NCBI GenBank assembly: GCA_050288105.1
Contig: JBNKDE010000013.1
Location: 3,519 to 67,518 of the forward strand
DNA: 64,000 nucleotides
Reading direction: 5' to 3'
Source of the DNA: Gammaproteobacteria bacterium
GTDB taxonomy: Bacteria > Pseudomonadota > Gammaproteobacteria > GCA-001735895
This document shows positions 1 through 64,000 of this stretch, in pieces. The position numbers and the translations under genes are program-made. The notes under the pieces were generated by a model, which had not been told where the DNA came from, searched no databases, and saw nothing but the letters and a program-made list of their open reading frames with translations. How positions within the stretch are numbered: the first letter of the stretch is position 1; every line of letters begins with the position of its first letter.

Positions 1-2043
1 GAAGTTATCGTCGGTAATGATTAGATCCGCAGTTTCGCGCGCTACATCAGTACCGGATAAACCCATAGCAACCCCCACATGGGCAGCACGTAACGCGGGC
101 GCATCATTCGCGCCATCACCACTCACCGCAACAAAATGACCATTGCGCTGTAGCGACTGTACGATCTGTAGTTTTTGTTGCGGTTCAATGCGGGCAAACA
201 CTCGACCCTGTGCGGTAAGCGCATCAACTTCCTGCTCTGATTGTGCCTGCTTCAGTTGCTGGCCGGTCACTATCTTTGATTCGCTGTCTGTAAGGTCAAG
301 CTGGCGTGCTATGGAGTAAGCAGTTGCCGGATGATCGCCTGTTACCATCGCGACCTCGATGCCTGCTTGGCGACAACGCTGTATCGACTCTGCAGCCTCT
401 TCACGTAGCGGATCCATCATACCGAGTAAACCCAGCAACGTTAGGCCCGATAACTGCTGCTCCTGGAATTCTTCACCCTCGTTGAAGTTAATCTGACCAC
501 TGGCAATGGCGAGTACCCGGAACCCCTGCTGGGCAAGTTGGTCAGCCTGCTGCTGCAGGCTATCGTGTTGTATCGCGATATCCCCAGATTCAGTCGCCAT
601 TAATTCGCACATTGCAAAAACCTTTTCCCACGCGCCTTTAACGTGTACCGCCCAGGTTTCACCTGATCGATTGAGGCTGGCGCTATACATCCGTTCGGAT
701 TCAAATGGCAATATGGCCTTTTCTTCATGCTCATTGAGCATCTCGACTCGGCTAATGCCAGCCTTATGTGCCATCACCAGCACAGCTACGTCTACTGCAT
801 CACCCTGATGTGCCCAACCACCATCCTGATGACCTAAGGTGGCTTCATTTGATAACACCGATGATTCGCACAGTCGATTTAATAGTGCCTGCTGTGCGGC
901 TGTTGGCGGTTGATCAAATTTAATTTCACCCTGAGGATCTACTGCAGAGCCGGTGACTTCGACCATTGCCTGTTGCGGGAATGCGATTTTCTGAACCGTT
1001 AGCTGATTGACCGTAAGCGTGCCGGTTTTATCAGTAGCAATAAAGGTGCAGGAACCCAGGGATTCCACTGCCAGCAGGCGGCGCACAATCACATTACGTT
1101 TTGCCATCCGGCGCATACCGATCGCCAGTGCTACGGTCAGTGCTACCGGTAAGCCTTCGGGTATGGCTGAAACCGCTAGTGCTACCGCGAGTAAAAAAAT
1201 CTCGGATAGCTGCATACCCTGATAGAACGCGACAATGGCCATGATCATCGCTGCCACGCCCACCAGAATTGCAACCCAGTGTGTGAAGCGTTCCATACGT
1301 ATTAATAAAGGGGCCTTAGCAGAGGGTTTATTCAGTACCGACTGAGCGATAGCTCCCAGTTCGGTATTCAGTGCAGTAGCGACAACAACACCCCGACCTC
1401 GACCCCGTTGCACCATGGAGCCAGCAAATGCCATATTCAATCGATCACCCAGGCCAGCTTCTTCAGCAGACAGGGTTTCAGGTTTCTTGAGTATGGCCTG
1501 CGATTCCCCCGTGAGTAATGATTCATCGACTTCCAGTCCATGACCGGCAAGGAGACGGACGTCAGCAGGGATCTTGTCGCCCGAGCCAAACAGCAGGATA
1601 TCCCCAGGAACCAGTTGTTCAGCATTAATCAGATAAGTATCGCCTTCGCGCATCACCTGGCATTGCGCGGTCACCAGCTTACTGAGCGCACTGGCAGCAC
1701 GTTGTGCGGAAAACTCCTGAATGGTACCAATCAGTGCATTGATCAATAACACTGCGCTAATGAAAATGGCATCGGACCATTCTTCAATGGCTATGGATAG
1801 AACCGCTGCAGCAAGTAATACATAGATTAGCGGACTGACAAACTGACGCAGAAAAATGATGAATATCCCAGGAGGATCAGGTTCTGGAAACCGGTTAAGA
1901 CCATACTGTTGAATTCTTTTTTCTACTTCTTCCTGCTCTAGTCCATGGATAGAAGAGTCGTATTGCTCTATACACTGCTGAGCAGAAAGCGTGTGAGGAA
2001 GCGGATTGTCAGATTGTTTCATGGATCCAGCTCGTCGGGACAT
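1..2043 (-). CDS. P-type cation-transporting ATPase (Mg2+/Ca2+-type), 5'-partial; C-terminus runs off the window
   Basis: The reverse-strand translation gives the GDGANDAPALRAAHVGVAMG P-type ATPase hinge motif near bp 60-120. The N-terminus reads MSRRAGSMKQSDNPLPHTLSAQQCIEQYDSSIHGLEQEEVEKRIQQYGLNRFPEP, ending at the cat at 2041-2043. The ORF is missing from the six-frame track because it runs off the window edge. Confidence 0.85.
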   Translation of the reverse strand, partial: MSRRAGSMKQSDNPLPHTLSAQQCIEQYDSSIHGLEQEEVEKRIQQYGLNRFPEPDPPGIFIIFLRQFVSPLIYVLLAAAVLSIAIEEWSDAIFISAVLLINALIGTIQEFSAQRAASALSKLVTAQCQVMREGDTYLINAEQLVPGDILLFGSGDKIPADVRLLAGHGLEVDESLLTGESQAILKKPETLSAEEAGLGDRLNMAFAGSMVQRGRGRGVVVATALNTELGAIAQSVLNKPSAKAPLLIRMERFTHWVAILVGVAAMIMAIVAFYQGMQLSEIFLLAVALAVSAIPEGLPVALTVALAIGMRRMAKRNVIVRRLLAVESLGSCTFIATDKTGTLTVNQLTVQKIAFPQQAMVEVTGSAVDPQGEIKFDQPPTAAQQALLNRLCESSVLSNEATLGHQDGGWAHQGDAVDVAVLVMAHKAGISRVEMLNEHEEKAILPFESERMYSASLNRSGETWAVHVKGAWEKVFAMCELMATESGDIAIQHDSLQQQADQLAQQGFRVLAIASGQINFNEGEEFQEQQLSGLTLLGLLGMMDPLREEAAESIQRCRQAGIEVAMVTGDHPATAYSIARQLDLTDSESKIVTGQQLKQAQSEQEVDALTAQGRVFARIEPQQKLQIVQSLQRNGHFVAVSGDGANDAPALRAAHVGVAMGLSGTDVARETADLIITDDNF

Positions 2044-2218
2044 TTAACAATAATTATACAGCCCACCTTTGTTATCGGTCACGCAGTCGACCGCAAACAC
2101 GACTGATATCAGTTAAACCGTGAAAAAGGCTTACATTTAAACAAAGTTGGACGGGCGGTATTGTTAGATCTCGTTAGCGATCTGAATGATTGGCAAGCAA
2201 TAGGTGAGCCTTAACTGA

Positions 2219-2556
2219 ACCACCAAACTCAGCCTGTTGTGGAGCGTTTCGAAGTTTGTTGTTTCTGTTCGTGTAGAGTTTCACACGCCAAAGTAGTCTG
2301 GTCTCTGTAGCTTAGATAGTGCTGGCGTGCGAGTCCCTTTCTTTTGCCCGCCCCAAAGAAAGAGACGAAAGAAAAGGGCGCCCCACTGGAGCGGCCTGCG
2401 GCTCCCCGAAAATCGAACCATTTAGCAAGGCACCGACAGACTCGCATCCCAGCTCGACTGTCCTCAGCGCACGTCCGTGTGCGCTGACCTTACTAAATGG
2501 CCCGATTTTCGGCACTCCAGAAGGGTAGATAAAACCAGCAGTTACATTCACGTTTA
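2219..2556 (-). repeat. Structured repeat element E1, copy A, in reverse orientation relative to copy C
   Basis: Roughly 93% identical to the reverse complement of 50108-50443. It contains the hairpin cagcgcacgtccgtgtgcgctg and the long-range helix ccgaaaatcgRRccatttagtaagg / ccttgctaaatggttcgattttcgg. Confidence 0.8.
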
Positions 2557-2663
2557 GCCTTCATTACCAAAGTTAGTAAAGGTTTAGACGCGGCAGGTGA
2601 TTCGGAATTTTAGCTGTCAAACTCCATAACATAGCTGAAATAGATGAGTAATCATGTAACGGA

Positions 2664-2693
2664 AAAACCGGGGCGTATTAACACCCCGGTTTA
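2664..2693 (-). terminator. Rho-independent terminator downstream of prpF
   Basis: GC hairpin aaaccggggtg-ttaata-cgccccggttt on the minus strand, followed by a T-run. Confidence 0.7.
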
Positions 2694-2731
2694 GGGTGTA
2701 CTTTTTGATCGAAGTGGAATGTGGACGAATG

Positions 2732-3910
2732 TTAAAAACTATCGCCAGGCACCCGTACCCAGCCTTCCATTAATACTCTGGCACTGCGACTCATGGCAAC
2801 CTTGTTAACTGTCCACTTGCCATTAACTTCAGTCGCTTCTGCACCTACCTTTAAGGTGCCAGAGGGATGACCGAAAACCACCGTGTCGCGTTCACCACCA
2901 CCCGCAGCCAGGTTCACCAGGGTGCCTGGTATGGTGGCTGCAGTACCGATAGCGACTGCTGCGGTGCCCATCATCGCATGGTGTAATTTACCCATTGATA
3001 ATGCGCGTACGTTCAGATCGATATCGCCCTCGCCAATCGCTTTGCCACTGGAAGCGGTATACGATTGCGCAGGGGATACAAAAGCTACCTTGGGGGTATG
3101 CTGACGTGCGGCTGCTTCTTCAATTTTTTCAATCAGTCCCATTTTGATTGCGCCATGTGCACGGATGGTTTCAAACATCGCCAGTGCTTTTTCATCATTA
3201 TTGATCGCATCCTGCAGCTCGGTTCCGCTATAGTTGATATCCGCTGCATTCAAAAAGATGGTGGGAATGCCGGCGTTGATCAGCGTCGCTTTGAAAGTAC
3301 CCACACCAGGGACTTCAAGGTCATCTACCAGATTACCAGTCGGGAACATATCGCCTTCGCCATCAGCAGGGTCAACAAACTCAACCTTAACCTCAGCCGC
3401 CGGGAAGGTTACGCCATCCAGTTCAAAATCGCCGGTTTCCTGAACTTCTCCATTGGTCATGGGGACATGTGCAATTATTGTCTTTTTAATGTTCGCCTGC
3501 CAGATACGAACCACTGCGACACCATTTTCGGGTACACGCTCAGCATCAACCAGACCACTGCTAATAGCAAAAGAACCCACAGCAGCGGTCAGGTTGCCGC
3601 AGTTACCACTCCAGTCGACAAAAGGCTTGTCGATGGAAACCTGTCCGAACAGGTAGTCCACGTCATGATCGGGCTGACTGCTTTTGGACAGGATCACCGT
3701 CTTACTGGTACTGGAGGTTGCGCCGCCCATACCATCGGTTTGTTTGCCGTAAGGGTCAGGGCTACCGATTACGCGCAGTAATAACTTGTCGCGTGCTTCA
3801 CCCGCAACATGTGCAGCTTCGGGTAAATCACTCAACTTAAAGAAAACGCCTTTACTAGTACCGCCACGAATATAGGTAGCAGGAATCCTGATTTGAGGGA
3901 TAAATGTCAT
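2732..3910 (-). CDS. prpF: 2-methylaconitate isomerase PrpF
   Basis: 393 aa PrpF/AcnD-accessory family with a GGTSKG-containing N-terminus. It lies directly downstream of acnD. Start chosen at the internal Met (MTFIPQIRIP), because the longer ORF would read through repeat R1. Confidence 0.85.
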   Translation of the reverse strand: MTFIPQIRIPATYIRGGTSKGVFFKLSDLPEAAHVAGEARDKLLLRVIGSPDPYGKQTDGMGGATSSTSKTVILSKSSQPDHDVDYLFGQVSIDKPFVDWSGNCGNLTAAVGSFAISSGLVDAERVPENGVAVVRIWQANIKKTIIAHVPMTNGEVQETGDFELDGVTFPAAEVKVEFVDPADGEGDMFPTGNLVDDLEVPGVGTFKATLINAGIPTIFLNAADINYSGTELQDAINNDEKALAMFETIRAHGAIKMGLIEKIEEAAARQHTPKVAFVSPAQSYTASSGKAIGEGDIDLNVRALSMGKLHHAMMGTAAVAIGTAATIPGTLVNLAAGGGERDTVVFGHPSGTLKVGAEATEVNGKWTVNKVAMSRSARVLMEGWVRVPGDSF

Positions 3911-3928
3911 TGTATTAATCTCTTGTTT

Positions 3929-4000
3929 AACCACAGAGAACACGGAGTACACAGAGTAAAATATTGTTTACCATTAAATACCTCTGTGCTCTCTGTGGTT
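3929..4000. repeat. Heptamer-TIR intergenic repeat (CACAGAG family) R1, between acnD and prpF
   Basis: Left end aaccacagagaacacggagtacacagag, right end cctctgtgctctctgtggtt. The ends form an inverted repeat around a short AT-rich core. Confidence 0.8.
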
Positions 4001-4011
4001 GATATGTTTTA

Positions 4012-6600
4012 TTACTGATTTGATTCCAGGAAGTCCTGTGCAAAGCGTTGCAGTACGCCACCAGCGGCATAGACATGGACTTCTTCCGCGGTATCCAGAC
4101 GGCAGGTAACCGGAATTTCTACGCGTTCACCATTGGCGCGGTTCATCACCACGGTGAGATCGGCACGTGGTGCGATGTCACCAATCACGTCATAGGTTTC
4201 GGTGCCATCGATGTTATACGTATGGCGATTTTCACCCGCTTTAAATTCCAGTGGCAGCACACCCATCCCGACCAGGTTGGTGCGATGGATACGTTCGAAG
4301 CCTTCAGCGACGATCGCTTCAACACCGGCCAGTCTGACCCCTTTGGCAGCCCAGTCACGTGAAGAGCCCTGACCATAATCTGCACCCGCGATAATGATCA
4401 ATGGCTGTTTACGTTGCATATAGGTTTCAATCGCTTCCCACATGCGGCTTTCGGTGCCTTCGGGTTCGATGCGTGCGAGTGAACCCTGTTTAATCTCGCC
4501 GTTCTCGTCACGACACATTTCATTCAGCAACTTCGGATTGGCGAAGGTGGCGCGCTGAGCAGTCAGGTGGTCACCGCGATGGGTCGCATAGGAATTAAAA
4601 TCTTCTTCCGGCAGGCCCATCTTATGCAGGTAGGCACCCGCAGCACTGTTTAACATGATCGCATTAGATGGAGACAGATGATCGGTCGTAATGTTGTCAC
4701 CCAGCACGGCCAGTGGGCGCATGCCTTTCATGGTGCGTTCACCCGCCAGTGCGCCTTCCCAGTAGGGTGGGCGGCGGATATAGGTACTTTGTGGACGCCA
4801 GTCGTAGAGTGGGCTCTTGGCTTCTTCCACCTGACCCAGGTCGAACATCGGATCATAGATTTGATGGAATTGTTCGGGTTTGACACTGCTGGCAACAATG
4901 GCGTCGATCTCTTCATCGCTGGGCCAGATGTCTTTCAGGGTAATGGGGTTGCCATCTTTGTCAGTGCCCAGTGCATCCTGTTCGATGTCGAAACGAATGG
5001 TGCCTGCAATCGCATAAGCAACCACCAGTGGCGGCGAAGCGAGGAATGCCTGTTTGGCGTAAGGATGGATACGGCCGTCAAAGTTACGATTCCCGGATAA
5101 CACGGCGGTGGCATATAGATCGCGATCGATGATTTCCTGCTGGATCTTTGGATCGAGTGCGCCGCTCATGCCGTTACAGGTGGTACAGGCGTAGGCGACG
5201 ATGCCAAAGCCCAGTTTTTCCATCTCGGATAACAGGCCAGCTTCTTCCAGGTAAAGCTTTGCTACCTTGGAGCCAGGCGCGAACGAGGATTTGACCCAGG
5301 GCTTGCGCAGTAGTCCCAGCTCATTGGCCTTACGCGCTACCAGACCGGCGGCGACGACATTGCGTGGGTTACTGGTATTCGTACAGCTGGTGATGGCAGC
5401 GATGATGACTGCGCCATCGGGTAATTCACCTTCCTTCTCTTCCCATTTACCGGCAATGCCTCGAGACTCAAGATCAGAAGTAGGCAGGCGTCGGTGTGGA
5501 TTAGATGGCCCTGCCATGTTGCGGCATACCGAAGATAAATCGAATTCCAGTACGCGCTCGTATTCAACATTGGCCAGGTCATCCGCCCACAGGCCAGTCA
5601 GTTTGGCGTATTGTTCAACCAGTGCGACCTGCTCGGGTTCGCGTCCGGTCAGCTTCAGGTAATCGATGGTTTGCTCGTCGATATAAAACAGGCCCGCGGA
5701 AGCGCCAAACTCGGGCGTCATGTTAGAGATGGTCGCACGGTCACCAATGGTCAGGTTAGCGGCGCCTTCACCGAAGAATTCCAGATAAGCAGAAACAACC
5801 CTCTCGTTACGCAGGAATTCGGTCAGAGCCAGTACGATATCGGTGGCAGTAATGCCGGGCTGGCGTTTACCCACCAGTTTGACGCCGATGATATCGGGCA
5901 GGCGCATCATCGAAGGACGACCCAGCATCACGGTTTCGGCTTCCAGACCGCCCACACCAATCGCAATAACACCCAACGCATCGACATGCGGGGTATGGCT
6001 GTCGGTGCCGACGCAGGTATCCGGATAAGCTACGCCGTCGCGGGTTTGTACCACCGGAGACATCTTTTCCAGGTTGATCTGGTGCATGATGCCGTTACCG
6101 GCCGGGATCACATCGACATTCTTGAATGCGGTTTTGGTCCATTCGATAAAATGAAAGCGGTCTTCGTTACGGCGATCTTCAATCGCGCGATTCTTTTCGA
6201 AGGCATCCGCCTCAAAGCCTGCGTGCTCCACCGCCAGCGAATGGTCGACGATCAACTGGGTGGGGACGACCGGGTTTACCTCGGCAGGGTCACCACCTTT
6301 GTCCGCGATTGCATCGCGCAGACCGGCCAGGTCCACCAGTGCAGTCTGGCCGAGGATGTCATGACAAACCACACGCGCCGGATACCAGGGGAAATCCAGG
6401 TCACGCTTGCGTTCGATCAGCTGCTTGAGCGAATCGGTCAGTGCCTCGGGCTCACAACGACGCACCAGCTGTTCAGCCAGCACGCGCGAAGTGTAGGGCA
6501 GTGTTGCATAGGCACCGGGCTGAATGTCTTCAATTGCGGCGCGCGTATCAAAATAATCGAGCTGGGTTTCGGGCAATGGCTTGCGGTATTGGGTATTCAT
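4012..6600 (-). CDS. acnD: Fe-S-dependent 2-methylcitrate dehydratase AcnD (aconitase family)
   Basis: 862 aa aconitase-family protein sitting in the classic AcnD+PrpF arrangement. Confidence 0.9.
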   Translation of the reverse strand: MNTQYRKPLPETQLDYFDTRAAIEDIQPGAYATLPYTSRVLAEQLVRRCEPEALTDSLKQLIERKRDLDFPWYPARVVCHDILGQTALVDLAGLRDAIADKGGDPAEVNPVVPTQLIVDHSLAVEHAGFEADAFEKNRAIEDRRNEDRFHFIEWTKTAFKNVDVIPAGNGIMHQINLEKMSPVVQTRDGVAYPDTCVGTDSHTPHVDALGVIAIGVGGLEAETVMLGRPSMMRLPDIIGVKLVGKRQPGITATDIVLALTEFLRNERVVSAYLEFFGEGAANLTIGDRATISNMTPEFGASAGLFYIDEQTIDYLKLTGREPEQVALVEQYAKLTGLWADDLANVEYERVLEFDLSSVCRNMAGPSNPHRRLPTSDLESRGIAGKWEEKEGELPDGAVIIAAITSCTNTSNPRNVVAAGLVARKANELGLLRKPWVKSSFAPGSKVAKLYLEEAGLLSEMEKLGFGIVAYACTTCNGMSGALDPKIQQEIIDRDLYATAVLSGNRNFDGRIHPYAKQAFLASPPLVVAYAIAGTIRFDIEQDALGTDKDGNPITLKDIWPSDEEIDAIVASSVKPEQFHQIYDPMFDLGQVEEAKSPLYDWRPQSTYIRRPPYWEGALAGERTMKGMRPLAVLGDNITTDHLSPSNAIMLNSAAGAYLHKMGLPEEDFNSYATHRGDHLTAQRATFANPKLLNEMCRDENGEIKQGSLARIEPEGTESRMWEAIETYMQRKQPLIIIAGADYGQGSSRDWAAKGVRLAGVEAIVAEGFERIHRTNLVGMGVLPLEFKAGENRHTYNIDGTETYDVIGDIAPRADLTVVMNRANGERVEIPVTCRLDTAEEVHVYAAGGVLQRFAQDFLESNQ

Positions 6601-7295
6601 TTTGTGGCCCTCTTGATGGCATTAATATGGTTAATTAGATTTTTTTCCAGATTGCGACGGGTGTATAAAATATGACGACGCATCAGAATTTCAGCCAGTT
6701 CGGCATCACGATTCGAAATGGCCTGAACGATTTGTTTATGCTCGTCGAACGCGGTAGTGATGCGCGGCCCGGCCATCCCCAACTGCACGCGGTACATGCG
6801 GATCAGGTGATAGATGCCATTCATCAATTCAGAAATCAGGTGGCGGTTTTTGCTACCGAGCATGATGCGATAATGAAAATCGACATCTCCAGCCTCCTGG
6901 TAATAGGTTTCGCCGCCTTTAACGGTCTGGAAATGGGTCGTTAACAAGGCGTTCAAATCGGAGATTTCGGTATCCGTCATATGCTCAGCGGCCAGGCGCG
7001 CGGCCATGCCTTCCAGCGCCTCCCGCACCTGGTACAGTTCACCCAGACCTTCGATAGTCAAAGCAACCACGCGATAACCGACATTAGCCTTGCGCTCGAC
7101 CAGATGGCAGGTCTCCAGTCGATTCAGAGATTCGCGTACCACGGCACGGCTGACGGCGTATTTTGTCGACAACTCGGTTTCACTCAGCTTGGAACCAGAC
7201 GCGATGACACCCTCAACAATATCCGACCGCAGCTGGATAAAGGTCTTATCCGCAACCGTTACAGGCTGATCGGTGAAGTGCAGGATCGATGTCAC
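6597..7295 (-). CDS. GntR-family transcriptional regulator, likely propionate-locus regulator
   Basis: GntR HTH followed by an FCD-like C-terminus. Its stop overlaps the acnD start. The probable start is GTG at 7293-7295, preceded by aggag; the longer ATG ORF reading is less likely. Confidence 0.75.
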   Translation of the reverse strand: MTSILHFTDQPVTVADKTFIQLRSDIVEGVIASGSKLSETELSTKYAVSRAVVRESLNRLETCHLVERKANVGYRVVALTIEGLGELYQVREALEGMAARLAAEHMTDTEISDLNALLTTHFQTVKGGETYYQEAGDVDFHYRIMLGSKNRHLISELMNGIYHLIRMYRVQLGMAGPRITTAFDEHKQIVQAISNRDAELAEILMRRHILYTRRNLEKNLINHINAIKRATK

Positions 7296-7315
7296 TGAGA
7301 TATCTCCTCGTTTAA

Positions 7316-7377
7316 TTGTCGACAATATAAGCAAATTTAGTCTCAAGTTCTACCCTTAAAGCCGATATTGTCGACAA
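7316..7377. promoter_or_regulatory. Two perfect TTGTCGACAA palindromes (7316-7325, 7368-7377) upstream of the GntR gene; candidate operator
   Basis: Both palindromes are visible in the sequence just upstream of the regulator RBS. Function is inferred. Confidence 0.45.
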
Positions 7378-7442
7378 AAGTTAAGAATGATTCTTTATAT
7401 ATTGAGAATTTTTTGCGTTTATTAGTAGGTTTTAAAAGAAAT

Positions 7443-7576
7443 TAACCACAGAGGACACCGAGAACACGGAGAATGATTAGATAGGTTATCAGGCGCTACT
7501 TAAAATTTTATTTATCTAAGCGACTCAGATTTAGAAAAACCAGAATACCTCTGTGCTCTCCGTGTCCTCTGTGGTT
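7443..7576. repeat. Heptamer-TIR repeat R2
   Basis: Left end taaccacagaggacaccgagaacacggag, right end cctctgtgctctccgtgtcctctgtggtt. Confidence 0.85.
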
Positions 7577-7619
7577 AAATTCTGTTAACGATGGAAAAAA
7601 TGTATCCGCAAAAGAATCT

Positions 7620-8081
7620 ATGAAAATTATTGAAGCTGATTATGCAGATCTGCCACAAGTCGCTGACCTGTTTCGTGAATATCAGCAGTTAATCGGTGTT
7701 GACCTGTGTTTTCAGGGCTTTGAAGAAGAACTGGCCAGCCTGCCGGGCAAGTATGCGCCACCAGCGGGAGCTATTTTCATTGCCATTGATAACAGCGAAT
7801 TGGTTGGTTGTGTGGCGATACGGCCCATCGATCAGCAACAGGCGGAGTTAAAGCGGCTTTATGTGAAACCGGCCTGGCACGGTCAGGGGATTGGCAAGCA
7901 GTTGTTTGAAACCGCCATGTCACGCGCGCAATCGATTGGGTATGGGAGTATTGTGCTGGATACGTTGGAGTCAATGCGCAGCGCTCGGGGGTTGTATCAG
8001 GGGTATGGATTTCGGGAGATTGAAGGGTATTATCATAATCCGGATTCGACGGCTAAGTTTTATCGGTATGATTTTGGGTGA
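7620..8081 (+). CDS. GNAT family N-acetyltransferase
   Basis: 153 aa with an acetyl-CoA binding motif (RLYVKPAWHGQGIGKQL). Confidence 0.8.
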   Translation: MKIIEADYADLPQVADLFREYQQLIGVDLCFQGFEEELASLPGKYAPPAGAIFIAIDNSELVGCVAIRPIDQQQAELKRLYVKPAWHGQGIGKQLFETAMSRAQSIGYGSIVLDTLESMRSARGLYQGYGFREIEGYYHNPDSTAKFYRYDFG

Positions 8082-8180
8082 TCGTTTTTTTGTTTTTTCA
8101 TTATTGGCGTCATCACGAGTACCTGAAGGGCATAAACTCGCGTGGCAATCTTATGGATTGTTAGTAACTGCCCGAATAGT

Positions 8181-8455
8181 GGTTTCACACGCTTACGCTT
8201 TCCTTGCTTCGTAGCGCCTGACGAGTACGCGTGCGAGCCCCTTTTTTGTTTGGCCAAAAAAGAGGCGCAAAAAAGGCCACCCCACCAAGCCCTTCATCGT
8301 CAAAATAGTGCCCAGATCGCGGTCGGCTCAGACGCGGGTCCAACCGCGCTGAGCCTCAAATGGCATCCCTGCCATTTGCCCCCGATCTGAACACCATTTT
8401 GCCGCGGGCTTGAAAGGGGGAATTAAGAAAAGATTTCAAGCAAAGCTTGAAATCT
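8181..8455 (-). repeat. Structured repeat element E2, copy 1, a relative of E1; ends with perfect hairpin agatttcaagcaaagcttgaaatct at 8431-8455
   Basis: Shares with E1 the module tttcacacgc...gcgtgcgag-cccttttt / aaaaaag...ggc and a ctcag...ctgag hairpin. Homologous to 43481-43780. Confidence 0.7.
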
Positions 8456-8460
8456 TTATT

Positions 8461-8745
8461 GTGTTTTTTTCCGCCCTTATTGAGTGCCGAAAATCGAGTC
8501 ATTTTGTAGGGTCAGCGCACATGGACGTGCGCTGAGGACAGTTGAGCAGGATGCGAATCTGTCCGTGCCCTGCAAAATGGCTTGATTTTCGGGGAGCCGC
8601 AGGCCACTCAATTGGGATGTCCTTTTTTTCGTCTCTTTTTTTGGACAAGCAAAAAAAGGGACTTGCACGCCTTTTAGAAAGATACTACGAAGCAAGGACA
8701 GCAAAGGCGTGTGAAACCATAATCCGGAAAGAACAAGAAAACTGA
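8461..8745 (+). repeat. Structured repeat element E1, copy B, truncated at both ends
   Basis: Roughly 80% identical to copy C and carries compensatory substitutions in its helices. It abuts the GST stop codon. Confidence 0.8.
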
Positions 8746-8755
8746 TAAAATTAAG

Positions 8756-9358
8756 TCATCCCTCCAACATAGGAATCCACCCCGGAATCCCTTCCACCCT
8801 CTCCAACCACCTCCGAACCGCAGGATATGGAGCCAGAGAAAAATCACCCTGATCGGCTAGCATGACATAGGGATAACAGGCAATATCCGCAATCGTCGGC
8901 TGCTCTGCCGCTAGCCAGTCGTGCTGGCTTAATTGGTTTTCCATCGCTATCACGCCTGGCTTCGCATCGGCGTGGCATGCTTCGAGATTGAATGGTCGCT
9001 TGAGTACCAGAGCGGCGCGCGCGCGAGCTAAACCGTATAACAATTCATTTTCCGATACTGCAAGCCATTGCATCACACGCGCTTCGCTGAGTGCATCTTC
9101 GGGCAGCCATTGTGTGCCGCCATAGCGACGTGCCAGGTACACCAGAATGGCCATCGAATCCCACAATAAATCATCACCGTCGACTAATACCGGTAGCTGC
9201 CCGCGAGGGTTTATTTGCTTGAACTCGGCGGTTAGCGTTTCGCCTTTAGCGATGTCGATAGGGATGGTTTCATAGTCCAGCTTTAGTATCGATAACATCA
9301 GACGAATCTTGTAGCAATTTCCGGAAAGCGGGAAGTCGTATAGTTTGATGGTAGACAT
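8756..9358 (-). CDS. Glutathione S-transferase
   Basis: 200 aa with GST N- and C-domain features. Confidence 0.8.
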   Translation of the reverse strand: MSTIKLYDFPLSGNCYKIRLMLSILKLDYETIPIDIAKGETLTAEFKQINPRGQLPVLVDGDDLLWDSMAILVYLARRYGGTQWLPEDALSEARVMQWLAVSENELLYGLARARAALVLKRPFNLEACHADAKPGVIAMENQLSQHDWLAAEQPTIADIACYPYVMLADQGDFSLAPYPAVRRWLERVEGIPGWIPMLEG

Positions 9359-9377
9359 GTTTGTTTTCTCACAAATG

Positions 9378-9779
9378 TTAGATGGCCTTTTTTTCTATTA
9401 ATCGCGATTTCTGTGTGCGTCCTTCAAATCCCCAGGCATCCGCACGAACATCATCCAGTACAATATAGCTGGCTGCGGTGAGGGGGCCCAGTATCTCCTG
9501 CAAGTCTGAAAAGACCGCTTTAATGTAACTCGCCTTCTGTTTTTTGGTATTAGTGCCTTCGGTGATTTTAACGTCCAGATAAAAGGTAATCTGCTGTTTG
9601 TCACTGACGGGTACGCCACCCACAAACCAGTGTCTTGGTCGGGTAAATTCAATATCGATTGCAGTGACTTCAGGCTTTTTACCAAGAATATCACGGGTAT
9701 GGGTCATCAGACAGGCAGCGATGCTTTCGGTGTGGGCTGATGATTCTGCAGCTGCGATACGTATATGTAGATAGGGCAT
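9378..9779 (-). CDS. Tautomerase-superfamily protein (4-OT/cis-CaaD-like, Pro1)
   Basis: Begins MPYLHIRI with Pro at position 2. 133 aa. Forms an operon with the GST, divergent from the LysR gene. Confidence 0.65.
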   Translation of the reverse strand: MPYLHIRIAAAESSAHTESIAACLMTHTRDILGKKPEVTAIDIEFTRPRHWFVGGVPVSDKQQITFYLDVKITEGTNTKKQKASYIKAVFSDLQEILGPLTAASYIVLDDVRADAWGFEGRTQKSRLIEKKAI

Positions 9780-9875
9780 ATGGATTTCCTCCAGTTATTG
9801 ACTCATTGGATAAACAGCGTAGTCTTACATGACTTATTAGAGAAACGATTTAATTGAATAACACCTATTCGAATT

Positions 9876-10739
9876 ATGAATACTAGAGACCTGAGTCCAG
9901 AGTTGTTACGTGCATTTGTCGCGGTTGTAGATGGGGGTGGTTTTACCCGGGCGGCTAATCGATTGAATAGTACGCAATCCACGGTCAGCCAGCAGCTTAA
10001 GCGCCTGGAAGAACGCCTGGGCGTAAGCCTGATGCAGCGTAATACCCGAGGCGTTGCATTGACTGAGCGAGGTGAGCTCATGCTGGGTTATGCCCGGCGA
10101 TTGCTGACGCTAAATGACGAAGCACTTACCGCACTGGAACAAACTCATCTTCGAGGGCGGGTACGACTGGGTTCAACCCAGGAAGTTGCCGATGGGGGGC
10201 TGGCTGATCTGCTGGCACGTTTTACCCGCCTGCATCCCGATGTCGAGCTGGAGATGCGAGTCGATAGTAATATGGCTTTACAGTATGAGGTTGAGCAGGG
10301 AGAGCTTGATCTGGCGGTTTTGTTTCAGGAGCCCGGTCAGGGTGCTCCTGGTAATGAAGTGATCGAGCGCCTGCGTCGGGTATGGGTGTCAGCACCGGGG
10401 CTGGTCATTAACCCGGATGAACCGTTGCCACTTATTCTTTCCAACGGCCCCTGTATTTTTCGCAATTCGGTATTGTCAGCACTGGATAGCATTGGTCGAC
10501 CCTGGCGTATTGTGCTTTCTACCCCTAGCCTTGCTGGAATACGTGCCGGAGTGCGCGCAGGCTTGGGTGTTTGTGTGCGCAGTGAACGCTGGCTGGAAGC
10601 CGATATGGAAATCATCGATCAGGGCCTGCCCCCGTTACCGGATGTCGAGCTTGCCATTATGTGTGGCGCAAAAACGGGCGAAAGTGTGGTTGAGCGATTA
10701 CGCATTGCCTTGCGTGGGGCACTGAGTCAGGCGGCATGA
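9876..10739 (+). CDS. LysR-family transcriptional regulator
   Basis: HTH (FTRAANRLNSTQSTVSQQLKRLE) plus a substrate-binding domain. Confidence 0.9.
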   Translation: MNTRDLSPELLRAFVAVVDGGGFTRAANRLNSTQSTVSQQLKRLEERLGVSLMQRNTRGVALTERGELMLGYARRLLTLNDEALTALEQTHLRGRVRLGSTQEVADGGLADLLARFTRLHPDVELEMRVDSNMALQYEVEQGELDLAVLFQEPGQGAPGNEVIERLRRVWVSAPGLVINPDEPLPLILSNGPCIFRNSVLSALDSIGRPWRIVLSTPSLAGIRAGVRAGLGVCVRSERWLEADMEIIDQGLPPLPDVELAIMCGAKTGESVVERLRIALRGALSQAA

Positions 10740-10752
10740 GTTCAAAAGACTG

Positions 10753-10967
10753 ATTAACCACGAAGAGCATGAAGAAAAACATTTTAACCACAGATTAGGG
10801 CAGGAAGCCCGTAAGTAGGGCAACGCAGGACGCAGTTGCCGAGGACACAGAGAACACGGAGAAGTGTGGTGTGGGATATTTTGAGGTATAAATTATCCAG
10901 TCAAACCAAGAGGTTCAATTTTAGGAAAATACAAAAACCTCTGTGCTCTCTGTGTCCTCTGTGGTTA
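10753..10967. repeat. Composite heptamer-TIR repeat R3, with embedded module-2 (agggcaggaagcccgtaagtagggcaacgcaggacgcagttgcc)
   Basis: ttaaccacgaag and ttaaccacag on the left, cctctgtgctctctgtgtcctctgtggtt on the right. Confidence 0.8.
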
Positions 10968-11056
10968 AAGAAGCGCGTTCAGGTTATTTGAAAATCAGGT
11001 TGATAGCCCAAGGTAGATTCGGCACTATCGTGATTTTCATTTCGCATGGAAGATAA

Positions 11057-11737
11057 TTGATGCAAACCATTCTGTTAATTGAAGACGAATCGACCATTGC
11101 CGATATGGTGCTTTATGCACTACGCAGTGAAGGTTTTATCGCTGAATGGAAACGTCTGGGGCGCGAAGGAGTTGCCTGGTTGCAGGCTAATCCAGATACG
11201 GCTTTGGTGGTGCTTGATATCGGATTGCCGGATGGCAATGGCTTTGAATTCTGCAAGGAGATTCGGCGCTTTTCTGAAGTGCCTATAATTTTTCTAACGG
11301 CACGTAACGACGAAGTAGATCGTATCGTCGGCCTCGAAATTGGAGCCGATGATTATATGGGCAAGCCGTTTAGTCCTCGTGAACTGACAGCCCGGATTAA
11401 GGTGATTCTTAAACGGAGTCGCGCAAGTGCGGAACCGAGCGCGGCCACGTCCACATTTGAAATTGATCAGGATCGTTACCGCATTCGCTATCACGATATC
11501 TGGCTCGATCTAACGCGTTATGAATTCCAGATACTTAAGACACTACTACAGCAACCAGGGCGTGTTTTTTCGCGTGAGCAAATTATGGATCAGGCCTGGC
11601 AGCAGCCGGAGGAAAGCCTGGAGCGTGTGGTCGATACGCACATCAAAAAGTTGCGGGTTAAATTACGTCAGGTTCGCTCGGATGAAGATCCGATTCAAAC
11701 ACATCGTGGTATAGGTTACAGCATCCGTGAATCTTAG
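11057..11737 (+). CDS. creB: OmpR-family response regulator CreB
   Basis: Receiver domain plus winged helix, first gene of a creB-creC-creD cluster. Confidence 0.8.
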   Translation: MMQTILLIEDESTIADMVLYALRSEGFIAEWKRLGREGVAWLQANPDTALVVLDIGLPDGNGFEFCKEIRRFSEVPIIFLTARNDEVDRIVGLEIGADDYMGKPFSPRELTARIKVILKRSRASAEPSAATSTFEIDQDRYRIRYHDIWLDLTRYEFQILKTLLQQPGRVFSREQIMDQAWQQPEESLERVVDTHIKKLRVKLRQVRSDEDPIQTHRGIGYSIRES

Positions 11738-13172
11738 CGTTCGCATCTTTATAGGCTTTTTTGTATTGACAGGTTTTGCCATCTGGCTGGCGATGCGAAG
11801 TTTTACCGCAGAGCTGGTGCCGGGTATGCGCCAGTCTATGGAAGAAATGCTGGTCGATAGTGCCAATCTGATGGCAGAGCTGGTCGCACAGGAAGTCATA
11901 GAGGGTAGCTTACAAACCGGTCAGTTCAAAAAAGCCATGAGCGCTTTTGAGCAACGTAGATTTGAAGCGAGAATCTGGTTCCTGAAAAAGCGCGACCCCA
12001 ATCTGATTATCTATATTACTGATGTGAACGGTATGGTGATCTATGATTCTCGCGGTCTTGATTTAGGCAAAGATTATTCGCAGTGGAACGATGTCTACAA
12101 CACCCTGCGCGGAAAGTACGGGGCGCGCACAACACGCGCTGATCCCGACGATGAATTCAGTAGCATCATGTATGTGGCTGCACCAATAAAAAATGAGCGT
12201 GAGATTATTGGCGTGGTCACAGTGGGTAAACCCAGTGTGGCTGTGCAACCCTTTGTAGAGCGCGCTCAACAGAATATCCAGGAAAAGGGTGGGCTGGTGA
12301 TTCTGGGCGCACTGGCTATAGGTTTGATGATTACCTACTGGCTCACCTTTTCCATTCGCAAATTAACTAGCTATGCACTGGCCGTACGCGATGGCAAAAG
12401 AGTCGCGCCACCAAAGCTGGGTGAAAAAGAACTGGCGCAACTGGCGGATGCGATGGATGCGATGCGGCGCGAACTCGAAGGCAAGGATTATGTAGAGCAA
12501 TATCTGCATAGCCTGACGCATGAATTAAAGACCCCGCTGGCTGCTATTCAGGGTACTGCCGAGCTGTTAGAAGAGGATATGCCGGAACAGGACAGGCAGC
12601 ATTTTATTGCCAACATTCGGGGACAGGCCCGGCGTTTACATCAGGTGGTAGAACAGTTACTGCGTCTGGCATCGATAGAAAAACAGCAGGGGCTGAGAAA
12701 TCCTGAATTGGTTCAGGTCGATGAACTGATGCGTGACCTGTGGCAGGAACGTCACTGGCGTATCCAGCAGAAAAATCTAACGCTTAATGATACCGAACTG
12801 AATCCGATTAAACTTACCGCAGAACGGTTTTTACTACAGCAGGCTATTGGCAATCTGCTGGACAATGCGATTGAATTTAGTCCTGCAGGATCGACGATAG
12901 AGTTAGCAAGCGTTGATAAGGATGGAGATCTGGAATTAAGCGTTGCAGATGAGGGGCCGGGCATCCCCGACTTTGCACTGGCTCGTGTTTTCGAGCGGTT
13001 TTACACCTTAGCGAGGCCAGAGGATGGTAGCAGTAGCAGCGGACTGGGTCTGAGTTTTGTCTACGAGGTTGCTCAATTGCATGGTGGAAAAATCGAACTG
13101 GAAAACCGAGAACAGGGTGGGGCTATTGCCAAACTTACGCTGCCATTGAAGCAACAGCCACCATCTGCCTGA
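11727..13172 (+). CDS. creC: Sensor histidine kinase CreC
   Basis: Two TM segments, H-box HSLTHELKTPLAAIQG and an HATPase domain. Its start overlaps the creB end. Confidence 0.8.
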   Translation: MNLSVRIFIGFFVLTGFAIWLAMRSFTAELVPGMRQSMEEMLVDSANLMAELVAQEVIEGSLQTGQFKKAMSAFEQRRFEARIWFLKKRDPNLIIYITDVNGMVIYDSRGLDLGKDYSQWNDVYNTLRGKYGARTTRADPDDEFSSIMYVAAPIKNEREIIGVVTVGKPSVAVQPFVERAQQNIQEKGGLVILGALAIGLMITYWLTFSIRKLTSYALAVRDGKRVAPPKLGEKELAQLADAMDAMRRELEGKDYVEQYLHSLTHELKTPLAAIQGTAELLEEDMPEQDRQHFIANIRGQARRLHQVVEQLLRLASIEKQQGLRNPELVQVDELMRDLWQERHWRIQQKNLTLNDTELNPIKLTAERFLLQQAIGNLLDNAIEFSPAGSTIELASVDKDGDLELSVADEGPGIPDFALARVFERFYTLARPEDGSSSSGLGLSFVYEVAQLHGGKIELENREQGGAIAKLTLPLKQQPPSA

Positions 13173-13269
13173 ATGTGTTTTTTGTGTGTGCAAACACACA
13201 TATTGACCACATCATCAAAACATAAACAGCGTTTAAGGTATGTCGGGTATTTAATTAATGGAGATCCCG

Positions 13270-14631
13270 ATGAAAAACCTGTTTAGTAAAAAAATAGTTG
13301 TTATTACTGTACTCACCCTATTACTACTAATCCCACTAATGATGATTAGAGGCGTGATTGATGAGCGTAGTGGTTATAGATACCAGGTACGTAACGATAT
13401 CACGCAAAGCTGGACCGGCGAACAAATGATGATTGGCCCAATTCTGGTAATTCCCTACAGGGAAATCTATCAGGTAAGTGTGTGGAATAAAAAGTTAGAA
13501 AAGGATGAGATAGAAAACAGAGTGCTGAATAAAAAACTGATGATAGCACCCGAGCAATTAAGCATTAATGGTAACGTTAAAACAGAAAGCAGGGTGAGAG
13601 GGATATACAGCATTCCGGTATATCGCAGTCAATTAAATATCTCAGGTAATTTCTCGGTTGCCAAACTGACCGCACAGGTGAATAGCAGCAATACCATTGA
13701 ATGGGAACCCGCCTATCTATCTGTTATGGTGAATGACGTGCGCGGTGTTGAAAAACAGCCAGTAGTATCATGGCAGGGCAAAAAAATTGAATTCGAACCG
13801 GATAGCCTGCTTGGAGAATTGAGAAACGGCATGCATGCACCGCTGGGCGTTGTTAAGCAAAGTGATGAAAATCTGGCATTCAGTTTTGATCTTGATCTAC
13901 ATGGCATGGAAAGATTGAAATTTTCCCCATTGGGAAAAAGTACCTCAGTCACCCTGAAATCAGACTGGCCTGATCCCAGTTTTATCGGGCGCTACTTACC
14001 CTCAGAAAGACTGATCAATGAGAATGGTTTTACAGCCAGCTGGAATGTTTCCTCCTTTTCCAGTTCGGTAGCGCAAAACCTGCAGTCATGTAAAACAGGT
14101 AGTTGTTCATCACTGGCTAATGACATGTTTGGTGTCACGCTGTTTAATTCAGTCGATATCTATCAGCAAAGCGAACGCTCGGTGAAATATGGGCTGCTAT
14201 TTATTGGGCTCACATTTGTCGTGTTCTTTCTGTTTGAAGTGATAAAAGGACTGCGTCTGCATCCCATGCAGTATCTGTTAGTCGGACTTGAATTAAGCGT
14301 TTTCTTTTTATTACTGGTGTCACTATCTGAGCTAATGGCATTTGCAATGGCATATCTGATAGCAACATTGGCATCGACCGCTTTGATCGGTTTTTATGTG
14401 AGCAGTATTTTGCAGTCATATAAACTGGGAGGATTTATCAGTGCGGGGTTATTGCTGCTGTATGGAATGCTCTACGGTATTTTAGGTTCTGAAGACAATG
14501 CTCTGTTAATGGGGTCAATGTTGATATTCAGCGTGCTTGCTCTGGTTATGACAGTAACCCGCCGTATTGACTGGTATGAGTTAAGTGCTAGTCCGATGAG
14601 TCGAGAGGGAAATATAGCTATTGATTCCTGA
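13270..14631 (+). CDS. creD: Inner-membrane protein CreD
   Basis: About 450 aa multi-TM CreD-like protein downstream of creC. Start chosen at MKNLFSK, preceded by ggaga. Confidence 0.75.
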   Translation: MKNLFSKKIVVITVLTLLLLIPLMMIRGVIDERSGYRYQVRNDITQSWTGEQMMIGPILVIPYREIYQVSVWNKKLEKDEIENRVLNKKLMIAPEQLSINGNVKTESRVRGIYSIPVYRSQLNISGNFSVAKLTAQVNSSNTIEWEPAYLSVMVNDVRGVEKQPVVSWQGKKIEFEPDSLLGELRNGMHAPLGVVKQSDENLAFSFDLDLHGMERLKFSPLGKSTSVTLKSDWPDPSFIGRYLPSERLINENGFTASWNVSSFSSSVAQNLQSCKTGSCSSLANDMFGVTLFNSVDIYQQSERSVKYGLLFIGLTFVVFFLFEVIKGLRLHPMQYLLVGLELSVFFLLLVSLSELMAFAMAYLIATLASTALIGFYVSSILQSYKLGGFISAGLLLLYGMLYGILGSEDNALLMGSMLIFSVLALVMTVTRRIDWYELSASPMSREGNIAIDS

Positions 14632-14728
14632 CAGGTCTTAAGTAATTATTGGTGCATGGACGCACCATATAATAAATTTATTGACACCGAGGGCTCTCCC
14701 CGTGAGTGAAAAATCGCAACTAGTTTTA

Positions 14729-15238
14729 ATGGCAAAATACAACCAGCTAATGAACCAGCGTATGATTGAAGCAGCGGGAAATCTATCGCCAGCGACATTA
14801 GCCGAAGATAAAGGCGCTTTTTTTAAATCGGTGATAGGCAGTCTGAATCATATTATGGTGGGCGATATTCTATGGATGAAGCGATTTGCATCTCACCCTG
14901 GTAATTATCAATCATTGCAGAAACTTGAAGGATTTGAAATGCCGCAAGGACTAAATGCAATACTATTTGATGATTTATCAACCTTTGCAAAAGTAAGAGC
15001 AAAGCTGGATGACAACCTGATTGAATGGTGTGATGAATTGAATGAATCTGACCTGGACACAGCGCTAAGATATCAGGATACCAAAGGTGTACAGCATGCC
15101 AAAAGGTTTGGTGATTTGATTTTGCATTTATTCCTTCATCAGATACATCATAGAGGTCAGATAACCACTTTACTGTCACAGGAGAGTATTGATTTTGGTG
15201 ATACAGATTTGCCGGAGATTGTGCCTGAACTGGGATAA
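14729..15238 (+). CDS. DinB/YfiT-family (DinB_2) metal-dependent protein
   Basis: Spaced His motifs (HIMVGD, HLFLHQIHHRGQ). ATG start chosen; the track ORF begins at an upstream TTG. Confidence 0.65.
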   Translation: MAKYNQLMNQRMIEAAGNLSPATLAEDKGAFFKSVIGSLNHIMVGDILWMKRFASHPGNYQSLQKLEGFEMPQGLNAILFDDLSTFAKVRAKLDDNLIEWCDELNESDLDTALRYQDTKGVQHAKRFGDLILHLFLHQIHHRGQITTLLSQESIDFGDTDLPEIVPELG

Positions 15239-15249
15239 GCCATGCCTTT

Positions 15250-15378
15250 GTTTCCTACAGAGTACACAGAGAACTTAGGTGCAGAATTTTTGAGGTATAA
15301 ATTATTCATTTAACACGAAGACGCTTAATGATAGGAAAATACAGAAAAACTCCGTGCTCTCCGTGTCCTCTGTGGTTT
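15250..15378. repeat. Heptamer-TIR repeat R4, left end partially truncated
   Basis: Left cctacagagtacacagagaac, right ctccgtgctctccgtgtcctctgtggttt. Confidence 0.75.
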
Positions 15379-15456
15379 AACATTTTTTAAGTTTTTTTAC
15401 CTTCGTTTGACAATTTTCCTAATGGTCGACCCATTAGTTGAGGTCAATGCAGATCT

Positions 15457-16578
15457 TCACAGCCAGAATTTCCACCACCAGTTGAAGTACTCTTTTACAA
15501 TCCGCATGGTCAACCAATCGACTGCTTCCATTGAGCCAGTGCCAGAGCCCGCATTTGTCATGATGATAAAAGCAAAATCTGATTCCGGAACAATGATCGA
15601 ACGGCAGAAGAAGGTCCCCGCAGAACCATCAAACCCGGAGTATCGCTTGCCCCCCAATACGCCGTTAACCACACCGAGTGAGAATCCGGCATGACCGAAA
15701 TGAATATGGTGATATGTTTTGCTGGAAATGTAGTTGTCATTACCCCTCAAGCCGCGCAAGTGTAATTGAGTGTATTTTGCGTAGTCCCTGGGTGTCATGC
15801 TCAAATCCCCCGCTGGAGTAATCAAGCAGGGGAGCTTGTAGTCATGCTCAGGTGGTAATGGCTCGACTTTGTCTTTAGTAATCGTGTGGCCCCATGGTTG
15901 ATCAACACCAATGCTGTTAGGCCAGCCAAAATGGACTGATAGGCCCAGGTCATCAGTCAATGTCCTCCTTGCAAGATCCTCATAGCTGAGGCCCGATAGT
16001 CTTTCGAGCATTGCGGATGCCATTGTGTAACTCGCATTGGAGTACAAATGCTGAAACTTGCCATCCTGCTTTTTTGACGCAGGTGGTTGCGTGATCAGAT
16101 AGTTAACAAATTCTAATCTTTTGTCGCTGACCGATGACTCATAGTCTGGGAAAGGCTCTGTCTCTGCGTTCGTATATGCCTTGATTCCTGCCTCGCAAAG
16201 AAACAGGTCTTCCAATGAAATATCACTATACGCGGTATTTGCGGAAGCTTTCAGCTCCGGGAAAACATCGAAGAATCTCGTTTGCCACGTAATCTTGTTC
16301 TGCTCTATGAGTTTTGCCGCCATCACGGCTAGCACGGATTTCGAACAAGACCCAATGTGAAAATAGTCATCGAGTGTGGATTTGTCCGGCTTGTCAACTA
16401 CTCGTACCCCCTGGACTTCCTGGAGATAAATCGCGTCCACGTTCATTACAGAAACAGCAATCGCGGGAACTTTGAAGTTCTCTCTTGCTTTGCTCACGAG
16501 TTCAGACAAGTACGCCTGTGTTAAGCGTGAATTCTGAGGGTGTTCAATTTGCAGTTGATTCATCAGCATTCCGTCCAT
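15457..16578 (-). CDS. Serine hydrolase, beta-lactamase family
   Basis: SxxK motif (GSCSKSV); 373 aa. Confidence 0.7.
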   Translation of the reverse strand: MDGMLMNQLQIEHPQNSRLTQAYLSELVSKARENFKVPAIAVSVMNVDAIYLQEVQGVRVVDKPDKSTLDDYFHIGSCSKSVLAVMAAKLIEQNKITWQTRFFDVFPELKASANTAYSDISLEDLFLCEAGIKAYTNAETEPFPDYESSVSDKRLEFVNYLITQPPASKKQDGKFQHLYSNASYTMASAMLERLSGLSYEDLARRTLTDDLGLSVHFGWPNSIGVDQPWGHTITKDKVEPLPPEHDYKLPCLITPAGDLSMTPRDYAKYTQLHLRGLRGNDNYISSKTYHHIHFGHAGFSLGVVNGVLGGKRYSGFDGSAGTFFCRSIIVPESDFAFIIMTNAGSGTGSMEAVDWLTMRIVKEYFNWWWKFWL

Positions 16579-16835
16579 GAAAAGGTTATTTAATAGAAGC
16601 TATGCAACCGCTCCTCTCTGGATAACGCTAACAGCGTAGGTTTATCCTGCTGCCTGTACCTGTTAACTTGAGTAATAGTACAGATATTGCATTAAGTAGC
16701 CAAGATTGAACAACAAATGCAGGCCAGGGAGATTAAAGGGGCGGAGTGAATAAATGTTGACAATCGCATGGTTGGAAGAGCGGATTGGGAAAAAACCAGG
16801 CCAGTTACATTACGGAAGGCCTGGTAAGAAGATGT

Positions 16836-17219
16836 TTAGCTACGGAGTTTCATGCTCCCGTCTTCGCTAAACCTTAATTTCTTTATTTTTTTAGCGCGTA
16901 CAATACACCAATATAAAATGAATACTGCAGAACCGTATAAAAGATAGTCACTATATTTGATAAAGAAAGATAGTATAAAAAAGATACTACTTATCCATAA
17001 GGTTTGGATCAGGTAGCGCCTATCTTCCCCTGAGCTTCTCAGTATTAGCGTGAAGGTTTCCTTATTGGACCACACTGATATAAGCAAAATGGTAGTTAAT
17101 ATTAGCGCTCCAATTACTCCATTATCTATGTATAAAAACATATGAGGTATCGCTAGCGGGATAAACAATATCAAATAGATTATTCGGTAAAACTTATCCC
17201 AATCAGAATATATCGACAC
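16836..17219 (-). CDS. Hypothetical small membrane protein in a low-GC stretch
   Basis: 127 aa with 3-4 hydrophobic segments and AT-rich codon usage. Confidence 0.45.
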   Translation of the reverse strand: MSIYSDWDKFYRIIYLILFIPLAIPHMFLYIDNGVIGALILTTILLISVWSNKETFTLILRSSGEDRRYLIQTLWISSIFFILSFFIKYSDYLLYGSAVFILYWCIVRAKKIKKLRFSEDGSMKLRS

Positions 17220-17398
17220 AGTTTATCCTACAGTTAATTTTGTCGGGTTTGTAAGATGGCAACAAATTTATTCCATTCTCGGTATACAAAACGTTAGCTT
17301 AAAAGGTGAGCGCCACAGCTCTCACCGAAATGGCACGTACAGTGCCATGAGTCCTTTTGAATCCCTTGTTAACCATTTACTCAACATCGCAATACAAA

Positions 17399-17764
17399 TC
17401 AAAATCTACTGACCAACCAAATAGATGCCAGCCTTTCTATAAGCCGATCTGATAAGTGGAAACCTGGGCTTTCTTCTTCGTGGTAGCCAACACACTGGAT
17501 AGATGGTTGGAAATAATCGGGTACCTGCCTGAAATTTTCAATTCTTCCTTCAATAAAGGTAACCACTCGTTCTAGTGCATCATCCATTATCTTTTCCTCA
17601 AACTCTGGTGACACATAAGACCAGTGGGAAAACTTATATATGCTTCCATTTCTTCTTTTATCGCCGACATTCCAAAACGTCGATGGCTCTATATCAAGAA
17701 TATCGGCTATTTCGCTAACGTCAGCTTTCCCTGTGAATTTTATGTATGCGTAGTTTTTATCCAT
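17399..17764 (-). CDS. Hypothetical protein, DUF4279-like
   Basis: 121 aa. The pattern F.G...D...I...L.I.P...W..GD...(W.Y)...P(G)F.L matches DUF4279 as I remember that family. Low GC. Confidence 0.5.
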   Translation of the reverse strand: MDKNYAYIKFTGKADVSEIADILDIEPSTFWNVGDKRRNGSIYKFSHWSYVSPEFEEKIMDDALERVVTFIEGRIENFRQVPDYFQPSIQCVGYHEEESPGFHLSDRLIERLASIWLVSRF

Positions 17765-17861
17765 AATTAGGGTTAACGACTAGCTCACCTGACAAAAAGC
17801 GCGAAGCGGTTTTTGGTCAGCTGAAGCGCCGTGTTATGTGAAATGCGTACAGAAAACATAA

Positions 17862-18197
17862 CTACTTCTGCTCTATTTCGTTAATAGTGATTTTCCCGCC
17901 CTTGCTGTTAATTTTTACTTCTGCCTTGCTGATGGTGCTGCGATTCATAACTATGACTTTACTGCCATCGTAGTTTTCACTAGGGGCGCAAATATATTGA
18001 ATATGATAGTTTGTGGAATCTTGGCTTGACCTCAAACTATCGTAATACCAAAAGCACAATTTAGTGTTTTTGCTTCTCGCAAATGATGAAGCTAGCTCAT
18101 CATAACTGACGTTACTTTCTTTTGCTGTGGCACATGATGATGCTACAACCATGAGCAAAACTATAAATAGTGATTTATGCATATTTGATTCACACAT
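17862..18197 (-). CDS. Hypothetical secreted small protein
   Basis: 111 aa with an N-terminal signal peptide (MHKSLFIVLLMVVASSCATA). Low GC. Confidence 0.45.
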   Translation of the reverse strand: MCESNMHKSLFIVLLMVVASSCATAKESNVSYDELASSFARSKNTKLCFWYYDSLRSSQDSTNYHIQYICAPSENYDGSKVIVMNRSTISKAEVKINSKGGKITINEIEQK

Positions 18198-18418
18198 AAC
18201 AGTTTACTAGAAGGTTTCCGGTATAGTAGGTACTAGACGGATTGCTTCTAGTTCAGTCCCTTGTTTTCGATTCAGCCATACTAATCAACCGATAAAGCGA
18301 TTGTCAACGAATCAGGTCGATGGAGGAAAATGACTTTGGAACGAATGCTGCCGATTTATGTTGAGCCTGGAGTAGACTTTCTTTTTGGTTCGAATTCAAA
18401 AGTTTTCAGGGTGTTAAT

Positions 18419-18732
18419 TAGCCACCGAGAGTACGGAGCACACAGAGAGGGTTAGCGTGGTTTAATAAATTAACTGACCACGAGATAGGGCAACGCAGCA
18501 GAAACTGTCGGGTACACCTAAGGTACGAAGAAAAAATAATGTGTTTTCTCTGTGCTCTCGGTGTGCTCTGTGGTGAATAAGCTTTTTTCAGGTTACCGGG
18601 TTCTGCCGCAGCACAAGCAAGCCCCGGTAACCCACAAAGCACAACAAAGAAAACCCTTCGTAATCTTCGTGTGCTTGGCAACTGCGTCCTGCGTTGCCCT
18701 ACTTACGGGCGTCCTTGCCCTAATTCGTGGTT
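18419..18732. repeat. Heptamer-TIR repeat R5 (18419-18575) followed by a reverse-orientation module-2 copy (18655-18732)
   Basis: gccaccgagagtacggagcacacagag ... ctctgtgctctcggtgtgctctgtggtg, then ...ttggcaactgcgtcctgcgttgccctacttacgggcgtccttgccctaattcgtggttta. Confidence 0.75.
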
Positions 18733-18739
18733 TATTTAT

Positions 18740-18922
18740 TTACCGCTTATCGATAGAAACATACTCCCGGTTTTCCGGCCCGGTGTAGTTGGCGGAGGGT
18801 CGTATAATCTTGCCATCTTCACGCTGTTCGATCACATGCGCGCCCCAGCCGGAAACACGTGAGATAACAAACAAAGGGGTGAACATGTCAGTCGGTACGC
18901 CCATCTGGTTGTAGGAAAACAC
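18740..18922 (-). pseudogene. 3'-terminal remnant (last 60 codons) of a second 2-methylcitrate synthase gene (prpC')
   Basis: Its translation is identical to the C-terminal 60 aa of PrpC at 20883-22037. Nucleotide identity is about 91%, with every difference synonymous. There is no upstream gene body. Confidence 0.8.
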
Positions 18923-19192
18923 TTCTTTGCCTACCGATACTTTTCTATAAACCTCAGACTGTATATTTTCACGAAATTCGGGTTAGACGCTATTGATCCC
19001 TCCTAGCAGCCCCTACCCCAGGATCTTTTTGGGAGGGATCTTTTGGGGACACTCTGATTTTTTTCGATCCAAACTCCTTTTCCATAACTGAATTTCACTT
19101 AATATTTTTAGCCCCCCGTTCTCAGCATTGATATACGGAAGCATTTCGGATACTCTTCTGTTCTTCTAACTTCTACCAACAGGGACTGTACG

Positions 19193-20362
19193 GTGAAAAA
19201 AATCCTCCTCGCGCTAGCTCTCTTTCTATCGTTAAATTCTTTTTCGCATGCCAGAACTACCAACGCGATCTGGAGTCATGCAGAGAAGCGTATCGAACGG
19301 GAAGGTGAATTACTGATGTCGCTTCCGGATTACGACGTGCATTCTCTGGACGTAAAAAAGCAGGGAGATATGTTAATCTGCAATTCATATACCGCAGAGC
19401 ACTTCTTTCCACCAAGTTATGGCCAATCGATTCCCGCTAATGGCAAACAGATTGTCAGGCTATCCTTTCTACATAAGATTGGCGATCCAGATCAGGACAT
19501 CGTGCCAACGAGGCTATTCACAAAATCTAATAATGGCTCCGGGCCTAAGTTTCGAATGACAACAGATGAGTATGCTGAACAGGTTGGCATGGAGGTTCTT
19601 GATGCGATACATGCAGCCTGTCCTGATGTAAACTTTTTCATGGTAAACAATTTTTTCGCTGACCTGTTTATATACAATGGTTCAATCGATTTCAGATCCA
19701 GGCCCTGGTTTATCCCGGATCACGAAAACCCGATCATAAGAACTGACTTCAGTCTTGAGGAAGGGGTATGGCGCGCGTCACGTGAGCTTCCCTGGTCCGT
19801 GAAAAGGATCGATGAGCATCTCAACAAAGGCAATTGGACAAGTCGTAAAAAACTTCAATATGCAGTTTGGGATCAAAATCAAGATAAGTATCCGAGAAAG
19901 AAGGCGAAGATTGTGCAGCGCGCTGGACCGCCTGTGGCCGAAGAGATTACCTCGGCATATATCAGAGAAATGTCCGATTTTGGTTTCCATAAAGGCAGGT
20001 GGAACGAGCTGATTCCAAATCAGGGACCGGGGCATGCGACGGTTGACGAGGTACAGGTTACTCATTGTGCCAAGGAAGGTGAGGGTTATCGTTGCCAATA
20101 TATAATGAAGATGACGATACATATGGCCGCATTAGCCAGTATTCTAAAGGATATTGTGAAAGTTCCCGACAAGCGCACTAAGACACAGGATGAGAGCCAC
20201 TTATTTGTATCTACCTCGCAGGGTTGGCGCTCTCCGAGCCTACATGAAGACCGGAAACTCAAAGAGCTGGAGCGCAATCGGCGTATGAACGAAAACGTGA
20301 AACGCTCCGTTGAAGAAGCCAACCAAAAGGCCATGGAAGACGTGCTCGACCTGCTGTTGTAG
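19193..20362 (+). CDS. Hypothetical secreted protein (orphan), GTG start
   Basis: 389 aa with a signal peptide (MKKILLALALFLSLNSFSHA) and a charged, coiled-coil-like C-terminus. I recognise no domain. Confidence 0.55.
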   Translation: MKKILLALALFLSLNSFSHARTTNAIWSHAEKRIEREGELLMSLPDYDVHSLDVKKQGDMLICNSYTAEHFFPPSYGQSIPANGKQIVRLSFLHKIGDPDQDIVPTRLFTKSNNGSGPKFRMTTDEYAEQVGMEVLDAIHAACPDVNFFMVNNFFADLFIYNGSIDFRSRPWFIPDHENPIIRTDFSLEEGVWRASRELPWSVKRIDEHLNKGNWTSRKKLQYAVWDQNQDKYPRKKAKIVQRAGPPVAEEITSAYIREMSDFGFHKGRWNELIPNQGPGHATVDEVQVTHCAKEGEGYRCQYIMKMTIHMAALASILKDIVKVPDKRTKTQDESHLFVSTSQGWRSPSLHEDRKLKELERNRRMNENVKRSVEEANQKAMEDVLDLLL

Positions 20363-20466
20363 ATCTTCAACACACCCTACTGGAACAAAAAATTGTAATG
20401 TCAGATACAGGTTAAATTAAATAGCTGGAAATTTAATTTATACCTGATCACTGAACCCTCGCAGTC

Positions 20467-20745
20467 TTGGCGGCGCTGGACAAAATCGGTTGTCCTTGGC
20501 GTATTGTGCTTTCTACCCTCAGTCTTGTAGGAATAAGGGCTGGAGTGCGAGCCAGATTGGGTATTTGCGTAAGAAGCGAAAGATGGCAGGAAGATAATCT
20601 GTGTATTGTAGACCAGGGTCTGCCAGCGTTACCTGATGTTAAACTGGCGATCCTGTCGGGCACGAACACAGAAGAAAAGGTAGTCGAGAGATTAAGAACA
20701 GCCTTACGCGGTGCGCTAAGTCAGTCAAGTAGAAATGAATATTAA
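20467..20745 (+). pseudogene. C-terminal remnant of a LysR-family regulator gene (LysR')
   Basis: About 75% aa identity to the C-terminal ~90 residues of the LysR protein at 9876-10739. The N-terminal part is absent. Confidence 0.7.
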
Positions 20746-30927: not shown

Positions 30928-31898
30928 GGTTTTACATACTCGAAAAAGCGATCCAGGTCGATCATTCCACCGCTAAGGATAAGCCCTACTTTTTTCCCTT
31001 TCATGCTCGTCTGTTCTTTAATCAGGGCCGCCAGCGGTGCCGCGCCAGCACCTTCTGCCAGGTTATGGGTGCTTAGGTAATACTCACGCATTGCGTCCTT
31101 AATCTGTTCATCAGACACGGTCACGATGCGACTGGCACCGGCCAGGATAATGTCGAAGGCTTCCGGTAGAGGGCTGCGGGTGGCAACGCCATCGGCGATG
31201 GTGTTAACGTCCTCGGTTGGTATAATTTTCCCGGCCTCGAAGGACAGCGCGAAGGCAGGCGCACCTTCAGCAACAACGCCCACGATTTCTGTTGTTAAAC
31301 CCAGCGCATCACGTGTTTTAATCAGGCCGCAAATGCCCGAGCCCATGCCAACGGGTACATACACGGTATGTAAGTCCTTTATTGTGGATAAGAACTCCAG
31401 CGCATAGCTGGCAACGCCCAGCACCAGATCTCGACAGAAAGGTGGTACGGCCTGGTAACCATAAGCATGCTGTAATTCGATGCTATGTAGACGCGCCGCT
31501 TCAAAATCCTTGCCATGTACAATCAGTTCAGCACCCAGCGATTGTATGGCTCGATTTTGATCAGGGCTGTTGCCTTCAGGAACGACAATGGTGACGGGCA
31601 TGTTGGCCCGCGCGCCAGCATAGGCCAGGCTTTGTCCATGGTTGCCGCGAGTGGCTGAAATCAGGCCATGGATTTGTTCAGGGCGCTGCTGCATTTGATG
31701 CATTAAATGGATCCCACCACGTACCTTAAATGCCGTTGTTGCTGTGTGGTTCTCATGTTTTACCCAAACATCGCAAGCGGTACGCTGGCACAGTAATGGC
31801 CAGTTGCGTTGCAGCGTTGGCTGTATGAATTGATGAACAATGCCAGTGGCCTGTTGCAGTTGCGCCAGATTAAACATGGGTATAGCTCCGTATCTCAC
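30924..31898 (-). CDS. PLP-dependent threonine/serine dehydratase-family enzyme
   Basis: FKVRGG PLP-lysine motif and a G-rich loop (GMGSGICG). Confidence 0.75.
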   Translation of the reverse strand: MRYGAIPMFNLAQLQQATGIVHQFIQPTLQRNWPLLCQRTACDVWVKHENHTATTAFKVRGGIHLMHQMQQRPEQIHGLISATRGNHGQSLAYAGARANMPVTIVVPEGNSPDQNRAIQSLGAELIVHGKDFEAARLHSIELQHAYGYQAVPPFCRDLVLGVASYALEFLSTIKDLHTVYVPVGMGSGICGLIKTRDALGLTTEIVGVVAEGAPAFALSFEAGKIIPTEDVNTIADGVATRSPLPEAFDIILAGASRIVTVSDEQIKDAMREYYLSTHNLAEGAGAAPLAALIKEQTSMKGKKVGLILSGGMIDLDRFFEYVKP

Positions 31899-31927
31899 TT
31901 GACATCTATACTAGTAACTGGAATTGT

Positions 31928-33322
31928 ATGTCTCAAGAAATATATTGTATGGCGGATAATATAATTATGTGGACCCCGGATTTATCCAGAGAGCAGGGGC
32001 CTCTTTACCTGCAACTGGTGAATAGAATGGCGCAGGACATTGAGGCCGGTGTGCTCAAGGTGGGAGAGAAACTACCACCCCAGCGTCAGTTGGCCTGGCA
32101 CCTGGGTATCAACCTGAGCACGGTGACCAAGGCATTCCAGGAAGCAAACAAAAGGCATTTGATTAGTGGTGAAGTTGGCAGGGGAACCTACATCCTGGCT
32201 AAAAGTGCCGAAGCCGCGTTGTTTAATTTAAAACAGGAAGTGGATGCATCAATCATAGATCTGAGTACGCACGTGCCGGTTGCCATGCCCGCAGATCTTG
32301 ATCTGGAGAATACCCTGAGCGAGATGATGCAGGATGGAGAAGGCCTGTCACAATATCTGCAGTATCACTCTCCTTCCTCCGTGCTAAGGCAGAAAATCAG
32401 CTGCTCCCGATGGTTAGCTGAGCTGGGTTATGTTATCGGGCCAGAGTCATGCATTGCTACCACCTGTGCCCAAAATGCTTTAATGGTGAGTTTATTGAGT
32501 TGTTGTCGGGCTGATGACACGGTGCTGGTGAATGAGCTTACCTTTCCTGGCATGAAAGCCGTATCCAGACAGCTCAGTCTAAAACTCCAGGGTATTGAAA
32601 TGGATGAGCAGGGCATTATCCCGCAGGCACTGGAATCGGCCATCCGTTCAAGCAATGCAAGGGTACTGGTGTCGGACCCCAGGCTACAGAATCCGACCGC
32701 CAGTAGTATGGGTAAACAACGCCAGCAGGCGATCATCGATATCATCAAAAAGCATCAATTGTTATTCATTGAAGAATACGTTATCGGTGCATTAACAGGG
32801 TGTCCACCCATTAGCACCGAGATAAAGCAGCATTCCATATTGATCACCAGTTTTGCCAAGACCGTCGCCCCCGGAATCCGTTTTGCGATGATTGCTGGAG
32901 AGCACCCGCTACTGCAAAAGATTCTGGCAGAATCTCACGCTACCAGCTGGCAATTCAGTCCGCTGATGGCCGAGATCGCCTGTCGCTGGATAGAGTCGGG
33001 GCTGGCTAAAAAAAGAATGGATTGGCAATGGCAGGAAATCCAGCAACGACATCGTATTTTTAAAAAGATATTCCCCGATACTCGCTACGCTGGTAATCAT
33101 GAGGTGTGCTCGCATGTCTGGCTCCCGGTAGCAGGTAGCGCAGAGCAGGCCCAGCAAAAATGCCATCAACTGGGTGTAGAGGTTGTCGCAGCAGGGCTAT
33201 TTGCGGTAGGACGCCAGTATCCGCAGTGCATTCGGGTTAGTTTGACCGCTGCAAAGAGCAGGCAGCAATTAAAGATTGGTCTGGAGAGGATTTATCAATC
33301 TGGCGTGATAAAAAGAAAATAA
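31928..33322 (+). CDS. MocR/GabR-type GntR regulator with aminotransferase-like domain
   Basis: GntR HTH (LPPQRQLAWHLGINLSTVTKAFQE) plus a fold-type-I PLP domain. Divergent from the dehydratase-transporter operon. The true start may be the downstream Met (MWTPDLS). Confidence 0.75.
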   Translation: MSQEIYCMADNIIMWTPDLSREQGPLYLQLVNRMAQDIEAGVLKVGEKLPPQRQLAWHLGINLSTVTKAFQEANKRHLISGEVGRGTYILAKSAEAALFNLKQEVDASIIDLSTHVPVAMPADLDLENTLSEMMQDGEGLSQYLQYHSPSSVLRQKISCSRWLAELGYVIGPESCIATTCAQNALMVSLLSCCRADDTVLVNELTFPGMKAVSRQLSLKLQGIEMDEQGIIPQALESAIRSSNARVLVSDPRLQNPTASSMGKQRQQAIIDIIKKHQLLFIEEYVIGALTGCPPISTEIKQHSILITSFAKTVAPGIRFAMIAGEHPLLQKILAESHATSWQFSPLMAEIACRWIESGLAKKRMDWQWQEIQQRHRIFKKIFPDTRYAGNHEVCSHVWLPVAGSAEQAQQKCHQLGVEVVAAGLFAVGRQYPQCIRVSLTAAKSRQQLKIGLERIYQSGVIKRK

Positions 33323-33335
33323 TATTTCAGGTTTC

Positions 33336-33420
33336 TCAACCCCACCCTAACCCTCCCCTTGTTAAGGGGAGGGAACTCTTGCTCCTCCCCCTGCCAAGGG
33401 GGAGGTTGGGAGGGGGTTGA
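33336..33420. terminator. Bidirectional terminator hairpins between convergent MocR-like gene and cynS
   Basis: ccctcccc-ttgtt-aaggggaggg and ctcctccccctgccaagggggagg hairpins lie between convergent 3' ends. Confidence 0.6.
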
Positions 33421-33457
33421 TTAATGGCTTCCTCTCCATTCCGGTCAGGTTTAGAAA

Positions 33458-33901
33458 TTACCAGGACTTATAAGGCAGGAACTTACCATTCAAAGTCACA
33501 ACAACTCGGTCACCTTTAGGATCTTCCTGCTTGTCGATATTCATGGTGAAGTCAATCGCTGACATGATGCCATCGCCAAATTTCTCGTGGATCAGTTCTT
33601 TGATGGTTTCGCCATATACACCGACGATTTCGTACCAGCGATAGATAACGGGATCGGTAGGCACAACCTGGGCGAATTCTTTGTTGGGGAAGTCCTGCAA
33701 TGCGGATGACAGGTCTGCACCCAGTCCCAGGATCTCGGCCACCGGATCAGCATTCTCTTTTTCCAGGTGGTTCATACCCAGGCAGGCTGAAGTCGTGTAT
33801 TCGGGCGCGAGACCGGCAGCTTCAGCGATGGCCGCCCAGCTTAATCCCTTCTCTTTTTTGGCTGCCAGAATGGCAAGTTTCATTTCATGTTTGTTCATCA
33901 A
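33458..33901 (-). CDS. cynS: Cyanate hydratase (cyanase) CynS
   Basis: 147 aa. The C-terminal YRWYEIVGVYGETIKELIHEKFGDGIMSAIDF closely matches the E. coli CynS C-terminus as I recall it. Confidence 0.9.
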   Translation of the reverse strand: MMNKHEMKLAILAAKKEKGLSWAAIAEAAGLAPEYTTSACLGMNHLEKENADPVAEILGLGADLSSALQDFPNKEFAQVVPTDPVIYRWYEIVGVYGETIKELIHEKFGDGIMSAIDFTMNIDKQEDPKGDRVVVTLNGKFLPYKSW

Positions 33902-34035
33902 GGTTTACCTCGGTTAGTTTGGTCAATTTGAGTTTTGGTAATGCTTGCAATGCAAATGCAATGCCAGCTCGGGTAAACAGCCTGCTAGACGGATAAATGG
34001 GTTGAATCTAGCAGGGGGTGAGGGAATGCGGTCCT

Positions 34036-34080
34036 GATATTTGTCCGACAAAGTCGACAAAGTGGACACGAATTGATGGA
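34036..34080. promoter_or_regulatory. Phased GACAAAG direct repeats / GTCC-N17-GGAC inverted repeat; candidate enhancer (UAS)
   Basis: ttGTCCGACAAAGTCGACAAAGTGGACacgaattgatgGACAAAG, located 60-100 bp upstream of the sigma-54 promoter. Confidence 0.4.
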
Positions 34081-34132
34081 CAAAGCTGGCCAATGCATCG
34101 AAAAAATCCGTTTAACGGGTCAATTCAGCGGA

Positions 34133-34148
34133 TGGCATGATCTCTGCA
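34133..34148 (+). promoter_or_regulatory. Sigma-54 (-24/-12) promoter for the ABC importer operon
   Basis: TGGCAT-gatct-CTGCA, a GG-N10-GC spacing, ending about 35 bp upstream of the ATG at 34183. Confidence 0.55.
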
Positions 34149-34182
34149 TTGGTGATACCAATCAAAGTTTAGAGGTGTTGCC

Positions 34183-34995
34183 ATGAGTGCAAATTTAAGT
34201 ATCGATTACATTACCCATACCTTTAAGGGACAGAGTCAACCAACCCTTAAGGATATTGAGCTACAAATTAAGCCGGGCGAAAAAATCGCCCTCATCGGCC
34301 GCAGTGGCTGCGGCAAATCCACCCTGTTGCATATGCTGGCGGGTCTGTTGATCCCCAGTGAAGGTTGTGTACGCATACACGGACATACCGTGAGTAAGCC
34401 CAGCGCAAAATGGAACATGATGTTCCAGAAGCCTTCTTTATACCCCTGGATGAGTGTGCGTGAAAATGCCGAGTTGGGACTGGTATTCACAGGCAAACGC
34501 GACCCTCAGAAAATTGACCGCCTGCTCGCGATGGTGGGCCTGTCGGACAAGGCTGATGCCAATGTGCAAAGCCTGTCAGGTGGTCAGCAACAACGTGTGG
34601 CACTGGCTCGCTCGCTGGCGACTTCGCCAGAACTGTTGTTACTGGACGAGCCTTTTTCTGCACTGGATGCTTTCACCCGCTCAAGCCTGCAGGATGATGT
34701 TGCACGTATTGTGACCCAGGAAGGGTTGACGCTGGTAATTGTTACACATGATATCGATGAAGCGGTGGCAATGGCTGATCGCGTACTGATTATGTCTGCC
34801 AACCCGGGCAAGATCGTCGGTGAAATGCATGTCGACTTACCGCTTCCGCGTAACCGTGCATCTAACGAATTTAGCCGTCAGCGTGAACAGTTAATGAACC
34901 AGTTCGAAGGACTGGTCGGTGATGTTCATGCCTCTGATAACGAATCTGAAACGGCAGCCCAGAGCAAACTGCAAGCCGATCAAAAAGCTGCCTGA
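34183..34995 (+). CDS. ABC transporter ATP-binding protein (nitrate/cyanate/sulfonate NrtD/CynD/SsuB family)
   Basis: Walker A GRSGCGKST and signature LSGGQQQRVALAR. Confidence 0.85.
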   Translation: MSANLSIDYITHTFKGQSQPTLKDIELQIKPGEKIALIGRSGCGKSTLLHMLAGLLIPSEGCVRIHGHTVSKPSAKWNMMFQKPSLYPWMSVRENAELGLVFTGKRDPQKIDRLLAMVGLSDKADANVQSLSGGQQQRVALARSLATSPELLLLDEPFSALDAFTRSSLQDDVARIVTQEGLTLVIVTHDIDEAVAMADRVLIMSANPGKIVGEMHVDLPLPRNRASNEFSRQREQLMNQFEGLVGDVHASDNESETAAQSKLQADQKAA

Positions 34996-35022
34996 TAAAT
35001 CTATTAACCCTGGAGATGTACC

Positions 35023-36261
35023 ATGACTAAACAAAAAGATGATGAATTAGAATACCTGGCCAAACATGAAATGAGTCGTAGAGACTTCATGTTAGATATG
35101 ATGGCTATGGGCGGGCTGGCCGCCGGCATGACCATGCCTGGACTGGGTCTAGCCAATATGACACCCCCTGACGATGAAGTCGTCAGGATTGGATACCTGC
35201 CAATCACCGATGCGACTGCATTGCTGGTTGCGCATGGCATGGGCTTTTTTGAGGATGAAAGCCTGAAGGCTGAAAAGCCAACCTTGATTAGAGGCTGGTC
35301 TCCATTGGTGGAAGGCTTTGCCGCAGGCAAATTTAACCTGGTGCATTTTCTCAAGCCGATCCCGGTGTGGATGCGTTACAACAATGACTTTCCGGTCAAA
35401 ATCATGTCCTGGGCACATATCAATGGTTCGGCCCTGGTAGTGGGTAAGCACACGGGTGCAGAAGATTTCAAGGACCTGGGCGGCATGCAGGTCGCTGTTC
35501 CTTACTGGTATTCGATGCATAACATCGTGTTGCAGATGGGATTGCGTAGCGCAGGCCTGAAGCCGGTGATTAAGGACCAGAAAGCGCCGCTGGCAAAGGA
35601 TGAAGTTAACCTGATGATTATGCCGCCGCCTGACATGCCGCCTGCACTGGCTGCGCAAAAGATCGATGCCTTTATTGTGGCAGAGCCATTTAATGCCTTC
35701 GGTGAAATGAAAGCTGGCGGTAAAGTGTTGCGTTTTACCGGTGATATGTGGAAAAACCACCCTTGCTGCGTTATCTGCATGAATGAAAACACCGTCAATG
35801 CCAAGCCCGAGTGGACGCAAAAGGTGATGAATGCAATTGTTCGAGCCGAAGTGTATGCGCAACAGAACAAGGAAGAGGTCGCCATGATGATGTCTCGCGA
35901 CGGCAAAAAATACCTGCCCATGCCGGGTAAGGCAGTGGTCAGGGCGATGACTTATTATGATGAAGGCAAGTACGCAACACCCGATGCTATCCGCAACAAA
36001 GGCGAGTTTGGCAATGGTCGTATCGACTTTTCACCTTATCCCTATCCTTCGGCCACTAAAATGATCGTCGATGCCATGGGTGAAACACTGGTCAGTGGTG
36101 ACAATACCTTTATCAAGAAACTGGATCCTGAATTCGTAGCGAATGACCTGGTTGACTACAAGCATGTGAAAGCGGCAATGGCTAAATTCAAGGGCTGGGA
36201 AAACTCTCCCGGCGTTGATGCGGCGAATCCGTTTGAACGTGAAGAAGTGGTGAAGATATGA
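35023..36261 (+). CDS. ABC substrate-binding protein, NrtA/CmpA/CynA family, Tat-secreted
   Basis: Tat motif SRRDFML. 412 aa. Confidence 0.75.
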   Translation: MTKQKDDELEYLAKHEMSRRDFMLDMMAMGGLAAGMTMPGLGLANMTPPDDEVVRIGYLPITDATALLVAHGMGFFEDESLKAEKPTLIRGWSPLVEGFAAGKFNLVHFLKPIPVWMRYNNDFPVKIMSWAHINGSALVVGKHTGAEDFKDLGGMQVAVPYWYSMHNIVLQMGLRSAGLKPVIKDQKAPLAKDEVNLMIMPPPDMPPALAAQKIDAFIVAEPFNAFGEMKAGGKVLRFTGDMWKNHPCCVICMNENTVNAKPEWTQKVMNAIVRAEVYAQQNKEEVAMMMSRDGKKYLPMPGKAVVRAMTYYDEGKYATPDAIRNKGEFGNGRIDFSPYPYPSATKMIVDAMGETLVSGDNTFIKKLDPEFVANDLVDYKHVKAAMAKFKGWENSPGVDAANPFEREEVVKI

Positions 36262-37100
36262 GTACGCCTGAAACTGTGATGGCTTTTCGCATGCGCAAAA
36301 CCGGACCTGTGGTCGACTGGTCACAGCTGGGATTGTTTTTACTGACCCGCCTGGGTTATCCGGCTGCCGGTATTATGATGATGGTCGGATTATGGTGGAT
36401 TGGTGGCTGGTTGATCGCCAGCAATCCAGCAACCGAATCCTTTGCTGATTTTGCGCCAGAGCCTACTTTTTATCGTTTGATTGAGCTGGTTGCAAATGGC
36501 TACATGATCGAGGCTTCATTACCGAGTTTGCAGCGTATTGGACTGGGGCTATGGTGGGCGGTGTTGATCGGGGTGCCGGTGGGTGTCGCGATAGGGCTGT
36601 TCGCGCGCATGCGTGAACTGACCCACGTACCCTTCCAGTTCTTACGCATGATCTCGCCACTGGCGTGGATGCCGATTGCGGTTATGGCGTTTGCAACCTG
36701 GGATAGTGCGATCGTCTTTCTAATCACTGTGGCAGCGATCTGGCCAATTGTATTTTCTTCTGCACAGGGTGTACGCCGCATTGATCCGCTGTGGTTTAAG
36801 GTGGCGAAGAACCTGGGTGCAGGTGGCGTACAGATGCTGTGGCGTATTATTCTGCCTGCTATCGGTCAGGATGTGTTTGCCGGTATTCGCCTTGCGGTAG
36901 GTGTGGCCTGGATCGTGCTGGTTCCTGCCGAATACCTGGGTGTAACCAGCGGTCTGGGTTATGCGATCAACGATGCGCGAGATACGCTTGAGTATGACAC
37001 GCTGGCCGCTATGGTCGTGATCATTGGTATCATCGGCTTCTTTCTGGATGCCATTTGTGTCAGTTTCATCAAGCGATTCAGCTGGCACAATCAGGACTAA
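36258..37100 (+). CDS. ABC transporter permease (NrtB/CynB/SsuC family)
   Basis: 280 aa membrane protein carrying the EAA-like loop of the binding-protein-dependent family. Confidence 0.8.
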   Translation: MSTPETVMAFRMRKTGPVVDWSQLGLFLLTRLGYPAAGIMMMVGLWWIGGWLIASNPATESFADFAPEPTFYRLIELVANGYMIEASLPSLQRIGLGLWWAVLIGVPVGVAIGLFARMRELTHVPFQFLRMISPLAWMPIAVMAFATWDSAIVFLITVAAIWPIVFSSAQGVRRIDPLWFKVAKNLGAGGVQMLWRIILPAIGQDVFAGIRLAVGVAWIVLVPAEYLGVTSGLGYAINDARDTLEYDTLAAMVVIIGIIGFFLDAICVSFIKRFSWHNQD

Positions 37101-37257
37101 TCTGCGCACCATTTCGGTTCAAAAACAAAATCGAAATGGTGCAGCTCTTGCTGTTTCTGCACCTTAAATAAGAATCTACCGATTTACTAATGTAAAATTA
37201 GACGCGCTATTGTCGATAGGCATACTGATGCATTGTCGACATTGTCAGGAGTAGATT

Positions 37258-38877
37258 ATGGATCCGAGAAGTGACTCATCCATTCTTGAATCAGAATTGC
37301 TGGTTGTGCACGAAGCAGCCAAACTTATCACCCGCTATAAGGAACCCGGCCCGGCTATACAGGGCATCTTGAGATTACTTTCTCAACTACTCGGCTTAAA
37401 CCGGGGTCGGGTGCTATTGCCCGATATCCAGAGCAATACCCTTGAAATCAAATACGCTTATGGATTGACCGAAAATGAAAAGGATCGGGGTCGTTATATT
37501 ATTGGCGAAGGGGTGACCGGGAGAATCTATCAAACCGGTCAGATTGCGCTGATTCAGGATATCGATGAAGAGCCAACCTACCTGGCGCGCGCGGTTGACC
37601 GGACTACGCTACCTAGCGAAGTCGTATCCTATATTGGCTTACCTATTATTGCGGATGAATCTCCCATAGGCGTGCTGGCGGTGCATCGCCTGCGATTCCG
37701 GGAACGGCCCTTTGCACGCGATCTGGAACTGTTGCAGGTGATGTCGACCTTTATCGCCCAGGTACTGGTGATTAACGAACTGGTATCTGAGCGCACCGCG
37801 CAATTGGTATCAGAAAATCAGTTACTTAAAAATAAGCTGGAAAGCAAGGGTGCACGCTTTGGCATTATCGGGCAGAGTCCGGCATTACATCAGGCCATAC
37901 AACAGGCGTTGCAGGTCGCAGATACCAATACCACAGTATTATTGCTGGGTGAGTCGGGCACTGGTAAGGAAAGATTTGCGCGCATGCAGCATCTCGCGAG
38001 CCAGCGTGCGGAAGGCCCCTTTGTTAGTATCAACTGTGCAGCCATCCCTTCATCATTGATTGAGTCAGAACTATTCGGTCACGAGAAAGGTGCCTTCACC
38101 GGTGCAACAGGTACCAAGCAGGGCAAGATAGAACTGGCTTCAGGCGGTACGCTGTTTCTGGATGAAATCGGTGACATGGATCTGGAACTACAGGCCAAGT
38201 TGCTCAAGGTACTGGAGAACAAGGTGATTCAACGAGTAGGCGGCAGCAAGGATATCAATGTGGATGTGCGAATTCTCGCGGCTACCCATAAAAATCTGCA
38301 GGAAGCGGTAAATGAAAACCGCTTTCGTCTGGACCTGTTCTATCGACTGAATGTATTTCCGATAAGATTGCCAGCCCTGCGCGCACGACGCGGCGATGTA
38401 CCCCTGCTGTGTCGTTTCTTCCTGAATACGGCGAATGAAGAATATGCGCGTAACCAGAACTTTACTACGGGTGCCCTGCGTCTTCTGGAACAGTACCCCT
38501 GGCCGGGAAATATCCGGCAGCTGGAAAACCTGGTAAAGCGTGCGGTACTGTTATGTGTTGACAATCAGATTAGTGAAGAACTGATACAGCAGATACTGGA
38601 AGATGAAGTCGCGGTGAACTCACCGGGATCAGAAGACCTGTTGCCGCTAAACGCCGAAATCAATACCAGCTTTCCTCCACCTGTCAGCGAGGTTTATCAG
38701 CCCCAGTCACCCACGGACGGACTGCGGCCCTATTTACGCGTACGCGAAGACGAGAGTACTGAAATATTGCAGGCACTGGCGCAGCAGCACGGAAATAAAA
38801 CGCGGGCGGCGATGAGTTTAGGTATGACGCCACGACAGTTTCGTTACCGTATCAAGAAACTTAATCTTGAGGTTTGA
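37258..38877 (+). CDS. Sigma-54-dependent transcriptional activator with N-terminal GAF domain (NorR/NifA/FhlA-like architecture)
   Basis: GAF N-terminus, AAA+ core ([18 protein letters not shown]) and a C-terminal HTH. Confidence 0.85.
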
Positions 38878-38886
38878 CTGGCTTTT

Positions 38887-39161
38887 TAACCACGAATTAG
38901 GGCAGGGATGCCCGTAAGTAGAGCAACGCAGGAGCAGTTGCCGAGCACACGAAGGGGTTTGAGTAATGGGAAAAGAATTTTAACCACAGAGAGCACAGAG
39001 AGCACAGAGAATTATAAAAATATTCTGTAACTATTCATCTCCTGTTTTAAGAAGACTCTGGTAATTGCCTGGCAACATATCTTACATTCTTCGTGCCCTT
39101 CGTGGTTTATCAAACCAGAAACACACAAATCTTCTCTGTGTACTCTGTGCTCTCTGTGGTT
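38887..39161. repeat. Composite repeat R7: module-2 left end, CACAGAG left end, module-2 right end, CACAGAG right end (interleaved)
   Basis: ttaaccacgaattagggcagggatgcccgtaagtagagcaacgcaggagcagttgccgagcacacgaagg ... ttaaccacagagagcacagagagcacagag ... cttcgtgcccttcgtggttta ... ctctgtgtactctgtgctctctgtggtt. Confidence 0.8.
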
Positions 39162-39212
39162 CAAATTAACCAAGAGATCTTCTAAGCACACTCGGTGGTG
39201 TAACGCCACTGT

Positions 39213-39260
39213 TGGACAAAGGTGACAAAGTGTCCGGCATTGCCTGGACATTGTCGACAA
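39213..39260. promoter_or_regulatory. Candidate UAS: GGACAAAGGTGACAAAGTGTCC inverted/direct repeat plus TTGTCGACAA palindrome
   Basis: Located 75-120 bp upstream of the sigma-54 promoter at 39335. Confidence 0.4.
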
Positions 39261-39334
39261 ACCATTCTGATCGGATTTTCACTAGATACGAAATCTTCAC
39301 ATAAGTGATTGATATATAACAAATAAAACCCTTC

Positions 39335-39350
39335 TGGCTCGGCCGTTGCA
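39335..39350 (+). promoter_or_regulatory. Sigma-54 (-24/-12) promoter upstream of the OsmC-like gene
   Basis: TGGCTC-ggccg-TTGCA, ending about 43 bp upstream of the ATG at 39393. Confidence 0.6.
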
Positions 39351-39392
39351 ATAACTCCAGTATGTTTAATAAATATCAACTGGAGAATTAAC

Positions 39393-39941
39393 ATGAGTGT
39401 AAATCAACAAACTATTGCAAAAAACATGAGCTGCCTACGTCCTCTGGATGGTGAGGGTTTAAAGGAACTGGGCGAGAAGGGCAAAGCCAATCCGAACGCT
39501 GTCGTTACCCTGAAAGCTAAGACTGTCTGCGAAGGTCAGTTCCGCATGCAAACCTATGTGCGCGACCTGGCACCCATGCTGATCGATGAGCCGCCTCATC
39601 TTCTGGGCGAAAACAATGCACCTAATCCTTCTGAAGCAGTGCTGGCTACTTTAGGTGCCTGCCTGGCGGTAGGTGTACACGCTAATGCCACTGCTAGAGG
39701 AATTAAACTCAGCAAGCTGGAGCTGGAACTGGAAGGTGATATCAACGTAACCGCAGTATGGGGAACCGGAGATCTGGACGAAGCCAAGACACTGGGATTT
39801 TCCGCAGTGCGCGTGAAGATTGATGCCGAAGGTGATGCTTCTAAAGAAGAAATCGATGAAATCATCGGTCACTCTAATGTGTGGTCTCCAGTTGCTAATA
39901 CCCTGCGTAACAATGTTGCACTGGAAGTATCACCTGCATAA
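39393..39941 (+). CDS. OsmC/Ohr-family peroxiredoxin-like protein
   Basis: 182 aa with OsmC-like features (EAVLATLGACLAV). Confidence 0.6.
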   Translation: MSVNQQTIAKNMSCLRPLDGEGLKELGEKGKANPNAVVTLKAKTVCEGQFRMQTYVRDLAPMLIDEPPHLLGENNAPNPSEAVLATLGACLAVGVHANATARGIKLSKLELELEGDINVTAVWGTGDLDEAKTLGFSAVRVKIDAEGDASKEEIDEIIGHSNVWSPVANTLRNNVALEVSPA

Positions 39942-39967
39942 GCCTGGATATTAAAGGAGCCATAGCC

Positions 39968-41101
39968 ATGAGCGAATCAGTAAAAAGTCTATCCGATGAG
40001 ATACTGTCGGTTGAACAATTGATCAGTTCGACCCAGCAGATCGTTGATACCACTTTAAAGCCATTAACCAACAAGATAGATATTGAAGGTTATTATCCTG
40101 AAGAAGTGTTGCGTCAACTGGGGCCGATAGGCGCATTTAAACAGCATCTTCCTTTCGTACGTAAGGACGGTGAACATGACATGGGCGCAGCCATACAGGC
40201 TATGGCTACGGTTTCGCATGAATGCATGTCAACCGGTTTTACCATGTGGTGTCAGGATACCTGTGGATGGTATCTGCAAAGCGCGGCGAACACCGAAGTT
40301 AGAGACATCTGGCTACCTAAAATTGCCAGCGGCGAAGTGCTCGCGGGTACCGGCATGTCTAATACCATGAAAGCATTTGCGGGTATCGAGCCACTACGCC
40401 TGAAGGGTAAAAAGGTCGATGGAGGTTACATTGTAAATGGTTCATTACCCTGGGTATCTAACCTGGGTGAGAATCATGTCTTTGGCACTTTATTCGAGCT
40501 GGAAGGCGCAAACGGTCGTTCAGTGATGACGCTGGTCGATTGTTCGATGGAAGGCTTTACACTCAGACTTTCTGCACATTTCACCGCATTAGAAGGTACC
40601 CGTACCTTTGCCTGTATCTTCGATAATGTGTTTATTCCTGACTCGATGATTATCGATCATGATGGCGCGTCGTTTCTCAAGCGTATCCGTGCAGGTATGG
40701 TGTTACTACAATTCGGTATGGGTGTCGGTAATATCCAGTCCTGCATCGATCTAAGCCGTGATGTTGAACCACTGCTGGGGCACGTAAACTGCTATCTGGA
40801 AGATCGCCCTGATGAGTTACAGGAAGAGCTGGATGATGCGGTAGAAGCCACTCTGGCACTGGCGGAAGATCCGTTCGAAACCTCGGATGAGTTTTTCCGT
40901 GAAATTCTACAGCTACGTCTTGCTGCAGGTGAACTGGCCATACGTGCTTCGCAATCAGCCATGATGCATACCGGCGCCAAGGGTTACCTGAAAGAAGCGC
41001 CTGCACAGAGAAAGTTACGTGAATCCTACTTTATTGCCATTGTTACACCGGCCATCAAGCATTTACGTAAAGAACTGGACACCATGGCTGTCGCAGCCTG
41101 A
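39968..41101 (+). CDS. Acyl-CoA-dehydrogenase-fold protein, possibly flavin monooxygenase/oxidase type
   Basis: 377 aa with the overall ACAD three-domain layout. Lies in the operon with OsmC. Confidence 0.55.
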   Translation: MSESVKSLSDEILSVEQLISSTQQIVDTTLKPLTNKIDIEGYYPEEVLRQLGPIGAFKQHLPFVRKDGEHDMGAAIQAMATVSHECMSTGFTMWCQDTCGWYLQSAANTEVRDIWLPKIASGEVLAGTGMSNTMKAFAGIEPLRLKGKKVDGGYIVNGSLPWVSNLGENHVFGTLFELEGANGRSVMTLVDCSMEGFTLRLSAHFTALEGTRTFACIFDNVFIPDSMIIDHDGASFLKRIRAGMVLLQFGMGVGNIQSCIDLSRDVEPLLGHVNCYLEDRPDELQEELDDAVEATLALAEDPFETSDEFFREILQLRLAAGELAIRASQSAMMHTGAKGYLKEAPAQRKLRESYFIAIVTPAIKHLRKELDTMAVAA

Positions 41102-41161
41102 GTCTCATGATGAGGGGCATTTTGCCCCTCAATTTAAATTGAGAATATAGAAGAGAATGCG

Positions 41162-41542
41162 ATGAAAACAATCAAATCAAATCAATCAGCTGAACAAACA
41201 GTAGCAACCTTACTAGCGGCCATCGAACAGCAGAATATGCGCGTGGTGGCACATATAAATGGACAGGCGAATGCCGCCAAAATGGGTAAAACCGTACCTG
41301 CTGATCAGATTCTGGAAGTGTTCAGACCCGATTTCGCAATCCGCGTGTGGGATGCCTGCAAAGCAGCAGGGCATGACATTCCGTTGCGTATCCATGTGTA
41401 CGAACAGGGCGATGATGTGATTGTTGCCTGTCGTATGCCGGGTGAAGTATTTGCGCCTTTTAAATCTGAAGGGCTGGATGCCATTGGTGCAGAGCTGGAT
41501 GAAATATTCGGCAATATTATTAACGCAGTGAGCGAGGATTAA
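41162..41542 (+). CDS. DUF302-domain protein
   Basis: 126 aa resembling the DUF302 family. Confidence 0.5.
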   Translation: MKTIKSNQSAEQTVATLLAAIEQQNMRVVAHINGQANAAKMGKTVPADQILEVFRPDFAIRVWDACKAAGHDIPLRIHVYEQGDDVIVACRMPGEVFAPFKSEGLDAIGAELDEIFGNIINAVSED

Positions 41543-41545
41543 GTC

Positions 41546-42922
41546 ATGAATGAGTCAGATTATAAGCGTTATGTATGCGATGCCTGCGGGTATATCTACG
41601 ATGAAGCCGAAGGTGATTTGGATTCCGGCCTGATGCCAGGTACTCGGTTCGAGGATATCCCGAATGACTGGCAATGCCCATTATGCGGTCTGACCAAAAG
41701 TGACCTGCGACTGCTTCCTGATATGCCGCTAGCACCTGCGGTGAATAAAATCATCAAACCGGCGAACACTAAACTGAGTCGCGGCAGTGATGATGCTATT
41801 GTAATCATCGGCGCTGGCATTGCTGGCTGGTCAGTGGCTGAAGCGGTACGTAAGCAGGATCAGCAAACCCCAATATTACTGGTATCCGCCTGTGCCGGTA
41901 TTATCTATCCCAAGCCTGCATTATCGACGGCGCTGGCGAAGGGCAAAAGCGCGCAAGACCTGTCCGATATGGATGCGTCCAGTAAGGCGGCAGCATTGAA
42001 TATCGAGGTCAGAACAGAAACCCGTGTCATTAAAATCGATAGTGCAAAAAAGCGTATCACCACTTCCAAAGGTGGAATTCAGTACGGCAAATTAATCCTG
42101 GCGATGGGGGCTCATCAGCGAGAAATCCCTATCGCAGGCGATGCCTCGGATACGGTGGTGCGGGTGAATGACCTGCTGGCTTACCGCAAATTACGCGATC
42201 GTCTGGATGCCGGAGTGCGTCATGTCACCATTCTGGGTGCAGGACTGATCGGTTGCGAATTTGCCGAAGACCTGTCATCAGCGGGTTACCGGGTCAGCGT
42301 TATTGAACCGAGTGATCATGCCATGGCAAGCCTGCTGCCAAATGACGTATCACAGCGGCTGAAGGCGCAGCTACAGAACAAAGGTGTGGACTGGCACCTG
42401 AGTACCACACTGGATCAGGTGGAACATAATGCTGACCGTTTGCGTGCCATTTTGTCTGATGGCTCTGCGCTGGAAACCGATCTGGTCCTGTCCGCTGCGG
42501 GCCTGCAGGCGAATACCCAACTGGCAGAGAAAGCGGGTATCCGCGTAGGCAAGGGCATCATCACCGATCATTTGATGCGCACTTCGCATGAAGGTATCTA
42601 TGCTATTGGCGACTGCGCCGAGGTAGATGGACAAATCTACGCCTATATCGAACCGATCAGACGGCAGGCCGAAACTATCGCATCCCAGTTAAGCGGTAAT
42701 GTTGTTCCGTTTAAAACCCTGTCACCGCTGGTCAGGGTTAAAACCCCCAGCTTTCCGCTCAGCATTTGCCTGCCTACCGCAGTGGATGAAACCAACATTG
42801 AGCGACGAGATGTTAACGAGCAGCATATTGAGTATCTGGCAGGAGGCAAACTGGTCGGCTTTATACTGACTGGTACTGAGTCCTCCAGTGCGACACAAAT
42901 GTATTCTCAGATCTGTGCCTGA
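41546..42922 (+). CDS. Rubredoxin fused to FAD/NAD(P)H rubredoxin-reductase-like oxidoreductase
   Basis: N-terminal rubredoxin (CDACGYIY...WQCPLCG) and a Rossmann motif ([14 protein letters not shown]), in 458 aa. Confidence 0.8.
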
Positions 42923-42994
42923 AAACGTTGATTGACCTGCCTGTGGGCAAAGCCTAACCTTAGCAGCTATATACTAGCTGCAAAAAGGTCGGGC

Positions 42995-43231
42995 ATGAAA
43001 AAACTGAAAAATGAAAAAGAACTGATCAAAAAAGCGATTGAAGAAGGTGTTAAATATGGTGAAGCCAGAGGCGTAGTTGAATTCGAACCTACGGATTCAG
43101 CGAATGAAAAGATCGAGTACATTTATCGCCTGCTGGTACACGATAAGGTAATACAGCCCATTCCCGAGATTGAGGTATCGCAGGTCACCATGCGCCATAA
43201 GCTGGCGATCTGGGCGTCCAAGCTCAAGTAG
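42995..43231 (+). CDS. Hypothetical small protein
   Basis: 78 aa ORF (MKKLKNEKELIKKAIEEG...). RBS is weak. Confidence 0.3.
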   Translation: MKKLKNEKELIKKAIEEGVKYGEARGVVEFEPTDSANEKIEYIYRLLVHDKVIQPIPEIEVSQVTMRHKLAIWASKLK

Positions 43232-43480
43232 CTTTCGGACGTGTTGAAAACCCTAGCTGATTAGTGATGATACCGGACGCCCCCCCTCGTTCCCATGCTC
43301 GGAAACTGCTCGGCTCAGGCATCCTGCTTCGCTCTACCACCTAAATCCCTTTAGGCGTTTTTGCGTTACTCTCGACAATTGCATCCTGCATTGTTCTACC
43401 TTCGACCATCCATGATCTCGTACCACATACGTCCCTGTAGGAGTCCGAGAGGGAATGCATATAGCATCTGACTAAGTTCT

Positions 43481-43780
43481 GATTTCACACGCTGAAAACT
43501 TTTCTCGCTCTGTAGTTAAGTCGTGCCTGCGTGCGAGTAACTTTTCAGGCATGAAAAGTCACCAAAAATGCTTTCCCAACAGTCCCTTCTTCCGTCAAAA
43601 GCACAGCCAAATCGCGGTCGGGGCAGACGCGTTCCTGACGCGACTGCCCCTAAATTCGCTTCCCTGCGAATTTACCCCGATTTGACTGCACTTTTGCCGC
43701 GGGTCTGGATGGGGTTTAAAAAACAGAGATTTCAAGCACAGCTTGAAGTCTCAAGAAACTCAAGTTTCAAGATCTGATCC
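43481..43780 (-). repeat. Structured repeat element E2, copy 2; ends with hairpin agatttcaagcacagcttgaagtct at 43727-43751
   Basis: Collinear with 8181-8455: tttcacacgc...gcgtgcgag..., cgtcaaaag...atcgcggtcggGGcagacgcg...cgcgaCTgCCcc, ttttgccgcggg. Confidence 0.7.
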
Positions 43781-43965
43781 ATGCGCCCGTTTTAACCATT
43801 TAATCGTCTGGAGAGTCTTAGACCTTTTATTTCAACGTGTATATGTTCCTGAGACTCTAATAATTCAATAATTTGCCTAAAAAGCGTGGTCCATATTAAG
43901 AAAAACCTGAATAGTTGAAATATGGTAGAATATCGCCATATTAGACCAACTTGGAGGTCTGAATC

Positions 43966-44430
43966 ATGTCGTTATCTGTATATTCTGCTGCACAAAGATT
44001 AGCGGAGAAATCCGGTTGGTCTCTGTCAAATTTAGAGATTCAGAAATTGCTGTACTTGGCGCATATGTTTCATATGGGCGAGCACGAAGAGCCTTTGGTA
44101 AATGAACATTTTGAGGCTTGGGATTACGGCCCAGTTCAACCCGATCTTTATCATAAGCTGAAAATTTACGGCTCTTCTCCAGTGAAACATATTTTCACCC
44201 GCACAAAACCATTCGATGAAGGATCTGAAACGGAAATTATCGACAAAACTGTAGACCAGCTTTCACATCGAGCGGCTGGATGGCTGGTCGCTGCTACGCA
44301 CTGGGACAAAGGCGCGTGGGCTAAATACTATGAGCCTGGCACGAAAGGAATAATTATTCCTAATTCTGAAATCCAACAGGAATATAGAGATAGAGTAGAT
44401 GCACTCAGAAGAAGACAAGCCACCATTTGA
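43966..44430 (+). CDS. Panacea-domain (DUF4065, SocA/PanA-like) putative antitoxin
   Basis: 154 aa. The conserved YLAHMFHMGEHEEPLVNEHFEAWDYGPVQPDLY region matches my recollection of the Panacea family. Preceded by ggagg. Confidence 0.6.
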   Translation: MSLSVYSAAQRLAEKSGWSLSNLEIQKLLYLAHMFHMGEHEEPLVNEHFEAWDYGPVQPDLYHKLKIYGSSPVKHIFTRTKPFDEGSETEIIDKTVDQLSHRAAGWLVAATHWDKGAWAKYYEPGTKGIIIPNSEIQQEYRDRVDALRRRQATI

Positions 44431-44743
44431 TCAACTGGACGATCTTCTTTATGAAGAACCGAGCAAGACAGATCAGCAGATATCTGCCCTTGAAAAGCAA
44501 CTAGAGTACGAACGCGATGCCAGGATGGAAGATCGATTTGTATTTATCGTGATAATAGTCCTTTTATTGGATATCGTTTTCTTTTCTGTTATGCCTACTT
44601 TCGGTGGCCCGCTAGCGCTACTAATCCTGGAACTTATAATTTTGATACCGCTGGCCCGAAAGATGGGAATGGAAGAACTTGCCGCAATATTTCATGGAGT
44701 TGTATCCCGTATGGCTGGAAGAGCAAATGATGCTGATGATTAA
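44399..44743 (+). CDS. Small two-TM membrane protein, candidate toxin partner
   Basis: 114 aa overlapping the upstream gene by 32 nt. Hydrophobic segments FVFIVIIVLLLDIVFFSV and LALLILELIILIPLA. Confidence 0.45.
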   Translation: MHSEEDKPPFDQLDDLLYEEPSKTDQQISALEKQLEYERDARMEDRFVFIVIIVLLLDIVFFSVMPTFGGPLALLILELIILIPLARKMGMEELAAIFHGVVSRMAGRANDADD

Positions 44744-44997
44744 ATTTCAAACTGAGTCACCACCGAAAAAGTTGATGTGTTCAGTAATTTACAAATACAT
44801 GATAATAATGGGCTCTGCAGAACCAAGGCGTCACTGCTGAAACATAAGGTCCATCTTTTGATGGAACAATCTCAATTTGACTTCGCTGGCCTGACCCTCC
44901 AGACTCAGGTGAATCTGAATCCACTTTTTCTCAAACACCACAAAGGAAACACAAACCTTAAACGTAATCTGTTACTACGATAAGGCTATTTATAGGC

Positions 44998-45273
44998 ATG
45001 AAATCCTCAGTTGATAAAATACTCAAGAAGCATCCTCAGCTTATCCACTCCGATAATATGAAGGTGACTTCTCATGTACAACGTGCGAGTGGCGAATGGA
45101 TTATTAATACGATCATGATTGAAGATTGCGCAGTCCCGTTTAAATACAAACGCAAAAAACGTTACAAAAATCTCACCGGAGCGAGGGTGAACTTAACCTA
45201 TTACCCACAACTTGAGTCAGTCGCCGGGATTGACTTTGAAACCATGAAGGTGGTCAGGGTCCGTATTTCCTGA
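44998..45273 (+). CDS. Hypothetical protein
   Basis: 91 aa ORF with no recognisable domain. Confidence 0.3.
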   Translation: MKSSVDKILKKHPQLIHSDNMKVTSHVQRASGEWIINTIMIEDCAVPFKYKRKKRYKNLTGARVNLTYYPQLESVAGIDFETMKVVRVRIS

Positions 45274-45538
45274 ACCGCCCGTATCAGGCGAAATACGGAA
45301 TGATCGGGTCACTAGAAATTCAAGCACTACAGGCGTGCAATTTTCTGATACGATTAGCGGCCAATTAACCTGTCTTACCATGCTTCCTTCCGTCTACCTG
45401 CTTTATGTTGATCAGAATTACCCTGTTACAAACCCTGTTTTCCAGTACCTGTAATCTACAGCCTATCCAATTCTCTGTTGGACCGACCTTGAATGGCGAA
45501 ATCTGTATTTGGTTTATTAGTAGAGGAATTTATCACCC

Positions 45539-46081
45539 ATGATTGAGGTTTTAATTCTTGCGGTTGCGCTCAGTATGGATGCCTTTGCGGTATCGATTGG
45601 GCTGGGGGCGAAACACCGGGCTAAATCCGTTTCACTGGGTCTGAGGGCGGGGTTGTACTTTGGTGTTTTTCAGGGCTTGATGCCCTTTATTGGCTATCTG
45701 GCTGGAAAAGGGGTGTTGGGCTGGATAGAGTCATATGCGCCCTGGGTGGCCTTTATACTGTTATTGTTTATTGGCGGTAAAATGATTTATGAATCCTTCG
45801 CGGAAGGCATAGAAGAAGATATCGTCGCAGTGACTCATCGGGTGTTTTTAATGCTCGCCATTGCCACCAGTATTGATGCGCTGGCGGCAGGGTTTACCCT
45901 GACCTTGCTTGATGTAAATCCTGTCACCTCGTGCCTGGTGATCGCGCTGACTACCTTTGCCTTTAGTTTTTGCGGAACACTGGTAGGCAAAAAGAGTGGA
46001 ACCTGGCTGGAAGCAAAAGCTGAGTTTCTGGGAGGGGTAGTTTTGATATTGATAGGTTTAAAAATACTGATTTTTAATTAG
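45539..46081 (+). CDS. mntP: Manganese efflux pump MntP
   Basis: [26 protein letters not shown]; two DUF204 repeats. Confidence 0.85.
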
Positions 46082-46134
46082 TGTTAACAGGTACTTAAAA
46101 AATAGATATTAACTGATTACGGAAAATTAACCTG

Positions 46135-47295
46135 ATGCTAAAAGACTTATTGTCTCCACGATATATAATTGCTGGCTTTGTGGCGATACTGATTGGCTAT
46201 ACCAGTTCAGCAGCAATCGTTTTCCAGGCTGCAATTGCTGGTGGTACCAGCCTGGATCAGGTGAGTTCCTGGTTGTGGGCATTAGGAATTGGCATGGGTA
46301 TTAGTACTATCGGCCTGTCGCTGTATTATAAACATCCTGTGCTCATTGCCTGGTCTACACCAGGTGCTGCGTTACTGGTAACCAGCCTGCCGGGCGTGGA
46401 TTTGTCGAATGCCATTGGGGCCTTTATATTTAGCTCAGTGCTAATAACCATCTGTGGTGTCACCGGCTGGTTTAACAACATCATGAAACTGGTGCCACAA
46501 AGCCTGGCGACAGCAATGCTGGCAGGTGTTTTATTGCGATTCAGTCTGGCTATTTTTCCCGCATTTAATCAGGAGTTACTCCTGGTTGGGTTGATGATCG
46601 TGGTTTATATTCTGGGAAAATGGCTGAAGTCTTCCTACACTATTCCGATGACATTTGGCACGGGTATCATCGTCGCTTTTTTGCAGGGCAAGATACAGGC
46701 TATTGAATCTGCTTTAACCATGACCACGCCAATCGTGGTTATACCGAGCTGGGATGTCTCGATTCTAATCGGTGTAGGCCTGCCACTTTTTGTGGTAACC
46801 ATGGCTTCACAAAATGTACCTGGTATAGCCGTATTACGTGCACATAACTATCAAACTCCTGCATCCCCGCTTATCGGCTGGAGTGGATTCACAGGCATCA
46901 TTATGGCCCCATTTGGAGGCTTTGCTTTCAATATGGCAGCCATCACTGCAGCGCTATGCATGGGTGAGGATGTTGATAAAGATCCGGCCAAACGATACTT
47001 CGCTACCATCTGGACAGGTGTGTTTTATATCCTGGCTGGTATTTTTGGGGCCGCAGTTGCAAGTCTGTTTGCTGCCTTTCCGGTTCAACTCGTTACTGCG
47101 ATTGCTGGTTTGGCTCTGCTTGGGACTATTGCCAACAGTTTAGGAGCAGCGCTGCAGCAGACGGAGCAACGCGAAGCTGCCATTATTACATTTATCATTA
47201 CTGCTTCAGATGGATCTTTTCTTTCCATAGGGACACCGTTCTGGGGATTGATTGTTGGATTGATGGTTTATTATTTAATGAAACATTCAACCTAA
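46135..47295 (+). CDS. benE: Benzoate/H+ symporter BenE family
   Basis: 386 aa, 12 TM, BenE-like. Confidence 0.75.
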   Translation: MLKDLLSPRYIIAGFVAILIGYTSSAAIVFQAAIAGGTSLDQVSSWLWALGIGMGISTIGLSLYYKHPVLIAWSTPGAALLVTSLPGVDLSNAIGAFIFSSVLITICGVTGWFNNIMKLVPQSLATAMLAGVLLRFSLAIFPAFNQELLLVGLMIVVYILGKWLKSSYTIPMTFGTGIIVAFLQGKIQAIESALTMTTPIVVIPSWDVSILIGVGLPLFVVTMASQNVPGIAVLRAHNYQTPASPLIGWSGFTGIIMAPFGGFAFNMAAITAALCMGEDVDKDPAKRYFATIWTGVFYILAGIFGAAVASLFAAFPVQLVTAIAGLALLGTIANSLGAALQQTEQREAAIITFIITASDGSFLSIGTPFWGLIVGLMVYYLMKHST

Positions 47296-47525
47296 AAACC
47301 GCAGTTGACCGCTATGCACATGAGCCAACTGCTTGAGTAGCATGACTATACTCATAATCACAAAGCTCACTTGTTGGGTGAAAGCGCTATGCAGCGGATT
47401 GCACATTTTTTCATGCACATAGCTGCGTTGTGAAACTGGCCAAGGGCTTGCCATTGGCGGCATTTCACGCCTTGCCCTGCACATGAAAAAAAGCACACTC
47501 CACTGCATTCAACTGCGGTTTTTAG
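47292..47525. mobile_element. MITE-like element with 14-17 bp perfect terminal inverted repeats and TA target duplication
   Basis: Left cTAaaaaccgcagttga, right tcaactgcggttttTAg. The interior carries atgcacat repeats and hairpins. The left TIR overlaps the benE stop. Confidence 0.6.
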
Positions 47526-47605
47526 GTTCAAGTAATAAAGCACAGAAATCGAGCTGATAAATTATTCAGAGTTTCCCTGATAAGTTCCGAAATATAAAAT
47601 AGCTA

Positions 47606-48130
47606 CTAATTGGGCCAGGGTCGCTGTCCTTCTGCCTCTATCCAGGCCTGCACCCACTGTGGGATTTCACCGCCCCAGTTTGGATTGCCCATCGCGTTGA
47701 CAACCTGTTCAGCGGGTAATAGCCCGCCTTTTGAGGTGACGCCAGCTTTCATGAGTGAAGAGGTGCAGATCTCACCAGCGCGATGAATCTCCTGTAAAAA
47801 GTAAAACCAGCGCTGATCGTGACATAGCATACGCGTGCTCACGGTAAAGCGATGCAGAAAAGGAATCCGTCTGCGATAGCGTACACTGGCCCCGCCGACA
47901 ACCAACCCCCAGCGGTTTTTCCGCATCAGGGGAATAAACCCAACGCGTTGTGAATAATCCCAGCGACCCAGTTCAAAGTAGACGAGCTGGCGTCCGTTGT
48001 TGAGTTCACCAAATACATCGATATCCGATAGCCCGGCTCGACATTCGATGACCGACGTATCGTCAATATTAAGTGATGGTTGGCGACGTGCCTTCCATAA
48101 AGTAGTCAAAAGTTTGAAATACGGGTACAT
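47606..48130 (-). CDS. Hotdog-fold thioesterase-like protein
   Basis: 174 aa; 4HBT_2-like by overall pattern. Tentative. Confidence 0.45.
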   Translation of the reverse strand: MYPYFKLLTTLWKARRQPSLNIDDTSVIECRAGLSDIDVFGELNNGRQLVYFELGRWDYSQRVGFIPLMRKNRWGLVVGGASVRYRRRIPFLHRFTVSTRMLCHDQRWFYFLQEIHRAGEICTSSLMKAGVTSKGGLLPAEQVVNAMGNPNWGGEIPQWVQAWIEAEGQRPWPN

Positions 48131-48227
48131 GGTTTATCTCTATACGATGTACATAACATGACAGTTATTTAAGTAGTTATAAAAATCAGCCCTTAGCTGG
48201 TTTCTATGTTGAAATTGCAGCTACCTT

Positions 48228-49016
48228 TTAGCTGTTACTCAATAGTCCCAGTCCCAATGTACGAAGCTCTTCGATTTTGTGGAAGTGAAACGTTTTATAT
48301 TTATGCGTATCGGGTTCCAGTAGCAGGATATTGTGCTTGCTATGTCGAAGACTGGTCTGGGTTTGATTAAAGATCAGCAGTCGCAACGACTTTTCGAACA
48401 TATCAAGTACCTTGGCGGTTTTAAAAAAACGCTCGGGTAGCTTGTTCTCGAAGGAGTGCTGTCCCAGAACATCGACTGCGATGATATTTTCGTGAGAGGC
48501 TTCGTTGATGCCCAGATTTTCACACAGAAACCCATCACCGTAGACATGCCCTTCAATTACCTGTTCCTTAAATATTCCGGGGATCGCCATCGTCGCCAGT
48601 ACAGCCTGTTTGATAGGAACATTGCTGGTTGCATCGAATACCTTCTTATGTCCGTCCAGCAAATTGGTTGAAATCAGTTTTAAAGGTATCAGAGTGTCGC
48701 TGATCAACCTGTCCTGGAAAATGTCATCAAAAATGCGGCTAAACTTTGTACTATCAATTACTGAATTACCACTCCATGAAAATTTGACCCAGTTGAATAC
48801 ACCAGCAAGGCTTTTGAGCTTTTCATAGATTTCCTGCTCTTTCATCCCGATTGCCATACAGGCACCAATGATACCCCCCATGCTGGTGCCAATGATTTCG
48901 TGTGGTAGGGCGGACTGTTGTTCAAGGTCATGTATAACACCCAGATGTGCAATGCCCAGCGCGCCGCCGCCGGAAAGTACCAGTGAGAATGGTTCGGTTT
49001 TAAATTGAAAGTTCAT
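48228..49016 (-). CDS. Patatin-like phospholipase
   Basis: GGGALGIAHLG oxyanion motif and GTSMGG (GxSxG). Confidence 0.85.
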   Translation of the reverse strand: MNFQFKTEPFSLVLSGGGALGIAHLGVIHDLEQQSALPHEIIGTSMGGIIGACMAIGMKEQEIYEKLKSLAGVFNWVKFSWSGNSVIDSTKFSRIFDDIFQDRLISDTLIPLKLISTNLLDGHKKVFDATSNVPIKQAVLATMAIPGIFKEQVIEGHVYGDGFLCENLGINEASHENIIAVDVLGQHSFENKLPERFFKTAKVLDMFEKSLRLLIFNQTQTSLRHSKHNILLLEPDTHKYKTFHFHKIEELRTLGLGLLSNS

Positions 49017-49461
49017 GTCCTTGTCTATTTGTCCACTGATTATTCTGTGACCAGAGGGGTCGGGGTATCAAAACATAAAAATATAAAAACCAGGCTATCT
49101 TAGCCTGAAGTCGAAAAAAATTCACCCGCATAAGGTATGAACATAGTGCATTTGAAGGCCTGGCCAGGTTTAGGCCGTATTCAGATTATGAGCATATGCA
49201 GGGAGTCTGATTGACGGCCCCTTGAGTTCATTGTAACGTCAGGTAGTGATAAGATGTCTGATGTTTGCAGGTAAATAAAAGCTTTCGCAGCATCACAGGA
49301 TGTTAAAGCGCGGCTATCGCCTGTTTCAATTCGTCACTTCTATGCCCTGCAGGAACATTTGAAGTGACTGGCATAAGTGGTAAAAATAGTTAACCAATCC
49401 CATTCTGATTGAGGCATACCAATAAAGGAAAAATAATGAGTCACAAGCGTAAGGCAAGTTT

Positions 49462-50079
49462 ATGGGGATAGTAGAAATTATTTCCCTATGTTTGATCATG
49501 CTCATCGGTGCATCGATTCCGAGCTCAAGCGTTGTGCTCGTGGTTGCGCGCTCGTTAACTCATGGTATACCCAATGGAATTTCTGCCTCTCTGGGTATCG
49601 TGTGTGGTGATGTGATATTTATTTTACTGGTGATTTACGGCTTATCTGAAATTGCAGAATCCATGGGCTGGTTATTTCTGCTAATTAAGTACCTTGGTGC
49701 GAGCTATCTAATCTGGTTGGGTGTTACGCTGCTATTCTCAAAGTCAACAGTAATAGCCGTCGAGAAAAATACCCAAAAAGGAGATTTAGCCACCAGTTTT
49801 GTTGCAGGTTTATTGTTAACGCTGGGTGATGTCAAAGCAATTTTCTTTTATATCAGCCTGTTTCCAGCGTTTATTGATCCAGCAAAACTCTCTGCCATAG
49901 ATGTCGCTGTGGTATTGATCATTGATATCTTCCTGGTTGGTGGGATTAAAATATTTTATGCATACTCAGCTAAAAAAGTTGCTTCACTTTCCAGTAAACA
50001 TCGTTTGCAAAAAGGCACAAAAAAACTGGCGGGTGGTTTAATGGTTGGTGCTGGTGGCTATTTAATGGTAAAGGCTTAA
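49462..50079 (+). CDS. LysE/RhtB-family translocator
   Basis: 205 aa, 6 TM. Confidence 0.6.
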   Translation: MGIVEIISLCLIMLIGASIPSSSVVLVVARSLTHGIPNGISASLGIVCGDVIFILLVIYGLSEIAESMGWLFLLIKYLGASYLIWLGVTLLFSKSTVIAVEKNTQKGDLATSFVAGLLLTLGDVKAIFFYISLFPAFIDPAKLSAIDVAVVLIIDIFLVGGIKIFYAYSAKKVASLSSKHRLQKGTKKLAGGLMVGAGGYLMVKA

Positions 50080-50107
50080 CGAGTCAGCGCTTAAAACAAT
50101 TAAAGCG

Positions 50108-50443
50108 AAACGTGAATGCAACTTTTGGTTTTATCTCCCCTTCTGGAGTGCCGAAAATGGGGCCATTTAGTAAGGTCAGCGCACAGGGACGTGCGCTGAG
50201 GACAGTCGAGCACGGATGCGAGTCTGTCCGTGCCTTGCTAAATGGTTCGATTTTCGGGAAGCCGCAGGCCGCTCCAGTGGGGCGCCCTTTTCTTTCGTCT
50301 CTTTCTTTTGGGCGAGCAAAAGAAAGGGACTCGCACGCCAGCCAGGAAGATACTACAAAGCCAGGAAAGCTAAGGCGTGTGAAATTCTACACGATCAGAA
50401 ACAACAAACTTCAAAACGCTCCACAACAGGCTGAGTTTGGTGG
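50108..50443 (+). repeat. Structured repeat element E1, copy C (most complete)
   Basis: Helices: 50151-50175 pairs with 50233-50258; hairpin 50176-50199; hairpin gtctctttcttttg/caaaagaaagggac at 50297-50330. Confidence 0.8.
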
Positions 50444-50477
50444 GTGATCAGGGAACCAAATTAGATTAGATAGTAAA

Positions 50478-50500
50478 CAGGGCAGAGAGACTCTGCCCCG
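50478..50500. terminator. Hairpin gggcagagagactctgccc downstream of fbaB
   Basis: GC stem with flanking T/A runs. Confidence 0.5.
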
Positions 50501-50519
50501 TTTAAGAGAGTAACCTGCT

Positions 50520-51569
50520 TCAGGCTATGGTTATGCTGTCATCCAGATAAACGTCCTGAATGGCATTTAATAATTTTATACCTTCTTCCATCGGCTTCTG
50601 GAATGCCTTGCGTCCAGAAATCAGACCCATGCCTCCGGCGCGTTTATTGATCACGGCTGTACGAACCGCCTGATGCAAATCATCTTCACCTGAACCGCCT
50701 CCTGAATTGATCAGGCCGGCGCGCCCCATGTAACAGTTGGCGACCTGGTAACGGGTCAGGTCGATGGGGTGGTCTGTGGTCAGTTCGCTATACACCTTTG
50801 CATGTGTCTTGCCAAATTTGATCGCATTATAGCCGCCATTATTCTCGGCCTGTTTCTGTTTGATGATATCCGCATCGATGGTGGCAGCCAGATGATTGGC
50901 CTGCCCCGTCAGGTCGGCAGACACATGGTAATCCACGCCGTCGTTTTTAAAATCACTGTTACGCAGGTAGGCCCACAGGATGGTCACCATGCCCAGCTCG
51001 TGGGCGCGTTCGAAGGCTTCGGAAATTTCAATAATCTGACGCCTGCATTCCGGCGAACCGTAGTAGATGGTCGCCCCCACCGCTGCTGCGCCCATATCGA
51101 AAGCCTGCTCGACGCTGGCAAACAGGGTCTGGTCATAAAAATTGGGATAACTCAGAATCTCGTTATGGTTGATTTTGACGATAAAGGGAATCTTGTGAGC
51201 ATAGTCGCGGGCTACTGAACTGAGCACACCGAGCGTGGAAGCAACCGCATTACAACCACCGTTAATCGCTAGCTCGACGATATGCGCAGGGTCAAAATAG
51301 GCTGGGTTAGGGGCAAACGAGGCGCCTGCCGAATGTTCCACACCCTGGTCTACCGGCAACAATGACAGATATCCCGTACCTGCCAGGCGGCCCGTGTTGT
51401 ACATTGCGTTCAGGTTGCGTAGAACAGAAGGCTTGCGGTTCTTGCTGGCAACGACGCGTTCGATGTAGTCGGGGCCAGGCGCATGGATCGTGTTTTTAGG
51501 AATGCCGCTGCAGACATGGCTCAATAATGCTTCGGCTTCATCACCTAAGATCGTTTGACTATGACTCAT
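50520..51569 (-). CDS. fbaB: Class I fructose-bisphosphate aldolase FbaB
   Basis: 350 aa, near-collinear with E. coli FbaB as I recall it ([30 protein letters not shown]). Start set at MSHSQ. Confidence 0.9.
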
Positions 51570-51854
51570 TATTCTCTCCCATTGAGTGGCTAAGAAGGTA
51601 TTTATAACATGGAACAAACGCTCTCTGCACTGATTAAGCGGTTGTTCGCCTGTATTTGGATGGAGTTTGTGGAATGAGTATGATAGCTTTCAGAGAGCTT
51701 CAGATTAGTTCGTTCAAGGCTGTCATTACGAGAGCGCAAAGTGGCAATCTTTCTATTTAAGATCAATAAGGTATAGATTGTCTGGGCGCCAGCCCCCTGC
51801 AGTGGCGAATCATTCAGAGGTTTCCGAGCAACTAGAACAAAAGGAGTGTCTGTT

Positions 51855-52655
51855 ATGCCTGTAAATCCAGCAAAACCACGCGTAGCCTTAATTGTACATG
51901 GAGTACAGACCGGAGCTGATAAAGATCAAAAACAGCACCAGGTCATCAATCAGCTGATCAAGAATCGTCTGGGCAATATCCCGCTCAATTACAAAACCGA
52001 CATTTACCGATACGAAGATATCAATGACAAAACCATTGCACCAGCCAAAAAACTGGTGAAGATGATCGCCCGAACCCCGATTGCGGGGAAGCTGGCTGAA
52101 AGCACGATGGATCTGGTCGGTGACGTGGTATTAAATCTGGCAGACAACTCGACCGCGGCCAGGGTCAGGGCCGGGTTAAAGAAAAAAATTCTGGCCTATT
52201 ATAATTCTGGCAATCCCTGTTATCTGGTGGCGCATAGCCTGGGGTCGATCTACGCGCTTGATGTGATTAATGAGTTAATCAATGAAACTGATCTGTTTGA
52301 TAGAGAGCACCGTAGCAACTGGCCGATACAGGGTCTGCTAACGATTGGTTCACCGATTGGATTGGCCATGTTCCGTAAAGACCGGGCACGCCTTTCAAAA
52401 ATGGGGCCAGGGACCAAGATGTTGCGCTGGAAAAATTGCTGGGACCGCAATGACCCCGTTGTATCGGGTAATATATTTGGCAAAACGATTAACGGTTTTG
52501 AGATTGCAGAAAAGTATCAGAGTAACGATGAAGAGTTGGGCTGGTTTATCAAGGATGTACCGGTGAATACCGGAAAGCTCTGGCTGGCTTCTCACATAGC
52601 CTACTGGGAGCTGCCTGAGGTAGGTGATATTCTGGTTGATATGATGGCAAATTAG
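51855..52655 (+). CDS. Alpha/beta-hydrolase (lipase/esterase-like), cytoplasmic
   Basis: HG oxyanion motif (ALIVHGVQTG) and GxSxG (AHSLGS). No signal peptide. RBS aaggag. Confidence 0.6.
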   Translation: MPVNPAKPRVALIVHGVQTGADKDQKQHQVINQLIKNRLGNIPLNYKTDIYRYEDINDKTIAPAKKLVKMIARTPIAGKLAESTMDLVGDVVLNLADNSTAARVRAGLKKKILAYYNSGNPCYLVAHSLGSIYALDVINELINETDLFDREHRSNWPIQGLLTIGSPIGLAMFRKDRARLSKMGPGTKMLRWKNCWDRNDPVVSGNIFGKTINGFEIAEKYQSNDEELGWFIKDVPVNTGKLWLASHIAYWELPEVGDILVDMMAN

Positions 52656-52659
52656 GAGC

Positions 52660-53166
52660 ATGAAAATGAAATACTATTTTTTAAAATACTTTCTTATTAT
52701 TTCATTGCTTCTAGTCCAGGGCTGTACCCATACCCTGTATCAGGGTGATCTGGTTGGCCCCAATAACCTTGACCAGCAACAGAGTTTTAGATTGTGGTGG
52801 ATAAAGACCAGTCTGTTTTCAAAAGAGAAAGGGGATGGCAGTATTCGGCTGGATACGGGTTGTGCACGCTATGGATTTACCGAATCAGATCAGGGTTTAA
52901 CCATGGAATTACCTGCCGATCAATTTCATAGTATCGACCCCCAGACTGGTGATCATTTGACCTGTGGCAGGATTACCAACCTGAAACGTATACGGGAGTT
53001 TGATCAAGGAGAGGTAATGGTGGAAACTTATTGTGCGCCGCTGAATGACGGCTTTAGTGTGGTGAAAAAAACGCTGCCCAAAATTGGCGTGACACATAAG
53101 TTTGTGATTCAGAGTAAAGAAATCGATAAGGTGGATTTTTCTCCCGAGCCCTTGCCCTGTAATTAA
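52660..53166 (+). CDS. Hypothetical lipoprotein
   Basis: Lipobox LLLVQGC. 168 aa, 4 nt downstream of the hydrolase gene. AT-rich. Confidence 0.55.
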   Translation: MKMKYYFLKYFLIISLLLVQGCTHTLYQGDLVGPNNLDQQQSFRLWWIKTSLFSKEKGDGSIRLDTGCARYGFTESDQGLTMELPADQFHSIDPQTGDHLTCGRITNLKRIREFDQGEVMVETYCAPLNDGFSVVKKTLPKIGVTHKFVIQSKEIDKVDFSPEPLPCN

Positions 53167-53217
53167 TATTTTTATCATACTTAAGATTGTGCTGATCTAC
53201 AGACTTTAAAGAGAATA

Positions 53218-53358
53218 TTCACCACCGAGGACACAGAGTTCACGGAGGTTAAAAGCTCAATTTTAAATTCAGAAGGCTTGTGCAATATTGAAACGTGAAT
53301 TCAATAAAATAAGAATAATAATCAGGTAAATGATTTTCTCAGTGAACTCTGTGGTGAT
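53218..53358. repeat. Heptamer-TIR repeat R8
   Basis: Left ttcaccaccgaggacacagagttcacggagg, right ctcagtgaactctgtggtgat. Confidence 0.75.
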
Positions 53359-53405
53359 AAGGTTCTAACATGCTAACAGCAAAGAAAACAAAGAAATAAA
53401 CTGGT

Positions 53406-53813
53406 ATGGAAGTAAAAATTGAAATAAATGCCCAAATTGAAGAGACCGAAGTGATAGCGTTGTATAAAGCTAATCACTGGTCTGCTGCAGAAAAACCGGA
53501 CAAATTAATTCCTGCATTACGCAACTCACATACGCTGGTTACAGCAAGAATCGGTAACGATCTGGTGGGCATTGGTAATGCGATCTCAGATGGTTATCTC
53601 GTTGTTTACTATCCTCATATGCTGGTACATCCAGACTATCAGGGAAAAGGTATAGGGCGGAAAATGATGCAAGCGATGCAATCAATCTATGGCTCGTTTC
53701 ATCAACAAATGCTGACAGCTGATGGTGCAGCTATAGAGTTCTATAAGGCGCTGGGTTTTGAGCGGGCAGGTAATACCGAGCCAATGTGGGTATATGCCGG
53801 GTCAGAGCATTAA
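53406..53813 (+). CDS. GNAT family N-acetyltransferase
   Basis: 135 aa with motif QGKGIGRKMM. Confidence 0.75.
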   Translation: MEVKIEINAQIEETEVIALYKANHWSAAEKPDKLIPALRNSHTLVTARIGNDLVGIGNAISDGYLVVYYPHMLVHPDYQGKGIGRKMMQAMQSIYGSFHQQMLTADGAAIEFYKALGFERAGNTEPMWVYAGSEH

Positions 53814-53895
53814 AGCAATTCTTGTTTGATTGAAAGAAATTGGTGAACTTAAAATTATTATAAATCGGGTTTGTATCAATCAGGAGAACAGGCAG

Positions 53896-54132
53896 ATGCC
53901 TGATAAATACTTTTCATCAGTCAGATGGCTATTATTGATGGTCGTGCTGGTAAGTTTAAGACTGCATGCCGATGAATCCATTGATGCTCGGATCTCATGG
54001 AAAGCGCCCGCTGAATATACCAATGGCGAAACATTAAAATATGCACAGATCGAATTAAAGGAATACCGTCTTTATTACGGGCCTTCCAGAGAGAAGGTTC
54101 GTTCGCAGTTTGTTAGCATCGTTTCCAGATAG
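53896..54132 (+). CDS. Hypothetical small secreted protein
   Basis: 78 aa, signal-like N-terminus, RBS aggaga. Confidence 0.35.
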   Translation: MPDKYFSSVRWLLLMVVLVSLRLHADESIDARISWKAPAEYTNGETLKYAQIELKEYRLYYGPSREKVRSQFVSIVSR

Positions 54133-54303
54133 CTTTCCTATCCCTTGCAAAAGCTGGATTTTTCCAGCATTCAGTCACCGGTTATTTATTTTGGCCTGAC
54201 CGCGGTATCAAAAACGGGTCAGGAAGGTGATTAGTCTGAGATTATATTTTTTCTGCCATGGGGCTAATTCAATACATTAAAAACAAAGGCTTTTAGACTT
54301 GCC

Positions 54304-56241
54304 TTAGCGCGTCAGTTGGCTGGGATCCATCGGTCGGTAATAGTAGAACCCCTGTACCGAGTCTACGTTGTTTTCACGTAAAAACCGGAGCTCTTCAGCG
54401 CTTTCAACGCCCTCGGCGAGAACGGTCATTCCCAGTCCTTTTGCCAGCGCAATAATCGTTTTAACGATAGTCTGGTTTTTGGGTTCATGCGTGATGTTGC
54501 GGATAAACGAGGTATCAATCTTGAGTTTGTCGATTGGTAGATGTTTTAGATACGAGAGGGAAGAGTACCCGGTTCCAAAGTCATCAATAGAGATGTGAAA
54601 ACCCCTGGACTTTAACATTTCTAGCAATAGGGTCATTTTTTCCGGGTTTTCGAGGATGGAGCTTTCGGTAATCTCTAGCTCAATGCACGAAGGTGGGCAT
54701 TGGGTTCGCTCGATGATCTGATCGAGCGTTGCAATAAAATCGGGATGTGAGAGCTGTCGTGCCGAGACATTGATAGCCATAGTCCCTTCCAGAAGGCCTG
54801 ATTCCTGCCATTGAAGGGCGGTTTGACAGCCTAGTGTTAAGACAAATTTTCCAATGTCGTGGATGAGCCCGCTTTCCTCACAGATGGGGATAAACGTTGC
54901 AGGCGGGATATATCCATGCGCTGTTTCCCAGCGTAACAGCGCTTCATAGCCGATAATTTTCTCGCTTTTAACATCCACCTGAGGCTGGTAGAAAAGTTTT
55001 AGTTCCCCTTCTTCCAGTGCCTTATTCAAATTGCTGGCTATCGTGGTTCGTTGTAGCGCATTCTGGATGAGTTCTTCACTGTAGAAGTAAAAGGTATTTT
55101 TTCCGGTTTTTTTGGCTTTATAGAGTGCAGCGTCAGCACACTGGAGCAAGTCTTCAGTGGTATTGGCATCTTTGGGGTAATGGGCGATACCGATACTGCC
55201 CGAGGTGTATATATCGATGTCGTCGATATGAAATGGATGGTTGAGTCCGTCCATAAGCCGGTTCAGAATCGCGTGCAAAGAGGCTTCTTTTTCGTCATAC
55301 GGCGTAATCATAAGAAATTCATCGCCTCCAGTACGAACGATATAGGTATCTGGAGGAAAAATGCTTTTCAATAGATGGGTAACCTTGATCAGTAGTTGAT
55401 CCCCGATATAGTGTCCGTAAGAATCATTAATTTGCTGAAACTCATCCAGATCAAGGAACAGTAAAGAGAAGGGACTTTGCTGTGCATCGGTCATTTTTTT
55501 GCCCAGGGTCTCAGTGAGGCTGAGTCTGTTTGGTAGACCGGTCAGTGGATCGTAATGTGCGAGCCGGTCAAGGCTCTCTTTCGCATCCAGTAGTGACTGT
55601 TCGTGTTTCTTAGCGGCAGTAACATCGCGAGAAATCCCGAAAAGTCCGATAGGTTTTTCATTGGCGACGCGTATAGGGCCTTTAGTTACCCAGAATATGA
55701 TGGTCTCTCCAGAAGAGGTTGTCAGCACTTCCTCGTGACTGGTGATCCTGTCGTCGGCAATAACTTTTCTGTCCATTTCACGGATCATTGCCGCATCATT
55801 GGCGGTGAAGATCAGCTCATCCGTATTGCCGATGGCATCCTCCACCTGGACGCCCGTGATGCGGGCTGCCGCCTCGTTAAAAAATACATACCTGCCTTCA
55901 GAATCTTTGACAAAAATGGCATCAGGCGAGCTATTGATAATTGTTTTAAGCAGGGTATCTTTTTCGATCAGTTGCTGTTGTGCTCTGTTCTGTTGTTCAA
56001 TGTGATGCTGGTATTCGATAAATGCCTTGTGCAAAAATTGGTAGGTGAGAAGATAAAGTAGCAGGGCAGTGACGAGAATGAAAAACCATCCCTTATAGGT
56101 TTGTAATAGCGTAAGTTGATCGTTGCCAGAGGCAATCGCATTGACAATGGAATCGGAAAGATAGATCCAGAGCGCCCCGAATATGAGATAAAGGAGAGAG
56201 ATCCAGATCGCACGTTTGATGTTTCGCGAGTTCTTCATCAC
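54304..56241 (-). CDS. Membrane-anchored PAS-GGDEF-EAL c-di-GMP signalling protein
   Basis: Two TM segments, a PAS domain, a GGDEF domain (RTGGDEF) and an EAL domain (EALLRW, DDFGTGYSS). Confidence 0.9.
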   Translation of the reverse strand: MMKNSRNIKRAIWISLLYLIFGALWIYLSDSIVNAIASGNDQLTLLQTYKGWFFILVTALLLYLLTYQFLHKAFIEYQHHIEQQNRAQQQLIEKDTLLKTIINSSPDAIFVKDSEGRYVFFNEAAARITGVQVEDAIGNTDELIFTANDAAMIREMDRKVIADDRITSHEEVLTTSSGETIIFWVTKGPIRVANEKPIGLFGISRDVTAAKKHEQSLLDAKESLDRLAHYDPLTGLPNRLSLTETLGKKMTDAQQSPFSLLFLDLDEFQQINDSYGHYIGDQLLIKVTHLLKSIFPPDTYIVRTGGDEFLMITPYDEKEASLHAILNRLMDGLNHPFHIDDIDIYTSGSIGIAHYPKDANTTEDLLQCADAALYKAKKTGKNTFYFYSEELIQNALQRTTIASNLNKALEEGELKLFYQPQVDVKSEKIIGYEALLRWETAHGYIPPATFIPICEESGLIHDIGKFVLTLGCQTALQWQESGLLEGTMAINVSARQLSHPDFIATLDQIIERTQCPPSCIELEITESSILENPEKMTLLLEMLKSRGFHISIDDFGTGYSSLSYLKHLPIDKLKIDTSFIRNITHEPKNQTIVKTIIALAKGLGMTVLAEGVESAEELRFLRENNVDSVQGFYYYRPMDPSQLTR

Positions 56242-56437
56242 TATGGTAACGATTTAACATACTGTGCAAAGGATAAACTATAACATATGGGTCTTTTGAA
56301 AAAAGCCGCTAGTACTTAAGTGTGAACAACATCAATAAACCGTAACACTGGGGAATAGCGCTGACTAGCAGGTTAAAATATCTGTCTACGGACAGAGTTT
56401 GATCCTGATAAGAAACCCGCAAGGAGCTAGCAAAGTA

Positions 56438-57769
56438 ATGTTTAAAAACCGGAAAGCAATACTACTGAGTGCGCTGTTTATGCTATTGACTGGCTGTGGA
56501 GGAGGGTCGAATAGCGCTGCGACAGCGGAGCCGGCAGCACGCACCTTCCTGATGGGTTCAACACCTTTCTCGGTGAGTCACAATGGGAGTGAAACGCTAT
56601 TCGCCGACTGGAATTTTAATCATGCGGCAGACAGGGATTTACTGTCATTACATGTGGATGATTTTTATGGTGTCCCCTGGGATTACTGTGATGCTTCAGG
56701 ATGTAGTGGGCTACCGCCTTCCTGGGTGTCCAAATGGCAAAACCTGGCGAGTATTGCAGCCGCGCAAAAACAAAAAATATATCTGGCGCTCTCTCCTCTT
56801 GGTGGGCGGCGTACTCTGGCCCCAAATGTGCTGGCAGATGGTTCCACTCAGGATGGCTGGAATACTCAAATCGACAGCAATGGTTGCTATCTATTTGATA
56901 GTGATGCATCTACAATGACATGGCAGGCTGCCTACATCGGCTATTTAAAATATATCATCGACCTGATTCAGCCGGATTACCTGAGCCCGGCGGTGGAAAT
57001 GAACATTCCATTTTTAAGCTGTCCGGCACAACAATCAGCCTGGATTAACTGGTATCAACAGGTACAGGATGCGATTAAAGCGGCTTATCCGTCGCTGATT
57101 GTTTTTCCCACCTTTCAGCTCGAATTTATCTACGGCAACACAGATGAAACAGCCTGTACAGGAATGACAATATCTGACTGTTTTGACGTTCGCCTGACTC
57201 AGGCCTTAAGCATTAATGCTGATCGTATTGCATTCTCCAGTTACCCTGCAACCTGGTCATATAAACCTGAGTATAATTTCAGCTTTCCGCGCGATACCTT
57301 GAGTAAGGTTGCCGCCGTAACGAATCGGCCGATCTGGATATCCGAAACAGGCTGGCAGGCTATTCCTGTGTTAAGCAGTTACCAGCATACTGCAGGTGGT
57401 AGCTGTGGCTTTGCGATATATCCCGCTACGCTGGATATTCCCAATGTGGGTACGATAGATGTGGCGAATGAGCAGGCTCAAAGCGTATATATGGAATGGC
57501 TGCTGGAACAGGCAGATCAGCAGAATGTGGAAGCGGTGGTGTGGTGGTTAAATCAGGATTATCTGGCTGGTGAAGCCGCACAACAATGCCCCTGTTCCCC
57601 TGCCGATAGTGCAAGCTGCAAAATACTGGACGACTTTTATGCCGTTGGTGGCGATTACACTGAAATGCTGCTGCGCGCGTTTGGAAATATGGCGCTACGA
57701 CGTTACGATGACACACCTCGCCCAGCCTATACACTTTGGCGCAATTATCTGGATAAAAGCTATCGCTAA
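56438..57769 (+). CDS. Lipoprotein, glycoside-hydrolase-like (clan GH-A type ISETGW nucleophile motif)
   Basis: Lipobox LLTGC and RBS aaggag. The ETG motif suggests a (beta/alpha)8 glycosidase. Confidence 0.55.
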   Translation: MFKNRKAILLSALFMLLTGCGGGSNSAATAEPAARTFLMGSTPFSVSHNGSETLFADWNFNHAADRDLLSLHVDDFYGVPWDYCDASGCSGLPPSWVSKWQNLASIAAAQKQKIYLALSPLGGRRTLAPNVLADGSTQDGWNTQIDSNGCYLFDSDASTMTWQAAYIGYLKYIIDLIQPDYLSPAVEMNIPFLSCPAQQSAWINWYQQVQDAIKAAYPSLIVFPTFQLEFIYGNTDETACTGMTISDCFDVRLTQALSINADRIAFSSYPATWSYKPEYNFSFPRDTLSKVAAVTNRPIWISETGWQAIPVLSSYQHTAGGSCGFAIYPATLDIPNVGTIDVANEQAQSVYMEWLLEQADQQNVEAVVWWLNQDYLAGEAAQQCPCSPADSASCKILDDFYAVGGDYTEMLLRAFGNMALRRYDDTPRPAYTLWRNYLDKSYR

Positions 57770-57830
57770 GCCCCGTATCCTTGATCAGGCTGAGCAATGG
57801 TTTTCCTCAGCCTGTTCAACAACGTTCTGT

Positions 57831-58880
57831 TTATCGTCTGCGCGAGCGCTTGCGTGCCGGACCTTGTGAGGCAGAGCCTTCTGCTACCGATAATCGTCCC
57901 TGCAATTGAGCAACAGCGCCAGTGCTAAGCGCACCCAGTTTATCTTCGATTTGTTCGCGGGTCGGTGTTTCCCTTTTGTGGTGCTCATCGATTGCTTTAC
58001 GCATCGCAGCGACATGTTCGGGAAGGGTGCCACAGCAACCACCGATGATGCAGGCACCTGCATCAATCGCCATGCGCGCATACTCAGCCATAGTTTCGGC
58101 AGAGCCACCGTAGACAATTTCGCCATCCACATACTGCGGTACACCGCAATTGGCTTTGGCAACAATCAATGGCTGTTGCTCATTCTCATTCATGGCATTT
58201 TTGATATTGACGATGGCGGCAACAAGTTCAGCCGTTCCTACACCGCAGTTTGAGCCGATGGCGAATAAAGGGGTTTCGATTTTGTGGGTATTTTCCACGA
58301 TATCTGCCGGTGATAAACCCATCATGGTGCGGCCATTGGTGTCAATACTATAGGTAGTGACAATAGGTAAGCCCAGCCCTGTGCAGGCTTCAACGGCGGC
58401 ATTTGCCTCATCAATAGAGGACATGGTTTCAATCCAGAAAACGTCTACGCCCCCTTTTTTTAAAGCTTCAGCCTGCTCGCGAAAAGCGCTGACCGCATCT
58501 GCATGGCTAAGCGCTCCAAGAGGTGCCAGGATTTCGCCCGTGGGGCCTATCGATCCAGCGGCAACGATCTCGCGTCCAGATTTTTCGATTTCCTGCTTAA
58601 GCAGGCGCACGGCTTCAATATTGAGTTCAGCAACCCGGTTATCGGCCTGATGAAGTTTAAGGCGATAGCGGGTACCCCCAAAGGTATTGCTGAGGATAAT
58701 GTCGGAGCCTGCTTCAACGAAACTACGGTAATGCGCTGCAATACGATCAGGGTGATCACAATTCCATAGCTCTGGAGCCTCACCCGTTTGCAGTCCCATC
58801 TGAAACAGGTTGGAACCGGTTGCGCCATCGGCGAGTAGTACATGTTTGCGTTGAATCAGGGTTTGTAACAGGTTGCTCAT
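57831..58880 (-). CDS. Homocysteine S-methyltransferase family protein
   Basis: Pfam S-methyl_trans features (LLADGATGSNL, GGCCGT). Confidence 0.75.
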   Translation of the reverse strand: MSNLLQTLIQRKHVLLADGATGSNLFQMGLQTGEAPELWNCDHPDRIAAHYRSFVEAGSDIILSNTFGGTRYRLKLHQADNRVAELNIEAVRLLKQEIEKSGREIVAAGSIGPTGEILAPLGALSHADAVSAFREQAEALKKGGVDVFWIETMSSIDEANAAVEACTGLGLPIVTTYSIDTNGRTMMGLSPADIVENTHKIETPLFAIGSNCGVGTAELVAAIVNIKNAMNENEQQPLIVAKANCGVPQYVDGEIVYGGSAETMAEYARMAIDAGACIIGGCCGTLPEHVAAMRKAIDEHHKRETPTREQIEDKLGALSTGAVAQLQGRLSVAEGSASQGPARKRSRRR

Positions 58881-59117
58881 GATAATTGAATACATTCAGG
58901 TGAATTTAATGCTCGAAGTGTAATTCATGAATCAGGTCGTCTGCGAGCAAAAATTGTTGGCGGTCATTCAATCTGCAGGGTATAAGAAAAATCTTTGTCT
59001 ACTGGTTTGGTCGTGTCTCTATCAGGGCCCAGATAAAAACCAGTACAGATTGAAGGTTGAACCCTGGTCCCAAATGGGAAAGAATGTTCGGCGAAAAGAT
59101 TAAGGAGCACTCACTAC

Positions 59118-60155
59118 ATGAAAAAGATCAATCTGGGTAACAGCGATCTTGAGGTTTCCCACATTTGCCTGGGAACGATGACTTTCGGCGAACAGAACAC
59201 AGAAGCTGAAGCTCATCAGCAACTCGATTACGCGCTCGAACAAGGCATTAATTTTATCGACTGCGCTGAGATGTACCCGGTACCGCCCCGGGCAGAGACC
59301 TGTGGTCAGACCGAGCGCTTTATCGGTAGCTGGTTGCAGGGGCAGCAGCGTGATCAGATTATCCTGGCTACCAAAGTAACCGGTCCTGGGCGTGGCTTTG
59401 ACTGGGTGCGTGAGGGTGATCTTCAGTTTACTCGTGGTAATCTTGAGCGCGCGTTGGAGGGTTCCTTGCAGCGACTTGCTACGGATTATGTGGATCTTTA
59501 CCAGTTGCATTGGCCAGACCGGAATGTGCCGACATTCGGTCAATATCATTTTAATCCTGACGATGAGCGCGATACCGTGCCACTACGCGAAACGATGTCG
59601 GTGCTGGGCGAGTTTATTCGCGAGGGTAAGGTTCGTCACTGGGGGCTATCGAATGAAACCGCGTGGGGGTTGAGCACGGTATTACGTATAGCCGATGAAG
59701 AAGGTTTGCCGCGCCCTGTTTCCGTACAAAATGCCTACAACCTGCTCAACCGGTACTGGGAAAACAGCCTGGCTGAGATCAGTTATCGAGAACGGGTTGA
59801 TCTTCTGGCTTACTCCCCATTGGGTTTTGGTTACCTTAGCGGAAAATATCTCGATGACCCGGATGCTGAGGGTCGGGTAACGATCTATCAGGGTTTTGCA
59901 GGGCGATACAGCAAGGAAAATACCCAAAAGGCAGTGGCTGCCTATGCTGATCTTGCGCGCTCTAACGGCCTCACACCGACACAGTTGGCGCTGGCATTCT
60001 GTTACTCACACTGGTGTGTGGGTAGTACCATTATCGGTGCCACCAGTATGACCCAGTTGCAAGAGAATATCGGTGCAGCATCGATACAGCTGTCACAAGC
60101 CGTGCGGGAAGAGATCGAGCATATACATCTGAGATACACCAATCCCGCGCCTTGA
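59118..60155 (+). CDS. tas: Aldo/keto reductase Tas-like
   Basis: N-terminus LEVSHICLGTMTFGEQNTEAEAHQQLDYALEQGINFIDCAEMYP closely matches the E. coli Tas N-terminus as I recall it. Confidence 0.85.
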   Translation: MKKINLGNSDLEVSHICLGTMTFGEQNTEAEAHQQLDYALEQGINFIDCAEMYPVPPRAETCGQTERFIGSWLQGQQRDQIILATKVTGPGRGFDWVREGDLQFTRGNLERALEGSLQRLATDYVDLYQLHWPDRNVPTFGQYHFNPDDERDTVPLRETMSVLGEFIREGKVRHWGLSNETAWGLSTVLRIADEEGLPRPVSVQNAYNLLNRYWENSLAEISYRERVDLLAYSPLGFGYLSGKYLDDPDAEGRVTIYQGFAGRYSKENTQKAVAAYADLARSNGLTPTQLALAFCYSHWCVGSTIIGATSMTQLQENIGAASIQLSQAVREEIEHIHLRYTNPAP

Positions 60156-60276
60156 ATACGCTTTCCTGAAGACCTAGCAATATACCAGGTCATTGGGTTT
60201 AACAGGTCCAGCAATTTATGAAGTGTCTTGTCGTAATAGCACAGCCTCTGCATGACAGTTTGTGCCGAATGCAGAT

Positions 60277-64000: not shown

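Follow-up and report, generated by a model that had tools for sequence, protein, structure and literature searches.

What is the repeat that recurs so densely in the non-coding DNA of this gammaproteobacterial contig, and what might read it? The stretch analysed here (64,000 nucleotides, the window) was described in an earlier note as holding a dense intergenic repeat with inverted, hairpin-capable ends. This description holds: all eight copies that it located are present, roughly one per 7–8 kb, and they are joined by one miniature copy. A search with CACRGAGNNCACRGAG that allowed at most one mismatch gave 28 matches in the window against 0.08 expected, a number reached in 0 of 100 shuffles, and single heptamers fall mostly within the elements (CACNGAG, 21 of 28; CTCNGTG, 22 of 31). 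We believe, with a probability of about 45%, that the copies belong to a dispersed foldback repeat of REP- or MITE-like character, which carries putative arrays of sites for a protein as its arms, changes by 9-bp slippage and recombination between arms, and lies just after stop codons.

Composition of the elements

Each arm is an array of two to four units of 9 bp (up to five elsewhere), in which CAC[A/G/C]GAG is followed by two free bases, such that a three-unit array can be written (CACAGAGGA)3. Arms built from these units are referred to as type-B, and a sister arm composed of CACGAAG units as type-A; the outward end of each arm reads TT[A/C][A/G]C. The ends were thus built of heptamers as first described, but the periodic unit is a 9-mer: the window and 120 loci together supplied 82 paired elements, in which the period is 9 bp in 423 of 442 unit pairs. 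The second module that had been noted alongside the repeat is also present, although it is a composite of two things, the CACGAAG sister arms and a 46–47-nt insert in the first heptamer (module C).

The elements E1–E8, numbered by window order, are non-coding, hairpin-forming and, like the miniature copy, given without strand. E1 (3927–4002) is type-B, with a left arm of three units (3932–3956), a core of 25 nt and a right arm of two units (3982–3997); it separates the minus-strand genes acnD and prpF, and the orthologous site in GCA_050295535.1 also carries it. E2 (7442–7578), a type-B element of three plus three units with a 77-nt core and ends TTAACCAC...GTGGTTAA, occupies the divergent region between a GntR-family regulator gene and an acetyltransferase gene, and its sole arm difference from the L124 ortholog is one N4 position. 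E3 (10754–10968) is a composite that starts immediately 3′ of a LysR stop codon with a solo left arm of type-A (10759–10774; CACGAAG ag CATGAAG); next comes a left arm of type-B that module C interrupts, then the core and, at 10939–10963, the type-B right arm. E4 (~15251–15379), located between convergent genes, is type-B; its left arm is degenerate (TACAGAG ta CACAGAG), and its right arm has three units.

E5 (18418–18577; type-B, TTAGCCACCGAG...CTCTGTGGTGAA) holds in its core a degenerate type-A arm with a module-C-like remnant (~18477–18540). A separate type-A right arm on the minus strand (18656–18734) reads CTTCGTA at CTTCGTG tg CTT...TTCGTGG and contains the second copy of module C. E6 (20742–20876), type-B with four plus three units and including repeat families D1 and D3, adjoins prpC, and a LysR-like gene fragment has its stop codon in the element's terminal TTAA. 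E7 (38886–39163) is an interleaved composite with arms in the order A-left (38890–38954), B-left (38985–39009), A-right (39089–39105) and B-right (39134–39159). The miniature, one-unit copy (39166–39205; AACCAAGAG..CTCGGTGGT, arranged as TTAACCAAGAG-14 nt-CTCGGTGGTGTAA) reads CCACGAG at its left in the sister strain. Finally, E8 (53218–53358), between two co-directional genes, is type-B with three plus two units, an AT-rich core of 90 nt and ends TTCACCAC...GTGGTGAT.

Conservation of the arms and the role of the hairpin

The heptamer and its 9-bp register are conserved, while the pairing of the spacers is not. The terminus TTMRC-CAC is common to the paired elements, with C at position −1 in 145 of 163 cases. 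In partner arms that had not been used for finding the elements, heptamer positions match the consensus in 81–85% of cases (~1.1 bit), compared with 0.2–0.5 bit for the spacers, and the spacer match between the two arms of an element is barely above chance (0.41 vs 0.36; 0.45 vs 0.34). Between sister strains, heptamer positions diverge by 2.0% (4/198), against 4.8% (42/884) in cores and flanks, a difference that rests on four substitutions. The original view of the ends as terminal inverted repeats needs revision: what is conserved is the heptamer in its register rather than the complementarity of the arms.

RNA folding of six copies predicted long stems in five (dG −31 to −53 kcal/mol, z −4.4 to −7.7), among them E1 (dG −31.4, z −6.5), E2 (dG −53.2, z −7.7) and E8 (dG −38.7, z −4.4); the fold of E4 is weak (z −2.0). 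Such strong stems, placed 0–35 nt from stop codons, could mean that a transcribed hairpin is selected as a terminator, attenuator or 3′ exonuclease barrier, which would set relative expression within operons and stabilize the upstream mRNA, like REP in E. coli. Of 166 element sides, 34 have an ORF stop closer than 15 nt to the CCAC terminus, and 66 have one closer than 35 nt. The A-rich upstream and T-rich downstream flanks also resemble those of bidirectional terminators, and elements occur inside operons, between acnD and prpF here and, according to the available parts of the Geobacter paper, between pdhA and pdhB there (Aklujkar et al., 2009, BMC Microbiol 9:109; PMC2700814).

However, the location at gene 3′ ends or within operons, while true of most copies, does not extend to E2 in its divergent promoter region. 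The spacers lack covariation, and G·U is not favored on the transcribed strand over A·C in 46 elements (11 vs 14 in heptamers, 22 vs 17 in spacers). Structure also does not require a sequence-specific heptamer common to phyla. Loops range from 10 to 298 nt, there is no T-run directly after the stem, and a simple terminator scan flags no copy, which speaks against the terminator role suggested in the earlier note. The elements match no Rfam family, and solo arms cannot fold. Selection at the RNA level as the main explanation is, in our estimate, quite unlikely. Because solo arms are common (79 solo vs 145 paired at cellular loci; 163 vs 34 at viral loci), the functional unit may be something other than the hairpin itself. 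Within the foldback-repeat reading, a transcribed hairpin may form a barrier at the 3′ end or, within an operon such as acnD–prpF, act as an attenuator.

Copying, recombination and a nested insert

The unit copied within a genome is the whole element, core included; the cores of E2, E3 and E4 are related to one another (repeat family D6, 74–81% identity). Arms grow or shrink by entire 9-bp units: E7 in the sister strain shows such indels in both type-A arms (A-left and A-right) and in one type-B arm (B-left). Furthermore, arms of different elements recombine to create nested, tandem, interleaved and hybrid mosaics. A composite of A-left, spacer, B-left and A-right with homologous spacers occupies a different locus in each of two species, four relatives show nested, tandem or truncated versions of the E3 locus, and nested elements also occur in other phyla (L034, L035, L079). 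The proposal that E5 and E6 flank an insertion was borne out: they bracket a strain-specific segment (18917–20877) that is absent from two related assemblies, with E6 inside the segment and an arm terminus at its edge.

Module C inserts into the first heptamer. Copy 1 (10795–10840, plus strand, 46 nt, TTAGGGCAGGAAGCCCGTAAGTAGGGCAACGCAGGACGCAGTTGCC) enters as CCACA-GA^...^GA-G, and L250 has an intact orthologous arm of three units that lacks the insert, whereas W, L252, L253 and L257 are filled. Copy 2 (18677–18723, reverse complement, 47 nt) sits in the separate type-A right arm, where two related assemblies show the empty, intact arm CTTCGTGATCTTCGTGTGCTTTGTGGTTAGA. Filled and empty alleles are thus available at two loci. 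Copy 3 (38897–38942) lies in the A-left arm of E7, and unrelated metagenome contigs carry the module at the same first-heptamer position. In being tiny (tens of nt), hairpin-containing, inserted inside other repeats and represented by filled and empty alleles, module C alone resembles the small dispersed repeats (SDR) of heterocystous cyanobacteria that Elhai and colleagues reportedly described in Genome Research in 2008, although its sequence is different and its length is 46–47 nt as opposed to 21–27 nt.

For whole type-A or type-B elements, no clean pair of filled and empty alleles was found. A strain ~95% identical also has E1, E2, E4, E5 and E7, and there is therefore no sign of recent movement. 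An alternative is that the elements are classical MITEs, derived by internal deletion from a DDE insertion sequence (e.g. of the IS630/Tc1 or IS5 type) whose transposase binds sub-terminal repeats, with the full-length parent residing elsewhere in the genome. They share with bacterial MITEs (Correia, ERIC, Nezha and others) a size of 75–280 bp, inverted ends with a defined terminus, an AT-rich non-coding core, an intergenic location and many whole-element copies. Their design is also comparable to that of Drosophila Foldback and Galileo, whose long inverted ends of short tandem repeats hold several transposase sites (available parts of PMC3688188). Those are kilobase-scale eukaryotic elements that have target duplications and a known transposase of the THAP-domain type; the likeness is of design only.

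Yet we found no target-site duplication of 2–9 bp at any offset in 65 elements, and the ends are tandem arrays with free spacers. No transposase or Y1/HUH domain, including the IS630/Tc1 or RAYT enzyme that had been suggested as a cognate, is encoded in the window, and no transposase lies between arm pairs 400–5000 bp apart (~245 loci). No parent insertion sequence was found. In the available parts of the Geobacter paper, the only insertion sequence linked to the sites is of the IS110 family and targets related class 1 sites (PMC2700814). We consider descent from a classical MITE very unlikely.

Distribution and candidate readers of the array

The array family occurs in at least 18 bacterial phyla in our scans and on viral and phage contigs, as well as on Bacteroides, Nostoc, Gemmatirosa and Pseudoalteromonas replicons. 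The earlier note had offered absence of the pattern beyond this window as grounds against itself; that test fails because the pattern is abundant far outside. The sole earlier mention that we found in the literature, an unexplained sighting, is of the class 2 predicted global regulator binding sites (Gmet_I2xxA/B) of Geobacter metallireducens, which comprise 21 pairs of three TCTCCGTS[Y] repeats (Aklujkar et al., 2009; PMC2700814). In the available parts of that paper, these sites appear in supplementary figures only, are called unique to that genome and are put forward as putative IHF/HU sites with no experiment. Judging from the figure legend rather than an alignment, the three tandem TCTCCGTS[Y] repeats are the reverse complement of our 9-mer; the sites are likewise paired on opposite strands at variable distance, intergenic, located 3′ of genes or inside operons, and in part hybrid with a second repeat class, as are the type-A and type-B arms here. 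In contrast, the commonest unit is CACAGAG here and CACGGAG there, and the sister class is the 9-mer CACGAAG here and the 8-mer GTTGCTYN there. What is new here relative to the Geobacter sites is that the design is widely distributed, that unit number is polymorphic and that there is an insert.

The arrays might instead be host regulatory or architectural sites, that is, operators for a chromosomal DNA-binding protein of the IHF–HU type or for a ribbon-helix-helix-type protein with cooperative binding to short tandem repeats, the elements being kept for DNA organization or gene control and not for movement. MetJ, which binds arrays of 8-bp boxes, and the omega repressor, which binds arrays of 7-bp heptads, recognize comparable arrays. 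A conserved heptamer and register with free spacers and no RNA-strand bias would suit such a protein, as would the existence of solo arrays, the stability of copies at orthologous positions and the phage contig L186, in which five arrays lie upstream of genes, three of them 4–31 nt before a start codon and two in tandem before one gene. The same proposal was already made for G. metallireducens (PMC2700814). However, no candidate protein was found, the IHF consensus WATCAANNNNTTR is absent from the unit by eye, most copies follow stop codons rather than occupy promoters, and the nesting, interleaving and composites at unrelated loci resemble mobile or recombining DNA. Neighboring genes share no common function, including those of Table S4 of the Geobacter paper, and 0 of the 13 pairs examined there are 5′/5′ (PMC2700814, available parts). 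We judge this explanation unlikely.

In the foldback-repeat reading, each array would be a row of putative binding sites for one sequence-specific protein, either a mobilizing enzyme that leaves no target duplication, for example HUH/RAYT-like or recombinase-like, or a conserved host DNA-binding protein. No cognate protein emerged: across 120 cellular loci there is no recurrent protein family, the largest cluster covering seven of them. The elements would persist mainly as selfish or neutral DNA in the only place that tolerates it, just downstream of stop codons.

The label REP/ERIC-like fits as regards genomic behavior, which is REP/BIME-like in its placement after stop codons and inside an operon, its mosaics and its marking of a rearrangement junction, but the elements are neither REP nor ERIC. 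ERIC was rejected because a search of 5,426 genomes of E. coli, an ERIC carrier, gave no match to the arm sequence. REP, BIME and REPIN are likewise high-copy extragenic hairpin repeats that lack target duplications; they lie directly behind stop codons and between operon genes, form mosaic clusters of alternating orientation, and are used as targets by IS110-family insertion sequences (cf. PMC3333891, PMC3733652). The REP unit, however, is itself imperfectly palindromic, carries a GTAG or CGTC tag and varies between species along with its RAYT. REP was rejected because the arms here are direct 9-mer arrays that lack this tag; the same heptamer recurs across phyla, and no RAYT was found. As a separate observation, the conservation of one heptamer across phyla, unlike the REP/RAYT system in which the repeat differs between species, could point to a conserved host factor or function.

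Architecture and position of the repeats

All eight copies of the hairpin repeat in the window share one layout when read from the sequence: a left arm, a variable AT-rich core and a right arm (E1, 3927–4002; E2, 7442–7578; E3, 10754–10968; E4, ~15251–15379; E5, 18418–18577; E6, 20742–20876; E7, 38886–39163; E8, 53218–53358). In these eight copies the left arm takes the form (T)TAAC-CACAGAG-NN-CACRGAG-NN-CACRGAG, and the right arm is its reverse complement, ending GTGG-TTAA. The unit of repetition is a 9-mer, composed of the heptamer and two free bases, and two to four such units make up each arm in the window, where the core measures 25–124 nt (10–298 nt overall). A miniature ninth copy with a single unit lies at 39166–39205. 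The arms are direct arrays, (CACNGAGNN)n, that lack self-complementarity; idealised three-unit arrays can be written (CACAGAGGA)3 and (CACGAAGGA)3. The pattern CACRGAGNNCACRGAG, with at most one mismatch, is found 28 times in the window compared to 0.08 times expected from shuffled sequence, a count that confirms the dense, highly non-random intergenic repeat with heptamer inverted ends described in the earlier note. The majority of single heptamers in the 64 kb fall inside elements.

A sister type of arm, built from CACGAAG units (type A), shares the outer end TTAACCAC with the arms built from CAC[A/G/C]GAG units (type B). Type-A arms are located at 10759–10774, 18656–18734, 38890–38954 and 39089–39105, and CACGAAG arrays were also found in four of the scanned cellular loci. 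The 'second module' that had been reported to interleave with the repeat is present, and resolves into two things: this sister arm type and a short insert that we call module C.

Every copy in the window is intergenic, and the majority lie directly 3' of a stop codon. E3 begins immediately past the TGA of a LysR gene, the terminal TTAA of E6 contains the stop codon of a LysR-like gene fragment, and E1 starts 11 nt past the acnD stop, within the acnD-prpF pair. E2 is the exception, as it sits between divergently transcribed genes, and the claim that all copies occupy gene 3' ends or operons therefore applies to most of them only. Across the cellular loci fetched for comparison, an ORF stop falls less than 15 nt from the terminus on 34 of 166 element sides and less than 35 nt from it on 66 of 166. 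Because the elements abut stop codons and lie inside operons, their presence can alter where transcripts end and how genes are called.

RNA folding of six copies yielded long stems for five, with ΔG of −31 to −53 kcal/mol and z-scores of −4.4 to −7.7; E4 folded weakly, so that the proposed hairpin-forming ends are predicted for five of the six copies folded. These hairpins differ from intrinsic terminators, which have a G+C-rich stem, a loop of 3–8 nt and a T-run within 2 nt of the stem, whereas the loops here are 25–124 nt long. A terminator scan of positions 3000–22000 returned 19 sites, which is the chance level, and none of the six copies in that interval was among them. Rfam gave no match at the gathering score, and permissive searching gave only chance matches to miRNA hairpins (E ≥ 0.33).

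Conservation of the heptamer and its register

Partner arms were located by their terminal unit alone, which leaves the inner units free of selection bias. In such arms the heptamer positions of the next unit match the consensus in 81–85% of cases, and the two spacer positions display a pyrimidine bias only. Spacers in the two arms of one element match each other barely more often than in shuffled pairs (0.41 vs 0.36; 0.45 vs 0.34). Among 46 elements that have exactly one gene reading into them, transcribed-strand mismatches of the G·U and A·C kinds numbered 11 vs 14 in heptamers and 22 vs 17 in spacers, with no G·U excess. Between sister strains, heptamer positions diverged by 2.0% compared to 4.8% in cores and flanks, although the numbers are small. 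The conserved heptamer, near-chance spacer pairing and absence of a G·U excess indicate that the target of selection or homogenisation is the heptamer and register of each arm, symmetrically on both strands, and not base pairing in the transcript. A primarily RNA-level role, with which the long predicted stems of five copies are consistent, is quite unlikely given the same three observations.

What is surprising is that the heptamer and its 9-bp register are constant across phyla and are not explained by pairing. A strict register, heptamers conserved where the spacers are free, a terminal unit of its own kind and the occurrence of solo arrays would all be accounted for most simply if the arrays were rows of binding sites for one sequence-specific protein. 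Several known signals were compared with the unit and set aside. The DnaA box (TTAACCACA vs TTATCCACA) failed as position 4 is never T, and inspection of the consensus sequences likewise led to rejection of CIRCE, parS half-sites, the LexA box, the sigma-54 and sigma-70 promoters and the Xer arm.

Distribution, phage copies and known repeats

REP, BIME, ERIC, MITEs and other interspersed hairpin repeats are as a rule lineage-specific, with a sequence that co-evolves with a local enzyme. The heptamer pattern of the window is found far beyond it. A scan of one genome per species (596 Gb) with the query CCACNGAGNNCACNGAGNNCACNGAG returned at least 120 loci, for which about 4–5 matches are expected by chance under uniform base composition. 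By the record titles among the matches listed, these loci span at least 18 phyla, including Acidobacteriota, Planctomycetota, Chloroflexota, Verrucomicrobiota, Chlamydiota, Bacteroidota, Gemmatimonadota, Cyanobacteria, Firmicutes, Spirochaetota and several classes of proteobacteria; the carriers include Shewanella metallivivens and Iodobacter arcticus. An idealised arm used as a BLAST query matched copies in Bacteroides finegoldii, B. ovatus, Nostoc, Gemmatirosa (15–24 places per megabase replicon) and Pseudoalteromonas, all of them unannotated. The listed loci and the window together contain 82 paired elements with two to five units per arm, a period of 9 in 423 of 442 unit pairs and the outer terminus TT[A/C][A/G]C-CAC. 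The flanks are A-rich outside the left end and T-rich outside the right end.

Elements of the same design with other units are nested around or inside CACAGAG elements in three of the fetched loci (L034, ~860–1000; L035, ~1750–1956; L079, ~450–700 and ~1720–1960). Their units are ACGCGGAG (8-nt period), CACGGA plus five spacer bases (11-nt period) and CACAGAGN (8-nt period), which suggests that the repeats may belong to a wider superfamily.

The viral collection likewise contained at least 120 loci, while cultured phage records gave weak matches only. On the viral contigs 163 solo arrays were counted vs 34 paired ones, and they fall in the short intervals that separate co-directional genes, with the CACNGAG sense the more frequent one. 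This orientation bias (68 vs 40 with a stop upstream, 53 vs 37 with a start downstream) is modest and involves arms that are non-independent within a contig, and we regard it as a lead and not as a result. On one viral contig (L186, IMGVR_UViG_3300031565_000084), five solo arrays lie upstream of phage genes at 10076–13342 on the minus strand. They consist of TTAGCCACAGAGAGCACAGAGGACACAGAG and close variants, in the form TTAGCCACAGAG ag CACAGAG ga CACAGAG; three are positioned 4–31 nt before an ATG, and two form a tandem pair upstream of a single gene. One gene of this contig also has the opposite arm behind it and is hence enclosed in a 545-bp 'element'. Similar cases were seen at L137, L135, L176 and L200. 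Shine-Dalgarno or anti-Shine-Dalgarno mimicry was considered because phage solo arms end 1–15 nt before start codons, but the likeness is weak, with A at the fourth heptamer position in 75% of units giving AGAG and not GGAG.

Searching the literature by sequence (CACAGAG, CCACAGAG, CTCTGTGG, TTCACCACAGAG and similar) returned primer noise only, and no description was found in work on Shewanella MITEs, Bacteroides repeats or prokaryotic foldback elements. This very widespread family is essentially uncharacterised and had been seen once before, in one supplementary figure on Geobacter. By their published consensus, the class 2 sites of Geobacter metallireducens carry three tandem copies of TCTCCGTS[Y], which fits the reverse-complement unit NNCTC[T/C/G]GTG here, and, like the window elements, they form two opposite-strand arrays at a variable distance in intergenic DNA. 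The paper describes 21 paired sites, each of three tandem repeats on opposite strands, four of which are hybrids with a class 1 array of 8-mers (PMC2700814). The pairs lie 3'/3' or 3'/5' of genes, none of the 13 examined being 5'/5', and one falls between pdhA and pdhB; the IS110-family element ISGme8 lies between class 1 pairs (PMC2700814). The authors propose, without experiment, binding by IHF or HU and call the sites unique to G. metallireducens (PMC2700814). Host regulatory or architectural sites, the reading closest to that proposal, would suit the phage arrays ahead of start codons as well; we consider it unlikely.

The label 'REP/ERIC-like' holds as an analogy and not as a family assignment. 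The elements behave like REP and BIME sequences in being extragenic, near stops and in operons, in forming mosaics, in lacking a target duplication, in serving as IS110 targets and in marking recombination junctions. However, a REP unit is an imperfect palindrome of 20–40 nt with GTAG or CGTC at the foot of the hairpin, whereas the present elements have direct arrays and end in TT[A/C][A/G]C-CAC. ERIC is a 127-bp enterobacterial consensus that occurs in E. coli, whereas an arm query matched none of 5,426 E. coli genomes.

The elements resemble MITEs in having terminal inverted repeats, a small size and no coding capacity, all of which are seen in the window, but they lack two further MITE traits. 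For target-site duplication, direct repeats of 2–9 bp at offsets 0–9 around 65 elements did not clearly exceed the permutation expectation, and exact flank matches were few (≤3 per cell at 4–6 bp) and shared no common offset. The outer TTAA, TTCA or TTAG is part of the inverted repeat and not a direct repeat. As to an autonomous insertion sequence with the same ends, nine arm pairs 400–5000 bp apart enclose housekeeping, phage or unknown genes and no transposase domain. Such long-range pairs were accordingly rejected as full-length transposons; at L069 the apparent pair consists of two distinct elements, placed around trmB-like and SDR genes. A classical DDE-type MITE is thus very unlikely.

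A cognate REP-associated (RAYT) or IS630/Tc1 transposase, which the earlier note had suggested might be encoded elsewhere, did not emerge: no transposase, Y1/HUH protein or RAYT was found among the window ORFs that were checked or had precomputed Pfam hits, and no RAYT recurred at 120 loci, a search that covered the window and these loci. All-against-all ORF comparison gave no recurrent family at 120 cellular loci and only ordinary phage proteins at 120 viral loci, whose representatives look by eye like terminase, portal, tail-fibre and helicase proteins.

We favor, at a probability of roughly 0.45, a selfish or dispersed repeat with a protein that mobilises or maintains it. Tentatively, one could go further and envisage a cross-phylum element class read by one protein family through a heptamer in strict 9-nt register, the reader being either a new mobilising enzyme that leaves no target duplication or a widely conserved DNA or transcript factor. 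Cellular hairpins and phage solo arrays upstream of starts would then be two uses of one code, and the sister units (CACGAAG and those of 8- and 11-nt period) would be parallel specificities. Bacteroides, Geobacter, Shewanella and Nostoc, as well as phage contigs, share the single heptamer in fixed 9-bp register, and if a single reader protein does exist, it would be either a mobilising enzyme of very wide distribution that has escaped recognition or a conserved factor that binds DNA or RNA at hundreds of sites in each genome.

Inserts, composites and strain differences

Module C (TTAGGGCARGRAYGCCCGTAAGTAGRGCAACGCAGGA(C)GCAGTTGCC, 46–47 nt) interrupts the first heptamer of its arm, where it follows CCACN-RA and is itself followed by another RA dinucleotide (GA/GA in the type-B left arm of E3, AA/AA at 18.7 kb and AA/GA in the type-A left arm of E7). 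Related assemblies were reached by exact-protein look-ups. At 18.7 kb the window carries module C and two of these assemblies have the uninterrupted arm CTTCGTGATCTTCGTGTGCTTTGTGGTTAGA; downstream of LysR it is present in the window and three relatives, and the arm of a fourth relative (L250) is intact, with three units. Judging from these alleles, module C behaves as an insertion, and it alone gave clean filled and empty alleles among the relatives. In a metagenome scan it was found in 18 contigs of 36–55% G+C, and in seven of these it occupies the identical position within the first unit of a CACAGAG-type arm.

Variants of module C were also encountered. Downstream of LysR in the related assemblies L252 and L253 (about 6190–6280 in L252), one copy has its own ~33-nt insert, and in the GntR/acetyltransferase spacer of L252 and L255 module C is followed by extra ~20-nt sub-units, TAGGGC[AG]A[AC]GCA.GA..CC, so that it appears to have an internal repeat structure of its own. 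What is probably a second kind of small insert within arms is a 13-nt mini-hairpin, CAG(C/T)GCGAAGC(G/A)C, which replaces two spacer bases between right-arm units in two genera: Pseudoalteromonas shioyasakiensis (L249, about 3100–3140) and Shewanella metallivivens (L090). The GCGAAGC motif it contains forms a very stable DNA mini-hairpin.

E1, E2, E4, E5 and E7 occupy the same sites in a strain about 95% identical. E7 differs from its counterpart there by whole 9-bp units, with one extra unit each in A-left, A-right and B-left, and since unit number varies between strains this close, it could serve as a typing marker. The region downstream of LysR is arranged differently among relatives: type B is nested within type A in L250, the two types are in tandem in L252 and L253, L124 has A-left, B-left and A-right, and the window has A-left, B-left with module C, and B-right. 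One composite, made up of A-left, spacer, B-left and A-right, is shared by the LysR region of one species and the GntR/acetyltransferase region of another, with spacers that are recognisably homologous, which indicates that composites are copied as units. Similarly, the cores of E2, E3 and E4 are 74–81% alike, which indicates duplication of whole elements and not of arms alone. For whole type-A and type-B elements, the arrangement differs at two loci, and an empty site was not seen among the relatives compared.

The elements also mark recombination junctions, for example at a strain-specific segment beside prpC (18917–20877) that is missing from GCA_050295535.1 and GCA_050295135.1. The segment had been described as a mosaic insertion flanked by the fifth and sixth repeats; E5 and E6 do bracket it, and it lies between the type-A arm at 18656–18734, just right of E5, and E6. 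On the right side, sister-strain homology restarts just outside the arm's terminal GTGGTTAGA. The prpC 3' end occurs twice around the segment (18741–18916 and 20884–21059, 91% identical), which contains, apart from E6, a 389-aa ORF without a Pfam hit (19193–20362) and a LysR gene fragment (20464–20724) that is 71% identical to 10470–10730.

The window also contains an unrelated repeat of ~300 bp in three copies (2220–2565, minus strand; 8440–8727 and 50098–50443, plus strand), whose alignment averages 80% identity per column; two of the copies share 94% identity over 245 nt. The repeat holds an internal hairpin, CAGCGCAC..GTGCGCTG, has no Rfam match and no convincing ORF, and might represent a further mobile or RNA element. 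A hairpin with a perfectly paired 13-bp stem, a 3-nt loop (AAAGATTTCAAGC AAA GCTTGAAATCTTT) and a T-rich tail, which scores as a terminator on both strands, is found at 8429–8457 and 43722–43751, with a related copy at 43702–43751 (72% over 50 nt). Finally, an ORF at 43966–44430 encodes a SocA/Panacea antitoxin domain (PF13274, E = 3.6e-16) and is overlapped and followed by an ORF without a family hit (44399–44743), an arrangement suggesting that the two may form a toxin-antitoxin pair.

Follow-up and report, generated by a model that had tools for sequence, protein, structure and literature searches.

A strongly structured non-coding repeat, probably a sister of the TwoAYGGAY motif, within a mosaic repeat family of uncultured Gammaproteobacteria

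The element that we call E2 is a genuine, strongly structured non-coding repeat and a previously unrecognised sister of the TwoAYGGAY motif (RF01731). It was found in a window of 64,000 nucleotides of a gammaproteobacterial genome (assembly GCA_050288105.1, contig JBNKDE010000013.1), where it occurs with a related element, E1, and both belong to a family of which a few uncultured Gammaproteobacteria each carry dozens of copies in their genomes. The structure of these elements, the strand that folds, the conservation of their loops, their modularity, their multi-copy intergenic distribution and their kinship with TwoAYGGAY are established by the comparisons presented below. We read the family, with a probability of roughly 0.4, as a dispersed mosaic repeat of the TwoAYGGAY class whose cores would form a clamp offering two sites to a protein that binds GGA loops.

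The two E2 copies of the window are genuine copies of each other, with 78% identity across 348 aligned columns. Their limits, given in the earlier note as 8181-8455 and 43481-43780, held in part and were corrected to about 8161-8455 and 43462-43751; the right end at 43780 lay about 30 nt too far, because similarity ends past the hairpin at 43751. Further modules of the family are located to the left of the second copy and reach about 43309. The segment 43365-43537 resembles loci L005, L008 and L013 of other genomes, and two minus-strand matches to the loop motif CANGGANG (43407 and 43430) lie beyond this copy. A small protein or toxin gene was ruled out as the identity of E2, since several 1-nt indels between the two copies mean that no reading frame is preserved, and a search for a tRNA or tmRNA origin gave none.

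That E2 shares modules with E1, as the earlier note had proposed, was borne out by an end module of about 100 nt, which has the pattern TTTCACACGC-N18/19-GTAG-N13/14-GCGTGCRAG accompanied by an A/T hairpin (modules M1 and M2 in Table 1). The pattern has five matches in the window against none expected. Ahead of it stands a leader, whose consensus TAGCAACTnnCCGGATTAT is kept across 58 non-redundant copies and begins about 22 nt ahead of GTTTCAC. Furthermore, a covariance model built on E2 (R1) matched 16 E1 cores over the full length of the model, with E-values of 1e-9 to 1e-13. E1 and E2 are sister core types, whose kinship extends beyond the end module to the cores themselves. The window holds five elements, three on the minus and two on the plus strand of a uniformly G-skewed stretch. 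The public contig ends within E1 copy A; sequencing run SRR36185847 and assembly GCA_050287525.1 contain the locus. We also considered the segment 43483-50384 as a composite transposon and rejected it, given its ordinary cargo (MntP, BenE, patatin and LysE) and the lack of a transposase in it.

Table 1. Positions of the E1 and E2 elements and of their parts in the window; strands are those that fold.
Feature	Position	Strand	Remarks
E1 copy A	2270-2565, core 2395-2532	-	
E2_1 outer leader	8161-8180	-	TTAGTAACTGCCCGAATAGT in plus-strand reading; forms the element's 3' end when the folded strand is read; abuts 3' end of GNAT gene
E2_1 module M1	8181-8237	-	GGTTTCACACGC...GTAG...GCGTGCGAG; end module common to all E1 and E2 copies
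E2_1 module M2	8238-8279	-	A/T-rich hairpin; stem covaries among copies
E2_1 core	8285-8424	-	long closing helix (8301-8322 with 8380-8401) enclosing two hairpins; R1 158.5 bits
E2_1 hairpin B	8325-8355	-	minus-strand loop GGUUGGACC; its stem bears the compensatory change quoted in the earlier note
E2_1 hairpin A	8357-8378	-	minus-strand loop CAGGGAUG; CANGGANG match at 8364-8371
13-bp palindrome between E2_1 and E1_B	8429-8457	both	AAAGATTTCAAGC AAA GCTTGAAATCTTT; terminator-like on both strands
E1 copy B (E1_B)	8459-8740	+	follows E2_1, inverted
E1_B core	8462-8622	+	loops ACAUGGACGU and GCAGGAUGC; R1 cross-match 53.5 bits; covariation
E1_B M2, M1 and leader	8625-8740	+	inverted counterpart of 8161-8279; abuts 3' end of GST gene
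Two extra small hairpins past the M1 end of E2 copy 2	43400-43440	-	CANGGANG loops ACAGGGACGU and UCAUGGAUGG; hairpins read from sequence
E2 copy 2 (E2_2)	43462-43751	-	R1 143.4 bits
E2_2 parts	leader 43462-43480, M1 43481-43537, M2 43538-43575, core 43580-43719, palindrome about 43727-43751	-	
E1 copy C (E1_C)	50098-50395, core 50131-50268	+	begins 19 nt past the LysE stop codon

Structural alignment of 20 E2 cores revealed double compensatory changes at 18 of 40 pairs. The change quoted in the earlier note (ggCTcag...ctgAGcc versus ggGGcag...ctgCCcc) is real and is one among many. Pairing was kept in 97.1% of the cells of the E2 core alignment, compared with 86.1% in shuffles (none of 500 reached as high) and with 35-40% when partners were slid. 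Double changes were likewise present at 21 of 54 pairs of the E1 cores. The closing helices, of at least 23 pairs in E2 and about 30 pairs in E1, also show covariation.

The strand that folds is in each element the opposite of the one assigned in the earlier note, namely minus for E2_1 and E2_2 and plus for E1_B. Gene co-orientation had hinted at the strand on which M1 comes first, and on that strand the two E2 copies gave folding z-scores of -9.9 and -8.1; the assignment was overturned by folding and counting both strands on identical helices. The same helices are paired in 97% of cells on the folded strand, compared with 88-89% on its complement, and G·U cells stand against A·C cells at 68:4 in E2 and 81:4 in E1. 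Many one-sided changes are from U-A or from C-G to U-G, on one strand only. The minimum free energy was lower on the folded strand in every core tested (20 of E2, 17 of E1) and, among whole elements, in 58 of 66.

While the stems vary between copies, the GGA of the loops stays near-invariant. Two or more GGA hairpin loops, spaced 26-28 nt apart, were present in 26 of 30 E2 cores and in 15 of 16 E1 cores, and this spacing lies within reach of one CsrA dimer. The E2 cores that retain GGA (the same 26 of 30) carry AGGGAU or AUGGAU together with UUGGAC or CUGGAA, and the E1 loops (15 of 16 cores) read AUGGAC, ACGGAC, AGGGAC, AUGGAU or (C)AGGAU. The frequency of the motif CANGGANG per element is 1.0 on the folded strand and 0.23 on the other, against a background of 0.10. 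Eight of its 31 matches in the window fall inside the five elements, all of them on the folded strand. The loops ACAUGGACGU, CAUGGAUG and CAGGGAUG agree with the published CsrA/RsmE consensus, RUACARGGAUGU and A/U-CANGGANG-U/A (PMC6849547). The conserved hairpin loops look like putative docking sites for an RNA-binding protein of the CsrA type; the part of the genome examined contains no csrA gene. The GGA loops of cores could form kissing interactions with UCC loops in inverted modules, but a visual check of several copies gave no consistent co-variation.

The original description of TwoAYGGAY (Weinberg 2010, PMC2864571) gives it a pair of AYGGAY loops and a closing P1 helix of up to 24 bp, and binding of CsrA was proposed for it earlier (PMC4333381). 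E1 appears to correspond to this motif, with marginal membership. On the strand of the Rfam model and against a gathering score of 43, E1_B scored 44.0 bits (8480-8599, plus strand) and the E1 core of locus L037 scored 47.0 bits; these matches came only from Rfam scans of short stretches, whole-window scans in gathering and E-value modes having given nothing owing to speed filters. E1_C had no match at E≤1, so that two of the three E1 cores tested reach the gathering score. The model found neither E2_1 nor the E2 core of L037, and E2 would consequently be a second core design, a new variant of the class. Like TwoAYGGAY, the elements have an adjacent pair of hairpins with AYGGAY-type loops (fully in E1, partly in E2) and a long P1. 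They differ from it in the E2 loops, which are CAGGGAUG and GUUGGAC or UCUGGAA instead of AYGGAY, and in that the motif is here a single module of a mosaic of 250-450 nt with a shared end module. Psychromonas ingrahamii contributes seven TwoAYGGAY copies to the original alignment, a multi-copy occurrence in a gammaproteobacterium, and the 3' flank of these copies contains, in the same sense, a hairpin related to M2 with the same GCUGUUGA loop. The literature on repeats in this organism held nothing relevant, and the larger architecture and the recurrent composite of E1 and E2 are absent from it, from PMC2864571 (main text and supplement) and from PMC4333381.

Each element consists of optional hairpin modules strung together, with M1 and M2 fixing one end and a palindrome often delimiting the other. 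Its core is under selection to fold on one strand, where a closing helix of 19-26 bp encloses two adjacent hairpins; the stems of these covary, and GGA is retained in both loops at a spacing of 26-28 nt, within A(N)GGA or CANGGANG. According to the preferred reading, the folded molecule is probably RNA, and each core may act as a two-site clamp for a dimeric GGA-loop-binding protein, most likely of the CsrA/RsmA type, which the elements would titrate or recruit. The family itself would have spread and been reshuffled in the manner of REP, BIME, BOX and MITE repeats, the E2-palindrome-E1 arrangement at the GNAT/GST junction representing one recurrent composite of it. The Csr/Rsm sponge RNAs (CsrB, CsrC, RsmY and RsmZ; Rfam clan CL00106, which includes TwoAYGGAY) similarly have several hairpins with GGA in A(N)GGA or CANGGANG loops. 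Known sponges are encoded by one to five genes per genome, each with its own GacA/UvrY-dependent promoter and a terminator. The repeats studied here are instead found in dozens of copies, no promoter or 3' terminator was found for them, they have a long closing helix and some of their modules lie on the opposite strand; binding of CsrA is in their case only predicted. The copy number, so unlike that of the Csr/Rsm sponges, the promoter, terminator and antisense data, the short distance between paired cores, the opposite strand of the GGA loops in module M-X, the marginal membership in TwoAYGGAY, the lack of csrA in the sequence examined and the decay of the copy at locus L064 count against the RNA clamp. 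A bolder version, which we regard as speculative and rather unlikely, holds that dozens to hundreds of intergenic two-GGA clamps for a dimer of the CsrA family, spreading like mobile repeats, would form a distributed sponge. Such a family, in place of one or two dedicated small RNAs, would then buffer global post-transcriptional control or wire it locally, with E1 (TwoAYGGAY) and E2 as two clamp designs kept back-to-back.

The composite of E2_1 and E1_B lies next to a GST gene (8756-9358, minus strand), whose identity is confirmed by Pfam domains. E1_B does follow E2_1 directly in the opposite orientation, and the hairpin at their junction, noted earlier as a perfect stem of 11 pairs, is present and extends to 13 bp. 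This stem contains G+C and is flanked by T-rich tails on either strand, as expected of an intrinsic terminator. Palindromes of the same type, with a covarying stem, adjoin many copies of the family. The head-to-head layout described for the 3' end of the GST gene was recovered as well, and it proved not to be peculiar to that locus: all eight adjacent core pairs consist of one E1 and one E2 in this layout, and the composite recurs at several loci as a non-coding E2-palindrome-E1 unit of about 580 nt. The unit has a folding z-score of -18 and folds on either strand as a single giant hairpin of about -300 kcal/mol, its arms at 8172-8274 and 8625-8727 (about 103 nt) being 72% complementary.

A scan with the M1 pattern found 67 further matches in 58 loci of eight related MAGs. 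Anchored copies numbered 72 in nine assemblies, with a maximum of 23 in one. Within a genome the copies are about 80% identical (median 81%), the best long matches do not exceed 89%, and near-identical copies are absent. The proposal of modular, recombining structured repeats was upheld: optional modules follow a fixed order, and orthologous sites of different genomes hold different sets of them. One module of about 71 nt was found in either orientation, and small modules are nested in the loops of others. For module M-X, 26 of 35 cases have the GGA loops on the opposite strand. Synteny breaks at the elements, and at one locus compared in three genomes the ORFs carried between elements differ. 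All these copies lie between genes, and their neighbours share no recurrent gene family; the 148 neighbouring ORFs match 182 Pfam families, none of them in more than three ORFs, and a partner protein encoded nearby was on this count rejected. Neither the plasmid nor the phage collection gave a match, and wide environmental spread was also dismissed, as a pattern specific to E2 matched only two metagenome contigs. Guide RNAs of IscB or TnpB (HEARO and relatives) do not fit, given the lack of an Rfam match, a scaffold flank that is conserved and not variable, and the absence of a nuclease gene nearby.

Searches for a sigma-70-like promoter driving the folded strand, and for a hairpin with a U-run at the M1 end of that strand, found none. 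Palindromes with a U-run are terminator-like more often on the folded strand (31 of 62) than on the other (18 of 62), and there they precede the cores on the 5' side, a position in which they would block entry of transcription and not end an RNA. When neighbouring genes point in the same direction, the folded strand is antisense to them in 19 cases and not in 5. A leader or riboswitch of the downstream gene was rejected, such genes being co-oriented with the element only about half the time.

It is in view of these transcription signals, which do not suit an RNA made from the folded strand, that a role as single-stranded DNA has to be weighed as a serious rival, although we judge it on the whole unlikely. 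The folded molecule would then be DNA, and its hairpins would be recognised by a strand-specific transposase or recombinase acting in trans (of the HUH/RAYT type, or a tyrosine recombinase as in integrons), with the GGA loops as enzyme contacts, in a repeat of the REP, REPIN or MITE kind. G·T wobbles are tolerated in DNA hairpins too, and the strand asymmetry is consequently compatible with DNA. The inverted terminal arms and giant hairpin of the composite unit, the module found in both orientations, the nesting of modules, and the synteny breaks with variable cargo ORFs all agree with such a role. Nevertheless, no transposase, integrase or RAYT was found among the 148 neighbouring ORFs or in the window, and no direct repeat marking a target-site duplication flanks the five pairs inspected, whose exact ends are uncertain. 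The lack of near-identical copies within a genome gives no sign of recent movement, the orientation of the elements in the window does not follow the replication strand, and this reading does not predict that the loops should agree so closely with the CsrA/RsmE consensus. The composite unit resembles a MITE in its imperfect inverted ends of about 100 nt, found at several loci, and differs in having no target-site duplication, no transposase-bearing relative and no near-identical copies; moreover, most copies are single 'halves' with one such end, and single elements have no inverted ends. Integron attC sites fold on the strand antisense to the preceding gene. Similarly, the elements fold on a specific strand after a gene and antisense to it, conserve structure while sequence varies, and enclose variable cargo between copies. 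Unlike attC sites, they are scattered, occur in both orientations and are much larger, no integrase or attI was found, and their ends (GTGAAAC / GTTTCAC) fail the core-site consensus GTTRRRY/RYYYAAC.

The gene arrangement would also suit transcription with M1 first, as the 3' untranslated tail of the upstream gene, a reading that we consider improbable. In 50 of 66 cases the neighbouring gene at the M1 end is directed towards the element, frequently no more than 100 nt away, and intergenic sites are convergent in 21 cases and divergent in 7. The element would then stabilise or terminate the transcript in the manner of REP/BIME or BOX, its palindrome closing the transcript and serving both convergent genes, GNAT and GST; the terminator-like character of the junction palindrome on both strands and the z-scores of the M1-first strand accord with this. 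On that strand, however, A·C mismatches in the helices number 68 to 81 and G·U pairs 4, and stability is the lower of the two in all cores tested. No enrichment was seen for hairpins with a T-run just past the element (11 of 63, versus 9 of 70 in a control region); the palindrome count given above for this strand is 18 of 62. Many copies, as read from their sequences, are parted from the upstream gene by another hairpin with a T-rich tail, at which the upstream transcript is expected to stop before it reaches the element. A terminator was also rejected as the defining feature of the family, given the lack of enrichment, a presence independent of the orientation of the neighbour and a T-run that is inconsistent across copies. 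BOX elements of Streptococcus pneumoniae and BIME/REP elements of enterobacteria are short structured intergenic mosaics with many diverged copies, often between convergent genes, and with no gene inside. The family studied here shares these traits, including a few module types in variable number. It has no sequence relation to them, and differs in its larger modules, its multi-helix core with conserved loop sequence and the fact that no partner of the RAYT type was identified. REP sequences that have a RAYT gene in the genome are palindromes of about 20-40 nt headed by GTAG and set in inverted doublets; the GTAG of M1 is invariant, but it was demanded by the search pattern and is not adjacent to a simple palindrome.

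That the copies are decaying relics of an old expansion, devoid of function, with covariation that stems from a few ancestral subfamilies and not from selection, is a still poorer prospect. Copies only some 80% alike, subfamilies visible in the alignments, and locus L064, an orthologous site that holds a decayed remnant and so suggests that individual copies are dispensable, would be consistent with it. Against it stand 97% pairing maintained despite about 20% divergence, with controls on slid partners far below, changes to U-G confined to one strand, and a near-invariant GGA in the loops. Least credible of all is the pair of independent convergent small RNAs that the earlier note had considered, with UCC-rich loops acting in trans, for example as anti-Shine-Dalgarno sequences: loops on those strands do read UCCC, GUCCA or UUCCUGA, resembling the C-rich seed loops of some small RNAs, and the shared palindrome could terminate both, but the G·U and A·C counts place the fold on the opposite strands (E2_1 on minus and E1_B on plus, diverging from the central palindrome, hence back-to-back and not convergent), no promoters were found, the 26-44 nt between the cores of most pairs leave too little space for two of them, and the dozens of diverged copies per genome have loops that vary save for GGA/UCC.

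TwoAYGGAY has been an orphan motif without assigned function since 2010, and this locus shows it, in Gammaproteobacteria, to be a module within a larger mosaic repeat. MAG contigs break off at these repeats, which also mark differences in gene order between related genomes. About 50 natural variants with covarying stems and fixed GGA loops are well suited to testing the idea of CsrA binding. Should that binding be true, the family would represent protein-binding RNA hairpins that multiply like selfish DNA.

The two copies of E2, one of two core types of structured non-coding repeat in the window, are 78% identical over ~300 nt and differ by several 1-nt indels, so that no reading frame is maintained between them. 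An end module of ~100 nt, made up of a leader (TAGCAACTnnCCGGATTAT), the segment M1 and an A/T-rich hairpin (M2), is common to E2 and to all three copies of the other core type, E1, and the M1 pattern (GGTTTCACACGC-N18/19-GTAG-N13/14-GCGTGCRAG) has five matches in the window vs none in shuffles. The observation of the earlier note that two E2 copies share modules with E1 is borne out, as is its description of E2_1 adjoining E1_B, which follows in inverted orientation, with a perfect hairpin at the junction.

Coordinates of repeats and associated features (window positions unless a locus in another genome is named)
Feature	Location	Folded or coding strand	Remark
E2_1	8161-8455	minus	
E2_2	43462-43751	minus	
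E1_A	2270-2565	minus	
E1_B	8459-8740	plus	
E1_C	50098-50395	plus	
E2_1/E1_B junction hairpin	8429-8457		13-bp palindrome, terminator-like score on both strands
GNAT acetyltransferase gene	7620-8081	plus	flanks E2_1/E1_B unit
GST gene	8756-9358	minus	flanks E2_1/E1_B unit
CACAGAG repeat family	3917-4011, 7432-7588, 10768-10969, 15350-15380, 18408-18577, 20732-20876, 38970-39164, 53208-53247		
Third repeat, GGAAGCCCGTAAGTAGGGCAACGCAGGA...	10802-10861, 18656-18732, 38888-38933		
GTCATTGCGAGCG(nn)AGCGCGGCAATC hairpin	L028 ~1095-1125; L037 both ends; L041 ~3640-3670; 8140-8152		window copy a remnant
DUF2061-like/AI-2E-type permease locus	L013 400-5560; L028 1064-2927; L037 2645-4165		

When searched against 185,579 species genomes, the M1 pattern returned 67 matches at 58 loci, all confined to eight metagenome-assembled genomes (MAGs), with up to 23 copies in one of them. 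Seven are labelled only 'Gammaproteobacteria bacterium'; the eighth is labelled Puniceicoccaceae and includes a stretch that matches locus L013 at 98.6-100% (two copies compared). An E2-specific pattern matched two metagenome contigs only, and plasmid and phage collections gave no match to the elements. Median identity was 81% within vs 79% between genomes, and no near-identical copies were found in this comparison.

Read from M1, the elements consist of optional modules in a fixed order: a two-hairpin insert within the M2 loop, the ~71-nt module M-X, the E2 core (one loop of which at times carries a 48-nt insert), a second M-X, the E1 core, an A-rich spacer, the palindrome and one further module. 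M-X lies in the same orientation as M1 in 26 instances and inverted in nine, with both orientations together at L003, L010 and L031, while E2 and E1 cores stand in series within one element at L039 and L046. Each of the eight adjacent core pairs joins an E1 to an E2, 5' end towards 5' end, at a distance of mostly 26-118 nt (26-44 nt in most E1/E2 pairs), and the E2-palindrome-E1 unit is therefore a composite that recurs. Through its M1/M2 arms, which are 103 nt long and 72% complementary, the entire 580 nt can form a single giant hairpin on either strand (~-300 kcal/mol; z-scores -18 and -16). The earlier note's reading as modular, recombining structured repeats is supported. Many elements are bordered, immediately beyond the leader, by a recurrent hairpin that runs into a T-rich tail, GTCATTGCGAGCG(nn)AGCGCGGCAATC, present at both ends of some core pairs; it may be the terminator of the upstream gene or an additional module. 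Another small module lies within or close to elements: GCTCGGCTC(n)GGCATCCTGCTTCGCTCTA(y)CACCTAAATCCCTTTAGGCG (window 43309-43357; L020, L053, L056, L017).

The earlier note had read E2_1 and E1_B with M1 first, and this as the folded strand was suggested by a first count and by gene co-orientation (50 of 66 M1-side genes are directed into the element), but folding both strands reversed it. The opposite strand was the more stable in 20 of 20 E2 cores (-72.8 vs -64.5 kcal/mol), in 17 of 17 E1 cores (-79.6 vs -64.1 kcal/mol) and in 58 of 66 whole elements, and RNAalifold consensus energies were -58.1 vs -39.1 kcal/mol for E2 and -73.5 vs -46.4 for E1. On this folded strand, G·U outnumbered A·C cells in the same helices by 68:4 (E2) and 81:4 (E1), and 97.1% of E2 and 96.7% of E1 cells were paired, vs 89.1% and 88.3% on the other strand. 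Many columns carry one-sided changes that still pair on the folded strand only (e.g., UG 8, UA 6, CG 6). The compensatory change noted earlier in E2 held up, and covariation is strong: 18 of 40 pairs are doubly changed vs 10.4 in shuffles, none of 500 shuffles scored as high, and pairing fell to 35-40% with slid partners. The folded strands are therefore those tabulated; the ones of E2_1 and E1_B are directed away from the central palindrome.

On the folded strand a long closing helix encloses, in each core, two adjacent hairpins with covarying stems and a retained GGA in the loops. Two or more GGA hairpin loops, spaced 26-28 nt, were present in 26 of 30 E2 and 15 of 16 E1 cores, the common loops being CAGGGAUG, CAUGGAUG, GGUUGGACC and ACAUGGACGU. 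In sequence these agree with the CsrA SELEX consensus RUACARGGAUGU and the RsmE consensus A/U-CANGGANG-U/A (quoted in PMC6849547). The frequency of CANGGANG per element is 1.0 on the folded strand, 0.23 on the other and 0.10 in background, a ten-fold enrichment; eight of its 31 matches in the window, each on the folded strand, fall inside the five elements. Two further hairpins of this type occur at 43400-43440, past the M1 end of E2_2.

This architecture recalls the TwoAYGGAY motif (Rfam RF01731), described as two AYGGAY loops under a common P1 helix of at most 24 bp, from human gut, Clostridia and Gammaproteobacteria (PMC2864571). In short-stretch Rfam scans, E1_B (44.0 bits) and the L037 E1 core (47.0 bits) exceeded the gathering score of 43 on the folded strand; E1_C and the E2 cores gave no match. 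Trained on 20 E2 cores, a covariance model recovered 33 E2 cores (70-161 bits, the lowest-scoring one cut off at the locus end) and also matched 16 E1 cores full-length (31-55 bits, E 2e-6 to 2e-13). Rfam scores and cross-matches point to E1 as a peripheral TwoAYGGAY member and to E2 as a sister design missed by the Rfam model. The original alignment includes seven copies from Psychromonas ingrahamii (PMC2864571); in those read, the 3' flanks carry GGUUACUUUUCUUUUGCUGUUGAAAGAAAAGUAACACGCC or a close variant, which corresponds to the M2 hairpin of our elements and the beginning of M1, in matching orientation (blastn E 1e-5). The flanks in this genome (NC_008709; sequences in the PMC2864571 supplement) also hold tandem repeats of other modules (…CACGCCGUCAGGGCGGAAGACCAAC…CAAGCGAAAGCCUACAA…), and P. 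ingrahamii apparently carries the mosaic family in a version of its own. No such repeats are mentioned in the paper describing the genome.

Among 148 neighbouring ORFs, 182 Pfam families were matched, none in more than three ORFs, and the 25 most frequent include no transposase or integrase; no target-site duplication was seen at five core pairs examined. The orthologous GNAT locus differs among genomes: L041 has a different element pair with an extra GNAT gene in between, L064 and L065 a decayed E1-type remnant, and L062 no element. Gene order is disrupted directly after GNAT in all of them. The interval between a DUF2061-like gene (named from its sequence, without a domain scan) and an AI-2E-type permease holds, in three MAGs, a DUF2971-like ORF, a 343-aa ORF (tentatively HTH/ATPase-like by eye) with three small ORFs, or none. 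Differing ORFs with elements between them mark this locus as a variable island bounded by repeats.

Several other repeats were observed. E1_A and E1_C form a ~345-nt inverted repeat (2220-2565 and 50098-50443, 47.5 kb apart; 94% across 245 nt and 87% across another 91 nt) whose likeness runs ~90 nt past M1 into a module not observed in other copies, a possible substrate for inversion of the segment between. Public contig JBNKCB010000010.1 (GCA_050287525.1), of the same sequence, stops at ~2437 inside E1_A, where assembly was probably interrupted by the repeat; the window runs to position 1. Also present is an unrelated family, TTAACCACAGAG(nn)CAC(n)GAG(nn)CACAGAG, which contains a sub-repeat of 9 nt and is mostly arranged as inverted doublets 80-120 nt apart in a REPIN-like layout (e.g., 7432-7471 with 7549-7588, 88% complementary). 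A third repeat, 87-93% alike and in both orientations, adjoins it, and a 176-nt direct repeat (91% identity, 2.1 kb apart) occupies 18741-18916 and 20884-21059. Just past E2_2, in a lower-GC stretch, an antitoxin-like SocA/Panacea-domain gene is accompanied by two small unannotated ORFs (43966-44430).

A search upstream of the folded strand found no promoter, and 31 of 62 copies have a palindrome with a U-run ahead of the cores on this strand. Between two neighbours that run in the same direction, an antisense folded strand outnumbers a sense one 19 to 5. In some copies the folded strand comes right after a gene of the same orientation: E1_C begins 19 nt past LysE, and the E1 of L041 begins at the extra GNAT gene's stop codon. 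Structural evidence thus favours one strand and context evidence partly the other, so we retain as the main rival a role of the folded elements as single-stranded DNA, which would reconcile the two. CsrA binding by TwoAYGGAY was itself proposed from motif matches (PMC4333381), and for our elements the working principle that we predict as the most likely is a two-site clamp of GGA loops for a CsrA-type protein. The E2 feature is real and under strong selection for structure, and E2 is a new core variant within a known, uncharacterised RNA motif class and part of a mosaic repeat family; that this variant would also act through the predicted clamp is a joint reading to which we give a probability of roughly 40%.

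Follow-up and report, generated by a model that had tools for sequence, protein, structure and literature searches.

Gene content of the module

The window analysed, a stretch of 64,000 nucleotides, holds a module of nine genes at 33458-42922 that comprises cynS, the ATPase, binding protein and permease of an ABC importer, an activator gene, and genes for an OsmC-like protein, an ACAD-fold flavoprotein, a DUF302 protein and a rubredoxin-reductase. These identities, and the divergence of cynS from the importer, had been proposed in an initial annotation and were borne out by Pfam and NCBIfam. The cyanase gene cynS (33458-33898, reverse strand) encodes 146 aa from its ATG, the length also called in locus L001, with a TTG one codon upstream at 33901 in the ORF list as an alternative start; the protein matches NF002773 with 207.8 bits (cutoff 150) and the Pfam families Cyanate_lyase and CYNS_N. 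On the forward strand lie the genes for a NitT/TauT-type ATP-binding subunit (34183-34995; Pfam ABC_tran), whose best NCBIfam models, those of nitrate and sulfonate ATPases, all fall below cutoff, a periplasmic NrtA/CmpA-like binding protein (35023-36261; Pfam NMT1_2, 139 bits) and a permease (36258-37100; Pfam BPD_transp_1). The binding protein carries a twin-arginine signal (SRRDFM) and an invariant HPCC motif, the invariant residues being R19, R20, H246, P247, C248, C249 and C252. Its nearest solved structures are NrtA, CmpA and the C-terminal domain of NrtC, with SsuA only marginal, and its best NCBIfam family model is SsuA, below cutoff.

The regulator (37258-38877, forward strand) is a sigma-54 enhancer-binding protein with a GAF sensor (58 bits), an AAA+ domain (Sigma54_activat, 239.8 bits) and HTH_8 (39.6 bits), and its translation shows the GAFTGA loop and a Walker A motif. 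In NCBIfam it scores under the cutoffs of both the NifA model (447.8 against 528.85) and the NorR model (348.4 against 476), and the NorR match begins at residue 120, leaving the GAF domain unaligned. The initial annotation had called it the only sigma-54 activator nearby, and a scan of 39 further predicted proteins of the window, all large ORFs included, turned up no second one.

For the second operon, also on the forward strand, no description was found in the searchable literature; the initial annotation had likewise not recognised it as a described pathway. The OsmC-like protein (39393-39941; Pfam OsmC, 67 bits; nearest solved structure 2opl) has one cysteine, Cys90, which is invariant among 76 orthologues, with Ser165 at the second-cysteine position. 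The ACAD-fold flavoprotein (39968-41101) belongs to a small distinct family, with 148 representatives at E<=1e-30 among 1.84 billion proteins, and passes only the Acyl-CoA_dh_N model of Pfam; its AlphaFold2 model (pLDDT 84) aligns in Foldseek with true ACADs at TM ~0.8 and 17-20% identity. The initial annotation had asked whether the catalytic glutamate base is present; alignment and ungapped extension indicate that the canonical residue is absent, Thr360-Pro361 aligning with the Y-E-G of SCAD and Ile240 occupying the IVD-type base position. The ACAD-fold S-oxygenases DszC and MsuC also lack the catalytic Glu. In Foldseek, known ACAD-fold monooxygenases come out no nearer to the flavoprotein than true dehydrogenases do, and the match of its C-terminal domain to a monooxygenase-type Pfam model is insignificant. 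Between this gene and the next lies a GC-rich hairpin (41111-41131, forward strand; 9-bp stem, six GC pairs, weak T tail), possibly a partial terminator or mRNA-stability element. The DUF302 protein (41162-41542; Pfam DUF302, 36 bits) is an accessory member, present in most gammaproteobacterial loci and missing from L031, L046, L056 and the alphaproteobacterial loci (L060-L080, L083, L084). The last gene (41546-42922) encodes a rubredoxin fused to a NorW/rubredoxin-reductase-type NAD(P)H:FAD oxidoreductase (Pfam Rubredoxin, Pyr_redox_2, Rbx_binding), which scores 305.3 bits with the NorW model, under its cutoff of 392, and in whose translation no CxxxxC redox disulfide was seen. Reductases of the oxygenase electron-supply type occur in the Gamma- and Alphaproteobacteria alike.

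Promoters and activator sites

The two sigma-54 -24/-12 elements named in the initial annotation stand where it had placed them, both on the forward strand with canonical GG-N10-GC spacing: TGGCATGATCTCTGCA (34133-34148) before the importer and TGGCTCGGCCGTTGCA (39335-39350) before the OsmC operon. Its total of two has to be raised, since a third conserved element, TGGCATTGCATTTGCA (33951-33966, reverse strand), serves cynS from 65 nt upstream. On the window alone the case for these promoters is weak, because neither the relaxed -24/-12 pattern (12 matches against 7.1 +/- 2.8 expected) nor GACAAAG (11 against 8.6) is enriched across it. This doubt is removed by their conservation at fixed distances from the genes, which for the two named elements extends over some 30-40 distinct genomes. 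The importer promoter, as TGGCAYGATNNCTGCA, lies 49-53 nt 5' of the ATPase start codon in ~30 distinct gammaproteobacterial loci, and in Alphaproteobacteria the importer promoter also has a -24/-12 element; the OsmC promoter, as TGGCACAGGCNTTGCW, lies 56-68 nt 5' of the OsmC start codon in ~40 loci; and of 27 distinct loci, 26 keep the cynS promoter, 60-76 nt before its gene. The cynS and importer promoters are back-to-back, with a median separation of 173 bp.

The similar repeat arrays that had been described at enhancer distance from both operons resolve into a 14-bp core box, GACAWWGTCGACAA, while the GACAAAG repeat included in them is the one that shows no enrichment window-wide. Three exact copies of the box occur in the window, and at two or fewer mismatches there are eight matches against 1.4 +/- 1.2 expected, a number reached in none of 100 shuffles. 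The activator region shared by cynS and the importer (34036-34085) holds the core box GACAAAGTCGACAA at 34047-34060, flanked by the half-sites TTTGTCC and GTGGACA/GGACAAAG; the box lies midway between the divergent promoters, ~78-91 bp from the cynS -24 element and, in most loci, at -84 to -86 from the importer -24 element. The OsmC operon region (39213-39262) holds the core box GACATTGTCGACAA at 39247-39260 and GACAAAGGTGACAAAGTGTCC half-site repeats at 39215-39235. Across loci, 25 of the 29 importer promoters and 34 of the 42 OsmC promoters have a box at -85 to -88 from the -24 element or, one helical turn further, at -96 to -99. The third exact copy, GACAATGTCGACAA (37233-37246, reverse strand), lies 12-25 nt upstream of the regulator start codon, is kept at the equivalent place in 23 of 39 distinct loci and is presumed to be an autoregulatory operator. 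Many of these 23 loci have a TGGC-N8-TTGC element just upstream of the box; within the clade to which the window belongs, the regulator gene is preceded by a degenerate-looking -24/-12 element. In the 91 loci fetched, the exact box was found only upstream of the ATPase, regulator or OsmC gene, and none was found elsewhere in 41 loci of ~20 kb.

Between the activator box and the -24 element of the OsmC operon lies TAAGTGATTGATA (39302-39314, forward strand), which fits the IHF-like pattern YAANNNNTTGATW. Such a site stands at a fixed -32/-33 in between 7 (strict) and 16 (loose) of 42 loci, the strict pattern having a mononucleotide-shuffle rate of 0.007; this is moderate evidence only, and the site is regarded as a candidate.

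Given the phylogenetic footprint, a regulon architecture of one GAF-type sigma-54 activator, three conserved promoters and a common box is very probable, in support of the initial proposal that a single activator controls both operons through common upstream sites. We infer both activator binding and sigma-54 dependence. The activator would bind the core boxes and flanking GACAA/TTGTC half-sites; from the shared midway site it would switch on cynS leftward and the importer rightward, and from the site ~88 bp upstream, with the help of the IHF-like bend, the OsmC-like/ACAD-fold/DUF302/rubredoxin-reductase operon, while the box just 5' of the regulator's own ribosome-binding site suggests autoregulation.

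Distribution of the module

All nine genes occur in Sedimenticola and ~35 other Gammaproteobacteria with differing flanking genes; hosts of the conserved module are Sedimenticola, Thiodiazotropha, Thiohalomonadaceae, Chromatiaceae, Thioalkalivibrio and Marinobacter, and many sulfur-oxidising bacteria carry the nine-gene unit. A conjugative Marinobacter plasmid carries it, the OsmC operon there ending with cynS; in Burkholderia all module genes form one operon with cynS at its end, and the regulatory architecture described above recurs in Marinobacter and Burkholderia plasmids. The module is best explained as a self-contained and horizontally mobile unit under one sigma-54 activator. What was observed directly is the gene content, the conservation of promoters and box, and the co-inheritance of the module; the observation made in the initial annotation proves stronger than was assumed there.

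The importer accompanies the OsmC-like/ACAD-fold pair in Gamma- and Alphaproteobacteria, one planctomycete and one cyanobacterial plasmid region, and its binding protein is 62-90% identical wherever the pair occurs. By contrast, in Thioalkalivibrio, where the module coexists with cynA-B-D-cynS-like operons and both transporter types stand side by side, the module's binding protein shares only 28-29% identity with that of those operons. The importer was therefore rejected as a canonical cynABD orthologue, and its earlier description as cyanate-type is doubtful. The OsmC/CMD-ACAD-reductase trio of Burkholderia, Moraxella and L046 is accompanied instead by the other binding protein, of the CmpA/NrtA type; the HPCC motif and Tat signal are common to both binding-protein types, so their ligands are inseparable by sequence. 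In three separate lineages, namely the Alphaproteobacteria, the Pirellulaceae and two Gammaproteobacteria, the cluster has two-domain rhodaneses inserted in it.

Function of the module

It is probable that the pathway feeds or ends in cyanate. The initial annotation had guessed at the formation of cyanate from a sulfur- or nitrogen-containing compound such as thiocyanate, and this is also our best reading: a sigma-54 module for thiocyanate uptake and oxidative desulfuration to cyanate, followed by cyanase. As a whole this reading is plausible at somewhat less than even chance, and thiocyanate as the substrate is a slightly more tentative choice still. The substrate and every chemical step are what we infer. 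The module would scavenge nitrogen via cyanate: a small cyanate-yielding anion, most likely thiocyanate, would enter through the transporter with its NrtA-like, Tat-exported binding protein; the ACAD-fold flavoprotein, lacking a catalytic base and reduced by NAD(P)H through the rubredoxin-reductase, would oxidise the sulfur atom; and the single-cysteine OsmC-like protein would take up the oxidised sulfur species, a capture that would free cyanate and leave a persulfide to be handed to DUF302 or, in other genomes, to rhodanese. Cyanase would then convert cyanate to ammonia and CO2. We know of no precedent for rubredoxin as the reductant of a flavoprotein.

Several observations speak for thiocyanate: an importer distinct from the cynABD-like transporter and constant with the OsmC/ACAD pair, the binding of small anions by NrtA and CmpA, the recurrent rhodaneses, the pANL unit beside cysK, the flavoprotein without Glu, the single invariant Cys of the OsmC-like protein and the oxygenase-type reductases. 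Counting against it, none of the module-bearing Thioalkalivibrio species is among the strains that PMC5328954 lists as TcDH-positive thiocyanate oxidisers. For the flavoprotein, Foldseek and Pfam do not favour a monooxygenase over a dehydrogenase, which counts against the reading as a whole. The specific importer is not obligatory and cyanate itself could be transported, because the trio also sits with the CmpA/NrtA-type binding protein.

An alternative is that the module handles cyanate only, the importer, as a CynABD paralogue, taking up cyanate for assimilation by cyanase, and the OsmC-like, ACAD-fold, DUF302 and reductase proteins being a co-induced protection or repair system, against cyanate/isocyanate damage to thiols or against peroxides, and not a source of cyanate. 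The near-constant presence of cynS in the compared loci, the Burkholderia trio embedded with a CmpA/NrtA-type transporter and cynS in one operon, the thiol peroxidase folds of OsmC and CMD/AhpD-like proteins, and the induction by cyanate of CynF/cynABDS, the closest studied system (PMC6627978), are all consistent with it. However, cynFABDS alone lets Pseudomonas pseudoalcaligenes grow at cyanate concentrations of up to 100 mM (PMC6627978), Thioalkalivibrio retains both transporter types, Methylocystis, Moraxella, Neisseria and pANL carry the core without cynS, and the rhodaneses and the pANL unit beside cysK are left unexplained. This alternative is considered unlikely.

Two further alternatives are more improbable still, and equally so. 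In the first, the reduced flavoprotein would turn cyanide into cyanate, e.g. via a flavin hydroperoxide, with rhodanese as a parallel detoxification, the OsmC-like protein clearing the peroxide of uncoupled turnover and cyanase completing assimilation. This would account for a reductase of the oxygenase electron-supply type, for the rhodaneses as classic cyanide-detoxifying enzymes and for the linked cyanase, but the strictly co-inherited high-affinity ABC importer would be superfluous, because HCN crosses membranes freely, and the cysK neighbourhood of the pANL homologue is left unexplained. Free cyanide should moreover be scarce in sulfidic sediments, the habitat of most hosts. In the second, the importer and flavoprotein would scavenge a sulfonate, sulfinate or similar compound without cyanate, like the MsuC/SfnB/DszC systems, and cynS would be a mere neighbour with a common nitrogen-responsive regulator. 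ACAD-fold S-oxygenases under a sigma-54 activator (SfnR) are known, SsuA is the best-scoring model for the binding protein, albeit below cutoff, and the pANL homologue is a neighbour of cysK, its plasmid carrying a proposed sulfur-regulated region. Nevertheless, cynS lies within the OsmC/ACAD/reductase operon in Marinobacter, Burkholderia, Roseibium and L056, sigma-54-type promoters are found even in Alphaproteobacteria, an SsuD/SsuE-type partner is absent, and the nearest solved relatives of the binding protein bind nitrate and bicarbonate, with SsuA only marginal. Finally, a NorR-like nitrosative-stress system, in which NO sensing by the GAF activator would switch on a rubredoxin/NorW-type reductase system to detoxify NO or peroxynitrite, matches the GAF/AAA+/HTH architecture, the reductase's best NCBIfam score (NorW) and its NorV-like rubredoxin domain, but is highly improbable given a NorR match under cutoff with the GAF domain unaligned, the absence of a flavodiiron protein, GT-N7-AC NorR boxes not found by eye, and the strict linkage to cyanase and an anion importer that it leaves unexplained.

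The conversion of thiocyanate to cyanate remains the preferred reading. In pANL of Synechococcus elongatus, a homologous ACAD-fold gene and importer, with a binding protein 44% identical, adjoin cysK; the plasmid has a proposed sulfur-regulated region, many of whose genes are in the CysR iModulon (PMC11420160), and this setting suggests that sulfur governs the core in one lineage, while sigma-54 with cyanase does so in others, as a compound containing both sulfur and nitrogen would lead one to expect. The importer has its precedent in the NitT/TauT transporters proposed as thiocyanate importers beside thiocyanate hydrolase (PMC5328954).

Results

Gene content and inheritance of the module

The ORF listing and the profile searches agree on the gene content that the initial annotation had described. 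The cyanase gene cynS (33458-33898, minus strand) is followed on the plus strand by an ABC importer comprising ATPase (34183-34995), NMT1_2 binding protein (35023-36261) and permease (36258-37100), by a GAF/AAA+/HTH_8 sigma-54 activator (37258-38877), and by a second operon encoding an OsmC-like protein (39393-39941), an ACAD-fold protein (39968-41101), a DUF302 protein (41162-41542) and a rubredoxin fused to a NorW-like reductase (41546-42922). The window CynS passes two NCBIfam cyanase models, NF002773 (207.8 bits against a cutoff of 150) and TIGR00673 (172.3 against 113.3). Given that a DUF5062 gene immediately 3' of the reductase gene (42932-43231) is conserved only in the window's three closest relatives among the fetched loci, L006-L008 (83-96% identity), it is probably outside the module. 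Between the ACAD-fold and DUF302 genes there is a GC hairpin (41111-41131) with a strong 9-bp stem and a poor T tail, which could serve as a transcription attenuator or as a stabiliser of the OsmC-ACAD part of the transcript.

Within the window, a relaxed -24/-12 pattern gave 12 matches against 7.1 +/- 2.8 expected, which is not statistically remarkable, and related loci were therefore fetched for comparison. Relatives of the ACAD-fold protein were found in 261 matching stretches among one-genome-per-species contigs, from which 80 genome loci were recovered using the alignment of ACAD-fold orthologues (A1), and a tblastn map established which of the fetched loci carry the module. The module is inherited as a unit. 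A close relative of the window, contig JBNKPV010000032.1 of the gammaproteobacterial MAG GCA_050295535.1, encodes an ACAD-fold protein 100% identical to that of the window and other module proteins that are 96-99% identical; Candidatus Sedimenticola keeps all nine genes and their order, with urease genes on the flanks, and the nine-gene module is found in ~35 further Gammaproteobacteria (Thiodiazotropha, Thiohalomonadaceae, Chromatiaceae, Thiotrichales, Acidihalobacter, Cocleimonas). The conjugative Marinobacter shengliensis plasmid pMAD49a carries the order ABC - activator - OsmC - ACAD - oxidoreductase - cynS, and Burkholderia sp. PAMC 26561 has a single operon of activator, OsmC, ACAD, oxidoreductase, CmpA/NrtA-type binding protein, permease, ATPase and cynS. 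The alphaproteobacterial order (Roseibium, Breoghania, Ferrovibrio, Methylocystis) is ABC - OsmC - ACAD with a divergent TetR gene in front, and in Roseibium the series continues with a two-domain rhodanese, an enzyme of the ferredoxin-reductase type and cynS; two-domain rhodaneses are also present within the cluster in a Pirellulaceae MAG and two Gammaproteobacteria. The junction between permease and activator tolerates insertions, given that in L008, a close relative, a type VI secretion effector cassette (5745-7409; AHH nuclease toxin, Imm11-like immunity and Hcp genes) lies between these two genes.

More distant relatives were also identified. Neisseria gonorrhoeae (L085 6315-8374) encodes, beside dld, a CMD/AhpD-like protein of 182 aa, an ACAD-fold homologue of 43% identity and a rubredoxin, and a Moraxella osloensis plasmid encodes a CMD protein, an ACAD-fold protein, a rubredoxin-reductase fusion and a CmpA/NrtA-type transporter. 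A possible identity for the small gonococcal protein is the 19-kDa 'anti-aggregation factor' NafA/NMB0995 (PMC3128610). The invariant core is the ACAD-fold protein together with a small interchangeable partner, often thiol-based, around which there is usually an NrtA-like importer and often a reductase and cynS.

Short REP- or MITE-like elements between genes, whose termini are inverted as TTAACCACAGAG(N)CACAGAG ... CTCTGTG(N)CTCTGTGGTTAA, occur in at least seven window copies; one (38970-39163) is positioned between the activator stop codon and the OsmC upstream activator region, and further positions are 3917-4011, 7432-7578, 10939-10968, 15350-15379, 18408-18577, 20732-20876 and 53208-53247. 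A non-coding repeat of ~300 nt (8406-8716 and 50123-50384, 78-84% identity), which gave no Rfam match, recurs in part, over 50 nt, just beyond the 3' side of the module (43702-43751), and two direct repeats are present, one of 261 nt (10470-10730 and 20464-20724, 71% identity), the first copy of which lies inside a LysR-family gene (9876-10739), and one of 176 nt (18741-18916 and 20884-21059, 91% identity). Rfam and tRNA scans of the window returned no matches.

Predicted promoters and activator box

The initial annotation had placed -24/-12 elements before the importer and the OsmC operon, and both are found exactly where it put them (34133-34148 and 39335-39350, plus strand), with canonical spacing and conserved: TGGCAYGATNNCTGCA is positioned 49-53 nt upstream of the ATPase start codon in ~30 non-identical gammaproteobacterial loci and TGGCACAGGCNTTGCW 56-68 nt upstream of the OsmC start codon in ~40 loci. 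It had missed a third element, TGGCATTGCATTTGCA on the minus strand (33966..33951), which precedes cynS by 65 nt and which 26 of 27 distinct loci retain. By motif spacing, strand and conservation, all three sites are predicted to be sigma-54 promoters. The cynS and importer promoters stand back-to-back with a median separation of 173 bp, and the conservation of both elements predicts that cynS and the importer are driven by sigma-54 in opposite directions from the shared region. Alphaproteobacterial operons keep the -24/-12 element though no activator gene is adjacent, an arrangement that would fit general nitrogen control.

When upstream regions were aligned by anchoring on the -24 element, what had initially been described as repeat arrays resolved into a 14-bp core, GACAWWGTCGACAA, accompanied by extra GACAA/TTGTC half-sites. 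This core box is located at -85 to -88, or one helical turn further at -96 to -99, in 25/29 importer and 34/42 OsmC promoters, and in the divergent region it stands midway, separated by ~78-91 bp from the cynS -24 element and by 84-86 bp from that of the importer. Exact copies in the window are at 34047-34060, 39247-39260 and 37233-37246; with up to two mismatches there are 8 window matches against 1.4 +/- 1.2 expected, a number reached in none of 100 shuffles, and in 91 fetched loci every exact copy precedes an ATPase, regulator or OsmC gene. The Marinobacter and Burkholderia plasmid versions have the same layout, with GACAWTGTC repeats followed by a -24/-12 element. An IHF-like site, YAANNNNTTGATW (39302-39314), lies between the box and the OsmC -24 element, and is found at a fixed -32/-33 from that element in 7/42 loci by a strict definition and 16/42 by a loose one.

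The copy at 37233-37246 is found 12-25 nt before the regulator start codon and is kept there in 23/39 loci. In many genomes this box is directly downstream of a TGGC-N8-TTGC element, which looks degenerate in the window's clade, where a sigma-70-like TTAGAC-N17-CATACT can be read by eye instead. Its placement just upstream of the start codon suggests negative autoregulation of the activator gene.

Two further candidate sites, at 7316-7329 (minus) and 7364-7377 (plus), were rejected as members of the regulon: only the TTGTCGACAA palindrome is common to them and the box, and their neighbourhood is a PrpF/AcnD (methylcitrate) cluster, unrelated to the regulon, where they border the gene of a GntR/FCD regulator. 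They constitute two inverted TATTGTCGACAA sites before the GntR/FCD gene (6597-7346), which adjoins AcnD-like aconitase and PrpF genes, and are probably the operator of the methylcitrate cluster.

The activator

The domain content of the activator predicts a bacterial enhancer-binding protein. It contains an AAA+ sigma-54 interaction domain (PF00158, 239.8 bits) with Walker A (GESGTGKE) and a GAFTGA loop in the translation, a C-terminal HTH_8 (39.6 bits) and an N-terminal GAF sensor (58.2 bits). As first proposed, it is the single sigma-54 activator nearby: a scan of the other 39 predicted window proteins, all large ORFs included, identified neither a second activator nor rpoN. With one activator, shared predicted boxes and sigma-54 promoters, the proposed regulon architecture is very probably correct.

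The best-scoring NCBIfam models, NifA (TIGR01817, 447.8 bits against a cutoff of 528.85) and NorR (NF003451, 348.4 against 476, in a match that starts at residue 120 and leaves the GAF domain uncovered), are both below cutoff, which indicates that the activator is neither. The scan of window proteins turned up no nif genes, and a flavodiiron gene is likewise absent. On the model scores and on inspection of the box by eye, which fits neither TGT-N10-ACA nor GT-N7-AC, identity of the activator with NifA or NorR was rejected. A second activator beside cynABD-like genes in locus L020 was set aside as a different regulator with a PAS sensor, not GAF. A related sigma-54 activator of the GAF type, 40% identical to the window protein in its sensor domain, is encoded on the mobilizable IncFIA plasmid pRHBSTW-00973_5 of Klebsiella pneumoniae (L089), next to a Tn3 family transposase gene; it adjoins two ABC transporters, a carbon-nitrogen hydrolase (nitrilase-family) gene and nitrile hydratase genes. 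Given this company, the activator family may serve the catabolism of C-N compounds more generally.

The importer

The nearest solved relatives of the binding protein are the small-anion binders NrtA, CmpA and the C-terminal domain of NrtC. It carries a twin-arginine signal and, in place of the HPGK of NrtC, an invariant HPCC motif; neither feature was accepted as the mark of a special ligand, since CmpA/NrtA-type paralogues have both. Three observations bear on whether the importer is CynABD. First, the window binding protein is 62-90% identical wherever OsmC and ACAD occur, a Pirellulaceae MAG included, and only 28-29% identical to the binding proteins of the Thioalkalivibrio cynA-B-D-cynS-like operons, L020 and Moraxella. 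Second, Thioalkalivibrio loci contain a cynA-B-D-cynS-like operon, a GAF activator and then an orthologue of the window importer divergent from the OsmC operon, so that two binding proteins ~29% identical to each other coexist. Third, the window order is ATPase - binding protein - permease, with cynS divergent under its own promoter, and not the CynABD order A-B-D-S. The argument is weakened by Burkholderia, Moraxella and L046, in which the trio of small partner, ACAD-fold protein and reductase is paired with the other, CmpA/NrtA-type, binding protein. The sequence comparisons suggest that the importer is probably not CynABD.

The enzymes of the second operon

The AlphaFold2 model of the ACAD-fold protein (pLDDT 84, pTM 0.86) shows the three-domain ACAD fold, with Foldseek TM scores of 0.75-0.82 to SCAD, IVD and BCAD structures; its superposition on acyl-CoA dehydrogenases, at TM ~0.8, goes with a sequence identity of 17-20%. 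The top 50 Foldseek matches are all ordinary ACADs at 15-20% identity and do not place the protein nearer to DszC-type monooxygenases or nitroalkane oxidase than to dehydrogenases. Only the N-terminal Pfam model passes, the others remaining below cutoff (Acyl-CoA_dh_M 18.4 against 33.3, Acyl-CoA_dh_1 13.6 against 22.4, Acyl-CoA_dh_2 16.3 against 22.7), and the relaxed Pfam scan placed the protein nearer neither to monooxygenases nor to dehydrogenases; no NCBIfam DszC or SfnB model was matched, and the matches to other models were all weak and far below cutoff, HsaA at 20 bits being an example. It had been asked at the outset whether the Glu base is present or absent. HMMER alignments to SCAD and butyryl-CoA dehydrogenase end at residue 357, and an ungapped extension on what we take to be the SCAD continuation puts Thr360-Pro361 opposite E-G of the catalytic Y-E-G and the invariant Arg367 opposite the EIQR arginine, while Ile240 occupies the IVD-type base position. 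On these alignments the answer is that the base is absent, and the protein is predicted to be without a canonical catalytic base. The family is small and well separated, with 148 representatives at E<=1e-30 and 562 at E<=1e-10 among 1.84 billion proteins, and is ~80% identical across >100 metagenomic clusters.

The OsmC-like protein has the OsmC fold (PF02566, 67 bits; 2opl at E = 1e-15). Across 76 orthologues there is one invariant cysteine, Cys90, with an invariant Ser165 at the position of the second (WSPV), and the two catalytic cysteines of OsmC/Ohr proteins are predicted to be reduced to one. The reductase is of the rubredoxin-reductase type in Gammaproteobacteria and the ferredoxin-reductase type in Alphaproteobacteria, the class that feeds oxygenases. 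Profile searches of the module proteins found neither nitrile-hydratase-like scnABC nor copper TcDH domains, and in the other loci the genes between cynS and the reductase gene are accounted for by the module proteins of the window (tblastn).

Discussion

It is probable that the pathway is centred on cyanate. Thiocyanate is the simplest substrate that fits the linkage of sigma-54 and cyanase in Proteobacteria, the sulfur-assimilation neighbours in a cyanobacterium, the sulfane-sulfur carriers and small-anion import, and is put forward as a possible substrate, with less than even confidence. The flavoprotein, reduced by NAD(P)H via the rubredoxin-reductase, would oxygenate the sulfur atom of thiocyanate, a step with precedents among ACAD-fold S-oxygenases, DszC and MsuC for example. 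Cys90 of the OsmC-like protein would capture the product, hydrolysis at carbon would release cyanate and leave a persulfide to be handed to DUF302 or a rhodanese, and cyanase would convert the cyanate to ammonia. This raises the tentative possibility that the trio and the NrtA-like importer constitute a third thiocyanate route, cytoplasmic and flavin- and NAD(P)H/O2-dependent, which yields cyanate and protein-bound sulfane sulfur and serves nitrogen use under sigma-54 in sediment sulfur oxidisers and marine Alphaproteobacteria. In Neisseria and Moraxella the same route would possibly act against host thiocyanate or hypothiocyanite.

To our knowledge, only two enzymes open thiocyanate. Many bacteria take it merely as a nitrogen source by a route that is unassigned (PMC5328954). 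In the searchable literature no description of an OsmC/ACAD/DUF302/Rd-reductase operon was found, nor any paper that combines OsmC, DUF302, rubredoxin and ACAD or ties the module to thiocyanate or cyanase, and the module genes are not mentioned in the Thioalkalivibrio thiocyanate transcriptome paper; the uncharacterised enzymatic core could be a new pathway. Cyanate and thiocyanate are small but real currencies of nitrogen and sulfur in sediments, soda lakes, wastewater and host mucosa, and the module is tightly conserved, taxonomically broad, mobile (as on the conjugative Marinobacter plasmid) and present in cultured carriers, among them Roseibium marinum DSM 17023, R. aggregatum, Breoghania corrubedonensis DSM 23382, Azospirillum agricola, Thioalkalivibrio versutus AL2 and Marinobacter shengliensis D49. 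Its predicted regulatory code, with three sigma-54 promoters, one 14-bp box and a putative autoregulatory operator, is clean and testable. Even if the substrate is not thiocyanate, a function could be defined for a distinct ACAD-fold family and a single-cysteine OsmC clade, and the paradigm that CynF provides for cyanate regulation would be extended as well.

In that paradigm, cynFABDS of Pseudomonas pseudoalcaligenes CECT5344, a sigma-54-dependent Fis-family activator is essential for expression, which is nitrogen-controlled and cyanate-induced (PMC6627978). Common to both systems are a sigma-54 promoter before a NitT/TauT-type ABC transporter and cyanase as the end enzyme. They differ in layout: CECT5344 has one cynA-B-D-S operon with the activator gene divergent from it, whereas in the window the activator is downstream of the importer on the same strand and cynS, transcribed divergently, has a promoter to itself. 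The window importer, in the order ATPase - binding protein - permease, is probably paralogous, and the regulon includes a second operon, of four genes. A rival reading, uptake of cyanate only with the second operon as a protection system, is considered unlikely.

With thiocyanate as the proposed substrate, the known thiocyanate clusters are the next comparison. NitT/TauT-family ABC transporter genes accompany the thiocyanate hydrolase (scnABC) cluster; in TcDH clusters ABC transporter subunits, of unstated family, follow TcDH, which yields cyanate and sulfur, and there is a sigma-54-responsive regulator; sulfur-transfer proteins and sometimes cyanase are nearby in the known clusters (PMC5328954, PMC5744179). 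The window has neither a nitrile-hydratase-like nor a copper TcDH gene, and the candidate catalyst, unlike those of scnABC and TcDH, would be a cytoplasmic flavoprotein needing NAD(P)H and O2. Oxygenation of cyanide by this flavoprotein is also consistent with a reductase of the oxygenase-feeding class, but is considered improbable.

DszC, MsuC/SfnC and SfnB are ACAD-fold two-component flavin monooxygenases of sulfur assimilation that are without the catalytic glutamate, and some ACAD-fold S-oxygenases are under the sigma-54 activator SfnR. The absent base, the adjacent NAD(P)H reductase gene and transporters of the same superfamily resemble the module, and these systems are precedents for both S-oxygenation by the ACAD fold and sigma-54 control; organosulfur scavenging independent of cyanate would draw on the same features. 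However, the window reductase is of the rubredoxin/ferredoxin-reductase type in place of a flavin reductase, and nothing in those systems corresponds to the small partner (OsmC-like, CMD-like or DUF4242) or to cyanase. Cyanate-independent organosulfur scavenging is considered as improbable as the oxygenation of cyanide.

Escherichia coli NorR/norVW and the NifA family have GAF/AAA+/HTH activators with multiple upstream binding sites. A further likeness is a rubredoxin domain and NorW-type NADH reductase as electron supply. Among the differences, both equivalog models are below cutoff, flavodiiron NorV is absent, nif genes were not seen among the scanned window proteins, the rubredoxin is fused to the reductase and not, as in norVW, carried on the terminal enzyme, and GACAWWGTCGACAA is unlike TGT-N10-ACA and GT-N7-AC. 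A NorR-like nitrosative-stress system is considered scarcely credible.

The module has a further parallel on plasmid pANL of Synechococcus elongatus PCC 7942, where a DUF4242/SCO4226-like gene and an ACAD-family gene (32% identity) lie beside cysK. Synechococcus may depend on cysR or pANL genes when thiocyanate is its source of sulfur. The ACAD-family gene adjoins ATPase - binding protein - permease in the window order, the binding protein being 44% identical to that of the window over its full length; the unit differs in its SCO4226-like/DUF4242 small partner and is without a preceding sigma-54 activator or an adjacent reductase or cynS. For pANL a sulfur-regulated region has been proposed, numerous genes of which belong to the CysR iModulon (PMC11420160), and in cyanobacteria the same thiocyanate route may serve the acquisition of sulfur.

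Follow-up and report, generated by a model that had tools for sequence, protein, structure and literature searches.

Our results support a reading whereby two overlapping genes in the stretch of gammaproteobacterial DNA analysed here (64,000 nt in length; hereafter the window) form a self-contained toxin–antitoxin operon of the PanAT type (type II), in which the first gene, panA (ORF1), would encode the antitoxin and the second, ORF2, a toxin that depolarises the membrane. We put the probability of this reading at roughly 80%. A first-pass annotation of the same DNA had proposed the two genes as a candidate pair of this type, and the proposal is supported by the match of ORF1 to the Panacea domain, by the co-conservation of the two genes, and by the layout that ORF2 has in common with validated membrane PanTs. 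From the analysis we infer that the ORF2 protein would be toxic, that PanA would neutralise it, and that the two proteins would form a complex. Systems of this type are already known and have been characterised experimentally in relatives; what is new is the partner family, which is abundant, well-defined, unnamed and lacking a database model.

A Panacea gene and its overlapping neighbour

The panA gene lies at 43966..44430 of the window (+ strand, ATG start, 154 aa) and ORF2 at 44399..44743 (+ strand, ATG start, 114 aa), so that they share 32 nt (44399..44430) in different frames and the ORF2 ATG falls within the 3' end of panA, just as the first-pass annotation had described. Both genes are also predicted by the public-collection gene finder in contig JBNKCB010000010.1 of assembly GCA_050287525.1. 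The 154-aa protein had been likened to the Panacea family, and this likeness withstood a search with the Pfam profile: ORF1 matches SocA_Panacea (PF13274) with 60.5 bits (E 3.6e-16), against a gathering cut-off of 25.7 bits, and the match extends over residues 25-118 (nt 44038-44319) and over positions 1-112 of the 113 in the model. ORF1 also matches the PHROG family phrog_1281 (E 7e-34). Its best NCBIfam match is SocA_antitoxin (NF047745) at 92.9 bits, well under the equivalog cut-off of 190, and on this ground we take the predicted antitoxin to be a PanA rather than an orthologue of SocA. Since a length of 154 aa leaves no space for the HTH, PAD1 or ZBD accessory domains that some PanAs have, ORF1 is, judged by its sequence, a standalone Panacea protein. 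In a paired alignment with ORF2-family partners, W52, G55, P56, V57, H112 and W118 are invariant in 23 PanA sequences; G55-P56-V57 make up the GPV motif, on which the function of the V. harveyi PanA depends (Kurata et al. 2022, PMC8832971). An AlphaFold2 model of PanA alone, built from the single sequence, had a pLDDT of 50, which is too low for use, and a sequence search of the PDB returned no relative of either PanA or ORF2.

The signals around the two start codons differ. A Shine–Dalgarno sequence, GGAGG, can be read directly from the sequence at 43953..43957 (+ strand), 8 nt 5' of the panA ATG, whereas the start of ORF2 has no strong Shine–Dalgarno sequence. The same asymmetry is seen at related loci, where a match of at least 5 nt precedes panA in 23 of 33 cases and the toxin gene in 3 of 33 (Wilcoxon p = 2e-4). 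The overlap, too, is a regular feature of the family, being 4-41 nt long in 28 of 33 non-redundant pairs, a count that depends on the start codons that we picked. Because ORF2 starts inside the end of panA and does so without a good ribosome-binding site, translation of the toxin would be coupled to that of panA and would run at a lower level. RNA folding at the ORF2 start is no more stable than in shuffled sequence (z = -0.86).

Directly 5' of panA, a consensus scan found the promoter-like sequence TTGAAA-16 nt-CATATT (43915..43942, + strand). It is a pattern match only, and with 4 such sites in the region against 3.9 expected from shuffles, the call of a panA promoter is at the level of chance; an extended -10 element, TGgTAGAAT (43923-43931, + strand), is an alternative. 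A repeat search of the same upstream DNA turned up three copies of a 7-mer, CCATATT/AATATGG, at 43891-43897 (direct), 43919-43925 (inverted) and 43936-43942 (direct), the last of which overlaps the -10 hexamer of the predicted promoter. The three copies look like an operator, although PanA has no recognisable DNA-binding domain, and no equivalent of the motif was seen at related loci. A different block, GTTCTTGyTTyGTGCTATAAT, is common to several copies of the module in alphaproteobacteria, where it lies about 50-70 nt 5' of panA (L034, about 2470-2500; L053, about 5475-5500; L054, about 5495-5520); it is probably a promoter that moves together with the module. Scans for a terminator-like site on the + strand 3' of ORF2, and Rfam and tRNA scans of the DNA surrounding the pair, gave no match.

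A family of small two-helix membrane proteins

The charged N-terminus and the two strongly hydrophobic helices noticed in ORF2 at first reading were borne out by counting residues, by hydropathy and by structure prediction. The first 46 residues include 15 acidic and 6 basic ones, and an unbroken hydrophobic block extends over about residues 41-91, with a Kyte–Doolittle peak of 3.12. AlphaFold2, run on the alignment of the ORF2 family, returned helices at residues 23-64, 70-88 and 92-111 (pLDDT 72), with a turn of sequence MPTFGGP parting the hydrophobic block into two helices. In the order of the protein, ORF2 (+ strand) thus comprises an acidic tail at residues 1-22, which is variable in our alignment of the family (A1); a conserved membrane-adjacent helix at residues 24-46 (nt 44468-44536), in which D40 and E44 are invariant in the same alignment; TM1 at about residues 47-66 (nt 44537-44596), with a near-invariant D58; TM2 at about residues 70-88 (nt 44606-44662), following the MPTFGGP turn; and, in the AlphaFold2 model, a C-terminal helix at residues 92-111. 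Conservation in the helix before TM1 falls on I28, L31, Q32, L35, D40, R42, E44 and F47 (A1), the second hydrophobic helix closes with PLARRMGME, and the signature of the family is made up of ERDAR-EDRF, MPTFGGP and PLARRMGME. Polar residues are conserved even within the transmembrane helices, namely D58 and an E/Q in TM2. Basic residues stand on both flanks of the hairpin and none in the turn, a distribution that fits a protein whose two termini face the cytoplasm. By the AlphaFold2 model, ORF2 is predicted to be a helical hairpin with a cytoplasmic helix before it and a C-terminal helix after it.

In a word-indexed search, ORF2 had 124 homologues in alpha-, beta- and gamma-proteobacteria, 105-125 aa long and 50-70% identical to it. 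When 1.84 billion cluster representatives were searched exhaustively with a profile, 636 members of the family were found at E<=1e-3, 282 of them at E<=1e-10. ORF2 is a real gene, far beyond a chance open reading frame. Among the models of Pfam, NCBIfam, PADLOC and PHROG none matches ORF2 above threshold, and a Foldseek search of the ORF2 model against viral structures gave no significant match. A tblastn search of phages with ORF2 likewise found nothing, despite the partner in Bordetella phages that the profile HMM detects at 65-101 bits; BLAST results are unreliable for a low-complexity transmembrane protein such as this one. In a subgroup of the family (L039, L042, L048, L051), most of which comes from viral contigs, the C-terminus is lengthened by about 30 residues rich in Pro, Lys and Glu, which brings these proteins to 142-146 aa.

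The nearest approach to a described family is to DUF5345 (PF17280), a Pfam domain of unknown function. Matches to nearly the whole of this 77-residue model were obtained from 21 of the 55 members of A1 (about 40%), the best at E 7.6e-5, with every score of the family under the gathering cut-off of 27 bits. DUF5345 proteins and the ORF2 family are similar in size and in their two-TM layout, and the match may come from this common architecture alone. A search of the accessible literature found no mention of DUF5345.

Linkage, mobility and decay of the pair

The co-conservation that the first-pass annotation had named as decisive for the downstream ORF was found in loci that were collected without reference to PanA. 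We retrieved 35 loci through ORF2 alone, 27 from metagenomes and 8 from IMG/VR viral contigs, and in 33 of them panA lies directly upstream on the same strand. One of the two exceptions (L024) begins inside the end of panA because the contig ends there; the other (L041) is a decayed locus with a frameshifted toxin gene and only a trace of panA. Conversely, an ORF2-family gene follows immediately downstream in six of eight genome loci that encode a PanA at least 45% identical to that of the window. The two proteins have also diverged in step, with a Mantel r of 0.80 between the pairwise divergences of PanA and partner over 32 pairs, a value that none of 2000 permutations reached.

The genes flanking the pair differ from locus to locus. 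A Roseobacter prophage carries it in the early region, together with genes for SSB, Rad52 and integrase; another copy stands between haem-uptake genes in a marine bacterium, and another beside alaS; five complete genomes of Bordetella avium phages contain it, with a PanA 39.5% identical to that of the window and a partner scoring 65-101 bits against the family profile, and the pair is carried by the 8 IMG/VR viral contigs. In a plasmid search, no PanA above 36% identity was found. The module is mobile, being a solitary islet in the window and residing in prophages and phages elsewhere.

In the window, the stretch that holds the pair has a GC content of 0.42, compared with 0.48 for the window as a whole, and the pair sits between a DUF5062 gene and mntP, with metabolic and transport genes all round and no defence genes adjoining. 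The first-pass annotation had placed the pair beside an 'E2 repeat' and an orphan ORF; both neighbours are real, but neither moves with the pair. The repeat in question is probably a dispersed intergenic element of about 210 nt, two copies of which, 72-78% identical, lie at 43530-43760 and 8240-8470. Both copies terminate in the hairpin TTCAAGC-nnn-GCTTGAA, the copy at 43530-43760 stops at the start of the low-GC stretch with the pair, and a search of Rfam with the repeat gave no match. The orphan ORF (44998-45273, 91 aa) lies downstream of the pair within the same lower-GC stretch, and may therefore have been acquired together with it. Searches of Pfam, NCBIfam, PADLOC and PHROG assigned it to no family, and among all the loci that we fetched it is confined to the genome of the window; the conserved module does not include it.

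The way in which copies of the module fall apart is uneven. Intact PanA genes that have lost the partner were found in three states, with the partner absent (L004), frameshifted (L043) or truncated inside TM1 (L044), and both genes have decayed in L041; the frameshifts in L041 and L043 are in metagenomic contigs and could be assembly errors. Among the loci inspected, there was none with an intact partner and no PanA. Such an asymmetry would be expected of a partner that does harm when alone.

Several loci depart from the standard arrangement in other ways. The PanA gene without a toxin partner in L004 (4600-5700), whose product is 53% identical to PanA of the window, is flanked by a duplication of the last 17 codons (FTEPRVGYRMARASEPV) of the adjoining histidine-kinase/response-regulator gene, as if it had been inserted with a target duplication, and a second, more distant PanA-like gene (7312-7698) follows 2 kb downstream. 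In L008 (6-649), a PanA 48% identical to that of the window is partnered by a different two-TM protein of 106 aa, which matches neither the ORF2 family nor the T12 toxin of phage S1249, so that here one toxin seems to have been exchanged for another beside a closely related antitoxin. In two Rhodobacterales loci (L009, 5444-6178; L010, 5452-6177), PanAs of 28-33% identity have as their downstream neighbour a soluble, conserved protein of 241-244 aa that has no Pfam match and that we regard as a further candidate PanT family.

Known systems, proposed mechanism and alternatives

The Panacea domain was named by Kurata et al. (2022, PMC8832971), who validated nine PanAT pairs, three of them with transmembrane toxins. 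The E. coli and Bartonella PanTs of that study have a charged N-terminus and C-terminal TM helices, depolarise the membrane, form pores and admit SYTOX Green, and are neutralised by PanA; the Helicobacter toxin depolarises without pore formation, and neutralisation by the PanAs tested is independent of ClpXP and Lon (PMC8832971). For the Bartonella pair, a standalone Panacea protein was found to neutralise PanT(D11) directly by contacting its unstructured N-terminus and the short helix that precedes the TM region, and neutralisation is lost with the PanA substitutions Y56A and H120E (Ernits et al. 2023, PMC10440598). ORF2 has the layout of Bartonella PanT(D11), and among its soluble segments the corresponding helix before TM1 is the best conserved.

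The closest known systems are the PanA–PanT pair of E. coli STEC O31 (cluster T3) and that of Bartonella apis/choladocola (cluster T12, NetFlax D11; toxin WP_077993242.1). These validated membrane PanATs and the window pair have in common a standalone Panacea gene in first position, a small partner with a charged N-terminus and two TM helices, adjacent or overlapping genes, and an occurrence in proteobacteria and their phages. They differ in that the E. coli PanT, at 182 aa, has an N-terminal region much longer than that of the 114-aa ORF2 protein. For the comparison of sequences, T3 was represented by the PanT of phage PhiR47_1 (annotated as PanT and spaced 22 nt from its antitoxin gene, as in the STEC O31 pair) with 66 relatives, and T12 by a single member, YP_003344835.1 of Aggregatibacter phage S1249. 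Alignment of the ORF2 family with the E. coli PanT family by hhalign gave a probability of 0.3%, or 6.8% with a broader profile; the ORF2 profile HMM did not match the PhiR47_1 PanT sequence significantly, nor did it match the S1249 toxin, the one T12 member compared. The first-pass annotation had called the toxin partner unrelated to characterised families, and this holds in so far as there is no detectable homology to the T3 family or to the S1249 T12 toxin, although the architecture is the same. With no homology detected between the toxins, the analogy stands on the architecture and the shared antitoxin, not on a common descent of the toxins.

Members of the ORF2 family may already be contained in the broad clusters T3 or T12, since the published lists for these clusters span alpha- and betaproteobacteria with overlapping pairs, including Asaia, Sphingomonas and Comamonadaceae (PMC8832971). 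A comparison of the genera and accessions of the family with the text of the Kurata 2022 supplement gave no link, and all accessions of the family postdate that paper. The Asaia locus was considered as a bridge to the Asaia platycodi entry of T3, and its homologue search returned only three near-identical proteins. Two other clusters were rejected as the home of ORF2: T60, where the spacing is likewise -32 nt, is HigB/ParE-like, and T10 is the SocB family.

In our model, transcription would begin just 5' of panA, and PanA would be efficiently translated from its strong Shine–Dalgarno sequence, while the gene layout suggests that only ribosomes arriving from panA would make the ORF2 protein, and less of it. 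The ORF2 product would form a helical hairpin in the inner membrane, its two ends facing the cytoplasm, and, when free, would presumably oligomerise and then depolarise or permeabilise the membrane, by analogy with the validated membrane PanTs. PanA would neutralise it by direct binding, at a site that may consist of the acidic N-terminal tail and the conserved helix before TM1, by analogy with the Bartonella PanA:PanT(D11) pair. The role of the module is most likely, and here we speculate, the stabilisation of the elements that carry it and/or abortive-infection defence.

An extension of the toxin–antitoxin reading, in which the pair is mainly an anti-phage module acting by abortive infection or superinfection exclusion, with PanA as a sensor that releases the toxin on infection, strikes us as possible but less than even in its chances. 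The carriage of the pair in Bordetella phages, on the IMG/VR viral contigs and in the early region of the Roseobacter prophage is consistent with it; a sensory role has been proposed for Panacea, and phage defence has been shown for the membrane-depolarising RosmerTA (Ernits et al., PMC10440598). Against it, the PADLOC models match neither protein, save for a weak match of PanA to a DarG region (E 0.0018), the papers that we read report no phage defence by a PanAT with a membrane toxin, and the window pair is set amid housekeeping genes. Frequent carriage by prophages makes a role in defence testable. Going further along this line, we speculate, with rather little confidence, that the ORF2 family (at least 636 clusters at 50% identity in alpha-, beta- and gamma-proteobacteria and phages) might be a distinct and very widespread class of Panacea-controlled membrane effectors, carried by prophages to abort or exclude other phages, in which PanA would sense infection and release a pore-forming hairpin through the membrane-adjacent helix, possibly with a remote link to DUF5345.

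It is improbable that the Panacea protein has some other function and that ORF2 serves it as a harmless partner in the membrane, for instance as an anchor or a signalling subunit. No homology of the family to the validated toxins compared was detected, the conservation of its TM region exceeds what might be expected for a simple membrane disruptor, and several candidate PanTs were non-toxic in E. coli (Kurata et al., PMC8832971), all of which would suit such a partner; but the two genes form a mobile unit that is found in unrelated contexts, the order with the antitoxin first, the overlap and the Shine–Dalgarno asymmetry are those of a toxin–antitoxin pair, ORF2 is lost while PanA is kept in decayed loci, and the conserved polar residues of the TM helices (D58 and the E/Q of TM2) fit a toxin.

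We consider it very improbable that the pair works in the manner of SocAB of Caulobacter crescentus, a type VI system in which the antitoxin does not sequester the toxin but acts as a proteolytic adaptor that hands it to ClpXP. SocA is itself a Panacea protein, SocA_antitoxin is the best NCBIfam match of ORF1, and the gene order and overlap of SocAB are the same as in the window pair; however, the score of that match falls far below the equivalog cut-off, SocB (cluster T10) is a soluble inhibitor of the DnaN clamp, unlike the predicted membrane hairpin of the window pair, and neutralisation by the PanAs that Kurata et al. tested requires neither ClpXP nor Lon (PMC8832971).

A holin/antiholin-like pair that times phage lysis, which the small size and two TM helices of ORF2 and the location of the Bordetella phage pair about 300 nt from the lysis cassette might bring to mind, can be set aside almost entirely, in that the phage pair is on the strand opposite a cassette in which a holin and a lysozyme are already annotated, most loci, including the window, have no endolysin near the pair, and neither protein matches a PHROGs or Pfam holin family.

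Among small hydrophobic toxins that collapse the membrane potential, RosmerTA RmrT(D5), HokB, GhoT and TisB are counterparts of the toxin proposed here, and RmrT, which is phage-borne, defends against phage. None of the four has a sequence relationship to ORF2, and their antitoxins are unlike PanA, being an ImmA-type protease-domain protein (Rosmer), an RNA (type I) or an RNase (GhoS).

For the window itself, the toxin–antitoxin reading replaces two 'hypothetical proteins' with a probable TA module in a small acquired islet. It leaves knowledge of how PanAT systems work unchanged. PanAT is the main example of one antitoxin domain matched to many unrelated toxins, and the locus adds to it a partner family that is abundant, well delimited and marked by a clear signature in its sequence, and that makes a clean test case of a soluble Panacea domain restraining a membrane toxin.

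Follow-up and report, generated by a model that had tools for sequence, protein, structure and literature searches.

E1, a multicopy structured RNA assigned to the TwoAYGGAY family, with one subfamily apparently carried by a MITE

RNAs of the TwoAYGGAY family (Rfam RF01731) carry two terminal AYGGAY loops and a closing stem, P1, which is "often very large (e.g., 24 base pairs)" (Weinberg 2010, PMC2864571). They have been found in gamma-proteobacteria, Clostridia and human-gut metagenomes (PMC2864571 and its supplement), and were rated as probably RNA and not cis-regulatory, with no consistent gene context (Weinberg 2010, PMC2864571). A tandem G-A in one of the stems has also been recorded (PMC4333381). 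TwoAYGGAY has remained an orphan RNA motif since 2010, and the sole clue to its function is a motif-based prediction: Gardner and Eldai predicted CsrA binding from motif matches and described validation as work in progress. No later experimental report of CsrA binding by any TwoAYGGAY RNA was found in the literature searched. SELEX has given RUACARGGAUGU as the consensus for CsrA itself; its ACA and GGA are fixed, and the latter lies in a hairpin loop (PMC4347634).

In the present study, we analyzed a multicopy element, E1, in a 64,000-nucleotide stretch of a gammaproteobacterial contig (the window). [quoted passage not shown]

Copies and conserved fold of E1

The first-pass annotation had placed three copies of E1 in the window, and all three were recovered by nhmmer at 50109–50413 (+), 2554–2250 (-) and 8446–8745 (+), with E values of 1e-97 to 1e-101; a 27-nt core pattern likewise matched three times in the window (0.00 expected). 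The identities given for them, about 93% for one pair and about 80% for the third copy, were roughly right: between copies A and C, identity amounts to 94% across 245 nt and 87% across another 91 nt (89.6% across 346 nt in a second comparison), and copy B is 84% identical to either A or C (over 262 nt for C). Two further, more divergent copies on the minus strand had been missed, and the window thus contains 5 copies belonging to two deep subfamilies, type 1 (A, B and C) and type 2:

Positions 50098 to 50452, plus strand: whole repeat unit of copy C, a putative 5'-truncated MITE, its homology to A, L005, L006 and L007 extending from 50098 to the TIR ...GGTGGGTGATCAGG
Positions 2211 to 2656, minus strand: whole MITE-like unit of copy A, with the 5' TIR at 2656–2634, a leader of ~100 nt, the RNA core at 2525–2278, a CA-rich tail and a degenerate 3' end
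Positions 8474 to 8717, plus strand: type-1 RNA core of copy B, without MITE ends, including the Rfam TwoAYGGAY match
Positions 8181 to 8418, minus strand: copy B', type 2, head-to-head with B, with hairpin Ha at 8378–8357 (loop GGGA in GGCAGGGAUGCC) and hairpin Hb at 8355–8325 (loop UUGGA)
Positions 43481 to 43713, minus strand: solo type-2 copy, with UCGCAGGGAAGCGA in Ha and CAGGA in the loop of Hb

The solo type-2 copy (E = 5e-8) and the 3' half of B' were both detected by nhmmer. A CM built from the 5' domain of type 1 only matched both of them over its full length (57 bits for the solo copy, 56 bits for B', E ~1e-9 in both cases), and detected nothing beyond the known E1 copies in the whole 64 kb. 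Both copies were included in alignment A3. The other type-2 members, identified by nhmmer and blastn, are located in L001, L007 and L008, and type-2/type-1 pairs in head-to-head arrangement occur at 4 loci (window copy B, L001, L007 and L008).

The E1 family is rare in the public collections scanned. Scans with core 25–27-mers gave one match in species-representative genomes and one in metagenomes, but none in viral contigs, plasmids or phages. Since these nucleotide scans yielded little, more copies were sought through proteins spuriously called on the repeats: a protein search with a ~100-aa frame, followed by retrieval of the underlying DNA, recovered extra copies from five other contigs. 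The set of full type-1 copies (alignment A2) comprises 9 sequences, namely A, B, C, L001 and L004 to L008.

E1 is a genuine, strongly supported structured RNA of ~250 nt. The covariation reported by the first-pass annotation for three copies grew, and did not shrink, as more copies were aligned. For the 9 type-1 copies, RNAalifold gave 85 pairs in 8 helices (P1, P2, H2, H3, P5, H4, H6 and H7), with 96.1% of cells able to pair and 18 of the 85 pairs compensatory. The observed pairing was not reached on any of five measures by any of 500 shuffles, and a slid control, with partners shifted by 1–3 columns, gave 1–4 compensatory pairs and 35–45% pairing. For the 5 type-2 sequences (RNAalifold, alignment A3), the layout agrees with that of type 1, and 23 of the 72 pairs are compensatory. 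In a joint alignment of 12 sequences from both subfamilies, which was CM-guided and thus fitted to the structure, 37 of 59 pairs were compensatory and 95.4% of cells paired, compared with 77.2% in shuffles; in a 13-sequence alignment of the 3' domain, again across both subfamilies, the compensatory pairs numbered 5 of 20 (4 in H4 and 1 in H6).

In type 1, a rod of ~37 bp (P1 plus P2) closes two adjacent hairpins, H2 and H3, and a 3-bp mini-hairpin, P5. The 3' domain consists of a U-rich/A-rich hairpin of 12–14 bp (H4), followed by the 8-bp H6, which together with a 4-bp inner helix, H7, closes a variable loop. In copy C these parts are located as follows:

Positions 50138 to 50385, plus strand: structured RNA core (the 85 pairs and eight helices given by RNAalifold)
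Positions 50138 to 50282, plus strand: TwoAYGGAY-type 5' domain, homologous to that of copy B and scoring 171 bits with the custom CM
Positions 50138 to 50150 and 50270 to 50282, plus strand: P1
Positions 50151 to 50175 and 50233 to 50257, plus strand: P2 (25 bp)
Positions 50176 to 50199, plus strand: H2
Positions 50200 to 50229, plus strand: H3
Positions 50261 to 50269, plus strand: P5
Positions 50297 to 50382, plus strand: 3' domain, with H4 (14 bp) at 50297–50330, H6 at 50331–50338/50375–50382 and H7 at 50340–50343/50368–50371

The 25-bp long-range helix noticed earlier corresponds to P2, and its outward continuation as the 12-bp P1 had been overlooked. In P2 and P1, 97% and 94% of cells pair, with 6 and 3 compensatory pairs, respectively. 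Both base-pair changes that had been named in the 25-bp helix are real (A-U to U-A at columns 55/175 and A-U to G-C at columns 59/171). For the 14-bp hairpin, a paired substitution together with a paired deletion had been claimed; the deletion is there, as loss of one C-G pair in copy B (columns 242/259), whereas the extra substitution turned out to be a double count of the same change. Within the young A/C subfamily, 23 substitutions occur in 170 paired columns versus 35 in 75 unpaired columns, i.e. a ~3.5-fold lower rate in the paired ones, and 11 of the 23 changes in stems preserve the pair. Selection on structure is still active within this subfamily.

The strand on which the element functions is indicated by the asymmetry of wobble pairs: as G-U cells number 64 and A-C cells 9, the element strand is taken to be the functional one. 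The custom CM scored copy C at 171 bits versus 32 bits for the reverse strand and the solo type-2 copy at 57 versus 14.5 bits, and copy C folds with an MFE of -128.6 kcal/mol (z = -6.8). Three additional features were considered and rejected: i) a pseudoknot between GCGAGUC in H3 and GACUCGC after H4, which is broken by changes in B, L008 and L004, ii) a terminal helix between 5' GGUUUU and 3' GAAACC, which has no RNAalifold support, and iii) a "terminator" formed by CGCUCCAGUGGGGCG and a U-run, the bases of which belong instead to the covarying P1 extension. A hammerhead ribozyme (suggested by a CUGANGA-like string), group II intron domains, a retron msr/msd, an IS605/IscB omega-RNA and a bridge RNA were also discarded on inspection, with no Rfam match to any of them; no RT, TnpB or recombinase is encoded near the E1 copies.

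Relationship to TwoAYGGAY

A search of Rfam had been proposed in the first-pass annotation, and it led to the family assignment. In a permissive scan, the 5' domain of copy B (8480–8599) matched RF01731 over the full model (1–168) with 44.0 bits and E = 3e-6, above the gathering cut-off of 43 bits. A gathering-mode scan of the whole window missed copy B, which is a filter effect, and copies A and C (scanned at 2200–2600 and 50000–50520) gave no TwoAYGGAY row at E <= 10, leaving B as the one copy that passes the threshold. The filters, together with non-Y bases in their loops, are the probable reason why A and C were not reported. Membership of A and C therefore rests on their homology to B; for C, the basis is its 84% identity to B and the 171 bits obtained with the family-built CM. 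The copy in L001 gave a local match of 29 bits to TwoAYGGAY, the alignment of which takes in the two hairpins, their AG linker and the CG that follows.

We found that GGA is invariant in both loops of all 9 type-1 copies. Strict AYGGAY is present in a single loop of some copies and in both loops of others: C has AGGGAC and ACGGAU, and the first loop is ACGGAC in A and AUGGAC in B. The tandem G-A is present in H3, where columns 94–95 (GA) face columns 106–107 (GA) between pairs 93/108 and 96/105, and is also invariant in the 9 copies. The long closing stem of the family is represented by the 25-bp helix and its 12-bp extension.

Sequences flanking the published TwoAYGGAY copies of Psychromonas ingrahamii, the genome of which contains several copies according to the published alignment, include, on the downstream side, the same hairpin as in the E1 3' domain (UUUUGGUUACUUUUCUUUU...AAAGAAAAGUAAC) and after it a helix of the form ACGCC...GGCG. 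Because of this hairpin in the Psychromonas flanks, the 3' domain seems to characterise the gammaproteobacterial branch, and it lies outside the curated Rfam model. Sequence similarity between E1 and the Psychromonas copies is weak (nhmmer E of 1e-3 to 5e-3, over H4 only), and what links them is the Rfam model and their common architecture.

MITE ends, insertion sites and flanking signals

In copies A, C, L005, L006 and L007, the RNA is flanked by common sequence, ~100 nt on its upstream side and ~60 nt on its downstream side. This block runs from CATGATTACCCATCTGTTTCAGC to GCTGAGTTTGGTGGGTAATCAGG, which form imperfect inverted repeats; when CATGATTACCCATCTGTTTCAGC was compared with the reverse complement of the 3' end, CCTGATTACCCACCAAACTCAGC, 17 of 23 positions matched in A, L005, L006 and L007, with C having the 3' TIR only. 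The end sequences of the unit can be written as CATGATTACCCATC...GGGTAATCAGG. Exact target duplications of 8 bp flank L007 (TAAAAGTT on both sides) and L006 (TAGTTTTT on both sides), and L005 has a duplication matching at 7 of 8 positions (ATACTTTT versus ATAATTTT). These duplications are AT-rich and clear in L005 to L007 only; since the 3' end of A is degenerate and C is 5'-truncated, target-site duplications (TSDs) cannot be shown for the window copies. The 23-bp imperfect TIRs together with the 8-bp TSDs mark the unit of the A/C subfamily as a MITE, and the RNA of A, C, L005, L006 and L007 is, by these sequence hallmarks, the cargo of a non-autonomous DNA transposon of ~445 bp. In copy C, one end of this unit is retained:

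Positions 50430 to 50452, plus strand: 3' TIR of copy C, GCTGAGTTTGGTGGGTGATCAGG, the reverse complement of the 5' TIR (CATGATTACCCATCTGTTTCAGC) of A, L006 and L007

Copy C begins at 50098, 19 nt past the stop codon of the LysE gene (50079), and lacks the 5' TIR and most of the leader, with the 3' TIR intact and ending at 50452. The TIR ends are absent from B, L004, L008, L001 and all type-2 copies. The two TIRs do not covary with each other, the change in L005 affecting the 5' TIR only. No transposase is encoded in the window, no plasmid match was obtained, and neither an autonomous partner nor an empty site was found, the contig of the closest relative ending 36 nt past its aldolase gene. 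The genes flanking the copies are ordinary metabolic genes that are unrelated from copy to copy; for example, the B-type head-to-head pair lies between GNAT and GST genes in the window and between quinone oxidoreductase and AlaX/PhaB genes in L001. Mobility as a MITE would explain the scattered, unrelated locations of the A/C subfamily. Of the three identities put forward in the first-pass annotation (a mobile structured ncRNA, a REP/BIME-like superstructure or a type I toxin-like locus), the mobile structured ncRNA proved to be the right one. REP, BIME and REPIN elements are simple palindromes of ~35–110 nt, often in doublets, whereas the E1 fold is multi-branched, with 250 nt and eight helices. 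A separate REP-like family exists in the window.

Neither a sigma-70-like promoter nor an intrinsic terminator was detected at a consistent place in any E1 copy, the counts being equal to the shuffle expectation; copy A follows the terminator of prpF. Two related palindromes are located beside E1 copies:

Positions 8429 to 8457, no strand: perfect palindrome AAAGATTTCAAGC-AAA-GCTTGAAATCTTT, between B' and B
Positions 43731 to 43747, no strand: palindromic box TTCAAGCACAGCTTGAA of repeat family D8, located upstream of the solo type-2 copy at a distance of 18 nt

The box TTCAAG-N5-CTTGAA is found at these two window loci only, directly beside the RNA start; the corresponding spacers of L001, L007 and L008 lack it. 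The palindrome at 8429–8457 resembles a weak bidirectional terminator or, alternatively, a site of protein binding. The box is a doubtful candidate for a GacA-type upstream site, as it is too close to the RNA and missing at 3 of 5 comparable loci.

GGA hairpins, CsrA and comparison with known systems

The apical loops of the two adjacent hairpins in copy C are as follows:

Positions 50185 to 50190, plus strand: H2 apical loop AGGGAC, in the context CACA-G-GGA-CGUG, which fits the CsrA-type ACA-N-GGA
Positions 50213 to 50216, plus strand: H3 apical loop CGGA, in the context GCA-CGGA-UGC, with the tandem G-A/A-G below it at 50208–50209 and 50220–50221

In the 9 type-1 copies the GGA of the H2 loop is preceded at the N position by G, C or U, and the H3 apical sequence GGAUGCGA is invariant. 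Each of the four apical hairpin types (H2, H3, Ha and Hb) has GGA in its loop, and their stems covary while N varies. The contexts are CACA-N-GGA-CGUG in H2, GCA-N-GGA-UGC at the tip of H3 and UGACA-N-GGA-UGUCA in type-2 Ha, and the loops of type-2 Hb are UUGGA, CUGGA, CAGGA or GGGAA. Type 2 has been rebuilt, yet keeps two GGA hairpins on a long rod, and this points to the GGA hairpins as the feature under selection. Each RNA has two high-quality hairpin sites and 1–2 further conserved GGA sites. From these loop sequences and contexts, E1 RNA probably binds CsrA. The octamer CANGGAYG is not enriched window-wide (18 occurrences versus 17.5 expected), and 6 of the 18 fall within ~1.4 kb of element sequence. 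Three hairpin-like GGA motifs that cluster downstream of the 43.7-kb copy do not fold significantly (z = +0.5), and no csrA gene was found in the window or in the fetched loci.

The reading that we favor, and consider somewhat better than even, is that E1 is a mobile TwoAYGGAY RNA family with a 3' domain and with GGA hairpins that engage CsrA, one subfamily being borne by a MITE. Under this proposal, the element strand would be transcribed, the two GGA hairpins, 27 nt apart, would bind both RNA-binding faces of one CsrA/RsmA dimer, and E1 RNAs would titrate CsrA or engage it in some other way, in line with what motif matching has led others to propose for TwoAYGGAY. Copy C is a 5'-truncated insertion in this reading, located beside the LysE gene. 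The rod, H4 and H6, which make up most of the RNA mass, have no role in a simple CsrA sponge model. This unexplained conservation of the rod and 3' domain is one argument for a structure that serves the mobile element instead of the host, as folded ssDNA or RNA required by a transposase or a host factor in mobilisation or copy-number control, with the GGA loops binding an element-specific dimeric protein. The TIRs and TSDs of the A/C subfamily, the unrelated loci of the copies, the lack of a detectable promoter or terminator and the fact that ssDNA also tolerates G-T wobble would fit such a structure as well. We nevertheless regard it as unlikely, given that B, L004, L008, L001 and all type-2 copies keep the structure without TIRs, that the TIRs do not covary (L005 having altered its 5' TIR alone) and that the loops fit the CsrA consensus specifically; in addition, DDE-type cut-and-paste elements leaving 8-bp TSDs are not known to require internal folds. 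Alternatively, E1 may act in cis on neighboring mRNAs, as a 3'-UTR stabiliser, an RNase barrier or a CsrA-responsive UTR, similar to REP/BIME or ERIC. Most copies do follow directly on a gene that has their own orientation (C after lysE, A after prpF and L006 after a gene for a 119-aa product), L004 and L007 are upstream of uppP and moaC, no promoter of their own was found, and the Rfam class of the family is "Cis-reg". However, Weinberg 2010 scored TwoAYGGAY as not cis-regulatory and as having no consistent gene context, an intrinsic terminator separates A from prpF, the 43.7-kb copy is antisense to both of its neighbors, and a multi-branched fold of 250 nt with sequence-specific loops exceeds what a stabiliser needs, which makes a cis-acting element quite improbable.

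The remaining alternative, a small protein or hok-like type I toxin locus, had been raised in the first-pass annotation on account of a conserved embedded ORF, and concerns two overlapping frames:

Positions 50216 to 50434, plus strand: 72-codon ORF of the first-pass annotation, judged incidental

This frame is indeed open in all three type-1 copies of the window, with three separate 1-nt deletions in B restoring it, and most type-1 copies across the family have two overlapping open frames, several indels are offset by others that restore the frame, and the second frame, of ~100 aa, is called as a gene in six copies and has a mild synonymous excess (38% versus 25% expected, although the pairs counted are not independent). 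The claim of a conserved ORF did not hold, however: in the 72-codon frame, substitutions at codon positions 1, 2 and 3 number 17, 13 and 11, i.e. without third-position excess, the synonymous fraction is neutral (21% versus 23% expected), and L008 retains 8 codons and L004 36, with the frame disrupted in L001. Nor does the ~100-aa frame fare better, being frameshifted in B and having stretches read in another frame in L008 and L004, and every one of the six frames contains stops in the type-2 subfamily. None of the called products has a recorded Pfam domain, and the peptide does not form a hydrophobic Hok-like helix; a hok/sok-like type I toxin was accordingly rejected, there being no conserved small hydrophobic ORF under purifying selection. 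We conclude that the embedded frames are incidental by-products of composition, and a protein-coding or toxin locus is highly improbable. The analysis thus removes a false small-protein annotation made by gene callers on these repeats.

If the mobile TwoAYGGAY reading is extended, a transposable element may be spreading a CsrA-binding RNA module, with the copy number and sites of the MITE setting the titration capacity for CsrA or placing neighboring transcripts under CsrA control, and with the 3' domain as a second functional module. We offer this extension as a speculation that is rather doubtful as it stands.

Several known systems resemble E1 in part. Like hok/sok mRNAs, E1 pairs 5' with 3' parts over a long range, contains small frames that overlap and occurs as several chromosomal copies, but it has no conserved hydrophobic toxin ORF, its relatives have broken frames, and its long-range pairing closes a hairpin pair of protein-binding type. 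The RNA-folding bacterial MITEs Correia/NEMIS, ERIC and RUP are, like the A/C subfamily, small, without transposase, bounded by TIRs and target duplications, intergenic and dispersed. Their fold is essentially the TIR palindrome, whereas the TIRs of E1 contribute nothing to the conserved fold, and the cargo of E1 is an independently evolving multi-helix RNA that is also found outside the MITE. The Csr/Rsm sRNAs (CsrB, CsrC and RsmX/Y/Z) share with E1 the GGA in hairpin loops, the ACA-N-GGA context, paralogous copies per genome and the clan (CL00106). E1 differs from them in having 2–4 conserved GGA sites versus about 5–22, in its long rod and large 3' domain, and in the lack of a recognisable GacA/UvrY-dependent promoter and of a terminal intrinsic terminator; CMs of the Csr/Rsm sponge families gave no match on E1.

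The closest likeness is to TwoAYGGAY itself. E1 has the long closing stem, the adjacent GGA-loop hairpins linked by AG and the tandem G-A in the second stem, it is gammaproteobacterial, multicopy and without fixed gene context, and copy B passes the curated score. E1 departs from the described family in several loops that deviate from AYGGAY (AGGGAC and UUGGAC) and in its head-to-head pairs, and three of its differences extend what is known of TwoAYGGAY: i) the conserved RNA is about twice the length of the curated model, as P1 is extended by 12 bp and P5, H4 and H6/H7 are added, with a covarying 3' domain that is also present in the culturable P. ingrahamii, ii) a second, rebuilt subfamily with differently built hairpins exists, and iii) at least one lineage, with its TIRs and TSDs, appears to move as the cargo of a MITE, which would explain how TwoAYGGAY RNAs have spread in multiple copies without a fixed gene context.

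Gene calls and loci of related genomes at the RNA repeats

In public annotations, 'hypothetical proteins' of 86–116 aa have been placed on the RNA repeats, both in the window (50157-50447, over the type 1 copy C) and as the homologues P0001-P0006; these are probably false gene calls.

At L001, a locus of a related MAG carrying a type 1/type 2 pair, about 50 nt have been inserted into the P2 3' arm of the type 1 copy (L001 5047-5096). No more than 86.7% of the pairs are preserved in this type 1 copy, so it appears to be decaying; its type 2 partner is intact. The contig of the closest relative (L009), whose aldolase shares 95% identity with that of the window, stops 36 nt past the aldolase stop codon (L009 4062-4098). 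Since this contig end corresponds to the position of the repeat in the window, the assembly may have been broken at the RNA repeat.

Surroundings of the RNA copies

Palindromic boxes, an antitoxin-like gene and three motifs resembling the GGA hairpins were found beside RNA copies.

Features beside the RNA copies
8429-8457 and 43731-43747: palindromic boxes that include TTCAAGC-N3-GCTTGAA; three RNA copies have such a box immediately upstream
43380-43440 (-): three GGA hairpin-like motifs (ACAGGGACGU, UCAUGGAUGG and GCAGGAUGC) within about 60 nt
43966-44743: SocA/Panacea-domain antitoxin-like gene (154 aa) and an overlapping ORF (114 aa)

The sequence TTTCAAG is found again within the type 2 P1, and at 43750-43775 there are several CTTGAAA/CTTGAGA repeats. 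The palindromic boxes could be binding sites of a regulator or weak bidirectional terminators. The three GGA motifs are located just downstream of the solo type 2 copy, and the region containing them folds no better than its shuffled versions (z = +0.5). Beside the same copy, the SocA/Panacea gene and the 114-aa ORF, which has no Pfam match, may constitute a toxin-antitoxin pair.

Other repeats and duplicated gene ends

The window also contains a second repeat family, unrelated to the RNA repeat, whose ends have the form TTAACCACAGAG-NN-CAC-N-GAG-NN-CACAGAG, with a motif periodic at 9 nt. A third repeat adjoins copies of this CACAGAG repeat.

Repeats and duplications
3917-3967, 7432-7588, 10908-10969, 15319-15390, 18408-18447, 18546-18586, 20732-20780, 38970-39011, 39123-39164 and 53208-53247: CACAGAG repeat
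10802-10861, 18656-18732 and 38888-38933, in both orientations: third repeat (GCCCGTAAGTAGGGCAACGCAGGACGCAGTTGCC...)
10470-10730 and 20464-20724: 261-nt LysR duplication
18741-18916 and 20884-21059: 176-nt citrate synthase duplication

At 7432-7588, in the GntR-GNAT intergenic region, two CACAGAG arms in inverted orientation are separated by 77 nt and resemble a small MITE or a REP doublet. The 3' end of the LysR gene is repeated almost exactly 10 kb downstream with 71% identity, and a stretch with 91% identity to the 3' end of the prpC-like citrate synthase gene is duplicated at a distance of 2.1 kb. These two duplications are a hint that DNA between 10.7 and 20.7 kb has been rearranged or inserted.
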